From: a virus
Virus record (IMG/VR): IMGVR_UViG_3300018080_000003
Coordinates: 1 to 64,000 of that record
DNA: 64,000 nt
Strand: one strand, 5' to 3'
This document shows positions 1 through 64,000 of the stretch, piece after piece. The notes beneath the pieces were generated by a model. The model worked only from the letters and a program-made list of their open reading frames with translations, was not told the origin of the DNA and searched no databases. Made by a program: the position numbers and the translations under genes. The number at the start of each line of letters is the position of its first letter. Position 1 is the stretch's first letter.

Positions 1-400
1 TCTGAGGACCCGAAGTGTCAGGCACACCCTCGCTCGGCGTCAAGTGGAAGGGGATCTGATTGTCGTTCTGGAAGTCCAAGAGCGTTCGGTAGCGCCACCA
101 GAAGCTCCAGGTGTACGGCAAGATGTTGACGCCGTCGTTGTACGTGATCTGAGGGACCCAGATGAGAACACGGGCGCCCTCAGGAACAGAAAGGCCACCG
201 ACGAGATTGGGATCGTACCCTTGCTTGCCCTGCGACGCGAGAGGATCGATCGCACGACCACGTTCGGTGAACATGATGGGGGTGTCTACCGGCTGACCGC
301 TGTAATCCGTGGTGAAGCCGTCATAGGGCACAAGTGAGCGGACCAGCCCGAACTGGGCATCCGCCATCACGGTCGTCGTCGTCGGTAGCGCTTCACTCAT
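1..400 (-). CDS. hypothetical protein, 3'-partial (runs off window start), probably structural
   Basis: Absent from the ORF track. Manual translation from the ATG at 400 (MSEALPTTTTVMADAQFGLVRSLVPYDGFTTDY...VPEGARVLIWVPQ...WSFWWRYRTL) stays open to base 1. The ATG lies 11 nt downstream of the stop of 412..1143. Confidence 0.75.
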   Translation of the reverse strand, partial: MSEALPTTTTVMADAQFGLVRSLVPYDGFTTDYSGQPVDTPIMFTERGRAIDPLASQGKQGYDPNLVGGLSVPEGARVLIWVPQITYNDGVNILPYTWSFWWRYRTLLDFQNDNQIPFHLTPSEGVPDTSGPQ

Positions 401-411
401 CTTCGTCTTCC

Positions 412-1143
412 TCAGGGACCAACCGGCCGGATATCGCAATCTTCAGGCGCGTTCTGAGAGAACTCCTTGTAGTTCCGGCGCCCACCACCAGAGGATTTGC
501 GCTTCGACTCAGCGTTCTTCTTCATGTCGCGATCTGAGACGAAGTAATACCAGAGAGCACCCGCTCCGACCGCAGAAACAACGGCGTAGGTGCCAGAAAT
601 CTTCGCCTCACGGTCGTCCGCTCCGGAAGTGAAGTACTTCATCGCTCGATACGCATTGACGGCGGCCCCTGCTGCCAGCCCGCCGGCTAGGCCCCCGAAG
701 GGGCCTCCGTAGTACGTGCCCACAGCAGCACCGCCAGCCACGCCGATGACAGACAGGCCCAGATTGTGCCCCACCATGTCCTCTTCGTACTCGCCCAAGT
801 CGTCCATCGGGTAGCGAGCAGGCGCAGGCTGAACTCGAAGAGGAGGACCCGGCATGCGCGGCATCGGCGAAACTGCTGGAAGCGGTACTTCCGAAGGACC
901 GAAGTTGTAGCCCCGCGGCGGAGGCGGAGGATTCTGCTGGCTCTTCGTCCTGTCAATAGACGGGCCAGGCGTTGCTTGTGCAAATATTCCGCCACCTTCG
1001 TAGGTGGTCGTCGAAGGGATGGCACCCTTCGGAGCAACCGTCTGATGCTCGGCGGGTACCGCCGCAGGGGGCGTGTAGGTAGGCGGAGCAAAATCTCCAC
1101 CAGGGGCTCCCCCAGCCGCCAAATCATCAAAAGGGTTGTTCAT
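412..1143 (-). CDS. Pro-rich membrane protein (2-3 TM), putative virion protein
   Basis: Pro-rich N-half, GGGIF motif, Gly-rich hydrophobic segments, basic C-terminus; operon-packed. Confidence 0.75.
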   Translation of the reverse strand: MNNPFDDLAAGGAPGGDFAPPTYTPPAAVPAEHQTVAPKGAIPSTTTYEGGGIFAQATPGPSIDRTKSQQNPPPPPRGYNFGPSEVPLPAVSPMPRMPGPPLRVQPAPARYPMDDLGEYEEDMVGHNLGLSVIGVAGGAAVGTYYGGPFGGLAGGLAAGAAVNAYRAMKYFTSGADDREAKISGTYAVVSAVGAGALWYYFVSDRDMKKNAESKRKSSGGGRRNYKEFSQNAPEDCDIRPVGP

Positions 1144-1157
1144 CTCGAAAGTTTACC

Positions 1158-2183
1158 TCAGCGGTTCGATCTCATCCACGAAACAAGGGAGAAGCCAGCG
1201 ACAGCTCCCGCAGCGAAATAGAGCACCTGCTCCGAGCCACCCATGGCTGCGACCATCGTGGGCTTGGGAGGCTGCGCACTTGGCGCATGAGGGGGATTTT
1301 TTGGCGACGGCTTGGGCGTCGGGAGGGGCTTGGGCTTGTCCGTCCCAGGCGGAGCAGGCTTCGGCGGAGGAAGGTCCTTTTGCCGCACACCAGGGTGACG
1401 GTACTCGGGGAGCTTCCCCTCGTGAGAGATGATCGGCCAATACTTCTCGCTCGTCGCGAGGTACGGAACCGTCGTCGGGATGCACTCCGCCAAGTCCGGG
1501 TCGCAAAGCTTCCCATCGAGGCGAAGCAAGCGAACCGTCTGACTGTAGTCCGTGTAGCCGATGGGATGGGCCAAAGCCTGCGGCTGAAGCACCCCGACCT
1601 CACCAGGGAAGAGGATCGACTTGTAGTGCCCCTTGGCTGGCGTGATGTGCCAGCCGTACTCTGCACCCATGCCTGGACGCTGCCAGAGCGACTTGGCGAA
1701 CACCCAGTCTTTGCCTTGACCGGCTACGAGCGGCGGCTTGTCGAACCGCTTGTTCATCATCGCGTCGAAGATCTGCGCATCGACCGCCTGACTCTGCTCC
1801 ACCATCCGGTTGGTGTGAGCCATCGTTCCGTCGGCGTACCAGTTCCTGGCAATAGGCTGAAGCTTGATGTCAGCGGCGCGGTAGATCTCATCACTGAGCT
1901 TGGAAGTCAGCAACGTGACCCCCAGCTCATCAGCGATCCGTTGAGCTGCCTCGTGACTCGTCGTCACACGAACCGAGTCCTCTGCGTCTCCGATCCGAAG
2001 CGTGTCCTGGCTCGCGTAGAGCGTCACCAGCTCCTGATTCGGACCCACGACTTGAAAAGGAATCCAGTTGATAGGCGCGTAGTCACCTCGGCGCACAGCG
2101 TCGAGGATCATCGAGTCCCGCCGCTTGAACTCGTCGAGGTTCCTCCCCTTCGGGAGGGTCTGTACGAACGCGCTTCCCTTCAT
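1158..2183 (-). CDS. enzyme-like domain + Pro/Lys linker + C-terminal TM (possible virion cell-wall enzyme)
   Basis: Start re-assigned to ATG 2183 (MKGSAFVQ), just after the stop of the upstream gene. Motifs IGDAEDSVRV, AQRIAD, LVAGQGKD, YGWH, YTDYSQ recall a widespread uncharacterised bacterial family. Ends AAMGG-TM. Confidence 0.65.
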   Translation of the reverse strand: MKGSAFVQTLPKGRNLDEFKRRDSMILDAVRRGDYAPINWIPFQVVGPNQELVTLYASQDTLRIGDAEDSVRVTTSHEAAQRIADELGVTLLTSKLSDEIYRAADIKLQPIARNWYADGTMAHTNRMVEQSQAVDAQIFDAMMNKRFDKPPLVAGQGKDWVFAKSLWQRPGMGAEYGWHITPAKGHYKSILFPGEVGVLQPQALAHPIGYTDYSQTVRLLRLDGKLCDPDLAECIPTTVPYLATSEKYWPIISHEGKLPEYRHPGVRQKDLPPPKPAPPGTDKPKPLPTPKPSPKNPPHAPSAQPPKPTMVAAMGGSEQVLYFAAGAVAGFSLVSWMRSNR

Positions 2184-2187
2184 CGTC

Positions 2188-3252
2188 TCAGTCCAGATCG
2201 AGCATCCACACCTGACGGAAGAGGGCGTAGTCAGAAAGGGCAGAGCGGGCGCCGGCCTTGCTGCTGTTGTCGACGTACTCACTGCCCCGGACGCGCTCGG
2301 GACCAGAGCCAGGGCCGCCCATGACGTACTCAACGCCAGTAGCAGCAGCGACTTCATCGAGCGGAACAGGGCGTCCACGATGGGCCTTGAGGTAGTCACT
2401 GACAGCCTTCTTTTGCTCAGGAGTGAGCTGCTCCTTGAACACACGAGCGTTGCTCGTGTCAACCTTCCGGAAGCCCCAGCTCTGGCGAGCCTTGCCCTGC
2501 GCCGGGCGCGCGAGAGGACGATCGCCCATCATGCTCGTCGGTACCTGAACCCAAAGAAGCTCCTTGTCAGAGGCGTAGACTTCGACCGGTCGTCCGATCT
2601 CTTCAGCCTGTGCCGACCAGACCGCAACGAAGTACTGCGGAGGCATCGAGTCAGCGTCACGAAGCAAATCCCGAACAGCCTCTGAGTCCTTCTTGTCGAG
2701 ACGGACCTTCATCGGCTGCGTCGCCGTGATGTAGAAGAGGTGCGACCACGACTTCCGAAGGATCTTCATCCCGTCGTTGTAGATGACCATGAAGTCGACC
2801 TGCTGCTCCACAGGATCCACGACCAAGTCGATCTCCTCGCCCGGCAAGAGCGCCTCCAGCTCCTTCATCGCAGCCTGAAAGCCCTTCGCAGCCTTGTTGA
2901 TCTCAGACTTCGGACTCGTCGCAACCTTCTCGTCCCGGGTGAAAGCCTTCAGACGCGCCTGCGCGCCCTTGGTGACGTTGAACACGAACTGGACCGCCTC
3001 TTGAAGTCGATCCAAGTCATCCGTCGTCCAAGGCTCACCGCCCTCGTACTTGTACTTCTCGTCCGTAACCTCTTCGTCCGCGATGAACATCGCCTGACCG
3101 ACAGCACGACGGATGCTGCGCACCACATCGAGCTGAGACACCGGGGGAGGTTTCGGCGCACGCATCGCACGCTTCAATTCCGGACCCATCAGATACTGCG
3201 CGTTGCGCTGCGTCTTCCGAGTCGAAAGGCCCATTCGCTTGGTTTCAGCCAT
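2188..3252 (-). CDS. hypothetical protein
   Basis: 354-aa ORF, typical composition, tightly packed between neighbours. Confidence 0.75.
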   Translation of the reverse strand: MAETKRMGLSTRKTQRNAQYLMGPELKRAMRAPKPPPVSQLDVVRSIRRAVGQAMFIADEEVTDEKYKYEGGEPWTTDDLDRLQEAVQFVFNVTKGAQARLKAFTRDEKVATSPKSEINKAAKGFQAAMKELEALLPGEEIDLVVDPVEQQVDFMVIYNDGMKILRKSWSHLFYITATQPMKVRLDKKDSEAVRDLLRDADSMPPQYFVAVWSAQAEEIGRPVEVYASDKELLWVQVPTSMMGDRPLARPAQGKARQSWGFRKVDTSNARVFKEQLTPEQKKAVSDYLKAHRGRPVPLDEVAAATGVEYVMGGPGSGPERVRGSEYVDNSSKAGARSALSDYALFRQVWMLDLD

Positions 3253-3255
3253 GTC

Positions 3256-3864
3256 TCAACCTACAATCCCGTCTTTCTCGATATCGAGCGTCTTGCCAGT
3301 CACGAGCATCAAGGGACCTTCGCTCTTCGTGAACACGAAGATGAAAGGCTCATCCTTGCCACAGCCAACCTCAGACCAACGAAACTTTGAAGCGCCCAGG
3401 TAACCGTGGCGCACCGTCGACTTGACGATCCCATCGTCACGGCCTCTGCCGAATTTCGGATCATCGTCGTCGCCACCCGTGTAGAGCTTCAAGTTGATCT
3501 CTTCGAAGAGGCCAAGGATGGCGAAGGAATCCGGCATCGGAACCTCATCGAAGTAGACTTTCGGTCCGATGACCTTCCACTTCTTGTTCCGCTTGTAGTA
3601 GTCGTGAAGCAGCCCCGGCTTGACGAAAGCGCGGTTGCGACTCTCAGCAAGATGCTTGTACAGCTCGCCCGGACGAGCGCCCTTGTCGTTCTTCCGCTGC
3701 CACTTGTCAGAGCCATAGGCAACAGCGAGAGAATCTCCGACGTTCTGAAGGACACGCGGCCACTTCCAGCGGTACTTCTCTACGTACTCGACATCGCGAT
3801 CGTTGAAGGTCTTGACCATCCCCCGCGCGAGGTCTTCCGCCTCATATACCTTGACCCTAGGCAT
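3256..3864 (-). CDS. hypothetical basic protein
   Basis: Start re-assigned to ATG 3864 (MPRVKVYE), coupled to the upstream stop. Confidence 0.7.
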   Translation of the reverse strand: MPRVKVYEAEDLARGMVKTFNDRDVEYVEKYRWKWPRVLQNVGDSLAVAYGSDKWQRKNDKGARPGELYKHLAESRNRAFVKPGLLHDYYKRNKKWKVIGPKVYFDEVPMPDSFAILGLFEEINLKLYTGGDDDDPKFGRGRDDGIVKSTVRHGYLGASKFRWSEVGCGKDEPFIFVFTKSEGPLMLVTGKTLDIEKDGIVG

Positions 3865-4261
3865 CTTTGTTCCCGACGAAGGATACCAGGAGAGCCGATC
3901 CTGCGCCAAGAGCCACACCAAGAGGTACGGAGCCTCCTCGCTCCTTCTGGATGTAGTAGCCCAAGCCACCCGCCACGAGAACGTAGGGGATCAGGAGAGG
4001 ATTGCCCTTGAGATCGATGGAACCAATGCCTTGAACCGGACGGTTCTTGCAGTTCACCACCATGCCCTTGGCTTCCCAGCCAGTGCCAGCACGGCGAACG
4101 CCCGACGGAAGCCTGCGCCCCGCGTCTGCTGCAGGAACACCTACAGTGCCAGCCATCTGACCGTCACGAGGCGTCGGCAGGTCGCCGTTCGTAGGATGAT
4201 GCCCTGGACCCTCAAAGTACTCGTAGAGGCCGAGCTTGTCGTTGAAGCAGGAGTACATCAT
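3857..4261 (-). CDS. small membrane protein, C-terminal TM pair
   Basis: ATGA overlap at 4258-4261; GIG motif, then hydrophobic helices. Confidence 0.7.
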   Translation of the reverse strand: MMYSCFNDKLGLYEYFEGPGHHPTNGDLPTPRDGQMAGTVGVPAADAGRRLPSGVRRAGTGWEAKGMVVNCKNRPVQGIGSIDLKGNPLLIPYVLVAGGLGYYIQKERGGSVPLGVALGAGSALLVSFVGNKDA

Positions 4262-5088
4262 CGGCTTTTCTCCAAGAGCTTGTCCGTGGCCCACGGCAAC
4301 GCGTATCGGATCCCGATGTAGATGGCGCCCAAAGCCATCACGACCTTCCCCGCTTCAGACGTGATACCCGCCCACGGATCCTTCGCCTGTAACTCCTTCG
4401 CAGCTTCGATGCACTTTTCAACGGTAGCAGTGTCGCCCTCGGCCTGAGCCTTCAAGCACTGCTCGCGCATGAGGTTGTTGTTCACCTCCAAGCGCCGAGA
4501 GATGAACATGTAGTTCACGATCACCGCCGCCAAACCGATGACCGTCACGACAACAGCCCAGACCGCCATCGCAGGGATCCCCATCGCCGCCGGAGTGCCC
4601 TCGAAGATGTAACGAAGATCGCCGTCCTGATCCATCTTGACGATCATCGCGAACGCCTGGAGACGGTCGTTCTCATCCGCCTGGGCCCAGTTCAAGCTGA
4701 TGTTCGAGTTGGGGTCTGCGATCTCACGCACCACACGACCGCTCATCCAAGGACCGAGTCCGATGGATGCGATGACGTAATTAGCGATCACCCAGTCTTG
4801 AACCCGCGCCGCGTTGCCCATGTTGAGCACGAGGTAACGAGGAAGGCTCGTTTCCGGCGACTCCATCGCCTTGGAAAGGTCATCCTTGTTCCGCTCAGAC
4901 CAGCCACTCACCTGGCTCATGACCTGACGAGCGCGCTCAGGGTCAAACTCGAAGTTGGGAGCGTACTTCCGCAGAGAAGCCTCTGCAGAAGCACGGGCAA
5001 TCTGCAGGCGCTCCTGAGGCGTCGCGCCAGGAAACACGGGGAGTGAGCCCTTGATCCGATTCAGGGCAAGCTGCTGCAGACGCTCCAT
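4258..5088 (-). CDS. membrane protein (2 TM)
   Basis: AAMG followed by TM (AVWAVVVTVIGLAAVIV); second TM near the C-terminus. Confidence 0.75.
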   Translation of the reverse strand: MERLQQLALNRIKGSLPVFPGATPQERLQIARASAEASLRKYAPNFEFDPERARQVMSQVSGWSERNKDDLSKAMESPETSLPRYLVLNMGNAARVQDWVIANYVIASIGLGPWMSGRVVREIADPNSNISLNWAQADENDRLQAFAMIVKMDQDGDLRYIFEGTPAAMGIPAMAVWAVVVTVIGLAAVIVNYMFISRRLEVNNNLMREQCLKAQAEGDTATVEKCIEAAKELQAKDPWAGITSEAGKVVMALGAIYIGIRYALPWATDKLLEKSR

Positions 5089-5090
5089 GC

Positions 5091-6152
5091 TCAGAACACC
5101 TTCTTCTTGCGAAGGAAGTCCACCAGGAAGTACGCACCGACGGCGACACCACCGACCACAGCGACCTTCTGACCTGCCGTCAATGGCTTGCGCATCGAGA
5201 TGTCCAGCTCAGGAAGCACAACCGCACAACCATCCTGACCAGGCACGACTTCCATGCCCTCAGGGCAGCGCGGGATGCACTTGTTCTGCTCCCACGACCA
5301 CTTCAGGTTGATGTTGTTGCAGTCCCGCGGAGGAGCACCCTTGTTCATCTCACGAACGATCTGATCTCTCGTCGCACGGTTGCTGATGAGACTGCTCGCG
5401 CGCTCCTCGCGACCCTTCTCATCAGGCTCGTCTTGGGCCATCCGCCAATTGGCCTGGATACTGTCCTCGACGAGGTCCAGCTCATCGACCAACTGAGGGT
5501 TCGCCTGAGCGACAGGCCCATCACGCCAAGCCAGCGTCCAGCCTCTCGCGTCGTAGATGGGTCCCGCCTTCAAGACAGGAAACACCTTTGCATCCGGAGG
5601 CAAGTCCAACAGGCTGCTGAGATCACCACCACGCCACTGCACGTACTGCGAGAGCTGAGGGGCACCACCAAGCAGCTGACGCGCCGCTTGCGCCAACATC
5701 TCCATGCCGGCGATCGTTGGCTGAGGGCCGCCAATGACCCCCGTCTTCCCGCCCTGGAACTCGATCAGAAGCTGCGACATCGGAGGCGGAGACAGCAGGT
5801 ACCCCGCGAGGTCCTTGTAGCGGCCGATCGCCAAAACAAAGGCATCCGCCGTCGCGCCGTCCCATGCATCAGCATGCTGGCCACTCCGACGCATATGCTT
5901 CCAGGTGTCCTCGGTCTGAAGCTCCTCGGCCGGCGTCTGAAGCGAATCAGACTTCAGCTTCGAGAGATGGTAGAGGACGTCCTTGATCTCTTTGACGCGA
6001 CCCGGCTGGTTCAGGTCGTAGACCCGCTGCGCCTCGTCACCCATCGGTACGAGCGCGTACTGCCCCTCCTGAGGAGCAGACGTCGTGTAACCCTGGACCG
6101 AGCGCGAAAGACCGGTGCCGACAACTTCTCGGATCCCAAGAATCTTCGCCAT
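5091..6152 (-). CDS. tail-anchored protein with Cys-rich module
   Basis: Start at ATG 6152 (MAKILG), overlapping the upstream TGA; 4-Cys module; TM + RKKK. Confidence 0.75.
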   Translation of the reverse strand: MAKILGIREVVGTGLSRSVQGYTTSAPQEGQYALVPMGDEAQRVYDLNQPGRVKEIKDVLYHLSKLKSDSLQTPAEELQTEDTWKHMRRSGQHADAWDGATADAFVLAIGRYKDLAGYLLSPPPMSQLLIEFQGGKTGVIGGPQPTIAGMEMLAQAARQLLGGAPQLSQYVQWRGGDLSSLLDLPPDAKVFPVLKAGPIYDARGWTLAWRDGPVAQANPQLVDELDLVEDSIQANWRMAQDEPDEKGREERASSLISNRATRDQIVREMNKGAPPRDCNNINLKWSWEQNKCIPRCPEGMEVVPGQDGCAVVLPELDISMRKPLTAGQKVAVVGGVAVGAYFLVDFLRKKKVF

Positions 6153-6400
6153 CACTTCCTCGCATAGTAGTAGGCGCCGCCCGCCACAGCCATAGCTAGC
6201 AGACCAAGAGCCAACGGGTTCGCGACACACTTGCCAGATCCGTCCCGCTTCATCAGCGGACGAAACTTGCAGACACAACCCTCTCGGGACGCGTACCAAG
6301 TCTCATCCGTTCGACAGAGTGCAGGGCCGAGCTTCTGAACCTCCTCGGGGGTCAGACACTCACCCTTCCAGCTCTTCTGTCCAGCAGGACACGCCATCAC
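6152..6400 (-). CDS. small Cys-rich tail-anchored protein
   Basis: 6 Cys; C-terminal TM ending GGAYYYARK. Confidence 0.75.
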   Translation of the reverse strand: MMACPAGQKSWKGECLTPEEVQKLGPALCRTDETWYASREGCVCKFRPLMKRDGSGKCVANPLALGLLAMAVAGGAYYYARK

Positions 6401-6675
6401 TTGTTTCTTCCGAAGTAGTAGGCGCCCGCGATCACCGCAGCACCCAAGAGAAGCATCGACCCGCCCGCCATGCCAGCCTGCGCCATCGTGGGAGACGAGC
6501 CTGGGCGACTACTGGGTCCCGTCGGCCCCAAGTCGACCTCCTGGTAGCCGCGACTGCCGGGGACCTTGTACATGTAGTCTCTCTGCGAGCAGTCGCAGCG
6601 ATTCAAGAGCGTGTCATACGCACAAGGCGCACACTCCTGTTCCTTGAGGAAATCGAAGCCCAAACTCGTGTACAT
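6397..6675 (-). CDS. small Cys-rich tail-anchored protein
   Basis: Starts MYTSLG; 4 Cys; AGMAGG-TM-GRNK. Confidence 0.75.
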   Translation of the reverse strand: MYTSLGFDFLKEQECAPCAYDTLLNRCDCSQRDYMYKVPGSRGYQEVDLGPTGPSSRPGSSPTMAQAGMAGGSMLLLGAAVIAGAYYFGRNK

Positions 6676-6678
6676 GGC

Positions 6679-7071
6679 TCACCGCATCAGGAAGTAGACG
6701 GCCCCACCGATCACCACAGCACCGGCCGCGATGTAGGCCCAAGTCGGGATCCCACCAGGCGAAGCCGGCGGGTACTCATCGGGGTTGATCATGCCCTCAG
6801 GGCCCTGCTCGCCCGACCGCATCGCCTGCATGTCGATCAGACGCTGCTGCGTCGGAGCAAACATGATCGGCGTCTGCATGACAGCACGATTGATCATCGA
6901 CGGCATGTTCTGCGGAAGGGGCGCAGGCGTCCCCGGACCAGGAGCCGGAGGGGGCGCGGCCTGACTGCCGCCACTCGCACCGGGAGGGGGCGGAGGAGGA
7001 GGCGGCGGCGGCGGAGGGGGAGGCGGAGCCTGACCCATCGGAACAGACATGTGGAAGATCCCTTGACTCAT
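6679..7071 (-). CDS. poly-Pro tail-anchored protein
   Basis: MSQGIFHMSVPMGQ, long poly-Pro run, TM ending GGAVYFLMR. Confidence 0.75.
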   Translation of the reverse strand: MSQGIFHMSVPMGQAPPPPPPPPPPPPPPPGASGGSQAAPPPAPGPGTPAPLPQNMPSMINRAVMQTPIMFAPTQQRLIDMQAMRSGEQGPEGMINPDEYPPASPGGIPTWAYIAAGAVVIGGAVYFLMR

Positions 7072-7493
7072 CTCTGTGAACTCCTCGCCTGCGGCGTCAT
7101 ACGTGTGGCTACGGCCACAGCTGCAGTTCCGAGCAGGCCCGCGGTGCCTGCGAAGTAACCAGCAAGACCGCCTCCGAAGACGAGCATCGGCCGGTCAGAC
7201 TCCTTCGCCATCACCCAGCCCATGGCAGCTCCAAGAGCCGCATCGACGAAGGCATAGCCAGAAGCATGCTGAAAGATGGGCGCCGTCCCACCGAAACCGA
7301 GATAGGGCGACTCAGCGTACGGGCGCTCACGGTAGGTTGAACGCGCATCCGGAACCGTGTAATTCGGCCCATGGTACCGCGTCGGGTAGGGGTGCTTATG
7401 CGGCACGAGAGGGTTCGGCACGCCGCCGTAGGTGTAACCGAAGATGCTCGCCTGCTCCGGAGGAAACACCGTCTGCATTGCCTTGAAGCTCAT
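7068..7493 (-). CDS. small membrane protein
   Basis: Start at ATG 7493 (ATGA overlap); LGFG motif; Gly-rich TM segments. Confidence 0.7.
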   Translation of the reverse strand: MSFKAMQTVFPPEQASIFGYTYGGVPNPLVPHKHPYPTRYHGPNYTVPDARSTYRERPYAESPYLGFGGTAPIFQHASGYAFVDAALGAAMGWVMAKESDRPMLVFGGGLAGYFAGTAGLLGTAAVAVATRMTPQARSSQR

Positions 7494-7909
7494 CGACGAC
7501 GACCCTTCTTCTGGCTCTGCTTCCCAGCCATGTAGAGCAACGCGATGCCGCCCGCGGCCAAGGCGATCATGCCGACGTTCCCAAGACCTGCGGTCTGAGG
7601 CTTGGTCTGAGACTGCGGCTGAGCGCCACCTCCTCCGCCTCCGGAAGGGATCTGAGGCGTCGGCTGCTGAAGCACGTTCACACACTTCCCACCCTGGTCG
7701 AGGTAGGGAGGCGGACACCAGCACTTGCCAGCCGAATCACGGAACATGATCCGATCAGGACAAGGAGCAGGCTTCGGCGCAGGCTTGGTCAGAGCGTTCA
7801 CGCACTTGCCGTCCTCGTCCAAGTAAGGCGGAGGACACCAGCACTTGCCGTCCGGGTCCTTGAACATGATGGGGTCAGGACACCCCGTGTTTCCCATCGC
7901 AGAATACAT
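7490..7909 (-). CDS. tail-anchored protein with duplicated Cys module
   Basis: MYSAMG; two copies of CPDxIMFxDxxGKCWCPPPYLDxxGKCVN; AGLG-TM-KKGRRR. Confidence 0.8.
   Translation of the reverse strand: MYSAMGNTGCPDPIMFKDPDGKCWCPPPYLDEDGKCVNALTKPAPKPAPCPDRIMFRDSAGKCWCPPPYLDQGGKCVNVLQQPTPQIPSGGGGGGAQPQSQTKPQTAGLGNVGMIALAAGGIALLYMAGKQSQKKGRRR
7675..7882 (-). repeat. imperfect direct repeat (two ~88-nt copies, 120-nt period) encoding the Cys module
   Basis: 7675-7762 aligns with 7795-7882. Confidence 0.85.
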
Positions 7910-7918
7910 CTCTGAACC

Positions 7919-8776
7919 TCACTTCGCGTTGAGCGCACCGTAGACCAGGGCAGCAGCCACACCGACCGCGGCGCCAGCGAGTGCGAGCTGTCCGACCGTA
8001 GCCGGCTCTTTGATTTCTTCCTCTTCGCCGAAACCGCTGATCGGAATCGGACGAGTCGGGCCCACGTTCACCGTCGAAGTGAAGGGAACAGCCGGGTAGA
8101 TCGGCATGTCAGGCGCGGCGTGAGCAACGGGGTTCGCCACCGGATTCACGGGAGCCGGCGTCTGACGAGGGAACACGATGTTCTGCTTCGGGAGACGCTT
8201 GCGCTTGATGTTGAAAGGAACCGGACCCAACGTCGCGGGCGAAGAAGGAATGGGACCAACCGGAGCGGGCGACTGCGGTACGATGTGAGACATCGGGTTG
8301 TGAAGAGGACCAGCGAGCCGGCCGTTTCTCTCGACGTACGCCATGCCGCCACCCGGGACGTAGACCACGTCTGCACCCGAGTTGATGTCCTTCACGTCCT
8401 TGCTGACCGTGAAGGGGACGCCACGAGCGATGTAACCAGGCAGGTCGTAGCTGCTGGAGAACACCCCTGCGTCTGGGTTGCTCGTGCCCGTGCGACCAGG
8501 CGGATCGAAGATGCCCGAGCCGAAAGAGTCGTCTTCCTTCTCCAGCTCGTAGATCGCCTTGTTCTGGTAGCCCGGGTCAACACCCACGCTTCCCATCCCC
8601 GACGTCGAGCCCATGCCCGCGAGAGTTCTTCCGTACATCTTTCGCATCCTCTGCAAGTTGGCGCGGGTCTGGCCCGTGTAGAATTCGAGGTTTTGCGCGA
8701 TCTTGTCCCCGTAGATGGGGCCATAGTAGCGCTGGCGGCTGTTCACCGCGGTACGAGGGCTCAGTCGGCTCCGCAT
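7919..8776 (-). CDS. tail-anchored putative virion protein
   Basis: GMG x2, GSGIF, AGVF and SGFG motifs; C-terminal TM. Confidence 0.75.
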   Translation of the reverse strand: MRSRLSPRTAVNSRQRYYGPIYGDKIAQNLEFYTGQTRANLQRMRKMYGRTLAGMGSTSGMGSVGVDPGYQNKAIYELEKEDDSFGSGIFDPPGRTGTSNPDAGVFSSSYDLPGYIARGVPFTVSKDVKDINSGADVVYVPGGGMAYVERNGRLAGPLHNPMSHIVPQSPAPVGPIPSSPATLGPVPFNIKRKRLPKQNIVFPRQTPAPVNPVANPVAHAAPDMPIYPAVPFTSTVNVGPTRPIPISGFGEEEEIKEPATVGQLALAGAAVGVAAALVYGALNAK

Positions 8777-8819
8777 ACTGGTTTCCTTTCAGGCCCGACC
8801 GGGCTCAGTAGTTGCCGCT

Positions 8820-9311
8820 TCAGCCAAGCCCGTCGGGGCTCATGCCAAAGCCGGCCATGGTGATCTTGCGCATCGTCCGCTCCTGCGGGACGCTGCCACC
8901 GACGTACATGCCGGAGGTGTGCACCATGCCGTGGCCGAAGATGCCGCCTTCGGTGCGGCCATGAGGCGTCGGGACCGGACGACGCATCCCGATCGGAATG
9001 GGACGCGGGTCAGCGGCTTCCACCATCATGTGCGCGCCCATGCCGTGCATCGGCACGTAGGTCTTCATGTAGCCCATCCCGCCGTGCATGCCGGTGATGG
9101 GACGAACGGTCTGAGAGTCCCGGAAGGGAACCTCGGACCGGAACACGTCCTGGCTGACCATGTGGCCGCGCGGACTGTCCGTCGGAATTGTCGGACGACG
9201 CATGTCGATGTAGGTCGCCGGCACGTAGCCAGCTTCGAAGATGCCGCCACGGGTGTTGCCATGCGGCAGAGCCGGCGTGACGGGAGGCTGAAGGGGGAAA
9301 CGACGCATCAC
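8820..9311 (-). CDS. low-complexity protein with repeated GGIF and GMG motifs
   Basis: PHGxTxGGIF twice; GMG, GMG, GFG, GLG. Confidence 0.7.
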   Translation of the reverse strand: MMRRFPLQPPVTPALPHGNTRGGIFEAGYVPATYIDMRRPTIPTDSPRGHMVSQDVFRSEVPFRDSQTVRPITGMHGGMGYMKTYVPMHGMGAHMMVEAADPRPIPIGMRRPVPTPHGRTEGGIFGHGMVHTSGMYVGGSVPQERTMRKITMAGFGMSPDGLG

Positions 9312-9856
9312 TGTTCTTCCTTTTTCTTGGTCCAGAAGTAGTACCCTGCACCCGCAACGGCCAGAAGGCCAAGGCCAACACCCACGTACTTCCAGGTGTT
9401 GTTTGGGCCCTGTTGGGCCCCCGGCGCGAGAGCAGAAGGTTGCTCGTACGCCATCATCATCGGATCGGTCATCATGGGATCCATCATCGGATCACCAGGA
9501 ATCGGTTGAGGCTGTGGAATCACCTGTGCATCACCGCCCGGTTGGGGCTGCGGCATGGGCATCGGCGCAGGCGGACCCTGAGGGAACGCCGGCTCGTCAG
9601 CAGGAAGCGGGACCAGCGCCCCACCAGGGTCCTGCGGCATGTCCATGTCCGGAGACTGCGGCGTGCCAGGCTGCGGCGGAGGCGGACCCATGTGCGCCGG
9701 ACCAGGAGGCTGAGGAGCCGCTCGGAATGTCGGCTGACGAGGCGGAGGCGCGGGTTGGTACATGACCGGTCCACGCGCAGCTTGCCTGAGGGTCTGCTGC
9801 TGAGCAGCGATGCTCCCCGGATGACCACCGGACGAATATGTGAACGAATTCGACAT
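9308..9856 (-). CDS. Pro/Gln-rich tail-anchored protein
   Basis: Start at ATG 9856, overlapping the upstream TGA; TM + KKK. Confidence 0.75.
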   Translation of the reverse strand: MSNSFTYSSGGHPGSIAAQQQTLRQAARGPVMYQPAPPPRQPTFRAAPQPPGPAHMGPPPPQPGTPQSPDMDMPQDPGGALVPLPADEPAFPQGPPAPMPMPQPQPGGDAQVIPQPQPIPGDPMMDPMMTDPMMMAYEQPSALAPGAQQGPNNTWKYVGVGLGLLAVAGAGYYFWTKKKEEQ

Positions 9857-10455
9857 CAATCCAAACTCCAGAAGAGGACCTCTTTCGCGGTCTCTGCTGC
9901 TTCCCTTTCTCGGGGACCCGCTACCGGGTCGACCCAAATCCATCTGTTGCTCTTGGGTTCCTTGACCCGGTAGCCCACATGCGTGAGCTGACGGGGCGCG
10001 AAACCCAACGCTACCAGCTCGACCTCGCGACCAAGCTGAAGACACATCGTTGCACCCAACAAAGCGATCTCATCGCAGTCGGCCACGCAAACACCTTGCT
10101 GTGCGACCTCTTCAACCATCCGCTGCGGGTCCTTGATCCACTCGACGTGACGAGGATCATTCGCGTAGCGAAACATCCGCGCCCCTGCGCGCGTAGGGCT
10201 CGGCTGCAGAAAGCAGTTGCGGACCGCCAGAATCTCGCCCTGGTAGTCCTTCGGCCAGATGTCCTTCACCACGTACTCGGTGAACTGGCGCACGACAGGG
10301 CTCTGCTCGCCTCTCGGGCCAAGCGCGATCCGCTCCATCGCCTTGAGCGTGTCCTTTGGACCCGTAAAACCCGAGAATCTTGTGTCCTCGGGCGCACGGC
10401 CAAGCATCCCGCCCTGGGTTGGGGGACGAAGTTTTTGCTTTCCGAAGGGCTTCAT
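9856..10455 (-). CDS. transglutaminase-like cysteine protease/transamidase
   Basis: Catalytic-triad motifs DCDE, THV and WVDP in transglutaminase-fold order and spacing. Confidence 0.8.
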   Translation of the reverse strand: MKPFGKQKLRPPTQGGMLGRAPEDTRFSGFTGPKDTLKAMERIALGPRGEQSPVVRQFTEYVVKDIWPKDYQGEILAVRNCFLQPSPTRAGARMFRYANDPRHVEWIKDPQRMVEEVAQQGVCVADCDEIALLGATMCLQLGREVELVALGFAPRQLTHVGYRVKEPKSNRWIWVDPVAGPREREAAETAKEVLFWSLD

Positions 10456-10508
10456 CGCGCGCAGGAGTAGTTTTCAGCCACGCTCCAGCGACGAAGGGCT
10501 TCGGCTAC

Positions 10509-10537
10509 ACTCTACTTGATGTCGCGGGTTTGGACAA
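10509..10537 (-). promoter_or_regulatory. sigma70-type promoter for the left structural operon
   Basis: Minus strand TTGTCC-17 nt-TAGAGT in the gap upstream of the transglutaminase gene. Confidence 0.55.
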
Positions 10538-10540
10538 CAA

Positions 10541-11086
10541 TCACTTCGACGCCTTCATGAGCTGGTGAACACGGAAGTAGGTCGCCACGCGAGCCTCAAT
10601 CCGCTCCTTCACTTTCGGCTTCATCGGGCCGCGGCCCAAACCACCGTAACTCTTGAAAACACAGCGAGCGTTGCCGTTGCAGGCTTTGATCTTCGGGCGG
10701 AGCACCCAGGCCGCTGTCCAGACAGCACGCTTCGTGCTCGCCTCATCCGTCCCCACGATGTCCTTCGCGCGCCACTTCTTCGGGTGCTTCGGGATGCGGA
10801 TGTACTTGTCGTTCGCACCACCTGGCGGCATCTGGTGCTGGAACAAGCCGTAGCTACGACCCCCATCACCTCGACGCTTGCCCTCATGCACGTCGAGCGC
10901 GTACTCGCTCTCGTGACGGGCAACGGAAAGCAGAAACGCCTCCAGCTGCTTGTCGCCAGCCGCCTCGAAAACGATCGCCTCAGCGATGCGCTCGTAGCGG
11001 AGCTTGGCCGCAGCTTCATCTTCTCCTCGGTGCTCCTGCCAACGCAGAGGCACCAACACCAACATGATCACAAGCAACGCCTTCAT
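10541..11086 (-). CDS. lysozyme-fold/lytic transglycosylase-like endolysin with N-terminal signal or anchor
   Basis: VARHES catalytic Glu motif, GDGGRSYGLFQ motif, hydrophobic N-terminus. Confidence 0.75.
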   Translation of the reverse strand: MKALLVIMLVLVPLRWQEHRGEDEAAAKLRYERIAEAIVFEAAGDKQLEAFLLSVARHESEYALDVHEGKRRGDGGRSYGLFQHQMPPGGANDKYIRIPKHPKKWRAKDIVGTDEASTKRAVWTAAWVLRPKIKACNGNARCVFKSYGGLGRGPMKPKVKERIEARVATYFRVHQLMKASK

Positions 11087-11108
11087 AGGCGCGCTCTTCT
11101 ACATCAGG

Positions 11109-11336
11109 TCAGCTGTCGCCGTCAATCTCGGCCACGGCGCGATCGTATCCTTCAGGGGACACCTTCGAGAGTTGGTGAAGGGTTTCTTCGATCCGAGACT
11201 CAAACATGAAATGCTGCATCGAGATGTAGGTCGAAAGACCCAGCTCGACAGCCGCAGCTCCCAATGCTTTCGAAGGCTTGGCGTGGATGCTCCGCATCTC
11301 GAAGACCTCTTCGTAGACCGCTTTCTTCAACGTCAT
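11109..11336 (-). CDS. hypothetical protein
   Basis: Small ORF filling the operon gap. Confidence 0.55.
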   Translation of the reverse strand: MTLKKAVYEEVFEMRSIHAKPSKALGAAAVELGLSTYISMQHFMFESRIEETLHQLSKVSPEGYDRAVAEIDGDS

Positions 11337-11341
11337 CGCTG

Positions 11342-11566
11342 CTACACCGAAGCCTTGAGTTGAGGGCTCGAAGGCTCACCGAACCCCTGAGCGATGGCCA
11401 CCGGAACGGTGATGACAGGGACGATGGATCCAGCCACCCCCCACATCAACGCCCAGAAGATCGGGTTGTCCGCCTGGTTTCGCTTGTAGCCATGGTAGAC
11501 CGAGGCGCCGACCGCCGCAGTGTACGCTGCCCAGGCAACCGTTTTTGCAGTTCCATCCATCGTCAA
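11342..11566 (-). CDS. small 2-TM membrane protein (holin or virion membrane protein candidate)
   Basis: Two hydrophobic segments flanking YHGYKRN; close to the endolysin. Confidence 0.6.
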   Translation of the reverse strand: MTMDGTAKTVAWAAYTAAVGASVYHGYKRNQADNPIFWALMWGVAGSIVPVITVPVAIAQGFGEPSSPQLKASV

Positions 11567-11629
11567 GATCCTCTCAGTCGAGTGCCCTCAACGCCAAGTT
11601 GGAGCCGACCTCTGACGGCATTCTAGCCG

Positions 11630-14143
11630 TTACTGGCTGATCACCACAAGCTTTCCGGCTTCCTGCCAGAGCGCCGTGATATACTTTCGGCCCGAGCGGG
11701 ACTGAATGTTGGGAAGTCGGTCACCTGCATGTTCCGAGACAAGCTCGATGAGGCCTTCCGGTGTTATCTGCTGAAGGAGCTGAGCGGTCGTCTCCGGCCC
11801 AGCCTCTTCGACGAACTTTTCCGCGAACTTATCCGGGCCCACGAACCCAACACCGATGGCCAAGTCAAGCTGCTCGACGAAGCGAAGGATCGACTCCTGA
11901 TCCATCTGGAAGCCTTGGCCGCCTGCCGACTCCGGCATCGCGTCGTGCGGATCTTCCGCAGGCTCCTCCGGTGCCGCGAACGGGTCCTGCGCAGCCTCCA
12001 TCGGAGGCGGCTCAGGCGCCGCCTGAACTGGGGGCTGAGGCGCTGGCTGAGGCGCAGCCGGTGATGAAGCCTGTTCTCGCGCCAGTTCCTCCGGCGTTTT
12101 TCTGATCTCAGGACCCATGACGAACGACGGCCCCGTCGAAACCGGCATCGGCGTGTCGTCATACACCGGAGGCGGCGTAGGTGCGTTCGGAGGCGCCACG
12201 TCCGGAGCCAAAGGCGCCGGCTCAGGCATCGGAGGGCCCTGGAACTTAAACGGCACCGGAGGGCCCTGCGAGGGGTCACTCGGCCCCTGGTCCCACGATG
12301 GCGGCGGGACAGGCTGTTGCGTCCGCTGGGCCACTGCTGGCCCCATCACAGCGGGCGCCATGGGCGGCGGAGCCGCCAGAAGCTGTTGCTGCTGCTGACG
12401 CCGTACCGCAGCGGCACGCTGCGCCTGGGCGGCGCGGGCAGCTGCGACCGCCTGCTGGTTCTGCTGACGGGCACCAATGACCGCCTCCATCATCTCAGGA
12501 GCCTTCTGAAGGGCGCTGGAAACACCGTCGACCAACGACTCCTTCCAGTCCTTCTTCTCAGGCTTGCTCTCGAAGAGGCCGAGTGCTTCACCGATGGTCT
12601 TCGTCTCCTCAACCTGCTGCAAGAGGGGCTTGTTCGTGTGACGCATCAGTTCCTCACGGAGCGCAGCGGCTTCCGCCTGAGCTGCTGCTTCGGACTTCTG
12701 CGCCTCCTTGAGCTGCATGTTCAAGAAGCTCATCTGATTGCTCGCCGTCTGCTCCGTGAAAACAGCCTTCGAGCTTTCCGTCGACCGAATCATCTCCAGA
12801 TCGCGCTTGTTCTGGCGCTCCATCATCTGAAGGCGGCTCTCAAGCTCTCTGCGTGAAGCCTCTTCCCGACGGTTGTACTCGTCGCGAATCATCTGCTCAC
12901 GGTCCCGATGCGCCTGCTCACGCCGGTTTGCCTCATCCTGAAGCGCCTGCTCCCGACGGTTGGCGTCATCACGCAGCCGCTCACGCTCGCGTGCCTCGGC
13001 GTCACGAAGCTGAGCAAGCTCACGCTGGTGGCCCTCCGTCAAGGACTGAATCCGACGCCCGCTCTCTTGCTCGATGCGAGCCACGGTGGCCGCGTGCTCC
13101 TCGGCGATACGCTGCAGGTCAGAAGCATGTCGCTCCTTCAAGTCGCGGATCTGACGACTCTCTTCTTCCTTCCAGCGGTTCGACGCGTCAGCCTTCACCT
13201 GCAAAAGCTCGTCACGGAGCTGCTGGATGTGCTGATCCTTACGCTCGATGATCCCGCGAGCGTTTTCGATCTCACGGCTGAGATTCTGAATCGTCTGCTG
13301 ATGGACACTCGTAGTCACAGCCGACTGCTCACGATGCATCTTGCGAAGCTCGTCGATCGTGCTGTTGAGTATGGGCTGCTGGCTCTGCTGCTCGCGACGC
13401 TGGCGCTCTTCTTGCTGCCTGCGAATCGCATCCTCGCGCTGTTGAGCCTCGCGCCGCGCCTGATGTTCGAGTTCCATCCGGCGTAGTTCGATCGCCTGAT
13501 CTTGCTGACTCTGTCTCATGCGACGTGGATCCCCGTAACCATTCTCATCTGCGCGAGCCAAAAGCTTCGGCGGACCGGGCACCTGAAGCCGGATCGTCTT
13601 CAGCGTGCGGTCTGAGCCATCGCCGCCACTCTTCCCCGGACCCCGGACACTGACCTCGTACGTGTGACCACCGAACTTCTCGGAGAACTCACGCATGCTG
13701 ATCTGATGATGGAGGTCTTCCAAGAAGCCAGCCACGCGCTGGCCCTGGTAGCTCGCCGGATGCTTGCGCTCGACTCGGATGTAGAACTCACCGTTCCCAA
13801 TGTTTGGCCAAGACGCGTAGAGGTCCTCCAACGTCTTGTGCTCACGCACACTCGGAAAGTCCTGCTCCTCGTGACGAGGCGTACGCTCCACCACCGGCTG
13901 AAAACTGGGGACCTGAGCGAAGCCCGAGGCCATGCCAGCGCCCATGCCGTAGGTAGGGTCAAACGACTGCTGCTGTTGAAAGCGACCATCATCCTGGCCA
14001 AGCTGCGCATGGAGCCTGTCTAGCTCCTCCATGGCATCCTGCTCGATGTCTTCAGGAGCATCCTCTTCAGGAAGATCCTCCATCGCAGCAGGAGGGGGAG
14101 CGTCGACCCCTTCGTCCGAGAAGTCATTCTCTGTCACATCCAT
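11630..14143 (-). CDS. large coiled-coil protein
   Basis: Long E/Q/R-rich helical middle, acidic N-terminus, Pro-rich linker, small C-terminal domain. Confidence 0.8.
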   Translation of the reverse strand: MDVTENDFSDEGVDAPPPAAMEDLPEEDAPEDIEQDAMEELDRLHAQLGQDDGRFQQQQSFDPTYGMGAGMASGFAQVPSFQPVVERTPRHEEQDFPSVREHKTLEDLYASWPNIGNGEFYIRVERKHPASYQGQRVAGFLEDLHHQISMREFSEKFGGHTYEVSVRGPGKSGGDGSDRTLKTIRLQVPGPPKLLARADENGYGDPRRMRQSQQDQAIELRRMELEHQARREAQQREDAIRRQQEERQRREQQSQQPILNSTIDELRKMHREQSAVTTSVHQQTIQNLSREIENARGIIERKDQHIQQLRDELLQVKADASNRWKEEESRQIRDLKERHASDLQRIAEEHAATVARIEQESGRRIQSLTEGHQRELAQLRDAEARERERLRDDANRREQALQDEANRREQAHRDREQMIRDEYNRREEASRRELESRLQMMERQNKRDLEMIRSTESSKAVFTEQTASNQMSFLNMQLKEAQKSEAAAQAEAAALREELMRHTNKPLLQQVEETKTIGEALGLFESKPEKKDWKESLVDGVSSALQKAPEMMEAVIGARQQNQQAVAAARAAQAQRAAAVRRQQQQQLLAAPPPMAPAVMGPAVAQRTQQPVPPPSWDQGPSDPSQGPPVPFKFQGPPMPEPAPLAPDVAPPNAPTPPPVYDDTPMPVSTGPSFVMGPEIRKTPEELAREQASSPAAPQPAPQPPVQAAPEPPPMEAAQDPFAAPEEPAEDPHDAMPESAGGQGFQMDQESILRFVEQLDLAIGVGFVGPDKFAEKFVEEAGPETTAQLLQQITPEGLIELVSEHAGDRLPNIQSRSGRKYITALWQEAGKLVVISQ

Positions 14144-14144
14144 C

Positions 14145-14726
14145 TCAGTTCACTCCCTGAGGCATTCGGATCTCAGAAGGATCTTCCTCCTCCTCTTCCT
14201 CTCCCTCTTCATCCTCCTCAGGAGTCATAACCGCACCCTCGACGAGGGCCTTCGCTGCCGCACACTTCTCTTGAAGCTGCGTCAACGCTGCCGTAGCATC
14301 CTCGTCCGGAGCCTCGATCGGGAACGGACCCTGAAGGAGCTTCTGCGCGACGAACGCGCAGCCCTCGATGACATCTAGCAATGCCTGAGCATGATCCGGA
14401 AGGATCTGCGTGTCCCCACCGAACGTCTCCAACAAGTCGAGTCGTTCGTCCTGAAACCCCTCGTTCTCGGCGAACTTCTGGAACTCCCCCGCCGCCCAGC
14501 TCTGAACGGCAAGAAGGTGGTTTCTGATCCCAAGCATCTGCTTGAGAGCATCCTCCAACAGGTCGAGATTCGTTCCGCCCACCTCTGCCTTCAATGAAGA
14601 CACCGTCGGTTCTTTGATCCCTTGGATCCTCTTCTTCTCGACCTGAACCTCAGCCAAGAGGTTCGCCAAAGGGTCTTGCTTCTGCGCCGGAGCCGGCTGC
14701 TGCTGTTGCGGTGCCTGGTTCGCCAT
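14145..14726 (-). CDS. hypothetical helical protein, acidic tail
   Basis: Start at ATG 14726 (MANQAPQ), right after the upstream stop. Confidence 0.7.
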   Translation of the reverse strand: MANQAPQQQQPAPAQKQDPLANLLAEVQVEKKRIQGIKEPTVSSLKAEVGGTNLDLLEDALKQMLGIRNHLLAVQSWAAGEFQKFAENEGFQDERLDLLETFGGDTQILPDHAQALLDVIEGCAFVAQKLLQGPFPIEAPDEDATAALTQLQEKCAAAKALVEGAVMTPEEDEEGEEEEEEDPSEIRMPQGVN

Positions 14727-14730
14727 CTTC

Positions 14731-15528
14731 TCAGTCCTTCCGGTAGCCGTCGCCACCCACTCCAAACGCGGGGACCATCTCCTTGTCCGGTCGCGTTCTC
14801 AACTTGATGAGGTCTCTCTCGTCCTGCTTTTTCGTCGTCTCAGGACAAGGCGGGTCTCTCAGATCGCACTGGTAGATCCCTTGGTCGCGAAGCGACATGA
14901 ACGCTCCACCGTTGCTGCGGCGCGCCGTGCACAGACGGAACACCTCCTGATGCCCGAATTCGCCCTCAGGGATGCCCAAACGGCTGTTGAGCACTTGCCG
15001 CTTGAGGTACTTGCACTTCGGTCGCTTGGGGCGAACGGCTATCAAGCTCGTTCCGTCCGAGACGGCGTAGTAGCCAAAGAGGCGCATAACGTCCTTCGGG
15101 GGGAACACCCGTCGTTCACGGTCTTGCCCGTTGTCGTGGTAGCGAGTCTTGTTGCCGAACTCCGAAGTGTAATTCTTGATCTCTTCAAGATGCAGCTCCA
15201 CGTACTCACGCGCATCCTCCACGCACAGCTGCGTCTCGTACGTGAAAGGAACCGCGAACGAGTCCTGCAGATTGCCGTCCACCGGAACCGGCATCCCGTC
15301 ATCAGGATGCATGCCCATCTGGATGGGCTCGACAGGAAAAGAGTCGTGAAACTCGTCCTCCGCAGAGAACTCCGAATCATGAGGCGTAGCCTCGTGATCT
15401 TGCTCCTGTGGAGTCTGTTCGGCCCGGTTCGGGCCGCACTCGCTCTCCTCAGGTCCAACTTCTTCGTCCGGACGCAAGCCGTCGAGAGCCTTCTCCGCCC
15501 GCTCCTTCTCTTCGTCGTCGAAGCTCAT
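14731..15528 (-). CDS. hypothetical protein with Cys residues
   Basis: 265-aa ORF, first gene of a minus-strand block. Confidence 0.7.
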   Translation of the reverse strand: MSFDDEEKERAEKALDGLRPDEEVGPEESECGPNRAEQTPQEQDHEATPHDSEFSAEDEFHDSFPVEPIQMGMHPDDGMPVPVDGNLQDSFAVPFTYETQLCVEDAREYVELHLEEIKNYTSEFGNKTRYHDNGQDRERRVFPPKDVMRLFGYYAVSDGTSLIAVRPKRPKCKYLKRQVLNSRLGIPEGEFGHQEVFRLCTARRSNGGAFMSLRDQGIYQCDLRDPPCPETTKKQDERDLIKLRTRPDKEMVPAFGVGGDGYRKD

Positions 15529-15563
15529 GCTGCGAAGGAAGGTAACAGATGCGACGACAATCT

Positions 15564-15578
15564 GGTAGAACTTCTACC
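15564..15578. promoter_or_regulatory. palindromic operator GGTAGA-N3-TCTACC (copy 1)
   Basis: GGTAGAACTTCTACC in a divergent intergenic gap; recurs at 32272 and 48399. Confidence 0.65.
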
Positions 15579-15621
15579 GAGGAAAGTGTACGCTGACTCA
15601 CATACTCGGACAGAAGGCAAG

Positions 15622-15652
15622 AAAAAACCCGCCGAAGCTACCTAACGGCGGG
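15622..15652 (-). terminator. rho-independent terminator (minus strand)
   Basis: CCCGCCG/CGGCGGG stem, 11-nt loop, followed by T6 on the minus strand. Confidence 0.65.
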
Positions 15653-15738
15653 CTGCAGAAGCCTGCGGGCGGGCGAAAGGGGGAAGCCCTCGCTGCTCCT
15701 GCATGTCCGAAGCTAACACAGAGTGAAGGGGACGCAAA

Positions 15739-16878
15739 GTGCGCAAAGTCGTAGGCCACAATGTCATCGATGTCTGCTTCCCCAAGGCCAAGCTCAAGCC
15801 TTTCTGGAAGAAAGTTCAGAAAGAGACCGTCAGCGGCTGTTGGAACTGGCTCGGGGCAGAAAGGCCGTCAGGTCCTCCTGTCTACCGCGTCAACAGCGCC
15901 AAGTCGATCAACTGCCCCAGAATCGCATGGGTACTCGAAAATCGCACCCCTCTCCCTTCCTGGCATCGGCTCAAGCGGACCTGCAAAAACCGGATGTGTG
16001 TAAACCCACTACATTACACCCGAATTGAGACAGATTTGCGTCATCCGGACATCGGCAAGAAAAGGCCGAGACCTTGGGTGCTGCATCCTCCCGGAAAGAC
16101 TACGATTCTTGCCTTGTCAGATGCGCTGCATCCAGATAACGACGCCAGCAGCATACAATTTCAAGAGACAGCAGCACAAGTTCTAGAAGAAATTCAATCT
16201 TCTAACAAAGCAAAGCGGGAACTCATCACAAGCGTGCAGAAGCTCCTAAGTGGTCAAAAAATAAGGATGAGAGACCTTGAGTCCCAGGTCTCTGGACTGG
16301 CCGAGGCGGGCACCAGAATACTGAACATCGAAGGTGCGCTGAACATTTTCACTGAGATGATGGAGGCTCGGCAGAAAAGACAAGACGAAACAATCGTCAA
16401 GTCCATGAACGAGATAACAGACTCGATGAAGAGGCTGTCAGAAAGCAACAGCAACATCGCGGAAGCCCTGAGAGAAAACACCGCAGCCATCGTGCGCTCA
16501 GAGGCCAAGGTGGATGTTCTCGTCGGAGCGCTGAACAAGCCTCTCGCGCCTGCGACCGAGATAGTGCCACAGCAGGAAGAGCAGACAGATACGGCAGCGC
16601 CTGACTCAAAACCAAACCCCCCCTTCCTCGAAAAGCTGGCTCACGTGTTCCAAGAGATCACTGGCACAAAAGTCTCAAACATGAACGACCTGCAAGAGGC
16701 CTTTCTGCTTATCTCAGCAAAAGAAGAAGACCCAGTCCCAGCTTTCTTCAGAGAAGTAGAGCGATATCATGAGCTTATCCAGTCATCTCCTGAATACGCA
16801 AGCGTTACGGGGTTCCTCGCGATGATTCAGAAACCCCTCAGAAGCGATGCCCGCCACCCTGCTCATCCCCCAGAATGA
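15739..16878 (+). CDS. degenerate HNH-endonuclease-like domain fused to a coiled coil
   Basis: FWKKV...GCWNWLG...RIAW...TCKNRMCVNPLH; the expected His residues are replaced; opposite strand to its neighbours and A-rich. Confidence 0.65.
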   Translation: MRKVVGHNVIDVCFPKAKLKPFWKKVQKETVSGCWNWLGAERPSGPPVYRVNSAKSINCPRIAWVLENRTPLPSWHRLKRTCKNRMCVNPLHYTRIETDLRHPDIGKKRPRPWVLHPPGKTTILALSDALHPDNDASSIQFQETAAQVLEEIQSSNKAKRELITSVQKLLSGQKIRMRDLESQVSGLAEAGTRILNIEGALNIFTEMMEARQKRQDETIVKSMNEITDSMKRLSESNSNIAEALRENTAAIVRSEAKVDVLVGALNKPLAPATEIVPQQEEQTDTAAPDSKPNPPFLEKLAHVFQEITGTKVSNMNDLQEAFLLISAKEEDPVPAFFREVERYHELIQSSPEYASVTGFLAMIQKPLRSDARHPAHPPE

Positions 16879-17371
16879 GCGTAGGTCCATGGCCATCATC
16901 TGTTGAGGCATCGTCAGGCGGGACAGGTATGCCCATCGCTTCCAGGCGCGCTCGGATGGAGTCGTACGCCGTTCCGGCCGAAGTGCAGTAGGCGCTGCGA
17001 AGGAGCTGCCCCTTGAGCGCGAAGGGGGCTCCGGCGAGCAGCAAGTTCTGGATGATCAGGTCGTTCGTCTCCTGGTCATCGTCACGGAGCGCGCTCTGGA
17101 CTGTCATCGCGATAGCGGTCTGCAGGTTGACCTGAAGCAACTCCGTGAACTCTGCAGCGTCAAGGCGGCGTTTCGAAGGGGTCGACTCGAAAAGGACCTT
17201 CCCCAGAGGTTTGCTCGGCTCGTTCACGTCCACCACCTTCACCTTCCTTGCCTTCGCCGCCTCTGCCCTTCGCGCCTTCCGGTTCTTCGGCCATGACGCA
17301 GAGGGGGATGTGTCGACGGGCTTCTTCTTGTGCTTCTTCGGTCTCATCTTCACTCCGAACTGGATCATCAT
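16838..17371 (-). CDS. hypothetical protein
   Basis: Basic N-terminus with NRKARRA; helical body. Confidence 0.55.
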   Translation of the reverse strand: MMIQFGVKMRPKKHKKKPVDTSPSASWPKNRKARRAEAAKARKVKVVDVNEPSKPLGKVLFESTPSKRRLDAAEFTELLQVNLQTAIAMTVQSALRDDDQETNDLIIQNLLLAGAPFALKGQLLRSAYCTSAGTAYDSIRARLEAMGIPVPPDDASTDDGHGPTLILGDEQGGGHRF

Positions 17372-17600
17372 CGAACGGGAAGGCCTCAGCGACCTCCCGC
17401 GCGATGCGTTCTCGGTCCTTCAGCGGTGCACGTTCAAGCTGCTCAGAGGAGACGAAGGACAAACTCTCCACCGAAGCACCGTCAAAAAGACGAGAGACGG
17501 CACTCGTGGCCGCCTCCCGCGCGTCGTACGCGTACTCGCCCTCGACCTCCACCTCGACGATGGCTTGAAAGCGAACGCGCCACATGGTCCTAGCTGCCAT
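17160..17600 (-). CDS. hypothetical protein (3' part overlaps the next gene)
   Basis: N-terminal half looks coding; ~210-nt overlap with 16838..17371 makes the end uncertain. Confidence 0.45.
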   Translation of the reverse strand: MAARTMWRVRFQAIVEVEVEGEYAYDAREAATSAVSRLFDGASVESLSFVSSEQLERAPLKDRERIAREVAEAFPFDDDPVRSEDETEEAQEEARRHIPLCVMAEEPEGAKGRGGEGKEGEGGGRERAEQTSGEGPFRVDPFETPP

Positions 17601-17802
17601 CAGTCGCTCCCCCCCCTCGCCGCAGCTCCGCTAGCTCTTCCTTCACGCCCTGAAGCTCCGTCGCCAGCGCGAGGATGGCTGCGGAAGACGCGGCGCCACG
17701 GTCAGACGAGAGCAGGAAGGCTTCGAGAGTGTCCTGAGTCTCAGGACATAGCTCGTCAAATTGAACCGATACCATCTGCCTCGTGCTGAGCTTGTCACTC
17801 AT
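17590..17802 (-). CDS. hypothetical protein
   Basis: Coupled start/stop chain. Confidence 0.6.
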   Translation of the reverse strand: MSDKLSTRQMVSVQFDELCPETQDTLEAFLLSSDRGAASSAAILALATELQGVKEELAELRRGGGATDGS

Positions 17803-18160
17803 CCTCCGGCGTCTCCTCCTCAGCAGAGTCCTCTTCCGGCTCCTCAGCCTCCTCCTCCTCTTCGCCCTCTTCTTCGGACTCCACCACGCGCTTCAGGAAC
17901 ACCTCGAAGCTCTCGCAGGAGCTGACCCAGTACCCCACGAAGTCCAGGCCGTAGTCCTCCAGCTCCTGCTCCGCGATGAGAAGCTCTCCGGCGTAACTCA
18001 CCATCCCTAGCGCCGCCGTCTCAGAGGCCTCAGCGGACTCAAAAACCGCAAAAGACACCAGCGGGAGCTGTGTGTGACCGTCTTCGGTCGAAAAAACAGC
18101 GAACGTGCCCTGCGCAGGGGCACTCATGTTCGCCAGAACCATGTCGTCATCTTCACTCAT
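17795..18160 (-). CDS. acidic hypothetical protein
   Basis: Start at ATG 18160 (MSEDDD); Glu-rich tail. Confidence 0.6.
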   Translation of the reverse strand: MSEDDDMVLANMSAPAQGTFAVFSTEDGHTQLPLVSFAVFESAEASETAALGMVSYAGELLIAEQELEDYGLDFVGYWVSSCESFEVFLKRVVESEEEGEEEEEAEEPEEDSAEEETPEDE

Positions 18161-18446
18161 CAGCGTCTCCTTCGTAGTAGTCGCCAAACGGACAGCGGTC
18201 GCACTTGCGATACACAGGGTCCCAGGCGACCTTTTCGCCACCCTCTTCGTCACCCTCCCGCCAGGCATGCTGCCCATCAATGGAGAGGGTAATCTTTCCA
18301 CCTGAGCCCACATCATGAATCTTCAAGGCCCGACCCTTGAACTCGATCTCCACCTCATCACCCGATGGGTGGTCCAAGACCAGCGTCTTCCCCACCTGGT
18401 CGATGGAAACCTTCTTGTCATGGCGGGTGCGAAGCTTGATCTTCAT
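18153..18446 (-). CDS. hypothetical protein with CxxC
   Basis: Start at ATG 18446 (MKIKLRT); ATGA overlap. Confidence 0.6.
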   Translation of the reverse strand: MKIKLRTRHDKKVSIDQVGKTLVLDHPSGDEVEIEFKGRALKIHDVGSGGKITLSIDGQHAWREGDEEGGEKVAWDPVYRKCDRCPFGDYYEGDADE

Positions 18447-18673
18447 CCCTCGCCCCCCTTCGATGTGAACATGTTCGCGAAGTCGAACGTCTTGTCGATC
18501 AACAGTTTGCACTGCTCACGCGACATACCAGCTCTCGCCGCAAACTGCGAGCCCATCGAGATGAGCCCCACACAAGCCGCCAAGTCGCCGTACTTGTCTG
18601 CCGCGTCCCAAACCTTGCGACCAAGGTCTGAGAGAAAGCCCTGGACGCTCTTATCTTCTTCTTCATCTGCCAT
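18443..18673 (-). CDS. hypothetical protein
   Basis: Start at ATG 18673 (MADEEED). Confidence 0.55.
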   Translation of the reverse strand: MADEEEDKSVQGFLSDLGRKVWDAADKYGDLAACVGLISMGSQFAARAGMSREQCKLLIDKTFDFANMFTSKGGEG

Positions 18674-18845
18674 CTGTCTTCTCCAAAGGAACGACACCCA
18701 GGGTCGCTACATGCAACCAGAGCCTCTCCTCGAACGCGGCAATCTCACGAGATGCCTGCAGTCGCATCTGACCCTCGACAGTGAGGTCCACAGGACGGGC
18801 CGAGGGTATGAGGTACTTGCGGAGGTCACTGTAGGTAAAGATCAC
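18663..18845 (-). CDS. hypothetical protein
   Basis: GTGA overlap with the upstream gene. Confidence 0.45.
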   Translation of the reverse strand: MIFTYSDLRKYLIPSARPVDLTVEGQMRLQASREIAAFEERLWLHVATLGVVPLEKTDGR

Positions 18846-19219
18846 AATAAAGCCTTGGCTGCACTACGCGCCGTTTTGAATACCTCCGAGCACCCTTCGG
18901 CATCTGTCACGACCCAAGCCTCGCCATGCTTGTGAGCAAAGGGCGCGCCTTCTGAAGTGCACAAGTATTCGTTTCGCAACAAGAGCCGAGTGGCAGCCTC
19001 CACATCCCGATCATGCTCAGTCGCACTAGCGAGCCACTTCAAGCACCTCGTCGCCATATCCGCCGCCTCACTGTTTCCGTAGAAATCGTCGACCTTCCAG
19101 TCCGGTCTTTGGGCGACGATGGCCCTCCATCTCTCAACGAACCATTCCTCGATTATTCCAAGGTTCAACTCTGGGTCTGCTGGGGCACTCCACATGCCAC
19201 CTTGATCCTCACCACTCAT
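18842..19219 (-). CDS. hypothetical protein
   Basis: ATGA coupling. Confidence 0.6.
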   Translation of the reverse strand: MSGEDQGGMWSAPADPELNLGIIEEWFVERWRAIVAQRPDWKVDDFYGNSEAADMATRCLKWLASATEHDRDVEAATRLLLRNEYLCTSEGAPFAHKHGEAWVVTDAEGCSEVFKTARSAAKALL

Positions 19220-19509
19220 GATGCTTCCCCCTCTGGAAAGGAGATCTTACGAAGCCGCTTCATCGTATTCGGATGCATCGCCACGGCATGAACGGGGTCG
19301 TCATCACCAGCTCGCTCGGTCAGACGAACGTATGTTCCGTCATCCAAGAGCTGCATCGGGACATCCGGCTTGAGCTTCGGATCAGCAAACACATTCACCG
19401 TTCCGACGCCCAGAATCTTCCATCGTTCCATCATCAGCGAACGGTTCCCAACAATCTGGAATGGCAAGAGCCCACGGCCACCGCTGCCCTCTAGCTCGTC
19501 TGAACTCAT
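19216..19509 (-). CDS. hypothetical protein
   Basis: Start at ATG 19509 (MSSDEL), overlapping the upstream TGA. Confidence 0.55.
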   Translation of the reverse strand: MSSDELEGSGGRGLLPFQIVGNRSLMMERWKILGVGTVNVFADPKLKPDVPMQLLDDGTYVRLTERAGDDDPVHAVAMHPNTMKRLRKISFPEGEAS

Positions 19510-19721
19510 CAGCCTCCCTCCGGCCAGTCTTCCTCCGGCACTTCGTCGTCTTCCACCCACTGGCCAGCCTCGTTAGTGACCATGTTTGGGAAGGGCCTGT
19601 CTCGTACGTCATCAGGCGCTTTCGGTTTCTTCTTTGAGCCAAAAATGCGGTCGTAGTTCTCCGCATACTGCCGCTCATCCGTCGGGCGCCGCTTGCTTCC
19701 CTTGCCGTTCATCATGCTCAC
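19509..19721 (-). CDS. small phage protein (GKGSKRRP...NYDRIF)
   Basis: Motif pattern recalled from small phage hypothetical proteins. Confidence 0.6.
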   Translation of the reverse strand: MSMMNGKGSKRRPTDERQYAENYDRIFGSKKKPKAPDDVRDRPFPNMVTNEAGQWVEDDEVPEEDWPEGG

Positions 19722-19740
19722 CCCTTTCGAGTTACGTATG

Positions 19741-21438
19741 TTACCGCTTGATCTTCCTGCCGTCCAGGTAAACCTGCTTCTTGTCCACGTGAGCCATGGC
19801 CTCCAAAAGGGCCATCAGCATCGCCTGACGCGGCTTCTCAAGCTTTAGAGAGCGAACGTACTCCTCCATGTTGCCCTTCTGGACCTTCACAAACTTCTCG
19901 AAGTCGAGTTGATCCGGCGTGATGCCGATGCGCTTGAACGCCGCTTCGATCTTGTCCAGCGTCCAGTGCCTCTCAGACCGCTGAATCGGCTTGTAGCGCA
20001 CGTTCCCGCCCTCTGAGACGTAGAAGCCCTCATCCATCTTGTCCAAGCGGTTCAAGATGATCTTGTCGATGTCACGACGACGCTTGCCCGCCAACTTCTC
20101 CACCGCATAGGCCTTCTCACGAGCATCGCAGATGTCTTCCAGCTCCAGGTCCTCGCTCGCCACCATGCCCATGAGCTTGTCAGCGTTTTCAGGCTTCTGC
20201 GCCTCACCGTACGCCTTGCAGTGATGACGCACATTGCACCACGAACACAGCATGCCCAGCGTCGGAGGGAAGTTGCTACGCGTCTCCAGCTGCCTCGCCA
20301 TGTCCGTCAAGTAGCGAACGCCGTCGATGCACTGCTCCGGCGTCCTGTGCGCACGTTGCGAGAGCCCGTGCCGCAGCATTTCGAACCGGAAGTGAACCTC
20401 CTTGACATTCTGGAACAGTTCGCGGATCGCCCAGCCGTAAACCGACAGCTGCACGTCCTTCGCAAGCTCTTCTCGCGTGAACATGTTCTTGTTCGTCTTG
20501 AAGTCCACCACCTCGAAGATGCCATCACCGTGGTACTCGATGAGGTCGATGTAGCCCAAGATCCAAAACTCGCCCGCTGCGATCTCAAAACGACGCTCGA
20601 TGCCACCACCAAGCTCCTCTGGGATCAGCTTGTCGAAGTCGAACTCCGTCTTCTCGACGTACTCACGAACCATCTCTAGCCCGCGCTGATAGTCGTCCTC
20701 ATCCCGCACGTCCGACTCGATGAAGGCACGACGGAACGCCTTCGTGGCCACCTCCTCAGACACCTCGCCCTGGATACGCTCTCGCAACACGTGCTTGTAC
20801 ACGCGCTCCAGACCACCGTGGACCAAGACACCGAAACGGCTCGATTCCTCCAGCTCCTCAGCGAACTCCGTCATGATGGCCGAGTCCTTCGGGACCTTGT
20901 CGATGTAGCTCAGCTTGAACGCATGCAGGCAGTGCTTCGCCTTGCGGATACGAGACACCGACAAAGGCTCATCTTGCAGCACCGAAAGCCTCTTCGGAGG
21001 CGCGAACGGATCAGGTCGCTCCGTCGGATTCTCACCCGGAGCCGGAAGGCTCGACTCGGGCGTGTGTGAGATCCCAGGGAGGGGTCCATACGGAGCGCCC
21101 CCATGGGCGTCCTCGCACGTCGTCCCACTCGGGGTTGAGTACACTGGCTTGCCGCAGATCTCACCGTCGCCCAAGTCCGCCAGGCAAAACTCCCCCTGAA
21201 GCACCACGTACGACGAGTCGTACTTCACACCAGGGCCCCTCACCGGGTTCTTGAGCAACGCCTCCGACTTCGGCTGCGGAACGTCCGGAGGGAAGATCTT
21301 CTTCAACTCCCGCCTCTCCTGCTTCACCTGCTCCTTCGGAGAGATGGCGGGCTCCTCCATCGGCTTCGCCCCCGCAAAAGCGTTCCCAGGGTCGTACTCG
21401 AACGCCGGAGCGAACGGATCAATGTCTTCTGCTGCCAT
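19741..21438 (-). CDS. PD-(D/E)xK exonuclease, Cas4/RecB-like with Fe-S cysteines
   Basis: LSVSRI...C, FGVLVH, GYIDL, VVDFKT, QLSVY, CSWCxxRHHC. Confidence 0.9.
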   Translation of the reverse strand: MAAEDIDPFAPAFEYDPGNAFAGAKPMEEPAISPKEQVKQERRELKKIFPPDVPQPKSEALLKNPVRGPGVKYDSSYVVLQGEFCLADLGDGEICGKPVYSTPSGTTCEDAHGGAPYGPLPGISHTPESSLPAPGENPTERPDPFAPPKRLSVLQDEPLSVSRIRKAKHCLHAFKLSYIDKVPKDSAIMTEFAEELEESSRFGVLVHGGLERVYKHVLRERIQGEVSEEVATKAFRRAFIESDVRDEDDYQRGLEMVREYVEKTEFDFDKLIPEELGGGIERRFEIAAGEFWILGYIDLIEYHGDGIFEVVDFKTNKNMFTREELAKDVQLSVYGWAIRELFQNVKEVHFRFEMLRHGLSQRAHRTPEQCIDGVRYLTDMARQLETRSNFPPTLGMLCSWCNVRHHCKAYGEAQKPENADKLMGMVASEDLELEDICDAREKAYAVEKLAGKRRRDIDKIILNRLDKMDEGFYVSEGGNVRYKPIQRSERHWTLDKIEAAFKRIGITPDQLDFEKFVKVQKGNMEEYVRSLKLEKPRQAMLMALLEAMAHVDKKQVYLDGRKIKR

Positions 21439-21440
21439 CC

Positions 21441-22403
21441 TCAGTCCCCTTTCCTTCGACGCAGGCCAGCAAGGTTCATCTCAGGGAATGTCTCCTTCAC
21501 TGTCAAGATCTGTTTCAGCATCTCCCACGTCATCTCAGCCCGGTCCTCATCCGTGTGGTCCGTCACCAAGAAGAACCTCCCCAGCTTCGGGTGCTCCATC
21601 TCCACCTCCAAACCGAAACGCCGCCACTCCGCAATCAACTCGTCAGTCACGAAGTCCGCGCCCGCACTTGGTAACTTCACGTTGTCGAAGAACTCGCTCG
21701 GCATCCGACCATCAGCACGCGCAGGCAAACGGTTGGTGTGACCAAAGTACTCACCTTCGTCATCGGAAGCAGTACGCGCAGAATATGCGCCCTCGGGCGC
21801 GGGCGCCGCGGGCGGCGGGGATGCCGGGGCGAAGGGGTCCGACATAGGACTGCCTCTGGGCTCCTCACGCTCTGGACGCTCTGAGACAGGCCTGGGCGAC
21901 GGAAGCGTTGTCGTGGGCGCCCTGAGGGGCGCTGGGGCCTCCTGGGAGGCCTCCGCAGAGCTGAGGACGCCATCATGCCGCATGGTGGGTGCCTCCGCGT
22001 CCACAGAGGCCGCCTGGGGCGGCCCTGCCGGCGCGAAGGGGTCAGGCGGTGGAGGTGGCTTGCCAGGCAAAGTCCTGACAGTCGGATCCGACGGATCTGA
22101 CGCAGGTGCAAAAGGGTCTCGGTCTTGACTCATGGGTAGCTTTCTCTTGTCCTCTGACGAGTTTTCAGGCACTTGCCAGGCAATCAGGTTCTCGTAAGCC
22201 TCGGGGTCATGGTGAAGCAACCATTCCACACACGCGAATTCACTGGGCTTTGAGCACATTCCATCGAGGTAGAACAGACAGCCACCAGTGTCACTTCGAG
22301 GCCTGAATTTTAGGCAGCTTACATCTGCCCACATGTCGAAGTGATCGCCGATCATTTTGCCCGACCAGGGCAAACTGAATGATATCGGCAACTTGTGGCG
22401 CAA
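21441..22403 (-). CDS. Pro-rich protein with three DPFAPA repeats; start uncertain (22403, ~22334 or 22133)
   Basis: Cys-containing N-terminal segment, low-complexity linker, small C-terminal domain. Confidence 0.65.
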   Translation of the reverse strand: MRHKLPISFSLPWSGKMIGDHFDMWADVSCLKFRPRSDTGGCLFYLDGMCSKPSEFACVEWLLHHDPEAYENLIAWQVPENSSEDKRKLPMSQDRDPFAPASDPSDPTVRTLPGKPPPPPDPFAPAGPPQAASVDAEAPTMRHDGVLSSAEASQEAPAPLRAPTTTLPSPRPVSERPEREEPRGSPMSDPFAPASPPPAAPAPEGAYSARTASDDEGEYFGHTNRLPARADGRMPSEFFDNVKLPSAGADFVTDELIAEWRRFGLEVEMEHPKLGRFFLVTDHTDEDRAEMTWEMLKQILTVKETFPEMNLAGLRRRKGD

Positions 22404-22409
22404 AACAAG

Positions 22410-22620
22410 CGAACGATCAAACGATCACCTGATTTGGCACAGTACAACTCTTGTCCATGGAGTTCTCTCTGTGTCCATGAAAGACAGATGATTCTCCTCA
22501 TTACGTGGTCCTTCTATTTATCGATCGATCGATCGTTCTGATCGTTAAAAATATAAATATATATAAATAAAGGGGAAATCGAAAAACGGTCGACGATCAC
22601 TCCGATCACTCCGATCACTA
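22410..22620. other. putative origin of replication
   Basis: The only strongly AT-rich tract (ttaaaaatataaatatatataaataa); clustered CGATC motifs incl. (GATCACTCC)2GATCAC; directly downstream of the primase-helicase; G/C skew appears to invert here. Confidence 0.7.
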
Positions 22621-25600
22621 GTTCGAGCCCCAACCTTTTGAAGAAACAATCTCTGGGGTTGTTGGCCCACCTTCCTCTCCCGGGAATTTTTCATCAGAAA
22701 TGTATTCTTTGAATTTTGCCAGACTGACCTTGATGCAGACCTTCTGGTTGACACCGTCTGACCAGCCACTGGTTGAGGCTCTCACGCTGACAATGAGTGA
22801 GTCTTCGCCCTCCTCTTCTCTCATGGCTGCTCTCAAGGCGTTTTTGCCCACTCTCACCTCATCTTCCTCACCGGTGCGACGAAGGAACTCTTTGAACTCG
22901 GAGTACACACTCTTGAAGTGGAAGTAGAGAAATTCACCATCATCACTCACCTTGTAGTGACTGCGGTTCTCAAGTGCTCCTCTGATGGCCATGGTATGCA
23001 AGGCTTCCAAGAACACCGACACGGAAGTCTTGGGTGCGGGAAGTGAAGTGGTCCCGTCTGCTCCAATCTCCAGATCACCCTCTGCGCTGAGGCACGTAGC
23101 CACGATGCGCGTGAAGACTTCGGTGTTCAGAGAGGTGTCGAGCTGAACCCCAAGGGTGTCTGCCCATGCTTGAAGCTGGTTGAGCCCGAAGAGCATGACG
23201 GTGAGCCCGTTTCTGTTGCGGATTGGGATCTTCCCCTTGATGCCCGCAGAAATTTCTAGGGTCAGCAGTTCTGCTCTGGCTGCTTCAAGGTGAGCCTCGA
23301 CGTTCTTGTCGATGCCGTACTGGTACCAGCTGGCTGCCAAACGCCAGAGGGGCAGCTCGAAGATGTCTTCGAACATGAGCTGCCTTTCCACTGAGACATC
23401 CTTCTTGGAGGGGTTGCAGATGAGACAACGTTCCTTCGTTGCAGCATCGTTTGGTGGGCTCTCCCCTCCGATGAGGACGGGGCGACTGATCTTGTACATC
23501 TTCAGTTGTTGTGAAGCGGTGCCCTTAGCAAGGGTGGAATCAGCGTTGGCAGTGATCCGGAGCTTTTCCAGCAGGTTGTTTCTGACTTGTAGCCGTTGGT
23601 CGTCTCGGTACTCGTCCAGTTCGACAGGGATACAGTCGGAGCTGTCTAGCTCTTTGGTGAGAGCGAATGAGGACATGTTGACTGGCTTCATGCCGCCTTT
23701 CTTGCCCGTGAGACGAGACACCAGCCCACCGAGGGTGGTCTTGCCTGCGCCTTGGGTTGCCCACATCCAAAGGATGGGGAACATGCCCAGTCGTTTCTTG
23801 ATCTCAGGGGAGAAGGCGCAGGCGTAGGTCCAGCCCAGTAGGGTGTACATGACGCTGGGCTTGTTGAGCTTCAGGAGAAGGGGGAGGACCTTCTGTGCCA
23901 GCTCTCGTAGCTGATCGTGGGACCATGGTTCGTCCTGCTCTTCGCGGAGTCTGAGTTCGCTGGCCAGCGGGTTGGGCTCGTCGTGCCATCGAAGGTTGAC
24001 GTCTTCGCGGACGCCGTTGGCGTCCATGACTCCGCCGGGCCACAAGAAGTAGCGTTCGCCCTCGTGATCGGTGTATCCGATGTTCTTTCTGGTGTAGACG
24101 ACCTCTTCGGTCTGGAAGGCGAGGTGGGCCTTGAGGAACGACACGTTGTCGCTGGTACCGTTGAACCAGTACTTGCCGAAGTGGCTGTAGAACTCCCTCA
24201 TCTTGGCGATGGATGACCACGCTCCGGCTGGCACAGCGATGGGTCCGAGGCGCTGGTCGGCTTGCTGTCCTTCAAGTCGGAAGTAGACACTTAGCTCTTC
24301 TTGTCTGTCCTCTTGCACGAGTAGTTGGTGAGGCTCGAAGACGAAGTTCGAGATGCGCTCTACTCCCTTGTCTTGTTCCTCATCGCCGTCGTAGACGAAG
24401 TCTCCGTCACCACCTTTCTTCTTGACGTAGCCGTAGTAACAAGAGTGACCGAAGATCACTTCACCTCGCGTGACTGCTTCATCTTCTTGCTTCTCGGTGG
24501 CGCGCTTTCCGCCGAAGCCCCTGTCTTCGACCTCGGCTTCTGCGAAGGGGTCATAGGGCTCTTCGGCCTTGGGCTCGGGCTCTTCCAGGCCGCTGACGAG
24601 CTTGACTTGCTTCTCTACGACGGAGTTTTTGATCCCAAAGCGCTTGCTCACCTTCTTGGTGAGCAGGTCTCTTACGATGTCGCTGCTCTCTTTGAGCAAC
24701 ATGAAGACAGGCTCAAGCTCCTGGACGAGCCGAGCCGGGTCTTCCTTCATCGATTCTGGGATCTCCCCGATGAGGAAGTCGGGAAGCGTCGGCGCGCTCT
24801 TGACTGCGACTTGAACAGCTGCCGCGCCCTTGTCGACGAAGAAGCTGTTGAGGTCGACTTTGTTGCCCTTGGTGGGTTCGTCGATGCCAAGGGCTTCCGC
24901 GTTGACGAGGCGGACGTCCACGCCGTTGGTGTGGAGGTAGATGGCGGTCTTGACGGCCCCTTTCTTTCCGCTGTCTTCACGGTCTCCGAGGTCGTTGAAG
25001 ATGACGACCCGCTCGAACCGCTGAGCGATGCGAAGGATCGGCTCGTAGTCTTGCTTGCGGAAGGCAACCGTGACGGGCGAGATGACTTTGAGCCCTGCCT
25101 CCATGGCGGAGATGGCATCGGTCACGCCCTCGGTGACGACGAGGATGTCGTCCTTCTTTGCGACACGCACGGTGTCGAGGCCGAAGAGGGGATGAAGGGC
25201 CCCTTCCATCACGAAGGGGTACTTGGCGCTGTGTGTCAGCAGCTTCTTGTACTTGGCTGCTTCCCATGGCTTGTCCTTCGGGTCATGAGAGACGCCTTCG
25301 TAGCGTCGAGCGATGAAGAACTCGGCCTGGTTGTTCCTGAGGTAGGGGAAAACACCTCGGCGGTCGAAGACGTCGTGCAAGCCATCGGCTCGCTGGTAGA
25401 AGAGGCCGGTCGAGAGCAGCTCTTCTGTGCTGAACTGCCATGGGAAGCAGTCTTGGATGTGAAGGTGGAGCTTTCCGTCGGCGTAGCCGGCTCGGTACTT
25501 CTTGAGACTCTTATCGTTGAGGCCATGGGTGGCCTTCATGGCTTCTAGAGCGGGCTCGTGCTCCTCGCTCCAGAGCATCTTCTCCCAGTAGTCGCATGCG

Positions 25601-25956
25601 ATCTCTAGGATCTGCCTTCTGGCTGCGTACTTGTCTGGGTCGAAGCCTCCGGTACTCTCCCACTGGATGGGCCGGAGGCCGAAGACATCGCAGAGAGTCT
25701 TCAGTGCATCGATGAAGCCGCATCCGTCGCGCTTGCGCACGTAGGCGACGACATCACCGCTTTCGTTGGTGCCGAAGTCGTGCCAGAACTGTCGAGCTTG
25801 GCTGACGAAGAAGCTCGGGTTGCGGTCGCTCCGGAAGGGGCTGGAGCACATGAAGCCGTCCCCAGATGGCTCCGTTTCTGACACGTCCCGGCTGACGAGG
25901 TCTTCGAGCCGGCTTCCTTCCTTGATGCGTTCCAGCTCCCCGTCTTTGATCCCCAT
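22618..25956 (-). CDS. DNA primase (DnaG/TOPRIM)-helicase fusion
   Basis: CHC2-like N-terminus (SPFRSDRNPSF...WHDFG); TOPRIM VTEGVTDAIS and FNDLGD; C-terminal P-loop QGAGKTT and Walker B ELDE. Confidence 0.9.
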   Translation of the reverse strand: MGIKDGELERIKEGSRLEDLVSRDVSETEPSGDGFMCSSPFRSDRNPSFFVSQARQFWHDFGTNESGDVVAYVRKRDGCGFIDALKTLCDVFGLRPIQWESTGGFDPDKYAARRQILEIACDYWEKMLWSEEHEPALEAMKATHGLNDKSLKKYRAGYADGKLHLHIQDCFPWQFSTEELLSTGLFYQRADGLHDVFDRRGVFPYLRNNQAEFFIARRYEGVSHDPKDKPWEAAKYKKLLTHSAKYPFVMEGALHPLFGLDTVRVAKKDDILVVTEGVTDAISAMEAGLKVISPVTVAFRKQDYEPILRIAQRFERVVIFNDLGDREDSGKKGAVKTAIYLHTNGVDVRLVNAEALGIDEPTKGNKVDLNSFFVDKGAAAVQVAVKSAPTLPDFLIGEIPESMKEDPARLVQELEPVFMLLKESSDIVRDLLTKKVSKRFGIKNSVVEKQVKLVSGLEEPEPKAEEPYDPFAEAEVEDRGFGGKRATEKQEDEAVTRGEVIFGHSCYYGYVKKKGGDGDFVYDGDEEQDKGVERISNFVFEPHQLLVQEDRQEELSVYFRLEGQQADQRLGPIAVPAGAWSSIAKMREFYSHFGKYWFNGTSDNVSFLKAHLAFQTEEVVYTRKNIGYTDHEGERYFLWPGGVMDANGVREDVNLRWHDEPNPLASELRLREEQDEPWSHDQLRELAQKVLPLLLKLNKPSVMYTLLGWTYACAFSPEIKKRLGMFPILWMWATQGAGKTTLGGLVSRLTGKKGGMKPVNMSSFALTKELDSSDCIPVELDEYRDDQRLQVRNNLLEKLRITANADSTLAKGTASQQLKMYKISRPVLIGGESPPNDAATKERCLICNPSKKDVSVERQLMFEDIFELPLWRLAASWYQYGIDKNVEAHLEAARAELLTLEISAGIKGKIPIRNRNGLTVMLFGLNQLQAWADTLGVQLDTSLNTEVFTRIVATCLSAEGDLEIGADGTTSLPAPKTSVSVFLEALHTMAIRGALENRSHYKVSDDGEFLYFHFKSVYSEFKEFLRRTGEEDEVRVGKNALRAAMREEEGEDSLIVSVRASTSGWSDGVNQKVCIKVSLAKFKEYISDEKFPGEEGGPTTPEIVSSKGWGSN

Positions 25957-25968
25957 GTGCGCTGGCCC

Positions 25969-26259
25969 TCACTTCACTTGGTTACGCTTGTCCGCGTACT
26001 GCTTGCGGATGCGGTCGAGGTCGTGGAGGTCGATGGACCACCAGATCATTCCCCGCTCTTTTTGCCTCTTGACTTCGAAGCTTCCGTCTTCGAAGAAGGC
26101 GACCCGTTCTCCGGCAAGTTCAAACTTCACGGAGAACCGCTTGTCGTCGATGAACTTGACGAAGAAGGCGGTCTTGGTGAGACCGCCTTTGTGACGCACG
26201 ACGATGGGATCGTCTTTCTTAATTGGCTCCAGCAGGGGGAACGCTTGTTGTTGTCCCAT
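25969..26259 (-). CDS. hypothetical protein
   Basis: Operon-packed ORF. Confidence 0.6.
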   Translation of the reverse strand: MGQQQAFPLLEPIKKDDPIVVRHKGGLTKTAFFVKFIDDKRFSVKFELAGERVAFFEDGSFEVKRQKERGMIWWSIDLHDLDRIRKQYADKRNQVK

Positions 26260-26266
26260 GTTTTCC

Positions 26267-26455
26267 CTATTCAGCTTCGAGATTGGCTATGGCGGACCTT
26301 CTTCGCTCTTCAAGAATGAGCAGTCGTCTTATGAGTTCACCCATGCTCTCACCAGAGTTGTCGGCGAGCCTTTGGAGGCGCCTTTTTTCTTCTTCGTTGA
26401 GGTGAAGCACGTAGCGAATGCCTCTACGCCTTGCCTTCAGGCTTGGTGCGATCAT
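26267..26455 (-). CDS. ribbon-helix-helix (CopG-like) DNA-binding protein
   Basis: RYVLHLNEEEKRRLQRLADNSGESMGELIRRL pattern. Confidence 0.6.
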   Translation of the reverse strand: MIAPSLKARRRGIRYVLHLNEEEKRRLQRLADNSGESMGELIRRLLILEERRRSAIANLEAE

Positions 26456-28523
26456 GTTGCTTCCCTTTCCAGCCTTCGATGTACCTCTCACAGAGCTGTT
26501 CGTTCAGCCCGTTCTGTCTGAAGAGCGGCATCTTGGGCATGCTCCCAAGGAACATCTTGCGACCGTAGGCCTTGTCGGCGACACGCCGGTCGGCGATGAG
26601 GATGATGCCGCTGTCTGTCACGCTTCGGATGAGGCGCCCGGTACCTTGCTTGAACTGCATGACGGCGCGGGGCACTGAGACTTGCATGAACGCGTTTTTC
26701 TTGCCGACCTTGAGTTCGAGAGCGGCCATGAGAGGATCACCGGGATGAGGGAAAGGGATCTTGTCGATGAACAGGACCGAGAGTGATGGTCCTTGTACAT
26801 CGAGTCCTGCCCAGAAGCTTTCGGTCCCGAGCAAGACCGCCCTTTCGTCAGCCCTGAATTGTTGCACGAGGGCAGTGCGAGAGTCACTGTCTCTTTGCAC
26901 CAAAAGACGTACATTCAGTTGCCTCGCTTGAATGTACTCGGACACAAACTCGGCACACTCTCCAAGCATCTTGTGCGAGGTGAAGAGGCCAAGAGTTCTA
27001 CCTTCAGCTCGTTCGATGGTTTGCGCGAGCATCATGGCCGTGCGTTGCTCCCAGCGGTCCCGGTCGTTGTAGTTGCACTCGGGGTACTGATCGTTTGGGA
27101 TGACGAGAGCGGCCTTGTTCTCGTAGTCGAAGGGGGTGTCAACGATGAGGGGTGAGAAGCGCATCTCTTCGACGCCTGTTTCGTTGAGCTGGTAGACGAG
27201 ACTGCCTGCGATGGCGAGGGTGGCGCTGGTCTGTAGGGATCCTTTGACCTTGGACCAGAGGATGCGTCTCAGGACATGGCTGACGTCTACGATCTTGCTC
27301 CTGAGGAGGACCCAGAAGGGCTTCTTGAACTTCTTGTTATAGTTCCTCTCGAAGAAGTAGACGCTGTCGGGGTCACGAAGAAAGACGAAGTCTTCGAGCT
27401 TGTCGATGAAGTTGTCGATCTGTCGCTGTGCTCGCCCCTTGGCCTTGACCCGTTTCTTCTCCTCGTCTGGAAGTGCGTGGAACTCCTTCTCTGAGACGGT
27501 GGATTCGAGCAGGTCACTGCAAGACTTGAGATGGTCTCGGAAGTCTAGCCAGTGCTGCTCGTGGATAGGCTCCTTGAGGAAGGGCCTTGCGTTGGGTTCT
27601 TGGTCGTAGCAGAGCGAGAAGAAGGCTTCTGCGTGTCGTTCGAGGGTTACGGTCTGTCGCATGTAGCCGAGGCGCTGCATCTTGCGGATGATCTGTCGGA
27701 TGCCGCGGTAGCTGATGTTGACTCCGAAGAAGTCACGAGCGATGTCAGGGGCGACGTGTGCCTCGTCGAAAATGACATAGTCGAAGGGAGGTAGCAGCTC
27801 GACGGCTCCGTCGGTGACCTGGAGCACGGAGAGGTGGGCGAAGAGCAGGTGGTAGTTGGAGACGATGATGTCGGAGTTCTCCCACTCTCGCCGAGCCTTG
27901 TAGGCGAAGCAGTAGTCGTGCTGGTCGCACTCTTTCCCTTCACAGCTCTCGTTGGAGATGGTGGTGAGGCGGCGGACGCGTCCGTAGTGATCCTCTTGCT
28001 TGCGTTGGCGGGCGATGGCGTTCAGCTCTTGGATTTCTCCAAGCTCGGTCTGGTCCATCCAGTCCGTAACCCAGGGATACTTGGCGTCGATCTCATCGAC
28101 GTTTTCCCAGTAGGAAACGTGGCAGAAGTAGTTGCTGAGCCCCTTGGCGACGGAGTACTTGAAGGGCCAAGGCAGGAGCTTTTGAAGCTCGGGGAGATCC
28201 TTGTTGATGAGCTGGTCCTGCAGCGACTTGTTGCCGGTGCACACAAGCACTCGACATCCTTCGTGATATGTGCGACGAATAGCAGGGATAAGGTAAGATA
28301 AACTCTTTCCTGTGCCCGTAGGCGCCTCTACTACAGCGTGGTCTCCTCGGTCCCATGCGCGCCCGATGTGCTGCGTCATCTTCACCTGGGGCATGCGGAC
28401 TTGGTAACCGCTGAAGGCCTTGGAGAAGATGCCCTCGGGTCCGAAGACGCCTCGGATCCAGTCCGAGTCATCGAACTCGAACTTGAGAGGCCCCTTCTCC
28501 TCTTCGATTTTTTTGTCGCTCAT
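26424..28523 (-). CDS. dinG: DinG/YoaA-family SF2 helicase
   Basis: EAPTGTGKS, Fe-S Cys, DEAH, TSATL, FWAGLD, QGTGRLIRS. Confidence 0.9.
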   Translation of the reverse strand: MSDKKIEEEKGPLKFEFDDSDWIRGVFGPEGIFSKAFSGYQVRMPQVKMTQHIGRAWDRGDHAVVEAPTGTGKSLSYLIPAIRRTYHEGCRVLVCTGNKSLQDQLINKDLPELQKLLPWPFKYSVAKGLSNYFCHVSYWENVDEIDAKYPWVTDWMDQTELGEIQELNAIARQRKQEDHYGRVRRLTTISNESCEGKECDQHDYCFAYKARREWENSDIIVSNYHLLFAHLSVLQVTDGAVELLPPFDYVIFDEAHVAPDIARDFFGVNISYRGIRQIIRKMQRLGYMRQTVTLERHAEAFFSLCYDQEPNARPFLKEPIHEQHWLDFRDHLKSCSDLLESTVSEKEFHALPDEEKKRVKAKGRAQRQIDNFIDKLEDFVFLRDPDSVYFFERNYNKKFKKPFWVLLRSKIVDVSHVLRRILWSKVKGSLQTSATLAIAGSLVYQLNETGVEEMRFSPLIVDTPFDYENKAALVIPNDQYPECNYNDRDRWEQRTAMMLAQTIERAEGRTLGLFTSHKMLGECAEFVSEYIQARQLNVRLLVQRDSDSRTALVQQFRADERAVLLGTESFWAGLDVQGPSLSVLFIDKIPFPHPGDPLMAALELKVGKKNAFMQVSVPRAVMQFKQGTGRLIRSVTDSGIILIADRRVADKAYGRKMFLGSMPKMPLFRQNGLNEQLCERYIEGWKGKQHDRTKPEGKA

Positions 28524-28918
28524 AGCTCGTGCACCTCGACGTCGAGCCCCATGGCTCGTGCTTTTCGGATGAGGTCGTAGGTTCCGCGACTGAGTTCAGG
28601 GTGAGGGAAGGCGAGGATGAAGACTTCGTGGTCGAGGATCTTGAGGTCCAAGGCCAAGTCGAGCATGACTTGGTTCCTTCGCGGTCCTGCAGGTTTACCT
28701 TGAGTCCTCCACGGTGCAGGGACCTCGAAGGGGCAAGAAAACACAAGAGAAGCGACATGGTCGACGCCAGTGGCGCCACCATGGATGACAGTGCATGTGC
28801 CCTTGGCCGCGACAGCCTTACGCACGGTCTCTTCTTCTTTGGGTGTGAGCCCCATGTGGTTGGCGAAAGGGCGACTCTTGTCGCCTCTCCAGCCGGACAC
28901 GACCATGTAGCGAGCCAT
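28520..28918 (-). CDS. SLOG-superfamily (DUF2493/YspA-like) protein
   Basis: VIHGGATGVD, W...GKPAGPRRNQVML, SRGT motifs; start at ATG 28918. Confidence 0.75.
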   Translation of the reverse strand: MARYMVVSGWRGDKSRPFANHMGLTPKEEETVRKAVAAKGTCTVIHGGATGVDHVASLVFSCPFEVPAPWRTQGKPAGPRRNQVMLDLALDLKILDHEVFILAFPHPELSRGTYDLIRKARAMGLDVEVHEL

Positions 28919-30393
28919 CAGGTGTCCTCCAGGTTGACTTTGATGCCGAGTTTTTTGTAGATGCGCCGCCGTGCGTCCCAGCGGTTCTTGAGGATGTCGC
29001 TCCACTTGGTCTCGACGTAGTTGCCATCCTCGTCAAAAACGCGCGTTCCGGCGCGCACCTCGTCGTCTACGTAGTCGTAGAGCCGAGGCATCTTGCCTTC
29101 GAAGGGTCGCATGATCCGTCCTGCGCGCTGTTCGAGGCGTCCACCTGCTCTTTCCGGGAAGCTGAGGTGGATGGCGCCTAGGGCGGGCACGTCGACCCCC
29201 TCGTCGAAGATGGGCATCGCGACGACGAGCTTCTCTTCGCCCTTCCGCATGCGCTCGATGGTGTCCTCGCGAACCTTCTGAGTCGACCACCCACCCAGCA
29301 CGGGAACCTCTATTCCTTGCGCTTTCAGCTCCTTGGCGAGGAGCTTTGCGTGGTTCTTCCGGCTCGTCATGATGATGGTGACGAGGCCGTCTTTCATGTC
29401 CTGGATGGCGTTCCGAACGATGAGCTGGTTGCGCTCTTTGCTCTTGTAGACGGCGCGAGCGATGGCCTCGTTCTTCTTCTTGTCGTCGCCGGTGTACTCG
29501 AACTGGAGCCCGGTTCGGATCGCAGTCAGCTCGGGGAGGGTGAGAAAATTGCGTTCGACGAGCTGCTCGACCGTGCGAATGGAGAGCGTGGAGCCGAAGG
29601 CCCAGTACATGAGTTCCGTGAGCCCGTCTTCGCGCTTGGGTGTGGCGGTGAGCCCCAGGCGGTAGTAGGCAGGGATGTAGTCGAGCACATGGCTGAAGGT
29701 CCGGGCTGGAGCATGGTGGCACTCGTCAAGGATGCAGAGGCCGTAGCCCGCCAAGATCTGAACCGTGGCGTTGTGGTCGTCTTCCAGCATCCGCCGCAGC
29801 TTGTGGATGCTGATGAGGGTGATGTCGCGCCACTCGGGCTTCTTGCTGCCGCGAACGAAGCCGGCGTCGTAGCCCATCGTCTTCTTGATGGCTTTGATCC
29901 ACTGACGGAGGAGGTCGTCGGTGTGAACGAGGACGATGGTACGCTGCTTCACCTTGGCGATGCAGCCAATGCCGGTGGATGTCTTCCCGCCTCCGCAGGG
30001 GTAGGTGATGACACCTTGAGACACGCGAGCGAAGGCGTTCACGCCTTCCTGCTGGTAGTCGCGAAGAGTGAGCGCCTCCGGATCGATCTCAGGGCAGTCG
30101 TCCCAGGGAGCGAGAGCGCGGTCGTCTCGAACGACTTTTGCGAGGACGCCCAGCTCGCTGAGCGTGCCGCGGACTTCACGGATGGTTCCTCTTGGGAGGA
30201 CGACGTTGCCGTTGGGTCGCTCTCTCACGAGAGAGATGTGCTTCTTGGAGAGGGGATGCTTTATCCCTCTCATCATCTCTGCTCGGTATTCTGGGTTGAC
30301 GTACTGGAACTCGTAGCGAAGGGGGTAGGTCTCCGGCGGTCCGAGGTCTGCGATCTCAATGACCCCTGAGACGCGAACGCGTGCGGTCTTCAC
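28918..30393 (-). CDS. SF2 DExH helicase (UvsW/XPB-like)
   Basis: LRDYQ, PCGGGKT, DECHH, GLTATPKREDG, QRAGRIMR. Confidence 0.9.
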   Translation of the reverse strand: MKTARVRVSGVIEIADLGPPETYPLRYEFQYVNPEYRAEMMRGIKHPLSKKHISLVRERPNGNVVLPRGTIREVRGTLSELGVLAKVVRDDRALAPWDDCPEIDPEALTLRDYQQEGVNAFARVSQGVITYPCGGGKTSTGIGCIAKVKQRTIVLVHTDDLLRQWIKAIKKTMGYDAGFVRGSKKPEWRDITLISIHKLRRMLEDDHNATVQILAGYGLCILDECHHAPARTFSHVLDYIPAYYRLGLTATPKREDGLTELMYWAFGSTLSIRTVEQLVERNFLTLPELTAIRTGLQFEYTGDDKKKNEAIARAVYKSKERNQLIVRNAIQDMKDGLVTIIMTSRKNHAKLLAKELKAQGIEVPVLGGWSTQKVREDTIERMRKGEEKLVVAMPIFDEGVDVPALGAIHLSFPERAGGRLEQRAGRIMRPFEGKMPRLYDYVDDEVRAGTRVFDEDGNYVETKWSDILKNRWDARRRIYKKLGIKVNLEDT

Positions 30394-31157
30394 AAGATGT
30401 CCCAGGTTCTCTCGTTGACGATCTTCCCGCCCTCTAGCACGTAGCGGAGCCAGCAGTAGTCAGCTGCATCTGTGCGCACGAGCTTCATCTTGCCGTTGTC
30501 ACAGGCTGGGCAGATCTGAACGGTGATGCTGGTGGACAGCTTGAGCTTGAGTCCGCATCCGCCATCCTGAGGCCTGCAGGTGAAGCTGTGACAGAAGCTC
30601 GGTCTTCGTGGCAGGATGAGCATCTCTCCGCCGTGCTCTTTGTGCCAGGCCTTTCGCTTCTTGCTGCTCATGAAGCCCATGCGGAGGAGGAAGTTCATCT
30701 CGTCCACTGTGTGCTTGCCTGGTAGGCGCATCTCGTTGAGCCGGATGGCTTGTCGAAGGAAATCTCTTGCTCTCTCAAACGGTGGGTTGGAGATCCAAAA
30801 CTTTGCCCCCATCTTGGTCAGCTTGCCCTTGAAGGTTTCTGTCGGTGGTGACAGGAAGTTTTGGGCCAGCACGCTCGCCTTGGGCGAGCGCTGTCGCGCG
30901 AGCTTTGCTCGCACCTTGTCCAGCTCGACGGCTACGAGCTTGTCTTCGTCGAAGCGTCGGGCTAGCCGATCCAAGATCGCACCGTCCCCGCATCCGACGT
31001 CGATGGCTTGGTCGAAGCGCGAGTTGACTCCGTCGAAGTGGTACTCGCCTTCCAGGTAGTCGAGTAGTGAGTCCGTGACCCATGTAGGCGTCTGGTAGAA
31101 GTCGAGATTCCGACGCAGTTCCGGCTTTGAGGTAGCGCTCAAGTTGTCCCCTTTCAT
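30390..31157 (-). CDS. amino (N6-adenine) DNA methyltransferase
   Basis: DFYQTP, DVGCGDG (SAM motif I), NPPF (motif IV); start at ATG 31157. Confidence 0.85.
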   Translation of the reverse strand: MKGDNLSATSKPELRRNLDFYQTPTWVTDSLLDYLEGEYHFDGVNSRFDQAIDVGCGDGAILDRLARRFDEDKLVAVELDKVRAKLARQRSPKASVLAQNFLSPPTETFKGKLTKMGAKFWISNPPFERARDFLRQAIRLNEMRLPGKHTVDEMNFLLRMGFMSSKKRKAWHKEHGGEMLILPRRPSFCHSFTCRPQDGGCGLKLKLSTSITVQICPACDNGKMKLVRTDAADYCWLRYVLEGGKIVNERTWDIL

Positions 31158-31216
31158 GTTGTAGAGAAGCACAGGCGCCCTCGGGCGCCCATGCTCACAC
31201 GATCACCAAGCGCCCT

Positions 31217-31987
31217 TCAGGTCGCAAACGGGTCGTCAGCTGCGGGCTTTTCAGCAGCCCCGCCGCTTTGGACGCCGTAGCCCTGGACGAAGTTGAAGGC
31301 TTCATCCATGCGGTCTTGGCTGACGTCGCGGATGACGCTGACCTCGAACTTGGCGAAGAACTCTTCGAGGAAGCTGGGGTGCTTTTGGTAGGTGTCTTTG
31401 CAGAGAGCGATCAGCTCGTTGAGCCTCTCTGCCTTGACGCCGCTTGGGGTTCGCATCTCTTGCTGACGGTCGCCGTCGGAGCCGCCCGAGTTACTGTTGC
31501 CGTTGGCCTCTTCTTCGAGGTTGTATAGCTCCAGCTTGGCCATCTCCTCCTTCTCGTCGTCGGTCATCTGACGGACGGGAGTGAGGCTGTAGGTGGTGCC
31601 GGTGTCGCGGGCCTTGCCCTTTCGCTTGACTTTGTACCACCACTTGGAGCCGTCAGCTTCCAGCTCCTCGGTGGTCTCGGTCCAGGTGCTGAAGAACTTT
31701 GTGCGTTGTTTGAAGACGCGGACCTTCTTGGTTTCCATGTCCCAGATGTTCCAGCGGACGGCGATGCTGGGTCGCGCGGTCTTTTCGGGGCCGTGCTTTT
31801 CCTCGTCGTACTCTTCGGAGCGGTTGGTGCTTTCGTTCCAGACCTCGTAGGTCGTGTAGCACTCGCCGAGGAAGGCACACTTGACCATGTCTCCATCGTC
31901 GGTGAGCTTGACGTATTTGCCGCCGCCGGAGTTCTTACGCTGTCGTTCTTGAAGTTCTTTTGCCTTGTTGGTTCCGTAGAATCCCAT
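31217..31987 (-). CDS. single-stranded DNA-binding protein (phage type)
   Basis: Aromatic beta-rich core (VKRKGKARDTGTTYSL), acidic tail DDPFAT, replication context. Confidence 0.65.
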   Translation of the reverse strand: MGFYGTNKAKELQERQRKNSGGGKYVKLTDDGDMVKCAFLGECYTTYEVWNESTNRSEEYDEEKHGPEKTARPSIAVRWNIWDMETKKVRVFKQRTKFFSTWTETTEELEADGSKWWYKVKRKGKARDTGTTYSLTPVRQMTDDEKEEMAKLELYNLEEEANGNSNSGGSDGDRQQEMRTPSGVKAERLNELIALCKDTYQKHPSFLEEFFAKFEVSVIRDVSQDRMDEAFNFVQGYGVQSGGAAEKPAADDPFAT

Positions 31988-32001
31988 ATTCGTTGTCCCT
32001 T

Positions 32002-32220
32002 TCAGTCGTCTTGAAGCTTCTTCTCTTGTCTCTTGATTTTGCGCGCGAGCGCTTCGAGTCCGAGGGACATTGCGTTTCTGGCCACGGTCTCGATGGCAGG
32101 AGCATCGACGCCTTCAGGAGTGAGCTTCATGAGCCGCTCTCTGAGTTCGTAGATGCTTCCCCAGTGTTCTTGGGTGAGACTGAGAAGGCGCCTTTTCTTA
32201 GGTGAAGGTGTCTTGCTCAC
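32002..32220 (-). CDS. small putative DNA-binding regulator (RHH-like)
   Basis: Probable GTG start at 32220; basic strand followed by two helices; first gene of the replication operon. Confidence 0.5.
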   Translation of the reverse strand: MSKTPSPKKRRLLSLTQEHWGSIYELRERLMKLTPEGVDAPAIETVARNAMSLGLEALARKIKRQEKKLQDD

Positions 32221-32271
32221 GTTACCGACGTTACTTCCGTCACGTTTTGAACGCAAGGGCCAAGTGCGCCT

Positions 32272-32286
32272 GGTAGAAATTCTACG
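32272..32286. promoter_or_regulatory. palindromic operator (copy 2)
   Basis: GGTAGAAATTCTACG at the main strand-switch point. Confidence 0.65.
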
Positions 32287-32308
32287 CTCGTTGTAGACTA
32301 CCGGGGCT

Positions 32309-32983
32309 ATGCGTTCGCTCCTGAAAGACCTCCGCTACCATGCTGCTCGTCGCCTGACTCTCTTTCTGGAGGGGGAAGAGGCGGAGCGTGATGACGCTGC
32401 GTGGGCGAAGATGCACGAGGAGGAGCTTCGTGCTGTGGAGGCCGAGTCTCAGGCTATCGATGGCCAGCTGGTTCCTCGTGGTGAGGATGATGAGCCAGAG
32501 TGGACGGAAGAGCAAGTGAGGGCTTTCGAGAAGGCCCTAGACGCTTCTGATCGAGCCTTGGATGACATTGGGGAGAAGCTGTTGGCTTTTGAGCAGGAGA
32601 AGAGGTACACGGAGGCGGAGTTTCAGGCGGCGGTCAAGGACCTGAAGCGTAAGAACTCCGAGTACTTCGATGTGATCCGCTCTTTGGAGCGGGAACGGGA
32701 CGACTGGCAGAAGCGGTTTCAGGTACATGTGAGCGGCCATCTGACGGCGCAGTCGATGTACGAAAGGGATTTGGTTCGCTCTCGGCAGGTAGGGGCGACG
32801 CTGCTCAATAAGTTCAACGAGTACCGTGTTGAGAAGGGGGACGCTCCGATTGAGTTGCAGCGTCTCTCGGATATTCTGCCTGTGGATGGTGAGCCTGTGG
32901 GTACTTTCAAGAAGCAGGTAGACGAGCACATCTCGCTCCTTCGGAGTCTGGATGAAGCGTTCAAGGCGTCTAGTCCCGAGTGA
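32309..32983 (+). CDS. coiled-coil hypothetical protein
   Basis: 224 aa, helical; first gene of the plus-strand arm. Confidence 0.7.
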   Translation: MRSLLKDLRYHAARRLTLFLEGEEAERDDAAWAKMHEEELRAVEAESQAIDGQLVPRGEDDEPEWTEEQVRAFEKALDASDRALDDIGEKLLAFEQEKRYTEAEFQAAVKDLKRKNSEYFDVIRSLERERDDWQKRFQVHVSGHLTAQSMYERDLVRSRQVGATLLNKFNEYRVEKGDAPIELQRLSDILPVDGEPVGTFKKQVDEHISLLRSLDEAFKASSPE

Positions 32984-32999
32984 CGCCGTCGATTTATTC

Positions 33000-33028
33000 T
33001 TGACCCTTCTTACTTCTTTCCATACTCT
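33000..33028 (+). promoter_or_regulatory. sigma70-type promoter of the main structural operon
   Basis: TTGACC-17 nt-TACTCT in a pyrimidine-rich gap. Confidence 0.6.
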
Positions 33029-33106
33029 CATCCCTGAACTCAGGTCAGCTGGTTTCGAACACAGCGCGGTTTGACCCTGGAGTGCCTCGCCGGAGGTGCG
33101 TCCGAA

Positions 33107-35356
33107 GTGTCCCGCACGAAAGCTCTGACCCGACCCATCACTCGCAAGCAAGCGAGGTCGTACAACCGAACCGTCCCAAACGGTCGCGGTGTGACGGCAC
33201 TTGCTGAGGTGAACGGGAAAGGCGCTTACAAGCGGCGCTACCAGGCCACTCGCCGGCTCCTGAAGAACGGCAGCGGGAGTGACCAGATGTACACAGCGGC
33301 CCAAAAGCGCGCGATGAAGAAGATGAGCCCGGCTCAGCGCGCATCTTTCAAGAAGATGCTCAAGCGCGCGCCCTCGATCGCAACGCTTGAAAAGAAGCGG
33401 AAGGCCTCGGCGAAGCGCAAGGCCGCTCCCCAGCGGATGAAGTCGAACGGTCGACGAAAGTCGACGACCACGCGCTCAAAGATGACGCCGAACCGGCGCA
33501 AGACGCGCGCTGGGTCCACGGCTCCTCGGAAGTCGGATTTTATCGAGGCGCAGATTTCTCGTGGCCGCACCAAGAAGCAGGCCGAGTCTTCCTGGAAGCT
33601 CGCGCATGGCCGCCACTACAGCAAGACGGCCGCGAAGGGTGCTGCCAAGCGCAAGCGCCGTCGCGTCTACGGCAAGGGCAAGTACAAGGCTGTGAAGGCC
33701 CGGATTGGTCCCAAGAGCCGTTTCACCTACAAATACACCTCCAAGAGCCGGCGCAGCGGCAAGGAGTCCCTGCGGGACATTCCGGACCATGCGCTCCTCG
33801 GGTTCAAGACCCGCAAGGCCTATCTGGAGGTCGTCCGCGACATCGGCGAGTGGGGCCTCCCCCCCAAGCGCGCTCGGCGGGCGAAGGCGCTGGAGAAGCG
33901 CCTTGATCGTCTCGCAGCTCGAAGAGAGCGTGCTGCCGAGAGAGCCGCGAAGCGCATCAGGGCGGGTCGCGGCATGTTCACACCGAACGATGGGAGCAGC
34001 GCGCTCTCGTACGAGGAGTTCGAAGACATGAAGATGCGTCGAAACATCAGAAAGAAGTCGACCAAGAAGAAGGCGACTCGCAAGAAGACGACCGCGAAGC
34101 GGACTTCGTCGGCGAAGCGTCGTGCCGCGGCCAAGAAGGCTGCCGCGACCCGGAAGCGCAACGCGGCGAAGCGGAGCGCTGCGGCCAAGAAGGCGGCTCG
34201 GACCCGGAAGCGGAAGGCGACTGCCAAGAAGCGCACCACCAAGCGCACCACCAAGCGCACGACCAAGCGTCGCACCACGCGTCGCGTACGTCGGACTCGT
34301 GTCGGGCCGCGCAGCGCAGCGATGCGTCGTCGCAAGGGCAGCGTGAGCGTGAGCTACGCGGCCAACAAGCCGAAGCGTCGGAAGAAGGCCGCCAAGAAGC
34401 GCACGTACAAGAAGACCATCACGGTCGGTCGTCGTGGGCACAAGGTGCGCATTCGGTACCGCGCGAACCGCATGTTCAAGCGCAACGAGGGCTTCGTCAG
34501 CCAGCTGACCAAGAGCCTCAAGCTTGGCGCCGTGGTTCTCGGTGGCTACCTCACGCATCGCGTTTTGACTCGCGTCATCGACGACAACGTGACCAGCAAG
34601 ATCGGAGCGCTCAACGAGGGCACCCTCGGCAAGTACCGCACCCTCATCTCGGGCGCGGCGACTGCGGCCATCGGTATCCCCGCGGCCATCGCTGGTTCGC
34701 GCGCGGCCAAGATGCCCGATATCGCGGCTCCCATCGCAGGCGGCATGGCTGCCAGCCTCATTCAGTCGCTCATCGTGACCGTCCTGGGCGAGACCGCTCC
34801 TGAGTACGCCGGCTACTTCAGCAACTACGCGAACGCGGGTGGCACGGCCACTCCCGGCGGGGTTCTCGGCAGCTACTACACCCTTCCCCAGGCGGGCATG
34901 GGTTCGTACTACGAGTTCCAGCCCCATCAGATCATGCCGGCTGCCGGCATGGGCCAGCTCACCCAGGCTGCTGCGGGCATGGGCCAGCTCACTCAGGCTG
35001 CTGCGGGCATGGGCTCGCCGATGCTCACCCAGGCTGCTGCGGGCATGGGACAAGCGATGCTGACCCAGGCCGCTGCGGGCACCGGTGAGTACGTGGCTTA
35101 CGCCGCGAACGGCATTGGCGAGTACGAGGAGACTTCGGTTTCCGCGTCTCCCATGATGGTGGACGAGGGCATTCACCCGAACCTGCACAGCGCGGAGCAG
35201 GCTCTCACCGTGGCCGAGGCCGCGGCGGGCGTCGGCGCTGCCGACATCCCCCTCCAGTCGACCGTGGAGCCCACCGTCATCGCTGATCCGATCAGCGATG
35301 CGCCCAGTGGCTCGCGTGCCGGCGTCTTCCAAGGCGGCGACGGCATCTTTGCCTGA
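33107..35356 (+). CDS. histone-like Lys/Arg-rich DNA-condensing core protein with membrane domain and GMG repeats
   Basis: GGAGGT RBS then GTG at 33107; long K/R/A/T-rich region (AAKKAA, KRTT repeats); hydrophobic helices; QAAAGMG repeats; acidic tail. Confidence 0.75.
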   Translation: MSRTKALTRPITRKQARSYNRTVPNGRGVTALAEVNGKGAYKRRYQATRRLLKNGSGSDQMYTAAQKRAMKKMSPAQRASFKKMLKRAPSIATLEKKRKASAKRKAAPQRMKSNGRRKSTTTRSKMTPNRRKTRAGSTAPRKSDFIEAQISRGRTKKQAESSWKLAHGRHYSKTAAKGAAKRKRRRVYGKGKYKAVKARIGPKSRFTYKYTSKSRRSGKESLRDIPDHALLGFKTRKAYLEVVRDIGEWGLPPKRARRAKALEKRLDRLAARRERAAERAAKRIRAGRGMFTPNDGSSALSYEEFEDMKMRRNIRKKSTKKKATRKKTTAKRTSSAKRRAAAKKAAATRKRNAAKRSAAAKKAARTRKRKATAKKRTTKRTTKRTTKRRTTRRVRRTRVGPRSAAMRRRKGSVSVSYAANKPKRRKKAAKKRTYKKTITVGRRGHKVRIRYRANRMFKRNEGFVSQLTKSLKLGAVVLGGYLTHRVLTRVIDDNVTSKIGALNEGTLGKYRTLISGAATAAIGIPAAIAGSRAAKMPDIAAPIAGGMAASLIQSLIVTVLGETAPEYAGYFSNYANAGGTATPGGVLGSYYTLPQAGMGSYYEFQPHQIMPAAGMGQLTQAAAGMGQLTQAAAGMGSPMLTQAAAGMGQAMLTQAAAGTGEYVAYAANGIGEYEETSVSASPMMVDEGIHPNLHSAEQALTVAEAAAGVGAADIPLQSTVEPTVIADPISDAPSGSRAGVFQGGDGIFA
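34940..35086 (+). repeat. tandem 30/36-nt repeats encoding (T)QAAAGMG
   Basis: CAGGCTGCTGCGGGCATGGG-like unit repeated 4-5 times. Confidence 0.9.
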
Positions 35357-35364
35357 GCCCCACC

Positions 35365-35496
35365 GGGGCAGCCTTTCGGGGCTGCCCCATCGTCCAACCC
35401 AACAGATTCCACGGCTGAATTGGTCAGCCGTCGAAACATCAACCACAGAACTGCGGACCGAAGAGGAACCAGGCCTCTATAATCATGGAAGTCCGC
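35365..35496 (+). promoter_or_regulatory. structured 5' leader of the capsid candidate (three hairpins)
   Basis: GGGGCAGCCT-TTCG-GGGCTGCCCC (35365-35388); ACGGCTGA/TCAGCCGT (35411-35431); GCGGAC/GTCCGC enclosing AGAGG/CCTCT (35453-35496). Confidence 0.6.
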
Positions 35497-35512
35497 TAAG
35501 GTATTGAGAAAA

Positions 35513-36268
35513 ATGGCCAAGTTGACCAACGTCCGTGAGCGTGTACATCAGCCCTTCCGGGACTCGCTCATCCGCACCTCCGGCTACAGCGCCGGCTCGC
35601 TCGACGACCGCACCGACCTGTTCACCCAGGCCGGCAAGTCCGACGGTGAGACCAACCTCAAGCAGGGCAGCGTGCTGCCCAGCGACCAGTCGATGGTCGT
35701 CCTCGCGCTTCGCGCCTTCCTCTGGTTCCGCGCTCCGGTCGCCCGTTCGGCCGCGACGCTCGGCGCCAGCACTGGCGTGAACGGTGACTACTTCATCACC
35801 GCTGGCAACGAGGCCGCCGCCGTGAACCTGCTCAACGGCAGCGTTCCCGGCGACTACCACGACGTGCACCGCCTCTACTGGCAGGCCTCGGAGCAGCTGC
35901 TCTGGAGCTTCGGTGCTGGAGACAAGTTCTCCCTCACCAGCATGCCGTCCAGCTACTTCCCCTGGGGTGGTGGTCTGAGCGGCGACGTGGGCGGCGCGAC
36001 CGACCTCGTGCACTGGAACAACGGCACCCCCGACCAGGCTGGCATCCTCCGCCTGGCCCGTGCCGTGCTCATCCCCCCGCGCCAGAACATCCGTACCGCG
36101 GCCACGATCGTCCGTCTCCCCGACGGCGGCAACGGTTCGGTTCCTTTCGGCGTCAACCAGGGCTCGCGCAACATGCTGAGCCTCCAGGACAACCTGAACG
36201 CGGTCGACCTTGTCAACAAGGTCATCGCCTTCTCGTTCGACGGCCTCTTCAGCCGCGACGTCCAGTGA
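35513..36268 (+). CDS. major capsid protein candidate (jelly-roll type)
   Basis: Very strong C/G-ending codon bias; bracketed by a structured leader and a terminator; follows the core protein; beta-rich (QPFRDS...TNLKQGSVLP...VVLALR). The fold assignment is inference. Confidence 0.5.
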   Translation: MAKLTNVRERVHQPFRDSLIRTSGYSAGSLDDRTDLFTQAGKSDGETNLKQGSVLPSDQSMVVLALRAFLWFRAPVARSAATLGASTGVNGDYFITAGNEAAAVNLLNGSVPGDYHDVHRLYWQASEQLLWSFGAGDKFSLTSMPSSYFPWGGGLSGDVGGATDLVHWNNGTPDQAGILRLARAVLIPPRQNIRTAATIVRLPDGGNGSVPFGVNQGSRNMLSLQDNLNAVDLVNKVIAFSFDGLFSRDVQ

Positions 36269-36304
36269 AAACCGGCGGCCTACAGAAGGTCGCCCGGTGA
36301 TTTG

Positions 36305-36345
36305 AGGGCCGGCTCAGCGCGGGGCTGGGTCGGCCCTTTCTTCTT
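36305..36345 (+). terminator. rho-independent terminator
   Basis: AGGGCCGGCTCAGC/GCTGGGTCGGCCCT stem followed by TTCTTCTT. Confidence 0.7.
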
Positions 36346-36407
36346 CCCCGATGAAGATGTCATCCCGAGTTCTGACGCGGCTGCGGGATTGAAAGGAGCG
36401 TCACACA

Positions 36408-37550
36408 ATGGATCCTCGAATCAAAGCAATTCAGCAGCAGGCCTACGAGCAGGGGCTCCTTCAGGGGCAGCAGCAGGCTCGACTGAACGACATGGGTCTT
36501 CAGCAGGCTGCGACCGAGCTTCGCAAGGAGTTCGACGCCAAGATGAACCGGATGGCAGGTGGCCTCCGGAAGCAGATGACGGATCACAGCGCCTCGGTGC
36601 ACGAGAAGCTGGGTCAGATCCAAGCTGCAGCTGACAGCATCTCCATCACCGGCGGCGGAGAGGTCGGCTACAACATGCGGGATGAGGGCAACCTGGTTCG
36701 CCCCGGAAACACCCGCATCGAAGACATTCCAGGTCGGCGTGTTCCCTACGTCTACTCGGTGGACATCTTCATCGAAAACAACACCACGAGCGTTCGTGAG
36801 GCGAGCTTGACGATCAGTCAGGAGGGCCCGTTCGTCGCGGTGAAGCGGATGGCTATCTTTCAGAGTGCCTACGAGTTCCAAGCGACGGACCCAGCTTCGG
36901 GTAACTTGGCTCGCTTCGCAGGCCGTTCGTACGGCCGGTACCGTCCGATTCACTCGGCCTGGGACCTTTTGGATGCGCAAAGCAACGCCGTGACGGACAG
37001 CAACGGTTGGTGGGTTCAGCAGAAGGCTGAAGCGGCTTCAGCTGGCGTGGGCAACCCGGTTGCAACGGCTGCGCTGAGCCTTCCGAGCAACAGCAGCAGC
37101 TTCCGCACGATGGAGTTCGATGGTCGCATCGAGGTCATCAACGCGGGCAGCAGCTACCCGCGCCAGAACAAGGAGATCCCTTCGGCGTTCTGGAGCAGCT
37201 CGATCAACTCTCCTTGGGACCTCGGTGCCCTGGACTTCTTCGAGCGTGGCGAGGTTGTCACCTTCAAGGTGAATCCGACGCACGTGAACAATCCGCCCGC
37301 GGGGAACATCCAGAGCGACTGCGTTCTTCCGAATACCTTCAACGGTGGCGATGGCTGGCCCTTCTTGGAAGGCCAGTACGACCTTCACGAAGGCATCTGC
37401 ACCCCTGAGGGCGCGACCATCGGCGAGTTGGCCGCTCCTCAGCGTGTGAACGTGGTCGCAACGGACCCCATCCAGCGCCTTCCGGATGGTATCCTCACGT
37501 TGGCCTTCGAGGGCTATCGGATCATCCAGCCCATCGGTCCGGCCGCCTGA
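36408..37550 (+). CDS. second capsid-like protein with N-terminal coiled coil
   Basis: AAGGAG RBS; beta-rich body (PYVYSVDI...LTISQEGPFVAV...LAFEGYRI). Confidence 0.5.
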   Translation: MDPRIKAIQQQAYEQGLLQGQQQARLNDMGLQQAATELRKEFDAKMNRMAGGLRKQMTDHSASVHEKLGQIQAAADSISITGGGEVGYNMRDEGNLVRPGNTRIEDIPGRRVPYVYSVDIFIENNTTSVREASLTISQEGPFVAVKRMAIFQSAYEFQATDPASGNLARFAGRSYGRYRPIHSAWDLLDAQSNAVTDSNGWWVQQKAEAASAGVGNPVATAALSLPSNSSSFRTMEFDGRIEVINAGSSYPRQNKEIPSAFWSSSINSPWDLGALDFFERGEVVTFKVNPTHVNNPPAGNIQSDCVLPNTFNGGDGWPFLEGQYDLHEGICTPEGATIGELAAPQRVNVVATDPIQRLPDGILTLAFEGYRIIQPIGPAA

Positions 37551-37560
37551 GGAGTGAAGT

Positions 37561-38460
37561 ATGGCGCATCGACGCAGAAAAAAGTCGCCCAATCTCGGTA
37601 CTGTGCCGGGTCAGGTGGTTCCGATCTCAAACGGGGGTCATCAGCTCGTTTCCAAGGGCGCAGCTCAGACCCTTCTGCGTGGTGAGATTGCGCGTGCGCT
37701 GCAGGACAAGGACGACTACCTCAGCACTTTCGAGGGACAGCAGGCTGGTGTTCCAGGAATGGGCTCGGCGCCTGAGGTTCGGCATGAGCCGGCTGGCGGC
37801 GTCTTCACCAAGTTCCTTCACCCGGCTTTCACCATCATGGAGTTCCTCCGGCGCTCGTTGCCGGAGGAGGGCTGGTTCGACCCGGGCGTGAACCCCCGCA
37901 ACCCGATCCAGTTCCAGCTTGGAAGCTTTCAGGTTCCAAGCGGTCTGGCCCTCTGGCTCTACGACTACGAGTACAAAGTTTTCCGTCCTTCTGGGGTAGA
38001 CCCGGGAGACTTCATCCCGGCTGAGGTCGGTCGCTACAGCAATCAGATCGGTTTCGATGTGACGCTGAGCGGTAAGAGAGACGCGCAGCTCAGCATTCAG
38101 CTCGACCCTCAGACGACGAGTCTTTCTCGTCAGGAGTTCGAGCAGCAGGGCAACACGGGTGGTGCAAGCATCTTCGGCAATCCTCCGACGGCATCTAGCG
38201 CGTTTGATCGCGCCACGGCGAACTCTTTCGCTTCGACGGCCGGGCCGGGAACGTCGCTTTTGCCCAACCGTCCGAACAAGTTTGGTCCTCGGGGCGGCCC
38301 GTGGACTCTGGTGGCAGACGAGGGCACGCGTGTCGCGCTCAACGTCGTCATCTTCAACCGTATTCGTTCTCCCTTGGCGGCCGTAGAGGGTCGCTTGGGC
38401 GGGTACTTGATTCAGCGGCAGGTGAGCAGTTCGCTCATCAACCGTGTCCGTCCGCGATGA
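37561..38460 (+). CDS. putative minor capsid/penton-like protein
   Basis: Basic N-terminus, GMG and GGVF motifs, beta-rich body (FQVPSGLALWL...GRLGGYLI). Confidence 0.5.
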   Translation: MAHRRRKKSPNLGTVPGQVVPISNGGHQLVSKGAAQTLLRGEIARALQDKDDYLSTFEGQQAGVPGMGSAPEVRHEPAGGVFTKFLHPAFTIMEFLRRSLPEEGWFDPGVNPRNPIQFQLGSFQVPSGLALWLYDYEYKVFRPSGVDPGDFIPAEVGRYSNQIGFDVTLSGKRDAQLSIQLDPQTTSLSRQEFEQQGNTGGASIFGNPPTASSAFDRATANSFASTAGPGTSLLPNRPNKFGPRGGPWTLVADEGTRVALNVVIFNRIRSPLAAVEGRLGGYLIQRQVSSSLINRVRPR

Positions 38461-38466
38461 TCAGGA

Positions 38467-38573
38467 GGCGAGAGGCAGAGCAGACAGTCGGAGTAGAAAC
38501 AGTGGGGACGCAACCGCGAATGTGTTGTGCCCTCCAGCCGCTGGGGCTTCGGCTGTCTGCTCTGCTTCTCGCC
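38467..38573 (+). ncRNA. candidate structured RNA (107-nt rod hairpin)
   Basis: 27-bp terminal stem whose three non-WC positions are all G.U on the + strand; inner stems CAGTGG/CCGCTG and CGCAAC/GTTGTG. Confidence 0.55.
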
Positions 38574-38584
38574 ATCGTTTGACC

Positions 38585-39253
38585 ATGTACACCTCTGTAG
38601 GACAGCTATCCGGATACGGACCTTGGGGCCGCAATGTTGCGGAGACCGATGAGGTGTACGTGTGGCGCGGTATGTTTGATGGTGCGCAGATCCTCACGCA
38701 GCAGGACCTGCAGGCCATCGTTGCAAGTGTCGGGAAGAACCAGAGTCTGGACTTCGACATCCGCGGCGTAACGGTCAAGCCTCTGGGTGGCAGGAATAAC
38801 AAGGTTGAGGTGGCCTTCACCACGAAGATCCCTCGTATTTACGCGCTCGACCCCGACTTCATCACGGATAGCGCTTCCAGCATTGCTCGGAAGCTAGAAG
38901 CTGACCTCGCGTCTCGCTTCGGACCGTTCCGTGTCGAGGATCCGAAGTTCCTCGCGATCGATGACGATGAGCCGAAGCATCCCGCCTTGGACTTCTGGCT
39001 GTCGCACGCGACCCTCTGGGATCAGCCTCTCATCGGAGATGCGATCCCCACCCAGGCCTGGGAGAAGTTCCAGGGCATGTACAAAGGATCTGTCGATCAG
39101 GGAATTGCCCTGAAGAAGTGGCAGAACCCCTCCGACCCGAGCTCGGGCAATGGAGACACTGAGAAAGACCATACCATCTTGTGGGCCATCGGCGGCGCAG
39201 CCGTGCTGCTTGGAGGCTTCTACTTGATGCGAAAAGGAGCAGCAAAAAGATGA
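38585..39253 (+). CDS. tail-anchored virion protein
   Basis: Start at ATG 38585 (MYTSVGQ); C-terminal TM + RK. Confidence 0.75.
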   Translation: MYTSVGQLSGYGPWGRNVAETDEVYVWRGMFDGAQILTQQDLQAIVASVGKNQSLDFDIRGVTVKPLGGRNNKVEVAFTTKIPRIYALDPDFITDSASSIARKLEADLASRFGPFRVEDPKFLAIDDDEPKHPALDFWLSHATLWDQPLIGDAIPTQAWEKFQGMYKGSVDQGIALKKWQNPSDPSSGNGDTEKDHTILWAIGGAAVLLGGFYLMRKGAAKR

Positions 39254-39843
39254 GTTACGGTGGAGTTGGTTCGTACTACACCCTTCCTGGCATGGGTTCG
39301 TACTACACCCTTCCTGGCATGTCCGGGTTTGGCTCGACGGCCGACACCTTCGATGCCGCGGCGGTGTGGGCAGACGTGCAGCTTGGCGGCTCGTGCTACG
39401 GCGCGCAGGGCGTCATCAAGGGCTCGAACGTCGGCGCGTGCAACGCGGCTGGTGGTCGTGCGGCTCGCGCGATCCAAGCGGCGCTCAACGAGATGGGCTA
39501 CGGCCCGCTGGCCGTGACGGGCAAGTGGGACGGCGCGGTCTCGGGCAAGTGGAAGCGTTTCCTCTCGGATCACGGCCTTCAGCCGGGACCGGGCCTCGGT
39601 GTCTCCGAGCAGGGCCTTCTCCTGATGGAGAAGCTCCTGAAGGAAGGCAAGACCCCCGGGCCCAACAAGCCCATCGTCTACGACAAGCAGGGCGACCAGT
39701 ACATCCCGCGTGATGCCGGACCCGGCACCGCGACCGCGGGCATGGGCGCTGGTGGTCTACTCCTCGGCGTTCTCGTCATCGGTGGACTCGGCTACGCGGC
39801 CTACCAGAGCGGCAAGAAGCGGAAGGGTCGACGCGTCCGATGA
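39250..39843 (+). CDS. tail-anchored protein with peptidoglycan-binding-like domain
   Basis: Start at ATG 39250; AIQAALNEMGYGPLAVTGKWD resembles PG_binding_1; AGMG-TM-KKRKGRR. Confidence 0.7.
   Translation: MSYGGVGSYYTLPGMGSYYTLPGMSGFGSTADTFDAAAVWADVQLGGSCYGAQGVIKGSNVGACNAAGGRAARAIQAALNEMGYGPLAVTGKWDGAVSGKWKRFLSDHGLQPGPGLGVSEQGLLLMEKLLKEGKTPGPNKPIVYDKQGDQYIPRDAGPGTATAGMGAGGLLLGVLVIGGLGYAAYQSGKKRKGRRVR
39268..39321 (+). repeat. perfect 27-nt tandem duplication encoding GSYYTLPGM
   Basis: GGTTCGTACTACACCCTTCCTGGCATG x2. Confidence 0.95.
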
Positions 39844-40088
39844 TCGATCCCTCCCAGGTCGACTACGCAGCGGTAGCCAACGTCGCGCAGAACGGGTCGC
39901 CGTTGCTGCTCTCGGCGCTCGGTCGTCTGTACGGCATCGGCCCCCAGGAGCGTCATGCGCTCGGGGCTGACGGCACCGGCGTGCCGACCTGGACGTGGGC
40001 TGCTTTGGCCTTTGTCACTGGGTACGTGGTCGGCGTCAGGGTCTACAAGGCCTACCCTGGCTACGTGCCAAAGATCATCAGCGGGTGA
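39840..40088 (+). CDS. small membrane protein
   Basis: ATGA overlap; TM near the C-terminus. Confidence 0.7.
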   Translation: MIDPSQVDYAAVANVAQNGSPLLLSALGRLYGIGPQERHALGADGTGVPTWTWAALAFVTGYVVGVRVYKAYPGYVPKIISG

Positions 40089-40092
40089 ATCT

Positions 40093-40341
40093 ATGCACTT
40101 TGGAATCGACACGCCGGCTTCCGGCACATCTGAGATCGCAAGACAAGGACTTCGAGATGGGATTTACACCCTCGGAGAGACCATGTCCGGGCTTGGCCTG
40201 GAGTACCAGGAGTCTGGAGGCAGGTACATGCTTGCGACGACCAAACACTTCGAGGGTGAAAAGACGAAGTCTTTGGTGATTGGCGTTGGAGCTGGTGCTG
40301 CAGCAGCTCTGCTCATGGGTTTCTTTATCTTCCGGAAGTAG
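40093..40341 (+). CDS. small tail-anchored protein
   Basis: Start MHFG at 40093; SGLG motif; TM + RK. Confidence 0.7.
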   Translation: MHFGIDTPASGTSEIARQGLRDGIYTLGETMSGLGLEYQESGGRYMLATTKHFEGEKTKSLVIGVGAGAAAALLMGFFIFRK

Positions 40342-40348
40342 GCTCGTC

Positions 40349-40903
40349 ATGTACGCAGGACTCGGCAACATCCAGGTACCGACGCCCATCCCGGGCAACA
40401 TCAACCGCGTCGCGACGGTGCGGGCGACTGGCTACAACTACTGCGGCGACCTTCGCGGGTTGCAGCAGATGTTGGCTGAGCTGGGCTGGTACCAGGGCGC
40501 GGTCGACAACCAGTTCGGTCCTGCGACTCGAAAGGCGGCGGAGGCTGCCGCTCGTGAGTACGGTGTTCCTTTCACCAAGGGTGGCACCATCAACAACGAT
40601 TTCTGCCAGGCGGTGATGGATGCTTGGAAAGCGCAGAACGCTCCCAATCCCTCCCCCGCTCCGGCACCCAAGCGTCCGTCCTCTTCTTCTCCAGCAGGCC
40701 CGGCCCCCTCACCATCGTCCAAGCCTGCCGCGTCTCCTTCCGGCAAGCCGGCGTCACCCCCTCGTCAGGGCGGTGGTGAGGGGATCACCGGCTGGTGGAG
40801 TAGTCAAGAGAAGAGCACACAGATCGCCATCGGCCTCGGAGCTGTGGGGATTGTCGGACTGGGGGTCTACCTTCTAGCCACCCCCAAGAGACGTCGAGTT
40901 TGA
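40349..40903 (+). CDS. tail-anchored protein with peptidoglycan-binding domain
   Basis: MYAGLG; LQQMLAELGWYQGAVDNQFGPATRKA matches the PG_binding_1 pattern; Pro/Ser linker; TM + KRRR. Confidence 0.8.
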   Translation: MYAGLGNIQVPTPIPGNINRVATVRATGYNYCGDLRGLQQMLAELGWYQGAVDNQFGPATRKAAEAAAREYGVPFTKGGTINNDFCQAVMDAWKAQNAPNPSPAPAPKRPSSSSPAGPAPSPSSKPAASPSGKPASPPRQGGGEGITGWWSSQEKSTQIAIGLGAVGIVGLGVYLLATPKRRRV

Positions 40904-40930
40904 TGCCCACCGAGGCATAGGAGAAAAGAA

Positions 40931-41551
40931 ATGTACAGCGGAGTTCCTGCATACACCGAGATTTCGCACTTCCGTGCGCCCTACAAGAACGCTGTGATCT
41001 CTGGCTTCGGCCAGGAGGCCGGCGGGCCGGACCCGGCGGCTGCCTTCCTCATGGAAGACGAGCGCGGATATCGGTTCCTCAAGCCTGAGATGCACGTCTT
41101 GTTCATGAACATGATGGCGGAGGCTTACGGCGCTGAGACCATCACCGGCGACCGCATCAAGATCAGTGCGCTCACCCCTGAGCAGGCTGCTGTGGCCGCG
41201 ATCCCGCGCCCCGCGCCTTGGATCAAGGCGGCGGTGGAGTCTGGCAAGGTCGTCTTCGCGAACCAGGCGCTGGTCTTCGCGGTCCTTGGTGGCACGCAGA
41301 TCCCCAGCGGTGTCGACGAGCTTGGTTCGGCCAAGGTCGGGTCCGAAGCCGCCAAGACTTCCGCCAAGGACTACGGCCTCATCATCGTGGCCGGCGACCC
41401 CGACAAGGACCTCGGTGGGGGGAGCAAGAAAGACAGTGGCGAAGGCTTCCTCGCGAACCTCGGTCCGGCCGGAACGGCAGCCGTCGCGGCTGCGGTGATT
41501 GGCGTGGGGTACGTCGCCCTCAAGGGCGCCAAGAAGCGCAATAAGAAGTGA
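40931..41551 (+). CDS. tail-anchored protein (paralog group A)
   Basis: SGFGQ; TM + KKRNKK. Confidence 0.75.
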   Translation: MYSGVPAYTEISHFRAPYKNAVISGFGQEAGGPDPAAAFLMEDERGYRFLKPEMHVLFMNMMAEAYGAETITGDRIKISALTPEQAAVAAIPRPAPWIKAAVESGKVVFANQALVFAVLGGTQIPSGVDELGSAKVGSEAAKTSAKDYGLIIVAGDPDKDLGGGSKKDSGEGFLANLGPAGTAAVAAAVIGVGYVALKGAKKRNKK

Positions 41552-41555
41552 GCTG

Positions 41556-42236
41556 ATGAACGCTCTTCTCCGCCTCGTTGATCCTTCCTTCGCTGCGCAG
41601 CAGCAGCGGCTGAAGCAGACCTCCAGCTCGGCCCATTCCGGTCCGCGCGGAGGTTTGCTGATGGCTGATGGCTCGTCTGGTCCGGCGATGATGTTCGACC
41701 CATCCCGCACTTCGGGCGCTTCTATGTCTCAGGGAGGCGGCGGAGCCACGATGCAGCAGCTCGATCAGCCTGGCCCTGGTGGTGCTCCCCCGAGTGACCT
41801 TGGGTTGCAGGCGACGAAGGTCGCGGGCGGAAAGAGCTACTGTGGGATCACGCCGAACGGCTTGCTCCTCTTCAACTCGGTCTACCCGAGTCAGATCTCC
41901 GGGCTTGGCCCCGAGATGGCGACCGAGGTCAACGGAAAGAAGGTCACGGCACGAGAGATGGTCCCAGTGGGTGGTGCCCCTTCAATCTCTGTGGAGAACT
42001 ACGTCCGCGGTGAGCAGGAGAAGGGCAACGGCATCATCATGACCAACACGGCCATGATCGCGACGAAGAACCTCAACGTCGCTGTTGCCCTCGCGCCTTC
42101 GCCTTGCGGCCAGAACGTGGTCTTGATGGATCCGCCTGGTGGCTGGTCGACGATGAGCCCTCTGGTGTATGCAGGCATCGGAGTCGGCGTCGTCGCGGTT
42201 CTCGGCGGCGCGTACTACCTGACGAAGAAGAAGTGA
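41556..42236 (+). CDS. tail-anchored protein (paralog group A)
   Basis: Start at ATG 41556; TM ending GGAYYLTKKK. Confidence 0.75.
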   Translation: MNALLRLVDPSFAAQQQRLKQTSSSAHSGPRGGLLMADGSSGPAMMFDPSRTSGASMSQGGGGATMQQLDQPGPGGAPPSDLGLQATKVAGGKSYCGITPNGLLLFNSVYPSQISGLGPEMATEVNGKKVTAREMVPVGGAPSISVENYVRGEQEKGNGIIMTNTAMIATKNLNVAVALAPSPCGQNVVLMDPPGGWSTMSPLVYAGIGVGVVAVLGGAYYLTKKK

Positions 42237-42883
42237 TGAAGCATCAGAGCTACGATCAGGCATGCCATGGCTACGGCGTCTACGCCAGCTTTGGCTCTGC
42301 TGCGGCTATCCCTTCGGCCGAAGAGGTGTTCCGCAACGTCGACAAGTACATCTTGAACGACGATGGCATCCAGGTGCTTCAGCCCCAGTTGCGCAAGGCG
42401 GCGATTGATGGCTTGGGCAAGACGACGCTCGGCATCATGGGCTCTGAGGACGGCCCGGTCATCACGGCCACGGCCACGGCGGACCTACTGGGCTTGAACG
42501 TGGGTGGCGGTTGGGCCGCGGACTACTTGGCCATGGGCTACGCGATCATGGGTGACAAGACCAGCGTGGGCAAAGGCTTGACGGGTCGCATCATGATGGC
42601 CAAGGCGCCGGGCTACATCAAGGACAACGCTGGTGTCGGTGGCAATTACGTCGTGATCGACGCGCCTCCTCAACTCTTGTTGGACGCCCAGAAGCTGGCG
42701 GCTGGCATCCCGCCGGGGATCCCTGGAAGTGAGATCCCTCCGGGTGGTGTCCTCCCTGAAGACAAGCAGAAGCAGCCTGAGTTCAAGGCTGCGGGTGCGG
42801 CGCCCACCTGGCTCGTGCCTGCAGTCGTTGGCGTGGGTCTGTTGACGCTGGGCGCTTTCGCGGTCAGCGCGAGAAAGAAGTGA
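42236..42883 (+). CDS. tail-anchored protein (paralog group A)
   Basis: TGATG overlap; YASFG; TM + RKK. Confidence 0.75.
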   Translation: MKHQSYDQACHGYGVYASFGSAAAIPSAEEVFRNVDKYILNDDGIQVLQPQLRKAAIDGLGKTTLGIMGSEDGPVITATATADLLGLNVGGGWAADYLAMGYAIMGDKTSVGKGLTGRIMMAKAPGYIKDNAGVGGNYVVIDAPPQLLLDAQKLAAGIPPGIPGSEIPPGGVLPEDKQKQPEFKAAGAAPTWLVPAVVGVGLLTLGAFAVSARKK

Positions 42884-43680
42884 CGACAATGCGCGGTTTC
42901 GGACAAGCTCCCGTTTTCATCGACCCCCCTGTCTACAACGACGGAGGGCTCAAGCGCGTGACGGCTGCGGCCAAGCCTGCGGCGATGTGGTCGCTGAACG
43001 CGACGACCGTCTTGGACCCGAGCCTTGGCTTCACCCAGAGGCCGTACAGCAACTTCAAGGACAGCTTTGAGCTGAGCGTCCCGAGCGGCCCTGGCACCAA
43101 CTGGCTGGATGCGAAGGTCAAGGAGGGATACGTGGTGATGCTGGTCCCGCCGGATCCGACGAACCTTGGCCCGAATCTCACGTTCATCATCACGAAGGAC
43201 CCGGTCGCGGTAAAGACCGCGTCTGCGTACATCAACCCGGTTGGTGCGGTGATCCTCGACGGCCCCCGTTCGGTCATCGAGGCGGCGAAGGGGCAGGCCC
43301 CCTCCGTCCCAGGTATCCCCGGCTCTGGCGGTACGTGCCCTCCCGGCAAGGTGGGTATTCCTCCTTTCTGTCTTCCTGTGCCTTCGGGCGGAGGAGGGGG
43401 TGGTCAGCAGCCCACGCCTCCTTTCGTTCCTCCGCTGCCGGGTGGTGGCGGCCAGAGCCCCGCGCCTACCCCGACGCCTTCTCCGACGGACCCGAGCCAG
43501 ACGCCGACCCCGGTCGTGCCGCCTCCGGCGCCCACACCGACCCCTGCACCCGCTCCCGCTCCTCAGAAGCCGGCAACGGCTGCGATGGGCGGCTCGGGAT
43601 GGGTCCTCCCTGTCTTGGTGGGGATCGGAGCCATCTCCCTCATCTCCCTGAGTGCTGCGAGCCGGAAGAAGCGTCGCTGA
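42880..43680 (+). CDS. tail-anchored protein with Pro/Thr stalk (paralog group A)
   Basis: MRGFGQ; PTPTP linker; AAMGG-TM-RKKRR. Confidence 0.75.
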   Translation: MTTMRGFGQAPVFIDPPVYNDGGLKRVTAAAKPAAMWSLNATTVLDPSLGFTQRPYSNFKDSFELSVPSGPGTNWLDAKVKEGYVVMLVPPDPTNLGPNLTFIITKDPVAVKTASAYINPVGAVILDGPRSVIEAAKGQAPSVPGIPGSGGTCPPGKVGIPPFCLPVPSGGGGGGQQPTPPFVPPLPGGGGQSPAPTPTPSPTDPSQTPTPVVPPPAPTPTPAPAPAPQKPATAAMGGSGWVLPVLVGIGAISLISLSAASRKKRR

Positions 43681-43707
43681 AATCACTCCTTCTGCTAGGA
43701 TTGCCAG

Positions 43708-44286
43708 ATGGAGATCGATTTTCGACAGATGCTCTTTGGGGTGGGCAGCACCGCTGTTCAGAGCCTCCGTTCGGGCAATCCGACCACCGACAGCTACGCA
43801 CAGGCGGCGGCTCGTCTTCTCCAGCATGCCGGCAAGTGGTCTGCGGTCAGCCAGTCGGGGGTACGTTGTACGACGCGTCAGCGCACACCGATCGGAACGA
43901 CTGAGATCTGTCGAGCCCCTGGGATTGGAGCCTGTGTCGTCTGTGACCAGCCGACTTGTTTCAACCACTCGATGATCTCTCCCCATGATGGAACGCAGAT
44001 CTGTTTTGGGTGCGTGGGGCGTTCTCAGCAGCAGTACCGTGCGGGTGGTCCGGCAGAAGCTCCTGGGGTCAGCGACGCTGAGAAGAAGGCGGATTGCCTC
44101 ATCGTACTTGGCCTCGCGGGAGAGGTGACTTGGGCTCAGGTCCAGGCGGTCTACAAGGCTATCGCCAAAGAGCAGCACCCCGACAAGTTCCCTCCCGCTC
44201 AACGGAAGGAGCAGGAGAAGAAATTCAAGAAGATCAACCAGGCCTATGAGTGGCTCAAGGCCCACTACGAGAAAGAAGCAGCATGA
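43708..44286 (+). CDS. J-domain (DnaJ-like) protein with Cys-rich zinc-binding domain
   Basis: VLGL...YKAIAKEQHPDK...FKKINQAYEWL; upstream CxxC...C..H...CxxC. Confidence 0.85.
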   Translation: MEIDFRQMLFGVGSTAVQSLRSGNPTTDSYAQAAARLLQHAGKWSAVSQSGVRCTTRQRTPIGTTEICRAPGIGACVVCDQPTCFNHSMISPHDGTQICFGCVGRSQQQYRAGGPAEAPGVSDAEKKADCLIVLGLAGEVTWAQVQAVYKAIAKEQHPDKFPPAQRKEQEKKFKKINQAYEWLKAHYEKEAA

Positions 44287-44579
44287 TGATTCGTGGATTT
44301 GGAGCCTTCGGGCAAGAGACCCCTGTCGTTCCTGGCATGCCTGGTGGCATCACCTCCATGGATGAACTTGGCCAGCAGGTCACCTCCGGCCTCGTCGTCG
44401 AGCTTGGGAACAAGCAAGAGGGCAACTACAAGTGCTACGAGCCGACCGAGAAGCAGGCGGCCGAGGGCAAGAAGGCCATGTGCGTGGGCTCTAAGCAGTT
44501 CTACACCATGAGCCACCTCGGAGCGCTTGCCATCGGTGGAGCTGTCGGCTTCGCCATCTGCAAGATGATGAAGAAGTGA
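44283..44579 (+). CDS. small tail-anchored protein
   Basis: MMIRGFGAFGQ; TM + KK. Confidence 0.7.
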   Translation: MMIRGFGAFGQETPVVPGMPGGITSMDELGQQVTSGLVVELGNKQEGNYKCYEPTEKQAAEGKKAMCVGSKQFYTMSHLGALAIGGAVGFAICKMMKK

Positions 44580-44583
44580 TCTG

Positions 44584-44982
44584 ATGTATACCTCTCTTGG
44601 ACAGAACTTGGACTACGGCTGGGTGTTCCTCTACGGACCTCCCGCCAAGGGTGCGGCTGATCAGTTCCTTGGTTGGGTCTACACCTCCACGCCCGGCGCT
44701 CAGGTGATCGCGAAGCGAGCCTCGGGCGCTATCCCGGGGTTCCTCGACTTCAGTGCGACCACAGGTCTAGGCTGGCAGCAGCTTCAAGAGATGATCAGCC
44801 AGAAGACGGGTGAGTTCAGTAGTCAGCTGACGCCTCAGTTCTTGAGCTACTACTATCCCGCGACCCCTCAGGTCGCTCAGACGGTGCGTACCATCATGCG
44901 TGGTATCATCACGACGTCCGACCGAGAAGGTTGGATCCGCCAGGTTCGAGTGTTCGACCCGAACCGCAACCAGATCCGGTGA
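44584..44982 (+). CDS. hypothetical virion protein (MYTSLG N-terminus, no TM)
   Basis: Shares the N-terminal motif with the TM-bearing neighbours. Confidence 0.7.
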   Translation: MYTSLGQNLDYGWVFLYGPPAKGAADQFLGWVYTSTPGAQVIAKRASGAIPGFLDFSATTGLGWQQLQEMISQKTGEFSSQLTPQFLSYYYPATPQVAQTVRTIMRGIITTSDREGWIRQVRVFDPNRNQIR

Positions 44983-44987
44983 CAGAC

Positions 44988-45344
44988 ATGTTCGGCTCCT
45001 ACTACGAGGCAGATTACTACCGCAACCCGGTCCCCTACCGGCAGAGTGACATCGGCGAGCCGGTGCCTGGTTGGGGTGTAAACCCGTTGGTGGCTGGTCC
45101 TGCTCGTCTCGGGGTGGGAGCGCCTCCAATGCTGGACACTTCGCTCATGCGGGCTTCGGCCGCGCAGATGCAGACGCCCATTCTCCAGATGCAGACGCAG
45201 CGTGGTGGCACAACGACTACGGAGGGTGGAGTCACGCCCGGAGCGGGCGCCCCGATGGCGCTCCCGTGGTGGACGTACCCTGCTGCTGCTGCGGTCGCGC
45301 TCGGCCTCGTGGGCTTCTACGGGACGAAGAAGGGTTGGTTCTGA
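44988..45344 (+). CDS. small tail-anchored protein
   Basis: MFGSYYE; TM + KKGWF. Confidence 0.7.
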   Translation: MFGSYYEADYYRNPVPYRQSDIGEPVPGWGVNPLVAGPARLGVGAPPMLDTSLMRASAAQMQTPILQMQTQRGGTTTTEGGVTPGAGAPMALPWWTYPAAAAVALGLVGFYGTKKGWF

Positions 45345-45345
45345 G

Positions 45346-46368
45346 ATGAGCTACGCAGCTGTTGGAAATGTTGGCTTCAACGTCCAGGTGGACATCCCTC
45401 TGTTGACGGGTGGCCCTGCGGCCGAGGACACTGGTGCAACGAAGCCGAATTGTCCTGGCAAGCTCATGTCGGCGAGTGGTAGCGGGCCTCCGGCCCGATG
45501 CGACGGTGGCATCCATGCGGTGAACTGCAAGGAGGTCTGTTGCAAGGTCGAGTCTTGGACGAACAACACGTACAAGGACATCGGCGGTGAGATCTCACTG
45601 CAGCGTTTGAACGAGTCTCGCATCGAGCACTTGTTCGCAGCGATCTTCGCCGGTGGTGGTCTTCAGAACATGGCCTACGACCTCGGCGTGAAGCCGCCCT
45701 CCCAGGCGGACATGGCGCGCTACAACGAGGCGTTCACCGACTACTTCCGCATCATGGACAAGAACCGCTGGGTTCTTGCGAAGGGCCCTCGTCGCGGCTG
45801 CGACGGTGGAGGCGTTTATGATGTGTGGCGGACGCGTCCGGGCAGGTCGACTTGGACTGTGCAGCGCGTGACGACGTTGGAGAAGCTTGTCGGAAGCCTC
45901 GGCGGCCCTGGTCGTGCGAAGGCCATCGATCAGGTGGGTGTGCCCTACAACCAGTTCCTCCCCCCGGCTCACACGGCGAAGATGGACGAGCTGATCAATC
46001 TCACGATGACGGTGCCCGGTAGCCGGATGGGCGATCGGGTAGGCATGATGCCCACGCTCGCAGCGGCCTTCCGGCCGCAAAACGGCCTGCTCATGCCCTA
46101 CGGTTGGTTTGCGACGTTCTTGCAGGCGCTTCGTCCGCCTCGGGTGATGATCTCAACCGCACTTGCGACGAAGTTCGGACCCCAGCAACAGCGCCTTGTC
46201 GATCTGATGAATCAGCCTGCGACGCAGCAGGCGGCCCGGGACACGACGCAGCCGGCGGCTCCGCCTCCGACAATGACCCAGCAAGAGGGTGGCATTCCCA
46301 CTGCAGCGCTTGTCGCTGGTGGGCTCTTGGTGGCGGGTGGCGTTGCGTTCATTGCTCTGAGAAAGTGA
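45346..46368 (+). CDS. tail-anchored protein with Cys-rich N-domain
   Basis: Start MSYAAVG at 45346; GGIPT-TM-RK. Confidence 0.75.
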   Translation: MSYAAVGNVGFNVQVDIPLLTGGPAAEDTGATKPNCPGKLMSASGSGPPARCDGGIHAVNCKEVCCKVESWTNNTYKDIGGEISLQRLNESRIEHLFAAIFAGGGLQNMAYDLGVKPPSQADMARYNEAFTDYFRIMDKNRWVLAKGPRRGCDGGGVYDVWRTRPGRSTWTVQRVTTLEKLVGSLGGPGRAKAIDQVGVPYNQFLPPAHTAKMDELINLTMTVPGSRMGDRVGMMPTLAAAFRPQNGLLMPYGWFATFLQALRPPRVMISTALATKFGPQQQRLVDLMNQPATQQAARDTTQPAAPPPTMTQQEGGIPTAALVAGGLLVAGGVAFIALRK

Positions 46369-46375
46369 TCTGGCC

Positions 46376-47749
46376 ATGTACGGCCTTGGTGTTCCCCCCA
46401 GTGAGACACTGGAAGACCTGAGAGAGCTTCAGGACTTCAAGTTCCCGTCGCCGCCGGAGAAGATGCAGGGCGTGATTGATGGGATCGATGCGGTCGTGCC
46501 CATCAAGAACATCAACTTGGATGTGGGCGGCATCATCAACCCTCCTGTTGCGAATCTGGTCACGGGTGTTCAGACGACCATCGAGAGCGCCACGGGGATG
46601 GGGTTCGGTCAGCTCGTCTCGCTGGCGGACAACGTCTACGGGCTCGCAAACGCGGCGAACACGGGGCAGTTCTTCATGGCGCTGAATCAGCTCATGAACG
46701 GAGCGCTGGACCTGGCGGCAGAGGCGAACGCGCAGGTCGCAGCGGCTGTGGAGTCGTTCCAGTCCATTCCTTACTTCGGGATGATCATGGATGCGATGCT
46801 GGGCTTCATCAGCGATGTGTTGAAGTCTCAGGCGCGGTACGCGGGAGCTACGGCGAAGTGCCAGCAGCGTGTGGACCAGAAGATGAACAACTTCTGCAGC
46901 ACGCTCTCTCGGCAGTCAACGCCTCGTCCGACGGGTCCGAAGGGGCAGACGCCTGCGGACATGTTCCGTCCCTTGGCGGTGAAGTACCAGCAGGGGAGCC
47001 GGAAGTACCCGGCGAACGTCTCTACGATGTACCTGCTCTTGTGCGGGGAGGAGACGCAGGGCTTTGGCTTCCCGCGCGGCCACAAGTTCCCTTCGGGGGT
47101 TCGGATTCAGATCCCTCAGGACACGCAGCGTCGAATGTGGCGTGTGATCCAAGGGCTGATGAAGCAGGCGAAGAACCCGTCGATCACAGCTGCTTTCTCT
47201 GAGCTGAGTGACGGGGATGACGGCTACAGCTTGATGCCCATCTTGCAGGACGTCGTCTACAACGAGTGGATGGCGGGCCGCCTGACGCGGAACACGCTGA
47301 ACTACCTCTCCGACTACGCGTTGAACTGGACCTACCACTACGAGGAGTGTCCAGATCTGACGAGGGGAGAGATCGGAGCCGGCGGCAAGCCTGCGGGTGG
47401 CGGAAGCTGCACTTCGCGTATCAACCTTGCCGAGGCTTTCGAGAAGTCGATCCAGACGTACAAGAATCAGCTTCGAGCGTATTACTGGGACCCGGTTCGA
47501 AACACGTGGAAGAATCCTCGCGGGGTCAAGTACAACATCAGCGGTGGTATTGCGAAGAACGCAAAGGCCAAGGGGCTCCTGACGCTGACTCCGAACGCCA
47601 TCAAGCAGTTGGAGCAGACGCAGAAGTCTCGCGGTGGCGTCGCCCCGCTTGCCCACCTGTCGGATGATCAGCGCAAGGCAGCGATCGCGACTACGGCTGT
47701 CGTGCTAGGAGGAGGAAGCTTCTTCTTGGCGCGGCGTCTTGCGAAGTGA
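46376..47749 (+). CDS. large tail-anchored protein
   Basis: MYGLG; amphipathic helical N-half; TM + RRLAK. Confidence 0.75.
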   Translation: MYGLGVPPSETLEDLRELQDFKFPSPPEKMQGVIDGIDAVVPIKNINLDVGGIINPPVANLVTGVQTTIESATGMGFGQLVSLADNVYGLANAANTGQFFMALNQLMNGALDLAAEANAQVAAAVESFQSIPYFGMIMDAMLGFISDVLKSQARYAGATAKCQQRVDQKMNNFCSTLSRQSTPRPTGPKGQTPADMFRPLAVKYQQGSRKYPANVSTMYLLLCGEETQGFGFPRGHKFPSGVRIQIPQDTQRRMWRVIQGLMKQAKNPSITAAFSELSDGDDGYSLMPILQDVVYNEWMAGRLTRNTLNYLSDYALNWTYHYEECPDLTRGEIGAGGKPAGGGSCTSRINLAEAFEKSIQTYKNQLRAYYWDPVRNTWKNPRGVKYNISGGIAKNAKAKGLLTLTPNAIKQLEQTQKSRGGVAPLAHLSDDQRKAAIATTAVVLGGGSFFLARRLAK

Positions 47750-47758
47750 GCCGCTGGC

Positions 47759-47965
47759 TCAGTCTTCTTCCTCTTCATGTACGACGATGTACTCGCAGTT
47801 CTTCTCTTTCCCTCCGACGATGCCGAGGAAGACGGAGACCGAGCGTTCGCACTTGCGCACCTTCAGGCCCTCAGGGGTCTGGACGGCGTGTGTGATGTAG
47901 GGCCCGACGGTCGTCGTGCAGCCAGTGACAGATAGCAGAATGATGGTGATGATGATGCTCTTCAT
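47759..47965 (-). CDS. small lipoprotein
   Basis: MKSIIITIILLSVTGC signal peptide with lipobox. Confidence 0.65.
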   Translation of the reverse strand: MKSIIITIILLSVTGCTTTVGPYITHAVQTPEGLKVRKCERSVSVFLGIVGGKEKNCEYIVVHEEEED

Positions 47966-47974
47966 GGTGATCTC

Positions 47975-48358
47975 ATGTTGACGACGGTTGCTTGTGTTCT
48001 GGCCAGAAGGGCCGACGGAAGTGTGTTGGCGGTTTCACGCCCAGACCCACCCCTTCGCTTCGGGTTGCCTGGTGGCGAGGTTGAGCCTGGAGAGTCTTGG
48101 GAGCAGGCAGCTCGTCGAGAGCTGTTCGAGGAGACGGGCATGCATGTCGCGGGTCCGCTGGTGAAGCTCTACGACACCATCACCGAGACGGGCGCTCATG
48201 TCATCACCTTTGAGGCGCCTCGCGTCTTCGGTGATATGCGGAGCAGCCCTGAGGGTTTGGCAGCTTGGGTGCCGGCTGTGACGCTGATTGCTGGCGACAA
48301 GGCGGCCTACCCTGAGCACACGCGTCGGGTCTTCACCATTGCTGGGGTTCGCGTCTAG
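47975..48358 (+). CDS. NUDIX hydrolase
   Basis: GGEVEPGESWEQAARRELFEETG Nudix box. Confidence 0.9.
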   Translation: MLTTVACVLARRADGSVLAVSRPDPPLRFGLPGGEVEPGESWEQAARRELFEETGMHVAGPLVKLYDTITETGAHVITFEAPRVFGDMRSSPEGLAAWVPAVTLIAGDKAAYPEHTRRVFTIAGVRV

Positions 48359-48398
48359 CACGTTACAGCCGTAACACGCATCGCCGCCCGGAACAAGA

Positions 48399-48413
48399 GG
48401 TAGACTTTCTACC
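48399..48413. promoter_or_regulatory. palindromic operator (copy 3)
   Basis: GGTAGACTTTCTACC upstream of 48437. Confidence 0.65.
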
Positions 48414-48436
48414 GTTACCGTGGCAACCTCTTCGAC

Positions 48437-49108
48437 ATGGCCGAACAAGAAGCCTCCGAAGGGGAGTTGAAGAAGGCTGAGGCTCCGAAGGTGCCTGAAG
48501 CTTTTGTTCGAGGTGGTACCTCCACGATGAAGAGCGAGGCGCTCTACGAGCAGCGCTTCCAGGAGGCGGAAAAGAGACGCGACGCGCAGGCGAACGAAGA
48601 GGGCGACGCTGTTCGAGTCAAGGGCTTCTCTGACCAGAAGAAGTCCGATCTAGCCTCCGCAGAGGCCATTAACGAGGCGACAGCCAAGGGCACCGGGACG
48701 CTTTTCCAGAACCAGTTCACGCGGCATCCGGAGATCCCAAAGGCTTACATCCTGCTCAAGTACTGCGACAGTCGTGGCGAGCAGATCAAGTTTCAGGGTG
48801 ACCCCGTCTTCTGCCAAGCAGACCTCATCGTGGGCATGGACCCTCTCTTCCCTGAGGAGCTGAGTCTCATCCTCGTCTGTCCTCGATGTGTCCAGCATGG
48901 TCAGAAGCATCTCCAGGACTGCCAGATGACGATCCGTCAGAGGAACCGAAACTTCGAGTTTCGTTCCGGGATGGGTCCTCCGACTTTCATCTTTCAGGGC
49001 CGCACGTTTCGATCTGCCGGCATGATCGTCGAGTCTGAGTCCTTCCGTTGCCCCGACTGCAACTGGAAGGCTCGCATCAGCAAGAACATGGTGCTTCCGG
49101 ATCGATGA
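48437..49108 (+). CDS. zinc-ribbon protein
   Basis: CPRC and CPDC pairs. Confidence 0.65.
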   Translation: MAEQEASEGELKKAEAPKVPEAFVRGGTSTMKSEALYEQRFQEAEKRRDAQANEEGDAVRVKGFSDQKKSDLASAEAINEATAKGTGTLFQNQFTRHPEIPKAYILLKYCDSRGEQIKFQGDPVFCQADLIVGMDPLFPEELSLILVCPRCVQHGQKHLQDCQMTIRQRNRNFEFRSGMGPPTFIFQGRTFRSAGMIVESESFRCPDCNWKARISKNMVLPDR

Positions 49109-49251
49109 TGGAAGACTTTCTCGACATGGGCCTCGTCACTTTCTTGGTATGTGTCGTCTTCTTCTTCGGAAGTTGTGCCACACATTGTGGCTGGCGAGCT
49201 GGCGACGCGTTCTCTGACTTCGCCGAGAGGCTATACTTGAAGAGTGAGTAG
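49105..49251 (+). CDS. small membrane protein
   Basis: ATGA overlap; hydrophobic. Confidence 0.45.
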   Translation: MMEDFLDMGLVTFLVCVVFFFGSCATHCGWRAGDAFSDFAERLYLKSE

Positions 49252-49519
49252 TGAAGACGCCCTTCCGGGCTCCGCGTCGTTCCAGGTTGGGAACGACACT
49301 TACATCGTCTGGGTTCCTTCTGTCACCGCGCTGCGGTCGATACGCCCGACGAGCTTCAATCCTCAAGGGGAGACTGCAATCTATTCTGGTCCGACTGAGA
49401 TGATGATCTTGCCCCTCCCGATAGGGGAGGTGGCCGCGAAGATCGAAAAAGAGCGAAAGGGGTACTTGGAATGGCGAATGAAGCTGAAGAAGCGGGTGAA
49501 GGCTGGGCAAAGCAGCTAG
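49244..49519 (+). CDS. hypothetical protein
   Basis: Operon-packed ORF. Confidence 0.5.
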   Translation: MSSEDALPGSASFQVGNDTYIVWVPSVTALRSIRPTSFNPQGETAIYSGPTEMMILPLPIGEVAAKIEKERKGYLEWRMKLKKRVKAGQSS

Positions 49520-50805
49520 CTGGCTACCATGGCGCGTACAACGCGTCAGATCAAGATCGAGCCTTTCACCCGAGCACTCGTGCAGCTGAGCACGAGAAGG
49601 GTGTTGCTTTCATCTGTCCGTGGGAGGATCCCTACTCGGGGTTCGCGGAGCATTCTCGCCGCCTCGCTCGTGCTCTCAACGACGCGGGGCTTCCCACGCA
49701 CATGCGCTCGCTCGATGCGAGCATGCAGATGCACACCCAGTTCGAGCTGGGCGGCAAGGACAAAGTCGACCTGCGTGAGCAGTACCACGACCTGCTCGAC
49801 AAGAGCATCAAACATCTGATGGTCAGCGTCTACCATCTCGTCCCCGACGATGCTGAGCTTCAGGTTCTGACGACACACCGTCATCTGACGCCGGAGCAGC
49901 TGGAGTGGGCGAACAGCTACAAGATCATCTCGACGGTCTGGGAGCGGGATCGGATCAGCCCGGCTGCGACTCAGGCGTTGAACCGCGTGGGACAGGTCTG
50001 GACGGCGACGTCGCAGCACGCAGAAATGCTGGCGGAGTGCGGTGTGAACTCCGACAAGATCAAAGTCGTCCCGCTCCCCTATTCGAAGATCGATCCCATC
50101 TTCGACTTGCGAGGCCGCAAGCGCATGAAGGGCGTCCCTCGTTTCTACCATATAGGAAAGTGGGAGCCGCGGAAGGCCCAGCACGAGATGCTGGGTTGTT
50201 TCCTCCGCGCCTTCGAGCCTGGTGAAGCGAAGTTTTACCTGAAGACGAGCGAGACGTCGCCGGACTTCGGAGACTACCCGCGCAGCCCTGATGCGTCGAT
50301 CGAGCGCTGGCTGACGAAGGAGGGCCTCTCCGGCAAGTGGTCGTTGGATCAGGTCAACCAGAACATCCACGTCATCAAGAAACGGATCAGCCCAGAACAG
50401 ATCTTCCAGCTGCATCGGATGGGGGACATCTACTTGTCGCTCAGCCGTGGTGAAGGCTGGGACATGCCCGCCTACGACGCGAAGCTTGCGGGCAATCTCC
50501 TGGTCTGGACGGCAAGCGGTGGCCCGCAGGAGTACGCAGGACAGGACAGCTTCTTCGTGGACTCCCTCGGCACTCAGCCGGCTCATCCTTTCTACAAGTG
50601 GGACGACGCAGAGTACCTCAGCTGGGACTACGTTCACGCGGTCAAACAGATGCAGAAGGCGGCAGGAGAGGTCAACTCGACGCTGAAGCCGCCTGACCTT
50701 CCACCTCTCTCTGACTTCGATCGCTTCAGCCCAGAGTGCGTTGGTCAGCTGATGAAGTCGTTCATCGAAGAGCTGGTCGAGCAGAATGAGGAGCGGTGGT
50801 CATGA
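49471..50805 (+). CDS. glycosyltransferase, GT-B/GT4
   Basis: FYHIGKWEPRK; SLSRGEGWDMPAYDA (ExxxxxxxE-like motif). Confidence 0.85.
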   Translation: MANEAEEAGEGWAKQLAGYHGAYNASDQDRAFHPSTRAAEHEKGVAFICPWEDPYSGFAEHSRRLARALNDAGLPTHMRSLDASMQMHTQFELGGKDKVDLREQYHDLLDKSIKHLMVSVYHLVPDDAELQVLTTHRHLTPEQLEWANSYKIISTVWERDRISPAATQALNRVGQVWTATSQHAEMLAECGVNSDKIKVVPLPYSKIDPIFDLRGRKRMKGVPRFYHIGKWEPRKAQHEMLGCFLRAFEPGEAKFYLKTSETSPDFGDYPRSPDASIERWLTKEGLSGKWSLDQVNQNIHVIKKRISPEQIFQLHRMGDIYLSLSRGEGWDMPAYDAKLAGNLLVWTASGGPQEYAGQDSFFVDSLGTQPAHPFYKWDDAEYLSWDYVHAVKQMQKAAGEVNSTLKPPDLPPLSDFDRFSPECVGQLMKSFIEELVEQNEERWS

Positions 50806-51113
50806 TGTGGGTTGTATCTTTTGCAGTTTCTGAGGACAACGTCGTCTTGATGGGCACCTTCTCCGAGCGGCTTGAAGCTAAGCGGTTTGGCGAGAGGGTC
50901 GCCAGGCGACAGGGCTACAAGGGCGAGCTGTCTTGGCATGATGGCTCCGAGACGTTCTGGTTCGAAGAGCCAGGACTCGAAGGCGGCTTCTTCATCACGC
51001 AGCCCGTCTCCAGACTCACCCATGAAGGCAAGAAGGCACAAATCGACATCAGTCGACCTAGCTTCGAGAAGGTGTTCGATCTGATGGAGGAAGAAGAATG
51101 CCAAACCGCGTAG
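50802..51113 (+). CDS. hypothetical protein
   Basis: ATGA overlap. Confidence 0.55.
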   Translation: MMWVVSFAVSEDNVVLMGTFSERLEAKRFGERVARRQGYKGELSWHDGSETFWFEEPGLEGGFFITQPVSRLTHEGKKAQIDISRPSFEKVFDLMEEEECQTA

Positions 51114-54100
51114 GCATCGTCACCGTCGCTGATAGTCGCAAGGGGCTGTGGCGCGACATGGAAGTCCTTAGCTGGGCCGTCAGCATGCCGCCCCCCAGGG
51201 CGGAAGGCCAGCGTGCTCAAGGTTTGAGCGTCTTCTGTGCGAAGATGAGTGACCGCGTCTCCCCTTCGGTGGTGAACAGCTTGCCGGAGGGCGGTAGCGC
51301 GGGGGCACCCCTGTTCCAGGGCACCTTCGAAGCGTTTGCACAGACATGTGATGTGGTGGTCTTCTTCGAGACCTTCTACATCAACCTCGTCAAGCATCTG
51401 GTCGAGAAGGGTAAGCGCGCGATCTACGTCCCGAACCTCGACTGGGCGACCTGCTCAGACGGAGGCTCGATGGCGTGGAAACGTCAGATCAAAGAGCTTC
51501 AGAACTCGACTGACAAGTTCCAGGTCTGGGCTCGGCAGCCTTCGATTGAGCATGCGCTTTTGGAGCATGGTGTTCGGAGCGAGCATGTCCCTTGGTCGAT
51601 CCCTGATGAGATCGTTCGTGAGCCTGAGGTCAAGGCTGACGATCAGCCCTTGAAGTTCTTCGTCAACGCAGGCTTCGGAGGCCACAAGGGACGTCGCGCG
51701 GTGGACCTCGTGCTCAAGGCCTTTGCGAAGGCGAAGAAGCGCGCCCCGATGGAGCTAATCGTCAAGAGCATCAAGCCTCTCGTCGAGTACGTCGGAGATG
51801 CGATGGGTTGCATCGACGAAGACGTCGGTGTCATCGAGGGCTTTAGTCCGCGGACTCAGATCGATCAGCTGATGAAAGAGGCTGATGTTGTAGTTAGTGT
51901 CTCTCGCTGGGAGGGGTTCGGTTACGGTGTCATCGAGGCACTTCATGCGGGCAAGCCAGTGATCACACATGGTGGTTGGCCTGTTGGTGACGCGGTCACT
52001 CACAAGCACAACGGTCTCCTGGTGGAATGCGCATCTCAGGGGAAGTTCAACCTGACGCCTCACTGGGAAGCTGACGTCGACTCCATCGCCGATGCGATGG
52101 TCGAGCTTGTGACAGATCGCGATCTGTTGCGTCGTCTCACCGCACCCTGCCCGGCGGAGCTTCAGGCGCGCCAGTACGCGTTCATGCTTCGCGCTCGCGC
52201 TCTTCTCTTCGAGGAGCCTGAGCCGCGGGTCGTCATCTTTGGGAGCGAGCAGCATTTAGCTCAGCCTTCTGAGAAGTACTGGCAGATGGCGCTCGAAGCT
52301 CACGGCTATCGGGTGGACTACCAGCTGGCGAAGGGCGGCAACTACGGCGCGACTCTCGCGAAGTGGTGCGATTTCATCCTAGTGGGCAAGGCGCGCTTGG
52401 AGACGCTCAAGAAGGTCCGTGACAACAACGCACACGACGTGCCGGTGATTGTCTGGCATCACGACTACGGGACGGTTGTCAGCGAGCTTCACGACAACTT
52501 CCTCAAGTACGGCGATCTCGTCTTTGCTCCCTACGAGCAGGACGACGTGAACTATCTTCTACCGGGTCCTCGCTCGGGTGGCGACCGCGGCCGGGGCCTT
52601 CGCCGCACCTACAAGAAGCGGGCGGAGCCCGAGCATGACGTCGTGTTCATCGGTGGGGACTCCTTCGAGCGGAAGGCGATCCTCAAGCAGCTGAAGGCTG
52701 AGGTTGGCCTCGTAACGTTCGGCCCTGGGATGGCACACCCGCCTGTGTACGACGCCTCAGCTGACGACGTCTACAGCAACGCGAAGATCGCTCTCAGCCT
52801 TTCTCGCTTCAACGACACGCCTGGCTACACGAGCAACCGGCTGTTTCACGCAGCCGCGCTTGGGACGGCTGTCTTCTCGCACACATTCCCTGGTGATCGA
52901 CAGCTTTTTCCAGAGAAGCTTGCTGGCATCTTCTTCGTCCGTGGTGGCGACATGTCAGCGTCGATCCAGAAAGCGCTCATCGGCTGGGATCACCTCAAGG
53001 GACAAGCGCAGGAAGTGGAGAGCTACTGCTGGCGCCACCATTCTTGGCACGATCGGATCTACCAGATGGTCTGGCGGATCCACAAAGCCATGACGGACAT
53101 CCGAGACAAACGTCGCAAACGCAACCGGAAGAAGAAGCCGCCTCGCAACGCTCTGCAGTTCATCCCGAAAGGAAAGCCCATGGCACCCCCGAAGCCGCCT
53201 GTTGTTCAGACCCCTGACTGGAACGGACCGAAGAAGGTCAACATCGGATCTGGTCCGCGCGTCCATGCGGGCTACGAGAACATCGACGTGCGGCCGTTCC
53301 CTGGCGTGCGTCAAGTCGACTTGATGAAGGGCTTGCCGTACCCGGACAACGTTCTGCACGAGGTCCTGGCGGAGGATGTGTTGGAGCACTTCCGACCGGC
53401 GGAGCTGGTCAAGACGATCCTTCCGGAGATCTACAGAGTCCTCCGACCCGGCGGCAGACTGGTGGCGCAGATGCCCGACCTTCACGAGATGGTCAAGCAG
53501 TGGAAGCGTGGGGATGTTGACGATGAGATGATGTCGATGCGCATTCACGGTCGTCAGGACTATCCGGAGAACACGCACTACGCCTCCTACACCGAGGCGT
53601 CGATGACGAAGATCCTCAACCGCATCGGCTTTGGCACGGTGAAGCGTCTCGACACCCGGAACTGGAACATGGTGCTGGAGGCTCGCAAGGGCCCAGCGGA
53701 GGCTCCGCAGCAGAACCACCGCAAGGAGTTCAAGCCTCAGCCTGGCAAGGGCGACCAGACGGACTGGAACGCGTACTGGGAGCAGCGCTCACAGAAGATG
53801 GGACAGCTCTCGGTCACGCCGGGGAGCTGGAACGAGCTGCGTCAGCGCCAGGAGACGGACAAGCTCTTCAAGCTGATGGAGGTCGAGTGGCGCAAGCGTT
53901 CTGGCGCTGTCGTCATGGACTATGGCTGCGGCGTGGGCCGGATGTCGCGCAAGCTCCAGGAGGCGGAGGTCAAGGTCAAGGGTGTCGACGTGTCGCCGAA
54001 CATGGTGATGATCGCGCGGAAGAACGGCGTGGATGCCGATCTGATCGAAAACAAGCGCATCCCCTACGAGGACGACACCTTCGAGGGTCTCTTCGTCTGC

Positions 54101-54409
54101 ACCGTGCTGCAGCACATTCCTGACCTCGACCTCAAGGCAGCGGTGGAAGAGATCAAGCGCGTGCTCAAGCCGGGCGCTTTCATCATGCTCTTCGAGAACT
54201 GCGAGGGTCGCTACGGACGCACGTCTTCGAGTGGGCATGTCATTTTCCGTGAGCCGGGTGAGTATGCTTCTCTCTTCGAAGGGATCCAAGAGGTACTTCG
54301 CTACAACATCGAGGGCGAAGACCACGTCCTCATGTGGGGCACGCTCGCGGGCGAGCCTGAGGCGGAAGCCGAGGAGTCTGAAGGAGAGCCTGAAGAGACG
54401 GAGTCATGA
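51098..54409 (+). CDS. multidomain glycosyltransferase x2 + SAM methyltransferase x2
   Basis: SRWEGFGYGVIEALHAG (GT4); SNRLFHAAALG...HSWHDR (CgeB/YkvP-like GT); NIGSG...VLEHF...YRVLRPGG; DYGCGVG...VLQHIP...KRVLKPG. Confidence 0.85.
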   Translation: MPNRVGIVTVADSRKGLWRDMEVLSWAVSMPPPRAEGQRAQGLSVFCAKMSDRVSPSVVNSLPEGGSAGAPLFQGTFEAFAQTCDVVVFFETFYINLVKHLVEKGKRAIYVPNLDWATCSDGGSMAWKRQIKELQNSTDKFQVWARQPSIEHALLEHGVRSEHVPWSIPDEIVREPEVKADDQPLKFFVNAGFGGHKGRRAVDLVLKAFAKAKKRAPMELIVKSIKPLVEYVGDAMGCIDEDVGVIEGFSPRTQIDQLMKEADVVVSVSRWEGFGYGVIEALHAGKPVITHGGWPVGDAVTHKHNGLLVECASQGKFNLTPHWEADVDSIADAMVELVTDRDLLRRLTAPCPAELQARQYAFMLRARALLFEEPEPRVVIFGSEQHLAQPSEKYWQMALEAHGYRVDYQLAKGGNYGATLAKWCDFILVGKARLETLKKVRDNNAHDVPVIVWHHDYGTVVSELHDNFLKYGDLVFAPYEQDDVNYLLPGPRSGGDRGRGLRRTYKKRAEPEHDVVFIGGDSFERKAILKQLKAEVGLVTFGPGMAHPPVYDASADDVYSNAKIALSLSRFNDTPGYTSNRLFHAAALGTAVFSHTFPGDRQLFPEKLAGIFFVRGGDMSASIQKALIGWDHLKGQAQEVESYCWRHHSWHDRIYQMVWRIHKAMTDIRDKRRKRNRKKKPPRNALQFIPKGKPMAPPKPPVVQTPDWNGPKKVNIGSGPRVHAGYENIDVRPFPGVRQVDLMKGLPYPDNVLHEVLAEDVLEHFRPAELVKTILPEIYRVLRPGGRLVAQMPDLHEMVKQWKRGDVDDEMMSMRIHGRQDYPENTHYASYTEASMTKILNRIGFGTVKRLDTRNWNMVLEARKGPAEAPQQNHRKEFKPQPGKGDQTDWNAYWEQRSQKMGQLSVTPGSWNELRQRQETDKLFKLMEVEWRKRSGAVVMDYGCGVGRMSRKLQEAEVKVKGVDVSPNMVMIARKNGVDADLIENKRIPYEDDTFEGLFVCTVLQHIPDLDLKAAVEEIKRVLKPGAFIMLFENCEGRYGRTSSSGHVIFREPGEYASLFEGIQEVLRYNIEGEDHVLMWGTLAGEPEAEAEESEGEPEETES

Positions 54410-55140
54410 GGATTGCCGTCGCCGTTAAGAGCCACAATCCGATGGCTCACATGCGCATGCACCTTTTGGAGTCATGCATGAAGTCGGTGTACGAGGCGTT
54501 CCCTTACGATCCGTCGGGCGGGATTGTCTGTGAGAACTTCCTGTTCATGAATGGCTTCGATGACGGGAGCCAGGAGGCCCAGGAGGAGCTTGCCCAGTCC
54601 TTCGACTTCCACTGCCTTCCCATCAAGTCAACGGACGACAACTACACGCCGGGGGCGGGGGCGAACGTCATCGGTGACTTGCTCAGCTACCGTTGGCGTT
54701 CAGAGTTTCCGATCTTCGACGCGGTGGTGTTCAGCGACGATGACATGATCTGGCGCCCGCGTGCGGCTGAGATCGTAGCGCACCTCATCCTCAACAAGCC
54801 CGACAGCGTCAAGATCATCTCAGGGCTCCTGGAGCCAGACTGGGCGTGGAACAAGCCGCGCCGCACGGTCTCGACTCCGGCTGGCATCAACATGCTGGTT
54901 CGGGACAGTTGTCCGGGTGCAGGCTGGTTCTTCAGCCCAAGTGACTGGGCAGACCACATCTCACCGCACATCGAGCGGAAGTTCGGTTACGACTACGACG
55001 CTTGCGTCGAGCTGAAGAAGGCGGGTTTTGAAGTGGCTCAGGTTGATCTGGCGGAGCATGCTGGTTGGGGAGCATCGACCCATGGTAACGAAGCCATCAA
55101 CCACGGAAAGCCGCTTGATCGAAAGCGCTGGGGAGTGTGA
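54406..55140 (+). CDS. glycosyltransferase, GT-A/GT2-like
   Basis: N-terminal strand, GANV, VVFSDDD (DxD), GYD, EHAG. Confidence 0.7.
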   Translation: MRIAVAVKSHNPMAHMRMHLLESCMKSVYEAFPYDPSGGIVCENFLFMNGFDDGSQEAQEELAQSFDFHCLPIKSTDDNYTPGAGANVIGDLLSYRWRSEFPIFDAVVFSDDDMIWRPRAAEIVAHLILNKPDSVKIISGLLEPDWAWNKPRRTVSTPAGINMLVRDSCPGAGWFFSPSDWADHISPHIERKFGYDYDACVELKKAGFEVAQVDLAEHAGWGASTHGNEAINHGKPLDRKRWGV

Positions 55141-55280
55141 GCCTGAGGTCAGGTCGCGCGCCGACCAGCGGCTGATGCGCTGCGCCTGGTGCTACATTCT
55201 GCTGGCCCAGCCTCACCCATGGTACGACAAGGATACTGGGATGCTCTGGGGTCTTTGTCGTAGGTGCGTACCGGGTGGTT

Positions 55281-55289
55281 TGCTATACT
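55281..55289 (+). promoter_or_regulatory. extended -10 promoter
   Basis: TGcTATACT, 9 nt before the ATG at 55299. Confidence 0.45.
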
Positions 55290-55298
55290 ACTAGCGCC

Positions 55299-55769
55299 AT
55301 GGGCCAGTACACTTTCCAGCAGGGATTTAGCTACGTCGCAGCTTTCGACAAGCCTTGGATTGCCAGCTCGGGCATGATCAAGAGCGGCGTCGAGGACCAA
55401 GGCTTTCGGGTTGATGCCTACTACAAGTGCGAGAAGGCCCCCAACTTCCCCTTCGTCCCCCCGAGTCGCGCTCGCTGTGGCAAGGACTACGACCACGTGG
55501 CCGTGGTAACGCGGACGGCGCGAACGGAGCGAATCGATGTTCCGAAAGAGGTGAAGTGGATCGTCCAAGTTCCGAAGGCTCAGCCTTCGCCTCCGCCCAA
55601 GCCGCCTTCTGGCACGCTTCCGCAGCAGGGCCCATCGGGGCCCAACATCGCATCGTCGGCGCAGGCGCCGAACCTGTTAAAGACTCCAGGCAAGGAAACG
55701 CCGAAGTGGGTCTGGGCAGCGGCGGGCGGAGCCGGTATCATCGTGCTCTTGAAGTTGCTGGGCAAGTAG
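55299..55769 (+). CDS. tail-anchored protein
   Basis: Start MGQY at 55299; Pro linker; C-terminal TM + K. Confidence 0.7.
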   Translation: MGQYTFQQGFSYVAAFDKPWIASSGMIKSGVEDQGFRVDAYYKCEKAPNFPFVPPSRARCGKDYDHVAVVTRTARTERIDVPKEVKWIVQVPKAQPSPPPKPPSGTLPQQGPSGPNIASSAQAPNLLKTPGKETPKWVWAAAGGAGIIVLLKLLGK

Positions 55770-55790
55770 CTCTGAAGGAAGGGGGAAGAG

Positions 55791-56849
55791 ATGAAGATTC
55801 GACTGTACGGCGTAGACCGTGGAGAAGGCAGCTGGACGCGCGTCAGCCGTGGGGTAAAGGAAGGCCTGGAGGCTTGCGGTGCGCTTGCGTCGTTTCTGAA
55901 TGTCAGCCGGGTGGATGATCCTGGCTACGACTCCCTTGACCAAGGTTTTGACGCTCCGGTCGGTTTGACGATCGGTCCGCCGATGGCGGCTAGCGTGATG
56001 ATGGGGCGTGGAGAGCATTATCGGCGCCTGCTGATGATCGCGAGCAACAGCTCGTGGTTGCCCCGAAGCCTGATGGAGCGGTCGGACAAGATCGTCACGG
56101 GCTACGTTGGTCCGAGTCAGTTCTCGATTGAGGTGATCAAGAGAAACACGCTGATGACGAAGAGTCTCCACCTCTACCTGCATGGGGTGGACAAGGCTTT
56201 TCAGCCGATGCGCGGGGTGCGGAAGCCGAAGGGGTGGTCGGTGCTTCACATGGCTTCGACGCACATGCAGCGTAAGGGAACGCGGGAGCTTCTGTACGCG
56301 TGGGGCTTGGCGCTCCGGAAGAAGCTGATCCCTCAGGACAGCGTTCTTCGTCTGGTGATCGATGGCCCGAAGGGGGTATATCTTTCGGAGATCCATAAGG
56401 CGACGCAAGGGATCGTTGAGCACGCGGAGAGCATCGTGGTTCTGCCGCGCCTAGAGCTTTCTGTAGATGATCTGCGTTTCTTCTACGCGCAGCACCACTT
56501 GGTGGCTCAGCCTTCTCGGGCCGAAGGGTTCGGCATGGTTCCTTTGGAATCAAGGGCCTGTGGTGTCCCTGTGCTCGCGACGGCTTGCACCGGTCATGAG
56601 GAGCACATCCAGCCGGCGGATGGCATCGTCGTGGTACCGCATGGCTTGAACGGTCCGATCGATGATGGTCCGGGAGCGGAGGCGCCAACTGTTTCTCCGG
56701 AGGACATCTGTGAGGGCCTCATCGAGGCTTACGATCGACGAGAGGTTTTGAGTGCGCTCGCGATGGAGCAGTCGGCTTACTTTCGGGATGTTTGGTCCTG
56801 GCCGAAGGTGACACAAGAGTTTCTCCGGTCTCTTGAAGCTAGCTCTTGA
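55791..56849 (+). CDS. glycosyltransferase, GT-B/GT4
   Basis: HGVD, RKG, PSRAEGFGMVPLESRACGVPV. Confidence 0.9.
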   Translation: MKIRLYGVDRGEGSWTRVSRGVKEGLEACGALASFLNVSRVDDPGYDSLDQGFDAPVGLTIGPPMAASVMMGRGEHYRRLLMIASNSSWLPRSLMERSDKIVTGYVGPSQFSIEVIKRNTLMTKSLHLYLHGVDKAFQPMRGVRKPKGWSVLHMASTHMQRKGTRELLYAWGLALRKKLIPQDSVLRLVIDGPKGVYLSEIHKATQGIVEHAESIVVLPRLELSVDDLRFFYAQHHLVAQPSRAEGFGMVPLESRACGVPVLATACTGHEEHIQPADGIVVVPHGLNGPIDDGPGAEAPTVSPEDICEGLIEAYDRREVLSALAMEQSAYFRDVWSWPKVTQEFLRSLEASS

Positions 56850-56874
56850 CAGGTCTTCCTTGTAGAATGCGAGC

Positions 56875-59769
56875 ATGGATTTCGGTTCTGCTGGTATCAA
56901 GGGAAACGGGAAGGCACGTGCCTTTGAGTTCCCGGATGGCGTGGACGCTGAGGTGGCGCTCGCGGGTCGCGCTCGTCTTCGCTACAACGCTTTCACGAAC
57001 CAGCTTGAACTGAGCGTCAGTGGTAACCCTTACTTGCCTTTCACGGCAGGTGGCGGAGCGATTCCACTCAATGGAATATCCTGGGTAGACGGACGTAACG
57101 GGAACGATGGAACTGCCATTTATGGCAGTCAAAACAACCCCTTCCAGACGGTTCAAGCCGCCATCAACTCGGCGATTGGGTCTGGGTTCACGACTATCGG
57201 CATCGTCGTTCTTGGCGGAGATTACCCAGAGGACGTCGTCGTGCCGAACGTCCTCGTCGACACGCGCCTGGGGATCGTGGGCCTTGGCGGGGCGGGCGTC
57301 AACATCCGTTCGCTGACGGCCTCTTGTCCGACAGGTGCAGGTGTTCGACTTGATCTCTCGATCGAGTCGCTCACGTTGGGCACCCGAGTTGGTGGGGGCC
57401 AGACGGTAGCTCCTTTGACCCTTGTGGGGGACAACGGGAACTTGGAGGTGGAGACCCGTGGCGTGAACATGAACAGTTCGACGCCGAACATTCCTCCCTT
57501 CCAGACGTTGAACGCCGCTGCGACTGGCAACCTCGACGCCGTGATGGGAGAGTCGATTTTGCGCGCGACGGCATCTCCGGCGGCGGCCGTAGAGATGGCG
57601 TTTGGCGATGTCGAGTTTCGCGACATAACGCTTCGAGGCCTGGATACGACTCAGGTTCTGATCACGGGCCCGTGCAATTTCACGGGTTCAGACGTGGTGC
57701 TCCTCGCAGATGGTGCAGGCGGCAACCCTCTGATCGCTCACTCTGGGCCTTCTGGTCAAATCAACTTCGTCTCAAGTTTCTGTCAGCCCTCTTCGACGAC
57801 CGATGATTTTATCCAGGTCTCTTCTCCTGCGACGAGCGTTGTACTTCGCTCCTGCATCGTTGGAAGCAACGGTTACACCGGTCAGGTTCTTCTATCCGGC
57901 GGACCGGTCTTCTACAACTTTGTCAGCTCTGTAGACGGAAATCCTGTTCCGATTGTGGGTGCTGGCTTTGAGACTCGTTTTCAGAACAGTAGCCAGGTCC
58001 AGCACAACAGCACGACGGTCATCGGAACGCAGCCTGTCGATCAGGCCATGGACGACTTGCTCTTCGGGACGACGCAGATTGGAGCGCCCATCGTTGGCCC
58101 TGGCACCTTCGCCCTTGGAGATGATTCGACGATTCTCGTCGATACGGGTGCGGCTGTAACGCTGACGCTTCCGGCCATCACGACGCGGCCTCGCGGCAAG
58201 GCTTATCGGATCGTGGACGCGACGGGCGGCGGCACGCCTGTCACGATCAATCCGACGGGTGCAGATACCGTGAATGGCGGCGCGTCTCTTACGTTCACCC
58301 CTGGTGGCGCGAACGCCTCCATCGTCCTTCAGTCGGAGTCCGCTTCCACCAACTGGGCTCTGACCCAGGCGGATCCAACGACTGGCGGCGGTGGTGGTTC
58401 GACGATTCCTGTTGACCGCATCACCTACGTGAATCAGCTGAACGGCAACGACGCAACCGGTGTGGCGGGTGACATTGCTTTCCCCTTTCAGACTGTTCAG
58501 GCAGCGGTCAACGCGGCCATCGCGACTTTGGGCTTCAGTGCGGGCAACCTGGGCATCGTCGTTTCTCCTGGGTCCTATCTGGAAGATGTCGATATCGACT
58601 ACACGCTCAGTAGCGGGATGTATCTCGGCATTTACGGCGATGGTCACGCGGTGAAAATCCGGAGCATCAACGTCATCGGACCCAATATCCCGGTCGGTTC
58701 TCCTTTCTTCCAGGAGCTTTTCATCGGTGATCTCTGCATCGGCTTTCCCGAGGGCGCTGGCTTCTCTAGCCGCCCCGCACTTCAGGTCCGCGAGGGCCTT
58801 GCCCCTCTGAACGTTGTGCTCTCGAACGTGGGATGCTTCGTAGCAAACGGCAACGAAGACGTCGTCGTCATTGGCCCAGCCTCGACGGGAGGTGTCACAG
58901 TTGAGGCTGTTGGCGGCGGAGCTTTCGCGAATGACAACATCAACGCTGTGACGGGCCGCGCGCTGGTGATGGACACGGGTACCTTCCGGGGTACTGGCTT
59001 CAATCTTCAGTCTCGGAACGCCCCTGCGGTTGAGATCACTGGCGCCGCCATCTACAACGACCAGGGTTCTCGTATCGCTCAGGTGTTGGGCGTGGGAACG
59101 GACCCTCTAATCCGAACGACTGCGACGACGCTTCACCTCATCAGCCTGAACAACACGCAGCTCGTTCCGACCACGACAACGGTCGACGTCATCGAGACGA
59201 ACGACATCAACGCGGACATCACGTTGAACGATGTTCAGGTTCAGCTCATCGGTTCGTCTGGCAACATCAACATGACCTCGGGTGGCATCGTCAACGTTAC
59301 GAGCGCCTACGTCTCGCAGACGGGTCCTTGTCCCATTATCGGCGCCACGGTCGTGAACCTCGACCACCAGGGTTCACAGGTCGGCTACTCGTCCTCGACG
59401 GTCCTTGGTGACCGCGACATGACAGATGCTGTGACGCAGGTCGTACAGGGTGTCAGTGACACGGTGGCTCGGCTCACAGGTGGCGGCGCGTTCGCTGCTG
59501 GACCGGAGGAAGTCATTTTGGTGGCTGAGGGCGCCTCTCCGACGACCATCACGTTGCCTCTTCGGAGTACAGTAGTCGATGGTAAAAAGTACCGTGTGGT
59601 GGATGCGCTCCCTGCAGGTTCTGCGGGCATCACGATCGCTGCTTCTGGCGCCGATACTATCAACGGTGGCGCGACGTTTGTGATGACGACGGGCCCGAAT
59701 AACTACGTCGAGGTCATCGCTGAGGTGGGCGCTCCCTCGGCTTGGACGATCATCGGTATTCGTCCTTGA
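56875..59769 (+). CDS. spike/receptor-binding protein 1 (two tandem beta-helix + C-module units)
   Basis: Shared N-module; two xVxxxxGNDxT...PFQTVQAA beta-helix starts; two TLP...GKxYRxVDA...GADTxNG modules; GGGGS linker. Confidence 0.7.
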   Translation: MDFGSAGIKGNGKARAFEFPDGVDAEVALAGRARLRYNAFTNQLELSVSGNPYLPFTAGGGAIPLNGISWVDGRNGNDGTAIYGSQNNPFQTVQAAINSAIGSGFTTIGIVVLGGDYPEDVVVPNVLVDTRLGIVGLGGAGVNIRSLTASCPTGAGVRLDLSIESLTLGTRVGGGQTVAPLTLVGDNGNLEVETRGVNMNSSTPNIPPFQTLNAAATGNLDAVMGESILRATASPAAAVEMAFGDVEFRDITLRGLDTTQVLITGPCNFTGSDVVLLADGAGGNPLIAHSGPSGQINFVSSFCQPSSTTDDFIQVSSPATSVVLRSCIVGSNGYTGQVLLSGGPVFYNFVSSVDGNPVPIVGAGFETRFQNSSQVQHNSTTVIGTQPVDQAMDDLLFGTTQIGAPIVGPGTFALGDDSTILVDTGAAVTLTLPAITTRPRGKAYRIVDATGGGTPVTINPTGADTVNGGASLTFTPGGANASIVLQSESASTNWALTQADPTTGGGGGSTIPVDRITYVNQLNGNDATGVAGDIAFPFQTVQAAVNAAIATLGFSAGNLGIVVSPGSYLEDVDIDYTLSSGMYLGIYGDGHAVKIRSINVIGPNIPVGSPFFQELFIGDLCIGFPEGAGFSSRPALQVREGLAPLNVVLSNVGCFVANGNEDVVVIGPASTGGVTVEAVGGGAFANDNINAVTGRALVMDTGTFRGTGFNLQSRNAPAVEITGAAIYNDQGSRIAQVLGVGTDPLIRTTATTLHLISLNNTQLVPTTTTVDVIETNDINADITLNDVQVQLIGSSGNINMTSGGIVNVTSAYVSQTGPCPIIGATVVNLDHQGSQVGYSSSTVLGDRDMTDAVTQVVQGVSDTVARLTGGGAFAAGPEEVILVAEGASPTTITLPLRSTVVDGKKYRVVDALPAGSAGITIAASGADTINGGATFVMTTGPNNYVEVIAEVGAPSAWTIIGIRP

Positions 59770-59780
59770 GGAGGTGAGAG

Positions 59781-61301
59781 ATGGGTAGAGGAACAGTCGG
59801 TTTCAAGGGCCACGGGATCACGCGATCTCTGGAGTTCCCCAACGGGGAACTGGCCCCTGTTGCGCCTCCAGGTCGTGCTCGTCTTCGCTACAACGATGCG
59901 ACAAGTCAGCTTGAGCTGAGCATCTCCGGCGGCGCCTTTGCGCCTGTAGGCACGGGCGGCGCCACTGCGGCGCTGAGTTACGCGGCCTGGGTGGATGAGC
60001 GCTCAGGCAACGATGGCACGGCGGTGGTAGGCAACATCAACCTGCCATTCCTCACGGTCCAGGCTGCGGTGAACGCGGTCATTGCCCTGGGCAACCCAGA
60101 CGCATCGATTCTCATCTTGCCTGGCAATTACCAGGAGGATGTTGTGGTTCCGGCTGCCTTTGCTGACATCCAGATAGGCTTCTCTGGAGTGAGTGGTGCG
60201 AGCAATATTCGCTCGATCACGCTGAACGCTCCGGCGGCTCCTGCGGTCCGGGCTCAGTTCACGCTCAACGAGCTGACGCTGGGCAACCGTGTGGGTGGTG
60301 GGCAGACGGTTGCGCCTCTGGTGATCGTCAACGGTGACGGGGACACGGACGTCTTCGCAACGCAGCTGCAGCTCTTCACTTCGACGCCTAACATCGACTT
60401 GGTTCGAACTGAGAACAACACGGCTTTCGGTTTATTGACGGTCCAATTCAACGGCGGCCAGGCTCTAGCGACACCTGGGTCGGCGAACTCGCGAGCCTTG
60501 TTCTTGGAGGCGGGTACGATTCTGACGAACGATTTTCTCACCTTCTCGCAGACGGCTTCTGCGATTGAGATCGACGGCTTCGTTGCTCTGTTCGACGTGG
60601 GCTCGGTCTATCAGCAGAGCCTGGGCTCGGTGTCGCCTCTCATCACTTGCTCGCTGACGTCCTTCGCGTTCGTCAACCTTTTTGGAACGTCGCTCCAGCT
60701 TCCGACGGCTAACACCGTCATCGACCTGCCTTCTCCAGGCGCGAGCGTGAACCTCAACGGAGGCGTTGTTCAGTCGTTCGTGCATGCCGGCGCGGGTATC
60801 GCGACGCCCGGCACCGCGGCGGTGAACTACATCTCCGACTTGGCGGGCAACCGCCTCTCGGTGTCTGCGCTTTCTGGTTTGGGCCTCCTTCAAGGCGCCG
60901 AGCTGGTGGCCTTCGACTCGACGACGAACGTACTCCCTGCAGGCCTAACGGCCACCGAGGGCATCGATCGTGCCATCCAAGGGGTGAGCGACACGGTGGC
61001 ACGCATCACGGGCGGCGGCGCTGTGGCGGCAGGGTCTGAAGAGATCATCTTGGTGGACGAGCCTGCCCTAGCCACCACCATTCTTCTTCCGCTCCGAAGT
61101 ACGGTCGACGAGGGGAAGAAGTATCGTGTCGTCGATGCGACGCCGGCTGGTGCCGCTGGCATCACAGTGGCAGCTTCGGGCGCTGACACAATCAACGGAG
61201 GCCCTTCGACGGTGGTCACCTCTGGTCAGAACAACTACGTGGAAGTCATGGCGGAAGCTGGCGCGGCCACAAGCTGGGTGATTGTCGGCATTCGGCCCTG
61301 A
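59781..61301 (+). CDS. spike/receptor-binding protein 2
   Basis: Same N-module, beta-helix and C-module as spike 1. Confidence 0.7.
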   Translation: MGRGTVGFKGHGITRSLEFPNGELAPVAPPGRARLRYNDATSQLELSISGGAFAPVGTGGATAALSYAAWVDERSGNDGTAVVGNINLPFLTVQAAVNAVIALGNPDASILILPGNYQEDVVVPAAFADIQIGFSGVSGASNIRSITLNAPAAPAVRAQFTLNELTLGNRVGGGQTVAPLVIVNGDGDTDVFATQLQLFTSTPNIDLVRTENNTAFGLLTVQFNGGQALATPGSANSRALFLEAGTILTNDFLTFSQTASAIEIDGFVALFDVGSVYQQSLGSVSPLITCSLTSFAFVNLFGTSLQLPTANTVIDLPSPGASVNLNGGVVQSFVHAGAGIATPGTAAVNYISDLAGNRLSVSALSGLGLLQGAELVAFDSTTNVLPAGLTATEGIDRAIQGVSDTVARITGGGAVAAGSEEIILVDEPALATTILLPLRSTVDEGKKYRVVDATPAGAAGITVAASGADTINGGPSTVVTSGQNNYVEVMAEAGAATSWVIVGIRP

Positions 61302-61309
61302 GGTGATTC

Positions 61310-62755
61310 ATGAGTGATGGCTCTATCGGTTTCAAGGACGTCGGGCGCTGGCGTGCGCTTGAGTTCCCTGACGGACAGAATGCAGAAGTCTCTCCTCTTG
61401 GGCGTGCTCGTGTTCGCTACAACGACGGCAGCGGGGAGCTTGAGGCCAGTCTGGATGGCGGGCCGTACCAGCGTATCGGAGGCCTCACGCAGAACGGTGC
61501 GGGCTGGGTTGACGCTTTTGGCGGGAACGATACGACAGCGGAGTATGGCCGTCTCGATCTCCCCTTTCGAACGGTGCAAGCAGCAGTCGATGCGGCTTAC
61601 GCGACAGGGGGAGACAATCTAACTCTTGTCATTTTTGCAGGGGACTACCCGGAGGATGTCGTCATCCAGCCCCCCCCCGCTCAGCCGACGACCTTGACGT
61701 TGTTTGGTCTCTACCGTAGCGGTGTGAGGGTCCGTTCCGTCACGTTGGACAACCCAAGTGGCGCCCAGACAGCTGACGTCGTGATGTCTTCCCTGTCTCT
61801 TGGCAGCGATGCGGGTGGCCAAACGGTTCCACCCATCACGCTCCAAGCTCCGAACAACGGGACCCTTCGAGCACGCCTCGACAACGTCATCGCGACGAGT
61901 TCCACGCCTGGCATTGACGTTTTTCAGCAGACCAACAACTTTGGCGTTGTTACCTGTGAGGCCAACAACAGCACCCTGACTGCGACGGATGCTGCAACAG
62001 GTTCACGCGCTGCCTTCATCAACTCAGGGGCCCTCGTCGCCAACAACTGCACTCTGAGAGGCTTCTCCGCCAACACCGTATTGGTCGAAGCCGCTGGCAC
62101 TTTCACTATGTCAGGAGGGTTCCTCGACCAGGGTGGCCTCTTTGGTGGTTTCACTACTCTTCAGAGCAATGGCACCGGAGCCGTGGTGCTCACCAACATT
62201 CGCGCGAGCCCAGCTGGGTTTTTCGACGACGTTATTGCCGCTAGCAACTCGCTCGCTAACTTCACTGTTCTGGGACTGCTGGTTATCGACGGTTTTTACT
62301 TCGGGAATGCTTTCATGAGCGGGAATGTGTTCGCGTATTCCTTCCTCGCGAATACGGCTGGCACTCCGATTCCGATCATCACTGCGCTACAGGTACGACT
62401 TCAGCGGGCCGAGCAGGTAGGCGCCTCGGTTGGCACTCTGGGGAACACGACTGTCAACGCTGCGCTTGACAACATCCTCGTCGGTGTCACCAACATCAAC
62501 AATCGCATCAACGGTCCTGCCGTTTTCGCACCTACGACACAGCGAACTTTGCCTTGCAATACGACGGGAGGGGTCGTCACCTTTAACCTTCCGACGATTA
62601 ACGCTTTCCCTCGTGGCAAAACTTTCCGGTTCGTTCATGCTGTGCCTGGAGCGAGCGACATCGTCATCAACTCCTCTGGTGCTGATACGATCGACGGAGG
62701 CGCATCCTTCAACCTACCGGCTGGAGCGAACAACTATGTTGAGATCCAAAGCTAG
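61310..62755 (+). CDS. spike/receptor-binding protein 3 (amber at 62753; homologous frame continues to 62797)
   Basis: Paralog of spikes 1 and 2; the codons after the TAG encode VGINNWVVVSRRP*. Confidence 0.7.
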   Translation: MSDGSIGFKDVGRWRALEFPDGQNAEVSPLGRARVRYNDGSGELEASLDGGPYQRIGGLTQNGAGWVDAFGGNDTTAEYGRLDLPFRTVQAAVDAAYATGGDNLTLVIFAGDYPEDVVIQPPPAQPTTLTLFGLYRSGVRVRSVTLDNPSGAQTADVVMSSLSLGSDAGGQTVPPITLQAPNNGTLRARLDNVIATSSTPGIDVFQQTNNFGVVTCEANNSTLTATDAATGSRAAFINSGALVANNCTLRGFSANTVLVEAAGTFTMSGGFLDQGGLFGGFTTLQSNGTGAVVLTNIRASPAGFFDDVIAASNSLANFTVLGLLVIDGFYFGNAFMSGNVFAYSFLANTAGTPIPIITALQVRLQRAEQVGASVGTLGNTTVNAALDNILVGVTNINNRINGPAVFAPTTQRTLPCNTTGGVVTFNLPTINAFPRGKTFRFVHAVPGASDIVINSSGADTIDGGASFNLPAGANNYVEIQS

Positions 62756-62805
62756 GTGGGGATCAACAACTGGGTGGTGGTTTCTCGCCGTCCTTGAGGT
62801 AAGAA

Positions 62806-63777
62806 ATGGCAGCAGGTGATGACGGCAGCGCGGGTCCTTGGGGCTTCAAGGGACAGGCTCGAAGGCTCTTCGAGCTTCCGAATTCTGAGGAGGCTCAGGG
62901 CAATCCGAGTGAGACAGCTCCGATTGGGCGTGCTCGGATTGGCTACGACGACTTCCGGAATTGGATCACAGCGTCGATCGGTCTCGACGTCTTCCGTCCG
63001 ATCTTCGAGGACGCGCAGTACATCTACACATTCTTCCGCGAGACGATGGTCGAGAACGGCCAGTTCACTCCGGTGGAGATCGACGCGGGGCTCATCAGTC
63101 AGCCTTTTATCCAGGCATCAGACCTCCCGGTGCCTCCTCCCATGGGACCGACGATGCCTGCGTTTGCGGTTGTGCGCGAGGGTGCAGCCCAGCTTCAGCT
63201 CTACTACTGGGACTTCATCGGTGCGACCGGTTGGATCGGTACGACCTACCCTTGGCTGAGTCCGGTGTTGCCGCCTGAGTTCGTGCTCGACCAAAACACG
63301 GGCTACGGCGCTCCGCTGGGCAACTTCCAGTTCTCTTTCGGCTCTGAGATTCAGATCGCCCAAGCCTGCACGGCAACGGACATCAACGCTCGCGTGAACG
63401 CTGTCGGCGGACCTCATGCCTTCGACGTTCGACTTACGACGACGCCAGGGCCGTCAGCTCCTGCGCTTACGAGCTACACGAACATCATCGTCTCTGGCAC
63501 GCACACCTTCACGACGACGGGTTGGGAGACCATCGCGACGATCTCTCAGCCGCTGGCCGTGAACGACTGGATCCTCACGAGCATCTATGGCTCACCAAAC
63601 TCTGCGTTCTTCAACATCCCTGCAGAGCGCTCTGCTGGCAATTTGAACGAGAACTTTGGCGTGCTGAATGCCAGCCTCTATGCCTTTGTGGGAGCAGCTC
63701 CCCCGGGAAGCATCGTCATTCCTACGACGCGTGACATCAACAACTGCTACGGCCTTTGCACTCCGGAGCTTGGGTAA
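62806..63777 (+). CDS. spike-family protein 4 (shared N-module, different body)
   Basis: GFKG...FELP...APIGRARIGY. Confidence 0.65.
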   Translation: MAAGDDGSAGPWGFKGQARRLFELPNSEEAQGNPSETAPIGRARIGYDDFRNWITASIGLDVFRPIFEDAQYIYTFFRETMVENGQFTPVEIDAGLISQPFIQASDLPVPPPMGPTMPAFAVVREGAAQLQLYYWDFIGATGWIGTTYPWLSPVLPPEFVLDQNTGYGAPLGNFQFSFGSEIQIAQACTATDINARVNAVGGPHAFDVRLTTTPGPSAPALTSYTNIIVSGTHTFTTTGWETIATISQPLAVNDWILTSIYGSPNSAFFNIPAERSAGNLNENFGVLNASLYAFVGAAPPGSIVIPTTRDINNCYGLCTPELG

Positions 63778-64000
63778 TGTCTAACGAGAAAACCCTTCTT
63801 CCGCCTCTGATCACGGAAGACCGCGCCCGCCGCGAGCGCACCCTCGATGCGGTTCAAGGTCAGACGATTCATTCCATTGTGGAGACGAGCCCCGCGACAG
63901 TCGCCAAGGCCCACTTTGCCTATCAGGCCTTTCTGGTCGACAAGGTCGAGCAAGCTTGGCTCTACACTCAGACGAACTCCAATCTGCTGTCTAAGGCCGT
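63777..64000 (+). CDS. hypothetical protein, 3'-partial
   Basis: TAATG overlap; MSNEKTLLPPLITEDRARR... stays open to the window end. Confidence 0.6.
   Translation, partial: MSNEKTLLPPLITEDRARRERTLDAVQGQTIHSIVETSPATVAKAHFAYQAFLVDKVEQAWLYTQTNSNLLSKA

Follow-up and report, generated by a model that had tools for sequence, protein, structure and literature searches.

The window analysed here, i.e., the whole 64,000-nt stretch of viral DNA, raises the question of why a large set of proteins anchored in the membrane by their C-termini share a short glycine motif (hereafter the tag), and whether the cysteine enzyme encoded beside them acts upon it. The window is part of the complete 143.7-kb genome of a tailless virus, which is probably a large bacterial virus with an internal membrane and kin to Salisaeta phage SSIP-1. 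Its relatives constitute a lineage with genomes of 95-182 kb, for which no match was returned from the GenBank phage set or PHROGs. The explanation that we consider best, with a probability of about 0.5, is that the tag is a recognition site and that the enzyme cuts tags during particle maturation.

The tail-anchored proteins and their tag

The sequence-only reading had described about 25 tail-anchored proteins, mostly with basic tails and without an obvious signal peptide. Indeed, 25 proteins with a C-terminal transmembrane (TM) helix were counted, eleven of them in 1158-9856 (minus strand), thirteen in 38585-47749 (plus strand) and one at 55299-55769 (Table 1). Twenty-two bear a tail with at least two K/R residues, and no clear signal-like N-terminus was observed among the 25 when judged by hydropathy only (best 12-mer KD <=1.5). 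The positions of the individual genes and motifs were likewise borne out, except that the MRGFG protein starts at ATG 42889, position 42880 being an upstream GTG, and that the 44584 product, previously listed with the anchored set, possesses the motif but no TM helix.

Table 1. Coordinates of structural and tagged proteins of the window and of the candidate processing enzyme
Coordinates	Strand	Product	Tag and remarks
1158..2183	-	Tail-anchored protein	Tag right before TM
3857..4261	-	Conserved tail-anchored protein	15/32 orthologs retain the tag, upstream of TM region
4258..5088	-	Conserved two-TM protein	In 13/14 orthologs, tag immediately precedes internal TM
5091..6675	-	Three tail-anchored, partly Cys-rich proteins (5091, 6152, 6397)	6397-6675 starts with tag
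6679..7909	-	Three membrane proteins (6679, 7068, 7490)	Variant tag in 6679; 7068 belongs to a conserved family (18/23 tagged); Cys-rich repeats in 7490, tagged at the start and upstream of TM
7919..8776	-	Conserved tail-anchored protein	Two conserved tags, each in 27/35 orthologs; second motif G-[IV]-F
8820..9308	-	Soluble low-complexity protein	Four tags, the last at the extreme C-terminus; two GG[IV]F motifs
9308..9856	-	Pro/Gln-rich tail-anchored protein	No canonical tag
9856..10455	-	Transglutaminase/papain-fold cysteine enzyme, soluble	Triad C127-H159-D176
33107..35356	+	Core/major membrane protein	Basic N-half, 2-3 hydrophobic helices, tagged C-part
35513..36268	+	Single jelly-roll capsid protein candidate	No tag near ends
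36408..37550	+	Second conserved capsid-module protein	Second jelly roll probable, from position
37561..38460	+	Third conserved capsid-module protein	Residue-64 tag, at this position in only 4/14 orthologs
38585..43680	+	Nine tail-anchored proteins (38585, 39250, 39840, 40093, 40349, 40931, 41556, 42236, 42889)	Tags in all
44283..47749	+	Four tail-anchored proteins (44283, 44988, 45346, 46376) and one soluble protein (44584)	Tagged
55299..55769	+	Tail-anchored protein	No tag

In its broad form, [GSA][LMFVI]G, the tag is present upstream of the anchor in 21 of the 25 proteins, the exceptions being 6152, 6679 (VPMG variant only), 9308-9856 and 55299. The proposal that it lies at or near the N-termini of many anchored proteins is substantiated by its occurrence within the first 12 residues of 9/25 anchored proteins versus 5/166 other proteins (Fisher, 3.5e-6), where local shuffles predict approximately 2.1 rather than nine (p=2e-4). 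The 40349 protein contains a PG_binding_1 domain and the 39250 protein a weak one, while the start of the latter is a pasted copy of the core-protein repeat, representing a local duplication.

The core protein itself probably starts at the GTG at 33107. Its N-terminal half is composed of 33% K+R and is devoid of tags, while its C-terminal part carries seven tags in repeats of 9-12 residues, and core proteins in general hold their tags opposite the basic segments (45.6 vs 5.0 per 1000 aa). The sequence of these repeats differs between lineages, yet the tag at their junctions is always kept. The best matches of the 35513 capsid candidate, SPV1 VP10 (Z 6.4) and SSIP-1 gp46 (E 0.011), agree with a single jelly roll but are weak.

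A conserved transglutaminase-fold enzyme

The adjacent gene had been proposed to encode a Cys-His-Asp transglutaminase-like enzyme, an assignment corroborated by structure comparison, in which the top 10 matches all belong to the transglutaminase-like superfamily. The best fold match, 3kd4 (Z 13.5, rmsd 2.8, 143 residues aligned), is accompanied by factor XIII, TG2 and TG3 (Z 10-11), by LapG and PeiP/PeiW (Z 8.1-8.4) and by arylamine N-acetyltransferases; other enzymes built on this fold include cell-wall isopeptidases, PNGases and acyltransferases. Among close homologs, C127 is conserved in 121/121 sequences, and H159 and D176 in 120/121 each. The enzyme has a variable N-terminal leader that itself terminates in a version of the tag, M/F-L-G, while a wall-binding domain was not found in the window enzyme.

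Pfam, NCBIfam and PHROGs returned nothing for the enzyme or the capsid proteins; a PF01841 sequence search matched homologs of the window enzyme and not the enzyme itself, and the best hit of a PDB sequence search had an E value of 0.04. The close family was not found in GTDB genomes or, by single-sequence tblastn, in GenBank phages. More than 1,000 uncharacterised homolog clusters exist, and 14 of 149 distant homolog hits score as tail-anchored; the distant alignment is too variable for scanning sequence collections. Six loci with distant enzymes and the same layout contain 54 G[LMF]G motifs versus 23.4 expected (p=4e-8).

Consistent with the suggested co-occurrence of motif and enzyme family, the gene is present in one copy in 14/14 relatives, whose contigs were selected by capsid. 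Furthermore, several homologs harbour inteins immediately before the catalytic Cys, a location typical of essential genes, and we count this in favour of the preferred explanation. The gene heads the run of anchored-protein genes but, with same-strand genes upstream, may not be the first of the left operon. No further protein-maturation protease was found among the Pfam families listed for the complete genome, which encodes separate wall enzymes (M15 and SLT).

The tag across relatives

In a clade set of 428 tail-anchored proteins, the tag narrows to hydrophobic-x-G-[L/F/M]-G. Among trimers sought de novo in the relatives' anchored proteins it ranks first, at approximately 30-fold over non-structural proteins, and [MLI]xG[LMF]G exceeds shuffles 10.2-fold, compared to 0.98 for [MLI]xG[not LMF]G and 1.13 for [MLI]xGG. 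The position two before the first G, which was not selected for, is hydrophobic in 63% of cases (25% background) and never acidic. The looser [GSA][LMF]G is present in 318 of the 428 proteins versus 190 by chance, about one quarter lacking even that. The tag rate is highest in the first 10 residues, and 59 of 189 families possess the motif within 15 aa versus 15 in shuffles; composition-matched expectation is exceeded at both the protein and the family level. GLG is encoded by 62 different 9-mers, and this free codon variation indicates selection at the protein level rather than a DNA repeat.

A second site before the TM helix, also suggested from the sequence, is real in the clade, where pre-TM G[LMF]G was observed 45 times versus 12 in shuffles, although only 45-68 of the 428 proteins carry the motif directly before the helix. 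Divergent orthologs keep the tag at linker or TM borders. Our literature search, which reached few subscription papers, found no description of the tag pattern and no paper joining jelly-roll viruses or SSIP-1 with a transglutaminase.

SSIP-1 and other tailless viruses

The window enzyme has a homolog in SSIP-1, namely gp34 (HMM E values of 8.5e-10 for the close and 2.9e-39 for the distant profile), which is also its best structural match. Gp34 is annotated as a structural protein in a record that assigns it no function, and is itself tail-anchored behind a tag (residues 211-213), while the window enzyme is soluble. In both genomes, the gp34-family enzyme adjoins a run of anchored proteins, and the SSIP-1 anchored proteins gp34, 36, 52 and 53 hold five G[LMF]G in 1569 aa as compared to two in the 5047 aa of ORFs 2-32. 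The two viruses differ in genome size (44 kb for SSIP-1 versus 144 kb here) and in that SSIP-1 encodes a P-loop ATPase, gp40, within its structural block, whereas no Walker A candidate was found in the structural operons here, nor a match to Pox_A32.

If the tag is an enzyme substrate, viruses that lack the enzyme would not be expected to keep it. P23-77 and STIV, without a detectable enzyme homolog, display GLG/ALG near the N-termini of some membrane proteins (10 vs 6.0, p=0.08, and 6 vs 2.6, p=0.05, respectively), which touches this expectation weakly, while the motif is not enriched in the enzyme-less, internal-membrane viruses HCIV-1 and PRD1 (5 vs 8.3 expected).

A proposed maturation step and its known counterparts

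According to the preferred reading, the membrane proteins would be anchored by their C-terminal helix, with basic segments (the tails and one half of the core protein) facing the DNA and the tagged parts facing the protein shell. The hydrophobic-x-G-[L/F/M]-G site would be recognised by the virus-encoded transglutaminase-fold enzyme, a putative maturation protease that may trim short N-terminal leaders, cut the core-protein repeats, free some domains next to anchors and remove its own leader. The scissile bond may be L|G, by analogy to adenain, or may follow the last G, and the tag may also help to load proteins before cutting, as does the T4 capsid-targeting sequence. Several observations are counted against cutting: many leaders are only 3-7 residues long and would be cut without obvious purpose, residues ahead of the tag are no more conserved than those behind it (p=0.36), and the tag at the C-terminus of 8820-9308, the untagged quarter of the clade, the P23-77 and STIV motifs, the second motif GG[IV]F and the non-protease members of the fold belong here as well.

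The adenovirus protease consensus is (M/I/L)XGX|G, with IVGL|G and QRGF|G among its real sites (PMC4246237). The tag represents a narrower subset of this consensus, and both sites fit it, which supports the proposed likeness to adenain-type maturation. Adenain, I7 and pS273R resemble the present case in combining a virus cysteine enzyme, a jelly-roll virus and a short Gly motif common to many structural proteins. However, they are Ulp1-like with a His-Asp-Cys order, and the fold and Cys-His-Asp order of the window enzyme, together with the lack of a PF02902 match in the genome, rule out membership in the adenain family. Neither the adenain XGG|X form nor the AG motif of I7 shows enrichment here; the host is bacterial, the putative substrates are mostly tail-anchored, and cleavage is something we infer.

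The analogy with sortase, exosortase and rhombosortase (GlyGly-CTERM) systems extends to the C-terminal TM helix and basic tail and, in a minority of proteins, to a pre-TM tag, but fails otherwise. Signal peptides were not recognised by hydropathy, the tag mostly lies near the N-terminus or recurs in repeats, LPxTG is absent (count 0), and the enzyme lies outside these families; nine anchored proteins gave no NCBIfam sorting-signal match, and the genome's listed Pfam families include no sortase, exosortase or rhomboid gene. Sortase-type membership was rejected. A double-glycine leader was also discarded, GG being enriched only 1.15-fold.

LapG and the pseudomurein endoisopeptidases PeiP/PeiW share the fold and Cys-His-Asp triad of the window enzyme at only 11-15% identity. 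LapG cleaves a single adhesin at a linear N-terminal motif, whereas dozens of virion proteins would be substrates here, rather than one host protein or the cell wall. In the T4 capsid-targeting sequence/prohead protease gp21 and vaccinia A17/D13/I7 systems, a short N-terminal peptide loads a protein and is later cut, although motif, enzyme and virus lineage are all different.

Current models hold that jelly-roll viruses gained a Ulp1-like maturation protease only in a eukaryotic host, this gain being the key difference from bacterial tectiviruses (PMC4405056, PMC6260650). We regard it as an even bet that a widespread lineage of large bacterial jelly-roll viruses, SSIP-1 included, matures its particles by a transglutaminase-fold protease or transpeptidase acting at an adenain-like site on dozens of tail-anchored proteins and a repeat-bearing core protein. 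If true, an unrelated enzyme with nearly the same motif would represent convergent evolution of the maturation step, and an independent prokaryotic invention of a step thought to enter jelly-roll viruses only in eukaryotes. It would also provide a function for SSIP-1 gp34 and the uncharacterised homolog clusters, and the reading is testable on cultured phage SSIP-1.

Alternative explanations

That the motif merely arose from a Gly-rich composition, from repeats in the DNA or from gene duplication is hardly credible: the proteins are indeed Gly/Ala-rich and the core repeat was duplicated into 39250, but the shuffles, the family counts and the codon analysis refute such an artefact. Cross-linking through an adjacent Gln, as envisaged in the sequence-only reading, is very improbable. 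Gln or Asn does follow 8/20 N-terminal motifs in this genome (p=9e-5), a pattern that is not seen in the relatives, where Ala is commonest and Gln reaches 4.7% versus 4.3% background (family-weighted, 9%), so that classical transglutamination was rejected for want of a conserved acceptor Gln at the tagged site. It is also unlikely, though less remote, that the enzyme is a transpeptidase or acyltransferase that cleaves at the tag and attaches the product to protein or lipid, or acylates the new N-terminal Gly, thereby tying the membrane layer together. Transglutaminases and arylamine N-acetyltransferases are among the fold matches, in support of acyl transfer, and an L|G cut would expose an N-terminal Gly, which sortase reactions usually take as acceptor; such a role would give the very short leaders a purpose. 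Nevertheless, an acceptor motif was not found, and the catalytic segment, D-C-D-[ED], resembles LapG-type proteases more than animal transglutaminases.

A possible, if not favoured, explanation is that the tag stays uncut and serves as a docking or sorting peptide, which gathers membrane proteins by binding the jelly-roll shell or an assembly factor (candidates being the conserved proteins 11630-14143, 14731-15528 and 3256-3864), the enzyme having another substrate, such as the host cell wall, or being just another tagged passenger. The short leaders, the tag that ends 8820-9308, the multivalent core-protein repeats with their copy on 39250, the placement of tags opposite DNA-facing basic segments, the motifs of enzyme-less P23-77 and STIV, and the presence of PeiP/PeiW among the fold matches are all consistent with docking. 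Conversely, HCIV-1 and PRD1 are unenriched, a universal single-copy enzyme with active-site inteins is unlike an exchangeable lysin in a genome with its own wall enzymes, and tags at TM borders fit release better. Were the tag only to dock, it would still reveal a previously undescribed way in which a bacterial virus loads membrane proteins that have no signal peptide. The other short motif, GG[IV]F, shows 8-fold enrichment; this also favours docking and suggests that peptide docking tags may be in general use among these viruses.

A shared tag marks the anchored proteins

The sequence-only reading had proposed some 25 tail-anchored proteins sharing a Gly motif, and exactly 25 were counted in the two arms of the window, with small coordinate corrections, 21 of which carry [GSA][LMFVI]G ahead of the anchor. 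The motif lies within the first 12 residues of nine anchored proteins, as compared to five of the 166 remaining proteins (p=3.5e-6) and to approximately two in composition-matched shuffles (p=2e-4), thus upholding the expectation that it is commoner than in such shuffles.

Across the clade, sampled as 428 non-redundant anchored proteins (189 families) from 88 related loci and the window's genome, GLG is the top-enriched trimer within the first 40 residues when no prior is used (95 versus 19), followed by GFG, and the rate of tag trimers is highest within the first 10 residues. Counting one member per family yields 59 versus 15 expected within 15 residues, and a second, smaller peak occurs directly ahead of the TM helix (45 versus 12). 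The full tag, i.e., hydrophobic-x-G-[L/F/M]-G, has a frequency per 1000 aa of 3.1 in the anchored proteins and of 0.10 in non-structural proteins of this genome; its hydrophobic position reaches 63% versus 25%, though it was not a selection criterion. Each core position of the tag matters, since neighbouring patterns attain only 0.8-1.1 fold, while the underlying codons vary freely.

In ortholog families the tag is retained at linker and TM borders while its flanks have diverged (gene 7919, 27 of 35 orthologs at each of both sites; 4258, 13 of 14; 7068, 18 of 23). In the core protein, the N-half is basic, hydrophobic helices are predicted (two to four), and the non-basic C-part consists of short repeats, which vary in sequence among lineages, with the tag constant at their junctions (45.6 tags per 1000 aa in the C-part versus 5.0 in the N-half). 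An odd number of helices would put all its tags across the membrane from the basic segments, where those of the anchored proteins also lie; this side, we infer, faces the shell. The start of gene 39250 (39250-39340) repeats the core-protein unit at about 34870-34915, with identical blocks of 14 and 18 nt, and in related locus L007 the core protein and one anchored protein likewise share a repeat unit.

GG-[IV]-F-[GDE] is another short motif, which is enriched 8-fold, spread over 26 clade families and not found in non-structural proteins; the core proteins terminate in G-[IV]-F-G/A. Several anchored proteins without signal peptide (5091-7909 and 45346-47749) have a high Cys content (4-8 residues); among the Pfam matches listed there is no viral thiol oxidase as a disulfide source. 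The J-domain-like protein encoded within the anchored-protein run (Table) could aid folding or membrane insertion.

A transglutaminase-like enzyme accompanies the tag

The model of the enzyme (9856-10455, minus strand; pLDDT 89) matches the transglutaminase superfamily, with Z scores of 13.5 for 3kd4, 10-11 for factor XIII and TG2/3, 9.6 for PNGase and 8.4 for LapG and PeiP. Residues C127, H159 and D176 are near-invariant among homologs, and the variable leader ends in F/M-L-G. Inteins (Hint, LAGLIDADG) directly precede the catalytic Cys in homologs P0012, P0242, P0251, P0253 and P0268. The best viral structural match, confirmed as homologous by HMM, is I1ZBG7, i.e., gp34 of SSIP-1, an annotated structural protein in which enzyme, tag and TM anchor follow in that order; the coiled-coil gene gp33 precedes gp34, just as a coiled-coil gene lies upstream of the enzyme here.

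At 50% identity, a profile search yielded 1,106 clusters. A search of GTDB genomes gave no member of the close family. Co-occurrence of enzyme and tag in related contigs was confirmed, the enzyme being single-copy in 14 of 14 contigs chosen by capsid protein, which are kin rather than independent events; one match contains a stop codon next to an open frame of 177 aa. The same run of anchored proteins is present at six loci whose enzymes are distant, with a pooled tag enrichment of 54 versus 23.4, although two of these loci (L138 and L139) are weak individually.

Relationship between enzyme and tag

The simplest account of enzyme and tag, to which we assign a probability of about 0.5 on the basis of co-occurrence and placement, is that the virus-encoded cysteine enzyme would be a protease and the tag its substrate, perhaps with docking before the cut. 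It would account for an apparently essential, virion-associated enzyme together with a strict five-residue tag on one and the same face of the membrane. Second and less likely comes a docking tag that stays uncut, favoured by the very short leaders, by the C-terminal tag of 8820 and by the 8-fold enrichment of GG[IV]F. The sequence-only reading had counted a motif without the enzyme against their pairing: HCIV-1 and PRD1 have neither enzyme homolog nor tag enrichment, in agreement with the pairing, but P23-77 and STIV show a slight excess (small numbers) without detectable homolog, GLG/ALG occurring near the N-termini of membrane proteins ORF18, VP19 and VP22 of P23-77 and B130 of STIV, which keeps docking viable. 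Transpeptidation or acylation ranks third and is improbable; the Gln adjoining the tag, earlier proposed as a cross-linking site, is confined to this genome within the clade, and cross-linking through it is not supported.

Regarding the suggested analogy to adenovirus maturation, the proposed mechanism would be similar and the tag is indeed a subset of (M/I/L)XGX|G (PMC4246237), but the enzyme falls outside the adenovirus protease family since its fold and triad order differ. Membership of a sortase-type system failed its tests, and the analogy to sortase, exosortase and rhombosortase was abandoned. Reviews describe the maturation protease of jelly-roll viruses as a eukaryotic acquisition (PMC4405056; PMC6260650), and our literature search found no paper linking these viruses with a transglutaminase-like enzyme.

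The virus and its other genes

According to its classification, the source record (143,727 bp, of which the window represents bases 1-64000) is a complete virus bearing direct terminal repeats, and metagenomes commonly contain relatives, 95-182 kb in size. Pfam matches include primase, helicases and a PD-(D/E)XK nuclease, with no tailed-phage hallmark among those listed for the whole genome, while the presence of peptidoglycan-binding and M15 domains suggests that the host is bacterial. The protein at 35513 (251 aa) has a predicted beta-sandwich fold, and its best matches, each weak, agree with one another: the jelly roll VP10 of SPV1 (structure, Z 6.4) and I1ZBH9 (E 0.011), which is gp46 of Salisaeta phage SSIP-1 judging from protein length and numbering. 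In the complete 143.7-kb genome of this tailless virus, no packaging ATPase was recognised (the structural operons offered no Walker A candidate, and Pox_A32 had no match). This, and the strongly basic nature of the core protein, suggest that particles assemble around condensed DNA.

Further features of the window
Position	Strand	Feature	Context
3256-3864	-	Soluble conserved protein, near-invariant C-terminal GIVG	38 loci
11630-14143	-	Coiled-coil protein, 837 aa	Block upstream of enzyme; 41 loci
14145-14726	-	Conserved block member	Block upstream of enzyme
14731-15528	-	Cys-containing protein, 265 aa	Block upstream of enzyme; 36 loci
43708-44286	+	Soluble protein, J-domain-like C-terminus	Inside anchored-protein run; conserved in 9 loci
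49471-56849		Cluster of long enzyme-like genes	
56875-63777		Four long paralogous fibre-like genes, similar N-termini	After enzyme-like cluster
8820-9308; 7919-8776; 412-1143; end of 33107-35356		GG-[IV]-F-[GDE] motif sites	Last site in core protein

The coiled-coil and Cys-containing proteins upstream of the enzyme are candidate assembly factors. The GIVG protein, without Pfam match, bears a weak language-model likeness to ELLD family PF25309 (score 0.90). The enzyme-like cluster is probably the source of the genome's glycosyltransferase and methyltransferase Pfam matches.

Follow-up and report, generated by a model that had tools for sequence, protein, structure and literature searches.

Genomes condensed by protein are found in adenoviruses, giant viruses, baculoviruses and a few archaeal viruses; to our knowledge, the characterised bacteriophages package naked DNA by means of a motor. 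In adenovirus and in phage T4, one type of cleavage site marks many virion proteins. The adenovirus core proteins pVII, V and pre-mu are small, soluble, Arg/Lys-rich proteins without a membrane anchor, which condense dsDNA inside a jelly-roll capsid; adenovirus precursors are cut at maturation by adenain, whose short sites have a hydrophobic P4, and the virus has a packaging ATPase (IVa2). The internal proteins IPI–III of T4, a tailed phage of HK97 type that uses a terminase, are also small, soluble and basic and are packed with the DNA, and the prohead protease gp21 of this phage acts at L/I-x-E sites. [quoted passage not shown]

The window analysed here, a stretch of 64,000 nucleotides (positions 1 to 64,000 of the IMG/VR record IMGVR_UViG_3300018080_000003), belongs to an uncultured virus whose genome is complete, with direct terminal repeats, at 143.7 kb (~144 kb). 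Judged by its sequence, this is most likely a large, tailless, membrane-containing bacterial virus. Searches of the complete genome gave no HMM match for the HK97 capsid, nor for FtsK/HerA (FtsK_SpoIIIE), Pox_A32, Terminase_6N or TerL_ATPase, although a divergent ATPase could escape such models; among proteins with a Walker-A motif, a scan turned up helicases, the primase and one MoxR AAA+ protein, and no others. The absence of a recognised packaging ATPase or terminase fits co-assembly rather than motor packaging. Metagenome-assembled genomes were rejected as a guide to the host: their bins disagree with one another (an archaeon, Pirellulales, Pseudomonadota, Gemmatimonadota), a sign of mis-binning.

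The gene of interest, P0001, runs from a GTG at 33107 to a stop at 35356 on the + strand and encodes 749 residues. It is a genuine gene, and the N-terminus of its product aligns in exact register with the N-termini of homologues. Its GC3, a proxy for expression, ranks seventh among the 76 genes of the genome with at least 200 codons. The fused architecture of the protein, in which a basic arm, hydrophobic segments and an acidic tail follow one another, is retained in at least 159 metagenomic clusters (50% identity), and the viruses that bear it form a widespread group of 60–180-kb bacterial viruses without a recognisable packaging ATPase. Split-gene forms were considered and rejected: the short database entries share 90% clusters with full-length proteins and are gene-call artefacts, and no short protein matching the basic arm was found. 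P0001 matched no Pfam family (hmmscan, E≤0.1), neither it nor its neighbours had a match in Pfam, PHROGs or NCBIfam, and in the ESM Atlas it led to unnamed viral clusters only.

In our preferred reading, to which we give roughly even chances, P0001 serves a membrane-containing bacterial virus as its main DNA-condensing (core) protein and is tethered to the membrane. The best reading of the comparison is that SPV1, with its nucleocapsid protein VP1, would be the closest analogue in architecture. Neither virus has a recognised packaging ATPase, this being an HMM result for the 144-kb virus. They differ in that SPV1 is archaeal with a genome of 20 kb, whereas the present virus is of bacterial type, and in that P0001 has, beyond its basic arm, hydrophobic anchor segments, tag repeats and an acidic tail. 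The likeness to VP1 is one of description; tblastn of P0001 against a collection of phages (GenBank) and archaeal viruses found no match.

Homology to adenovirus pVII and mu, the basic core precursors with which the sequence-only reading had compared the protein, was not supported by the family searches described above. P0001 shares with these proteins the Arg/Lys-rich composition, and its Asn motif (see below) resembles the adenain sites in having a hydrophobic P4; unlike them it carries a predicted membrane anchor, and the genome has no match for a C5 or C48 protease. A regular-expression search of P0001 for adenain sites, (M/I/L)XGX-G or (M/I/L)XGG-X, found only IAGG-M at 543, within a hydrophobic segment. 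The low-complexity K/A/P/T/S composition of the arm is common to the C-terminal tails of linker histone H1 and to bacterial H1-like proteins (Hc1 and proteins with AlgP-type KPAA/AKKA repeats). However, P0001 lacks the winged-helix globular domain of H1/H5 (no match to Pfam Linker_histone), and H1-like proteins lack its conserved islands, anchor and tail. With the T4 system P0001 would share a phage-encoded, basic protein packed with DNA and a motif built of a hydrophobic residue, spacers and a fixed P1, but the site and the protease family differ, and no prohead-protease-like gene was recognised in the 144-kb virus.

Table 1. Features of P0001 and of the genes that follow it (positions are those of the window).
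Feature	Position	Strand	Remarks
Ribosome-binding site GGAGGT	33091..33096	+	10 nt 5' of the GTG start
P0001 gene, polycationic and (predicted) anchor-bearing product	33107..35356	+	ORF; at least 181 homologues; GC3 0.81
Basic arm, aa 1–460	33107..34486	+	K/R/A/T/S-rich, low complexity; net ~+140; punctuated by [YFM]-x-x-N
N-terminal conserved island, aa 5–50	33119..33256	+	Invariant Y19, N25, G28-V29-T30, V35-N36-G37, R44; homologue alignment
Central conserved islands, aa 185–315	33659..34051	+	Homologue alignment
DNA tandem repeats in basic arm	34110..34285	+	54-bp unit x2 (AAKKAARTRKR-type) and 12-bp unit x3–4 (TTKR)
Pre-anchor motif R-M-F-K-R-N (family form Y-[RK]-R-N)	34472..34486	+	N460 in 106/106 homologues; retained in distant clade
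Hydrophobic region, aa 466–561	34502..34789	+	Segment ~473–491 amphipathic/weak; 512–530 and 543–561 Gly/Ala-rich, anchor-like
Tag-repeat region, aa 584–675	34856..35131	+	G-[MLVIT]-G-[SQE]-[YL] units, including GSYYTLP.GMGSYY and AAGMGQLTQ repeats
Conserved acidic C-terminal tail, aa 676–749	35132..35353	+	GIGEYE, DEGI.PNL.SAEQAL.VAEAAAGVG, PGGSRAGVF.GGDGIF
Perfect 9-bp GC hairpin just 3' of the P0001 stop	35365..35388	+	No U tract
Gene for 251-aa protein, most conserved of the block	35513..36268	+	Models as single jelly roll; candidate major capsid protein
Gene for 380-aa protein, second capsid-like gene	36408..37550	+	N-terminal long helix and beta-rich domain; model unreliable
Gene for 299-aa beta-rich protein, third conserved gene of the block	37561..38460	+	

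The composition of the arm is histone-H1/protamine-like, as the sequence-only reading had described it: residues 1–480 contain 164 K/R against 22 D/E, a net charge of +142 at 34% K+R, and homologues carry AKKA/PKKA and KPKA repeats. P0001 is the only genuinely polycationic protein of the genome, the other ‘basic’ ORFs resembling out-of-frame artefacts. In homologues the arm spans 320–572 residues, and both its sequence and its length drift freely; the net charge nevertheless always lies between +75 and +181, a combination that one would predict for non-specific charge neutralisation. By calculation, about 2,000 copies of P0001 would be enough to neutralise all 287,454 phosphates of the genome. 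Within the arm, the central islands comprise a hairpin-like block (TY.Y..KKG..R.IP..ALLG), an RR.RAA helix, an F-[TS]-P-N motif (N294) and an M-x-x-N motif (N313). Profile searches found no PDB sequence match for either the N-terminal or the central islands.

The arm had been seen as divided by ten recurring xxN strings. All ten are present (N25, N36, N54, N114, N129, N294, N313, N420, N454 and N460), but they are merely 10 of the 12 Asn in the arm, and since Asn makes up 2.4% of P0001, without enrichment, ‘xxN’ alone only lists Asn residues. A sharper motif, [Y/F/M]-x-x-N, occurs in 9 copies against 1.4 expected, a number reached in 0 of 200 shuffles. Across 106 homologues, Y, F or M occupies position -3 of Asn in 38% of cases against a background of 6.8%; the preference is specific to Asn and to this offset, with no other residue or offset showing it, and is individually significant (p≤0.01) in 89 of the 106. 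Conservation in homologues, which the sequence-only reading had named as a check on its motifs, was found for five near-invariant Asn: N25 (89/106), N36 (96/106), N294 (103/106), N313 (89/106) and N460 (106/106). Pro is enriched 3–6 fold at -1 of the motif Asn, which argues against a helix and for an extended or turn conformation. Helix capping was rejected as the cause of the motif, the hydrophobic residue being at -3 and not at -1/+4 or -4/+1, and so was N-glycosylation, as there are only three N-x-S/T sequons and none lies on a conserved Asn.

Cleavage at [Y/F/M]-x-x-N is possible, and the motif can be read as the mark of a polyprotein precursor, cut after its Asn by a viral or host Asn-specific protease or by self-cleavage of Asn. 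Such cuts would yield protamine-like peptides and, at N460, detach the DNA-bound arm from its anchor. In shape the motif resembles a protease site: P4 is hydrophobic and P1 is fixed, Y/F/M being found only at -3 and only before Asn; the enrichment of Pro at -1 points the same way. Extra copies have been gained and lost in variable stretches of different lineages, the pieces left by a cut behind every motif would have a median length of 40 residues, and the invariant N460 lies exactly at the boundary between arm and anchor. In many homologues N25 is directly followed by Pro, and Asn–Pro bonds self-cleave in FlhB/YscU and in reovirus mu1. However, it is usually Arg that follows the Asn, rather than Gly or Pro, and the conserved Asn lie mostly within conserved islands of 40–50 residues rather than in bare linkers, four of the five invariant ones being inside long islands that resemble folded or docking modules. 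A genome-wide protease signal had to be dropped: in the other 194 predicted proteins of the genome [YFM]xxN occurs at chance (133 observed, 121 expected), and the capsid-like proteins do not contain it, unlike the situation in adenovirus and T4. HMM searches for proteases of families C5, C48, C13, C14 and C93 and for the transglutaminase core were without a match; this includes, for clan CE, PF00770 (adenain, C5) and PF02902 (Ulp1, C48) at E≤1 over the complete genome and, for clan CD, PF01650 (C13) and PF00656 (C14). On balance we regard the polyprotein as unlikely.

Turning to the C-terminal part, the hydrophobic helices, GMG repeats and acidic tail described from the sequence alone were all recovered. 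There are three hydrophobic segments, two of them predicted to be anchor-like. On a crude Hessa-scale sum the two best segments score +2.9 and +4.2 kcal/mol and the first one +7.2, so that the predicted membrane anchor is a marginal, weak one; the hydrophobicity of the segments is inside the range of more than 20 other C-terminal anchors in the same genome. The GMG repeats are also visible as tandem repeats in the DNA (34940–35081). Homologues of P0001 contain 3–11 G-x-G tags each, with a median of 7. Several tail-anchored proteins of the same virus open with this G-x-G tag, and the tag GSYYTLP.GMGSYY is common to P0001 and ORF 39181. The acidic tail is the best-conserved part of P0001, with a net charge of -8 over residues 681–749 and a median of -13 for the C-tails of homologues.

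By the positive-inside rule, the polycationic arm is expected to stay on the cytoplasmic face of the membrane. In a PRD1-type vesicle this face points to the capsid, not to the DNA, and the core model consequently needs an assembly route different from that of PRD1. The same orientation would suit a protein of the layer between inner membrane and capsid, a cement or tape measure whose charges bind anionic lipid head groups and the acidic inner surface of the capsid, with [YFM]-x-x-N as docking points for capsomers. In the PRD1 assembly model the cytoplasmic leaflet is the capsid-facing one (PMC6356626), and sub-capsomer proteins cross the space between membrane and capsid in SPV1 and PRD1-type virions (PMC8459092). 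Tail-anchored proteins carry the tags of the C-tail at their cytoplasmic N-termini, suggesting that all of these are oriented to the same side. However, a charge of +75 to +181 with drifting H1-like repeats far exceeds what docking to lipid or capsid would need and is typical of nucleic-acid neutralisation; we know of no tape-measure protein that is a polycation of this size. The length of the arm also varies, while the capsid proteins are highly conserved. A place in this layer therefore seems to us rather improbable.

The genes around P0001 bear on whether the protein acts inside the virion. In 14 of 14 related loci (L001–L010 and L016–L019, those with sufficient upstream DNA), P0001 directly precedes three conserved beta-rich genes, and two deeply diverged clades strictly keep this place ahead of the jelly-roll-like genes. 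For the modelled 251-aa and 380-aa proteins, the top or near-top fold match was the SPV1 capsid chain 6oj0_T, the model of the 380-aa protein being unreliable; in the ESM Atlas the leads from the 251-aa protein, to the PM2 P2 and PRD1 P3 families, were weak (0.75–0.77). Searches of GenBank phages with these two proteins (tblastn) found no match, and PDB profile searches with both families returned nothing meaningful. SSIP-1 was rejected as a cultured relative: between the capsid family and gp46 the hhalign probability was 0.4%, and SSIP-1 has no polycationic protein.

The sequence-only reading had placed P0001 first in a capsid operon. It does open a conserved block of four genes, but a single operon is not established, because the 9-bp hairpin and a TATAAT (35478–35483) separate it from the next gene. 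On its other side lies a divergent replication block (SSB-like protein, methyltransferase, helicases, primase), so that P0001 stands at the junction with the late block. Both this position and the elements that separate P0001 from the capsid-like gene could indicate a function outside the virion, either inside the cell, where the protein would hold replicating DNA of the virus (or the host) at the membrane, or at entry or ejection, as a polycation delivered into the host. Against this speak the strictly conserved place directly before the jelly-roll-like genes, the tag common to P0001 and putative virion membrane proteins, and a high GC3, as in the capsid gene, and we think such a function very unlikely.

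To return to P0001 as a membrane-tethered core protein, we infer that it is present in the virion, binds DNA, inserts into the membrane and takes part in co-assembly. The polycationic arm of ~460 residues (~+140) would bind and neutralise the 144-kb genome, while the two Gly/Ala-rich hydrophobic segments would anchor P0001 in the membrane of the virus. Through its several G-x-G tags, the acidic tail may dock onto a partner common to the tagged proteins, perhaps the capsid shell, perhaps a sorting factor. In this way the DNA would be gathered on the membrane and enclosed during particle assembly without a packaging motor. A fuller scheme, in which a membrane-tethered viral ‘chromatin’ protein packages the DNA motor-free, the jelly-roll shell closes around it, and an Asn-directed activity then cuts at [Y/F/M]-x-x-N, releasing protamine-like peptides and unhooking the DNA for delivery, is speculative and, taken as a whole, has in our view a small chance of being correct.

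Whether it serves as a cleavage or as a docking site, [Y/F/M]-x-x-N offers a concrete, testable handle on this protein. If the proposed role is true, the P0001-bearing viruses would provide a direct bacterial counterpart to the architecture of SPV1, and motor-free, chromatin-like packaging would exist in bacterial viruses too.

P0001, a 749-residue protein, is encoded in the first 64 kb of an IMG/VR record of 143,727 bp that has direct terminal repeats and is rated complete. GGAGGT lies 10 nt upstream of its GTG start, and the N-terminus from that start aligns residue for residue with those of the homologues. The frame is preferred over a long opposite-strand ORF, which is a high-GC shadow, because of its GC3 of 0.81 and its conserved homologues, which number in the hundreds. 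Residues 1-480 contain 164 K/R and 22 D/E (net +142), with A, T, S and G predominating in the non-charged remainder; this is the sole convincing polycation encoded in the genome. Three hydrophobic segments are present (473-491, 512-530 and 543-561), for which crude sums on the Hessa biological scale are +7.2, +4.2 and +2.9 kcal/mol, respectively. The latter two fall at the weak end of the range of the genome's more than 20 Gly/Ala-rich C-terminal anchors. Membrane anchoring is thus predicted with moderate confidence, most simply as a helical hairpin.

Features of P0001, its family and the genes that follow it
Feature	Position or length	Strand	Remarks
ORF of P0001	33071-35356	+	best start GTG 33107
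G-x-G tag repeats	P0001 residues 584-675		DNA tandem repeats 34940-35081 beneath
Acidic tail	P0001 residues 676-749		best-conserved portion of the protein
First gene after P0001	35513-36268		homologues 53-70% identical across loci
Second gene after P0001	36408-37550		homologues 41-57% identical across loci
Third gene after P0001	37561-38460		homologues 28-51% identical across loci
Basic arm, 106 homologues	320-572 aa		net charge +75 to +181, median +130
Hydrophobic region, 106 homologues	92-115 aa		
C-terminal tail, 106 homologues	148-229 aa		net charge median -13

At least 181 homologues, 410-1100 aa long and carried on contigs of up to 177 kb, came from a word-indexed search. When the C-terminal 290 aa served as query in an exhaustive search, the result was 159 clusters at 50% identity; almost all of them are 600-850 aa long and carry the module at their C-terminal end. 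Proteins of 30-410 aa matching the arm were searched for and none was found, so the fusion is obligatory. Short entries starting at a conserved Met just past N460 were considered as split forms and rejected; they share 90% clusters with full-length proteins and are therefore gene-call artefacts. The public entries P0242, P0244, P0253 and P0303 and an Atlas record are mis-started, at V29 or at this Met, so that annotation pipelines miss the polycationic arm. In the 106 homologues measured for arm, hydrophobic region, tail and tags, each tail carries 3-11 tags. The arm sequence drifts freely between four conserved islands and in some lineages is made up of AKKA/PKKA or KPKA repeats, resembling histone H1 tails. 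A deeply diverged clade (L005-L010, L018) retains every element of P0001. A positive charge that is obligatorily huge while its sequence drifts is the signature of non-specific nucleic-acid neutralisation. Balancing the charge of the genome would, by computation, take about 2,000 copies; adenovirus neutralises its genome partially, and fewer copies of P0001 would suffice for the same.

A P0001 homologue directly precedes the same three-gene set in 10 of 10 related IMG/VR loci and in all four MAG contigs that extend far enough upstream. The first of these genes encodes a 251-aa candidate major capsid protein with at least 695 homologues, each at least 53% identical. Its AlphaFold2 model (129 sequences; pLDDT 78, pTM 0.79) is an eight-stranded sandwich with inserted helices. 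Foldseek returned no significant match to this model in the PDB; lower-ranked fold matches were calicivirus S domains, XepA, picornavirus VPs, satellite virus coats and PRD1 P5, and the top BFVD match is an unnamed 211-aa viral protein (E 1.4e-3, TM 0.42-0.48). The sequence-only reading placed P0001 first in a capsid operon. It does head a conserved four-gene block, but a single operon is not demonstrable: a perfect 9-bp GC hairpin without a U tract (35365-35388) lies directly past the P0001 stop, TATAAT (35478-35483) lies 30 nt upstream of the 251-aa gene, and downstream of that gene comes a strong terminator (36304-36338; 15-bp stem and T tract). The candidate capsid gene, with a GC3 of 0.89, thus appears to form a highly expressed unit by itself.

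Just upstream of P0001, 32309-32983 encodes an acidic, coiled-coil-like protein of 224 aa (net -16), whose place is conserved in L001-L004, though the distant clade does not share it; this protein might serve the basic one as a chaperone. The tail tag recurs in other proteins. ORF 39181-39843, which has a weak PG_binding_1 match (E 0.03), has the N-terminus GVGSYYTLPGMGSYYTLPGM, nearly the same peptide as P0001 residues 585-603, while ORFs 38444-39253 and 55275-55769 start with a related MYTS.GQ tag; each of the three has a Gly/Ala-rich anchor at its C-terminal end. The gene preceding the P0001 homologue in a distant relative (L018:4087-5262) encodes a tail-anchored protein that starts with the P0001-tail tag (...GAPGIGEYTGY) and ends in a hydrophobic helix and WWWWKRRR. 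Within the late gene block, 51098-54409 encodes a protein of 1103 aa that combines two glycosyltransferase domains of the GT4 type with a SAM methyltransferase, and 55791-56849 encodes a second GT4 protein, which suggests that the virus glycosylates some component of its particle or of the host's envelope.

Asn is not enriched in P0001 (18 of 749 residues, 2.4%), and the ten xxN strings first taken as recurring motifs are merely most of the arm Asn. A sharper motif, [Y/F/M]-x-x-N, does exceed chance, with 9 observed against 1.4 expected (equalled in 0 of 200 shuffles). Across 1,325 arm Asn of the 106 homologues, Y/F/M occupies position -3 in 38% against a background of 6.8%; it reaches at most 11% at other offsets from -5 to +5, and at most 16% at any offset from eleven other residue types. 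The signal persists in the 951 Asn outside five near-invariant columns, N25 (x-P-N), N36 (V-N-G), N294 (F-[TS]-P-N), N313 (M-x-x-N) and N460 (Y-[RK]-R-N), the last present in 106 of 106. The motif is significant singly (p<=0.01) in 89 of the 106, and the distant clade has 6-9 copies against about 1 expected. Position -1 shows a 3-6 fold enrichment of Pro, which speaks against a helical same-face reading and favours an extended or turn conformation of the kind found in protease sites and docking peptides. Cutting of P0001 at this motif seems rather unlikely: its P4/P1-type form, the invariant copy at the arm/anchor junction, the Asn-Pro bonds in many homologues and the gain and loss of copies in variable stretches between lineages are in its favour, but most invariant Asn lie within conserved islands of 40-50 residues, the motif is private to P0001 (133 against 121 expected elsewhere in the genome, as by chance), and no protease was recognised, with no match to the Transglut_core, Peptidase_C93, C13, C14, C5 or C48 HMMs in a six-frame translation of the whole genome. 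A 1222-aa recombinase-like protein (genome positions 125788-129456, L014) ends, within its C-terminal 20 aa, in F-R-E-N-Y-R-R-N-G-N-A-F, resembling the family's pre-anchor Y-R-R-N-(G)-F.

The same translation gave no match to the FtsK_SpoIIIE, Pox_A32, Terminase_6N, TerL_ATPase or HK97 Phage_capsid HMMs. Weak matches aside, Walker-A motifs occur only in a primase-helicase, a DinG-like helicase and a MoxR-type AAA+ ATPase (bpMoxR, E 9e-46; genome positions 93868-96573, L012:9868-12570). The last, the sole P-loop protein beyond the replication helicases, adjoins a VWA-domain protein and is a candidate for an assembly or remodelling role; no gene of this genome exceeds its GC3 of 0.91. Contigs of the group (L015-L020) are binned in GTDB MAGs of Methanomicrobiales, Pseudomonadales, Pirellulales (two), Pseudomonadota and Gemmatimonadota; as these disagree, no host is assigned. 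At 122.7 kb, one of the MAG contigs probably represents a complete viral genome.

The best reading, to which we give about an even chance, is that P0001 would be a membrane-tethered DNA-condensing core protein, given its predicted anchor, its fixed place before capsid-like genes, the shared tag, the lack of a known motor and its charge. Topology is a difficulty for this reading. The positive-inside rule keeps the arm on the cytoplasmic leaflet, which in the PRD1 model faces the capsid and not the DNA (PMC6356626). Therefore either assembly differs from that of PRD1, or the arm lies outside the core. The latter, with P0001 as cement, has this leaflet placement in its favour and is considered distinctly unlikely. 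In a non-PRD1 assembly, the membrane would close round DNA already attached to it.

Among described architectures, that of Sulfolobus polyhedral virus 1 (SPV1) is the closest: its virion combines a single-jelly-roll shell with an inner membrane and a nucleoprotein core of VP1 and DNA, and the virus lacks a packaging ATPase (PMC8459092, PMC8812541). SSIP-1, considered as the nearest cultured virus, was rejected; sequence comparison with the capsid family showed no similarity, and no polycation is among its encoded proteins. No paper describing P0001 or its virus group was found. As a core protein, P0001 would putatively work like adenovirus pVII/mu, SPV1 VP1, baculovirus P6.9 and the T4 internal proteins, but it belongs to none of these families. 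It would take its place among viral DNA-condensing core proteins, a known kind; what is unprecedented is the fused membrane anchor, the multi-copy sorting/docking tag and the private [Y/F/M]-x-x-N motif.
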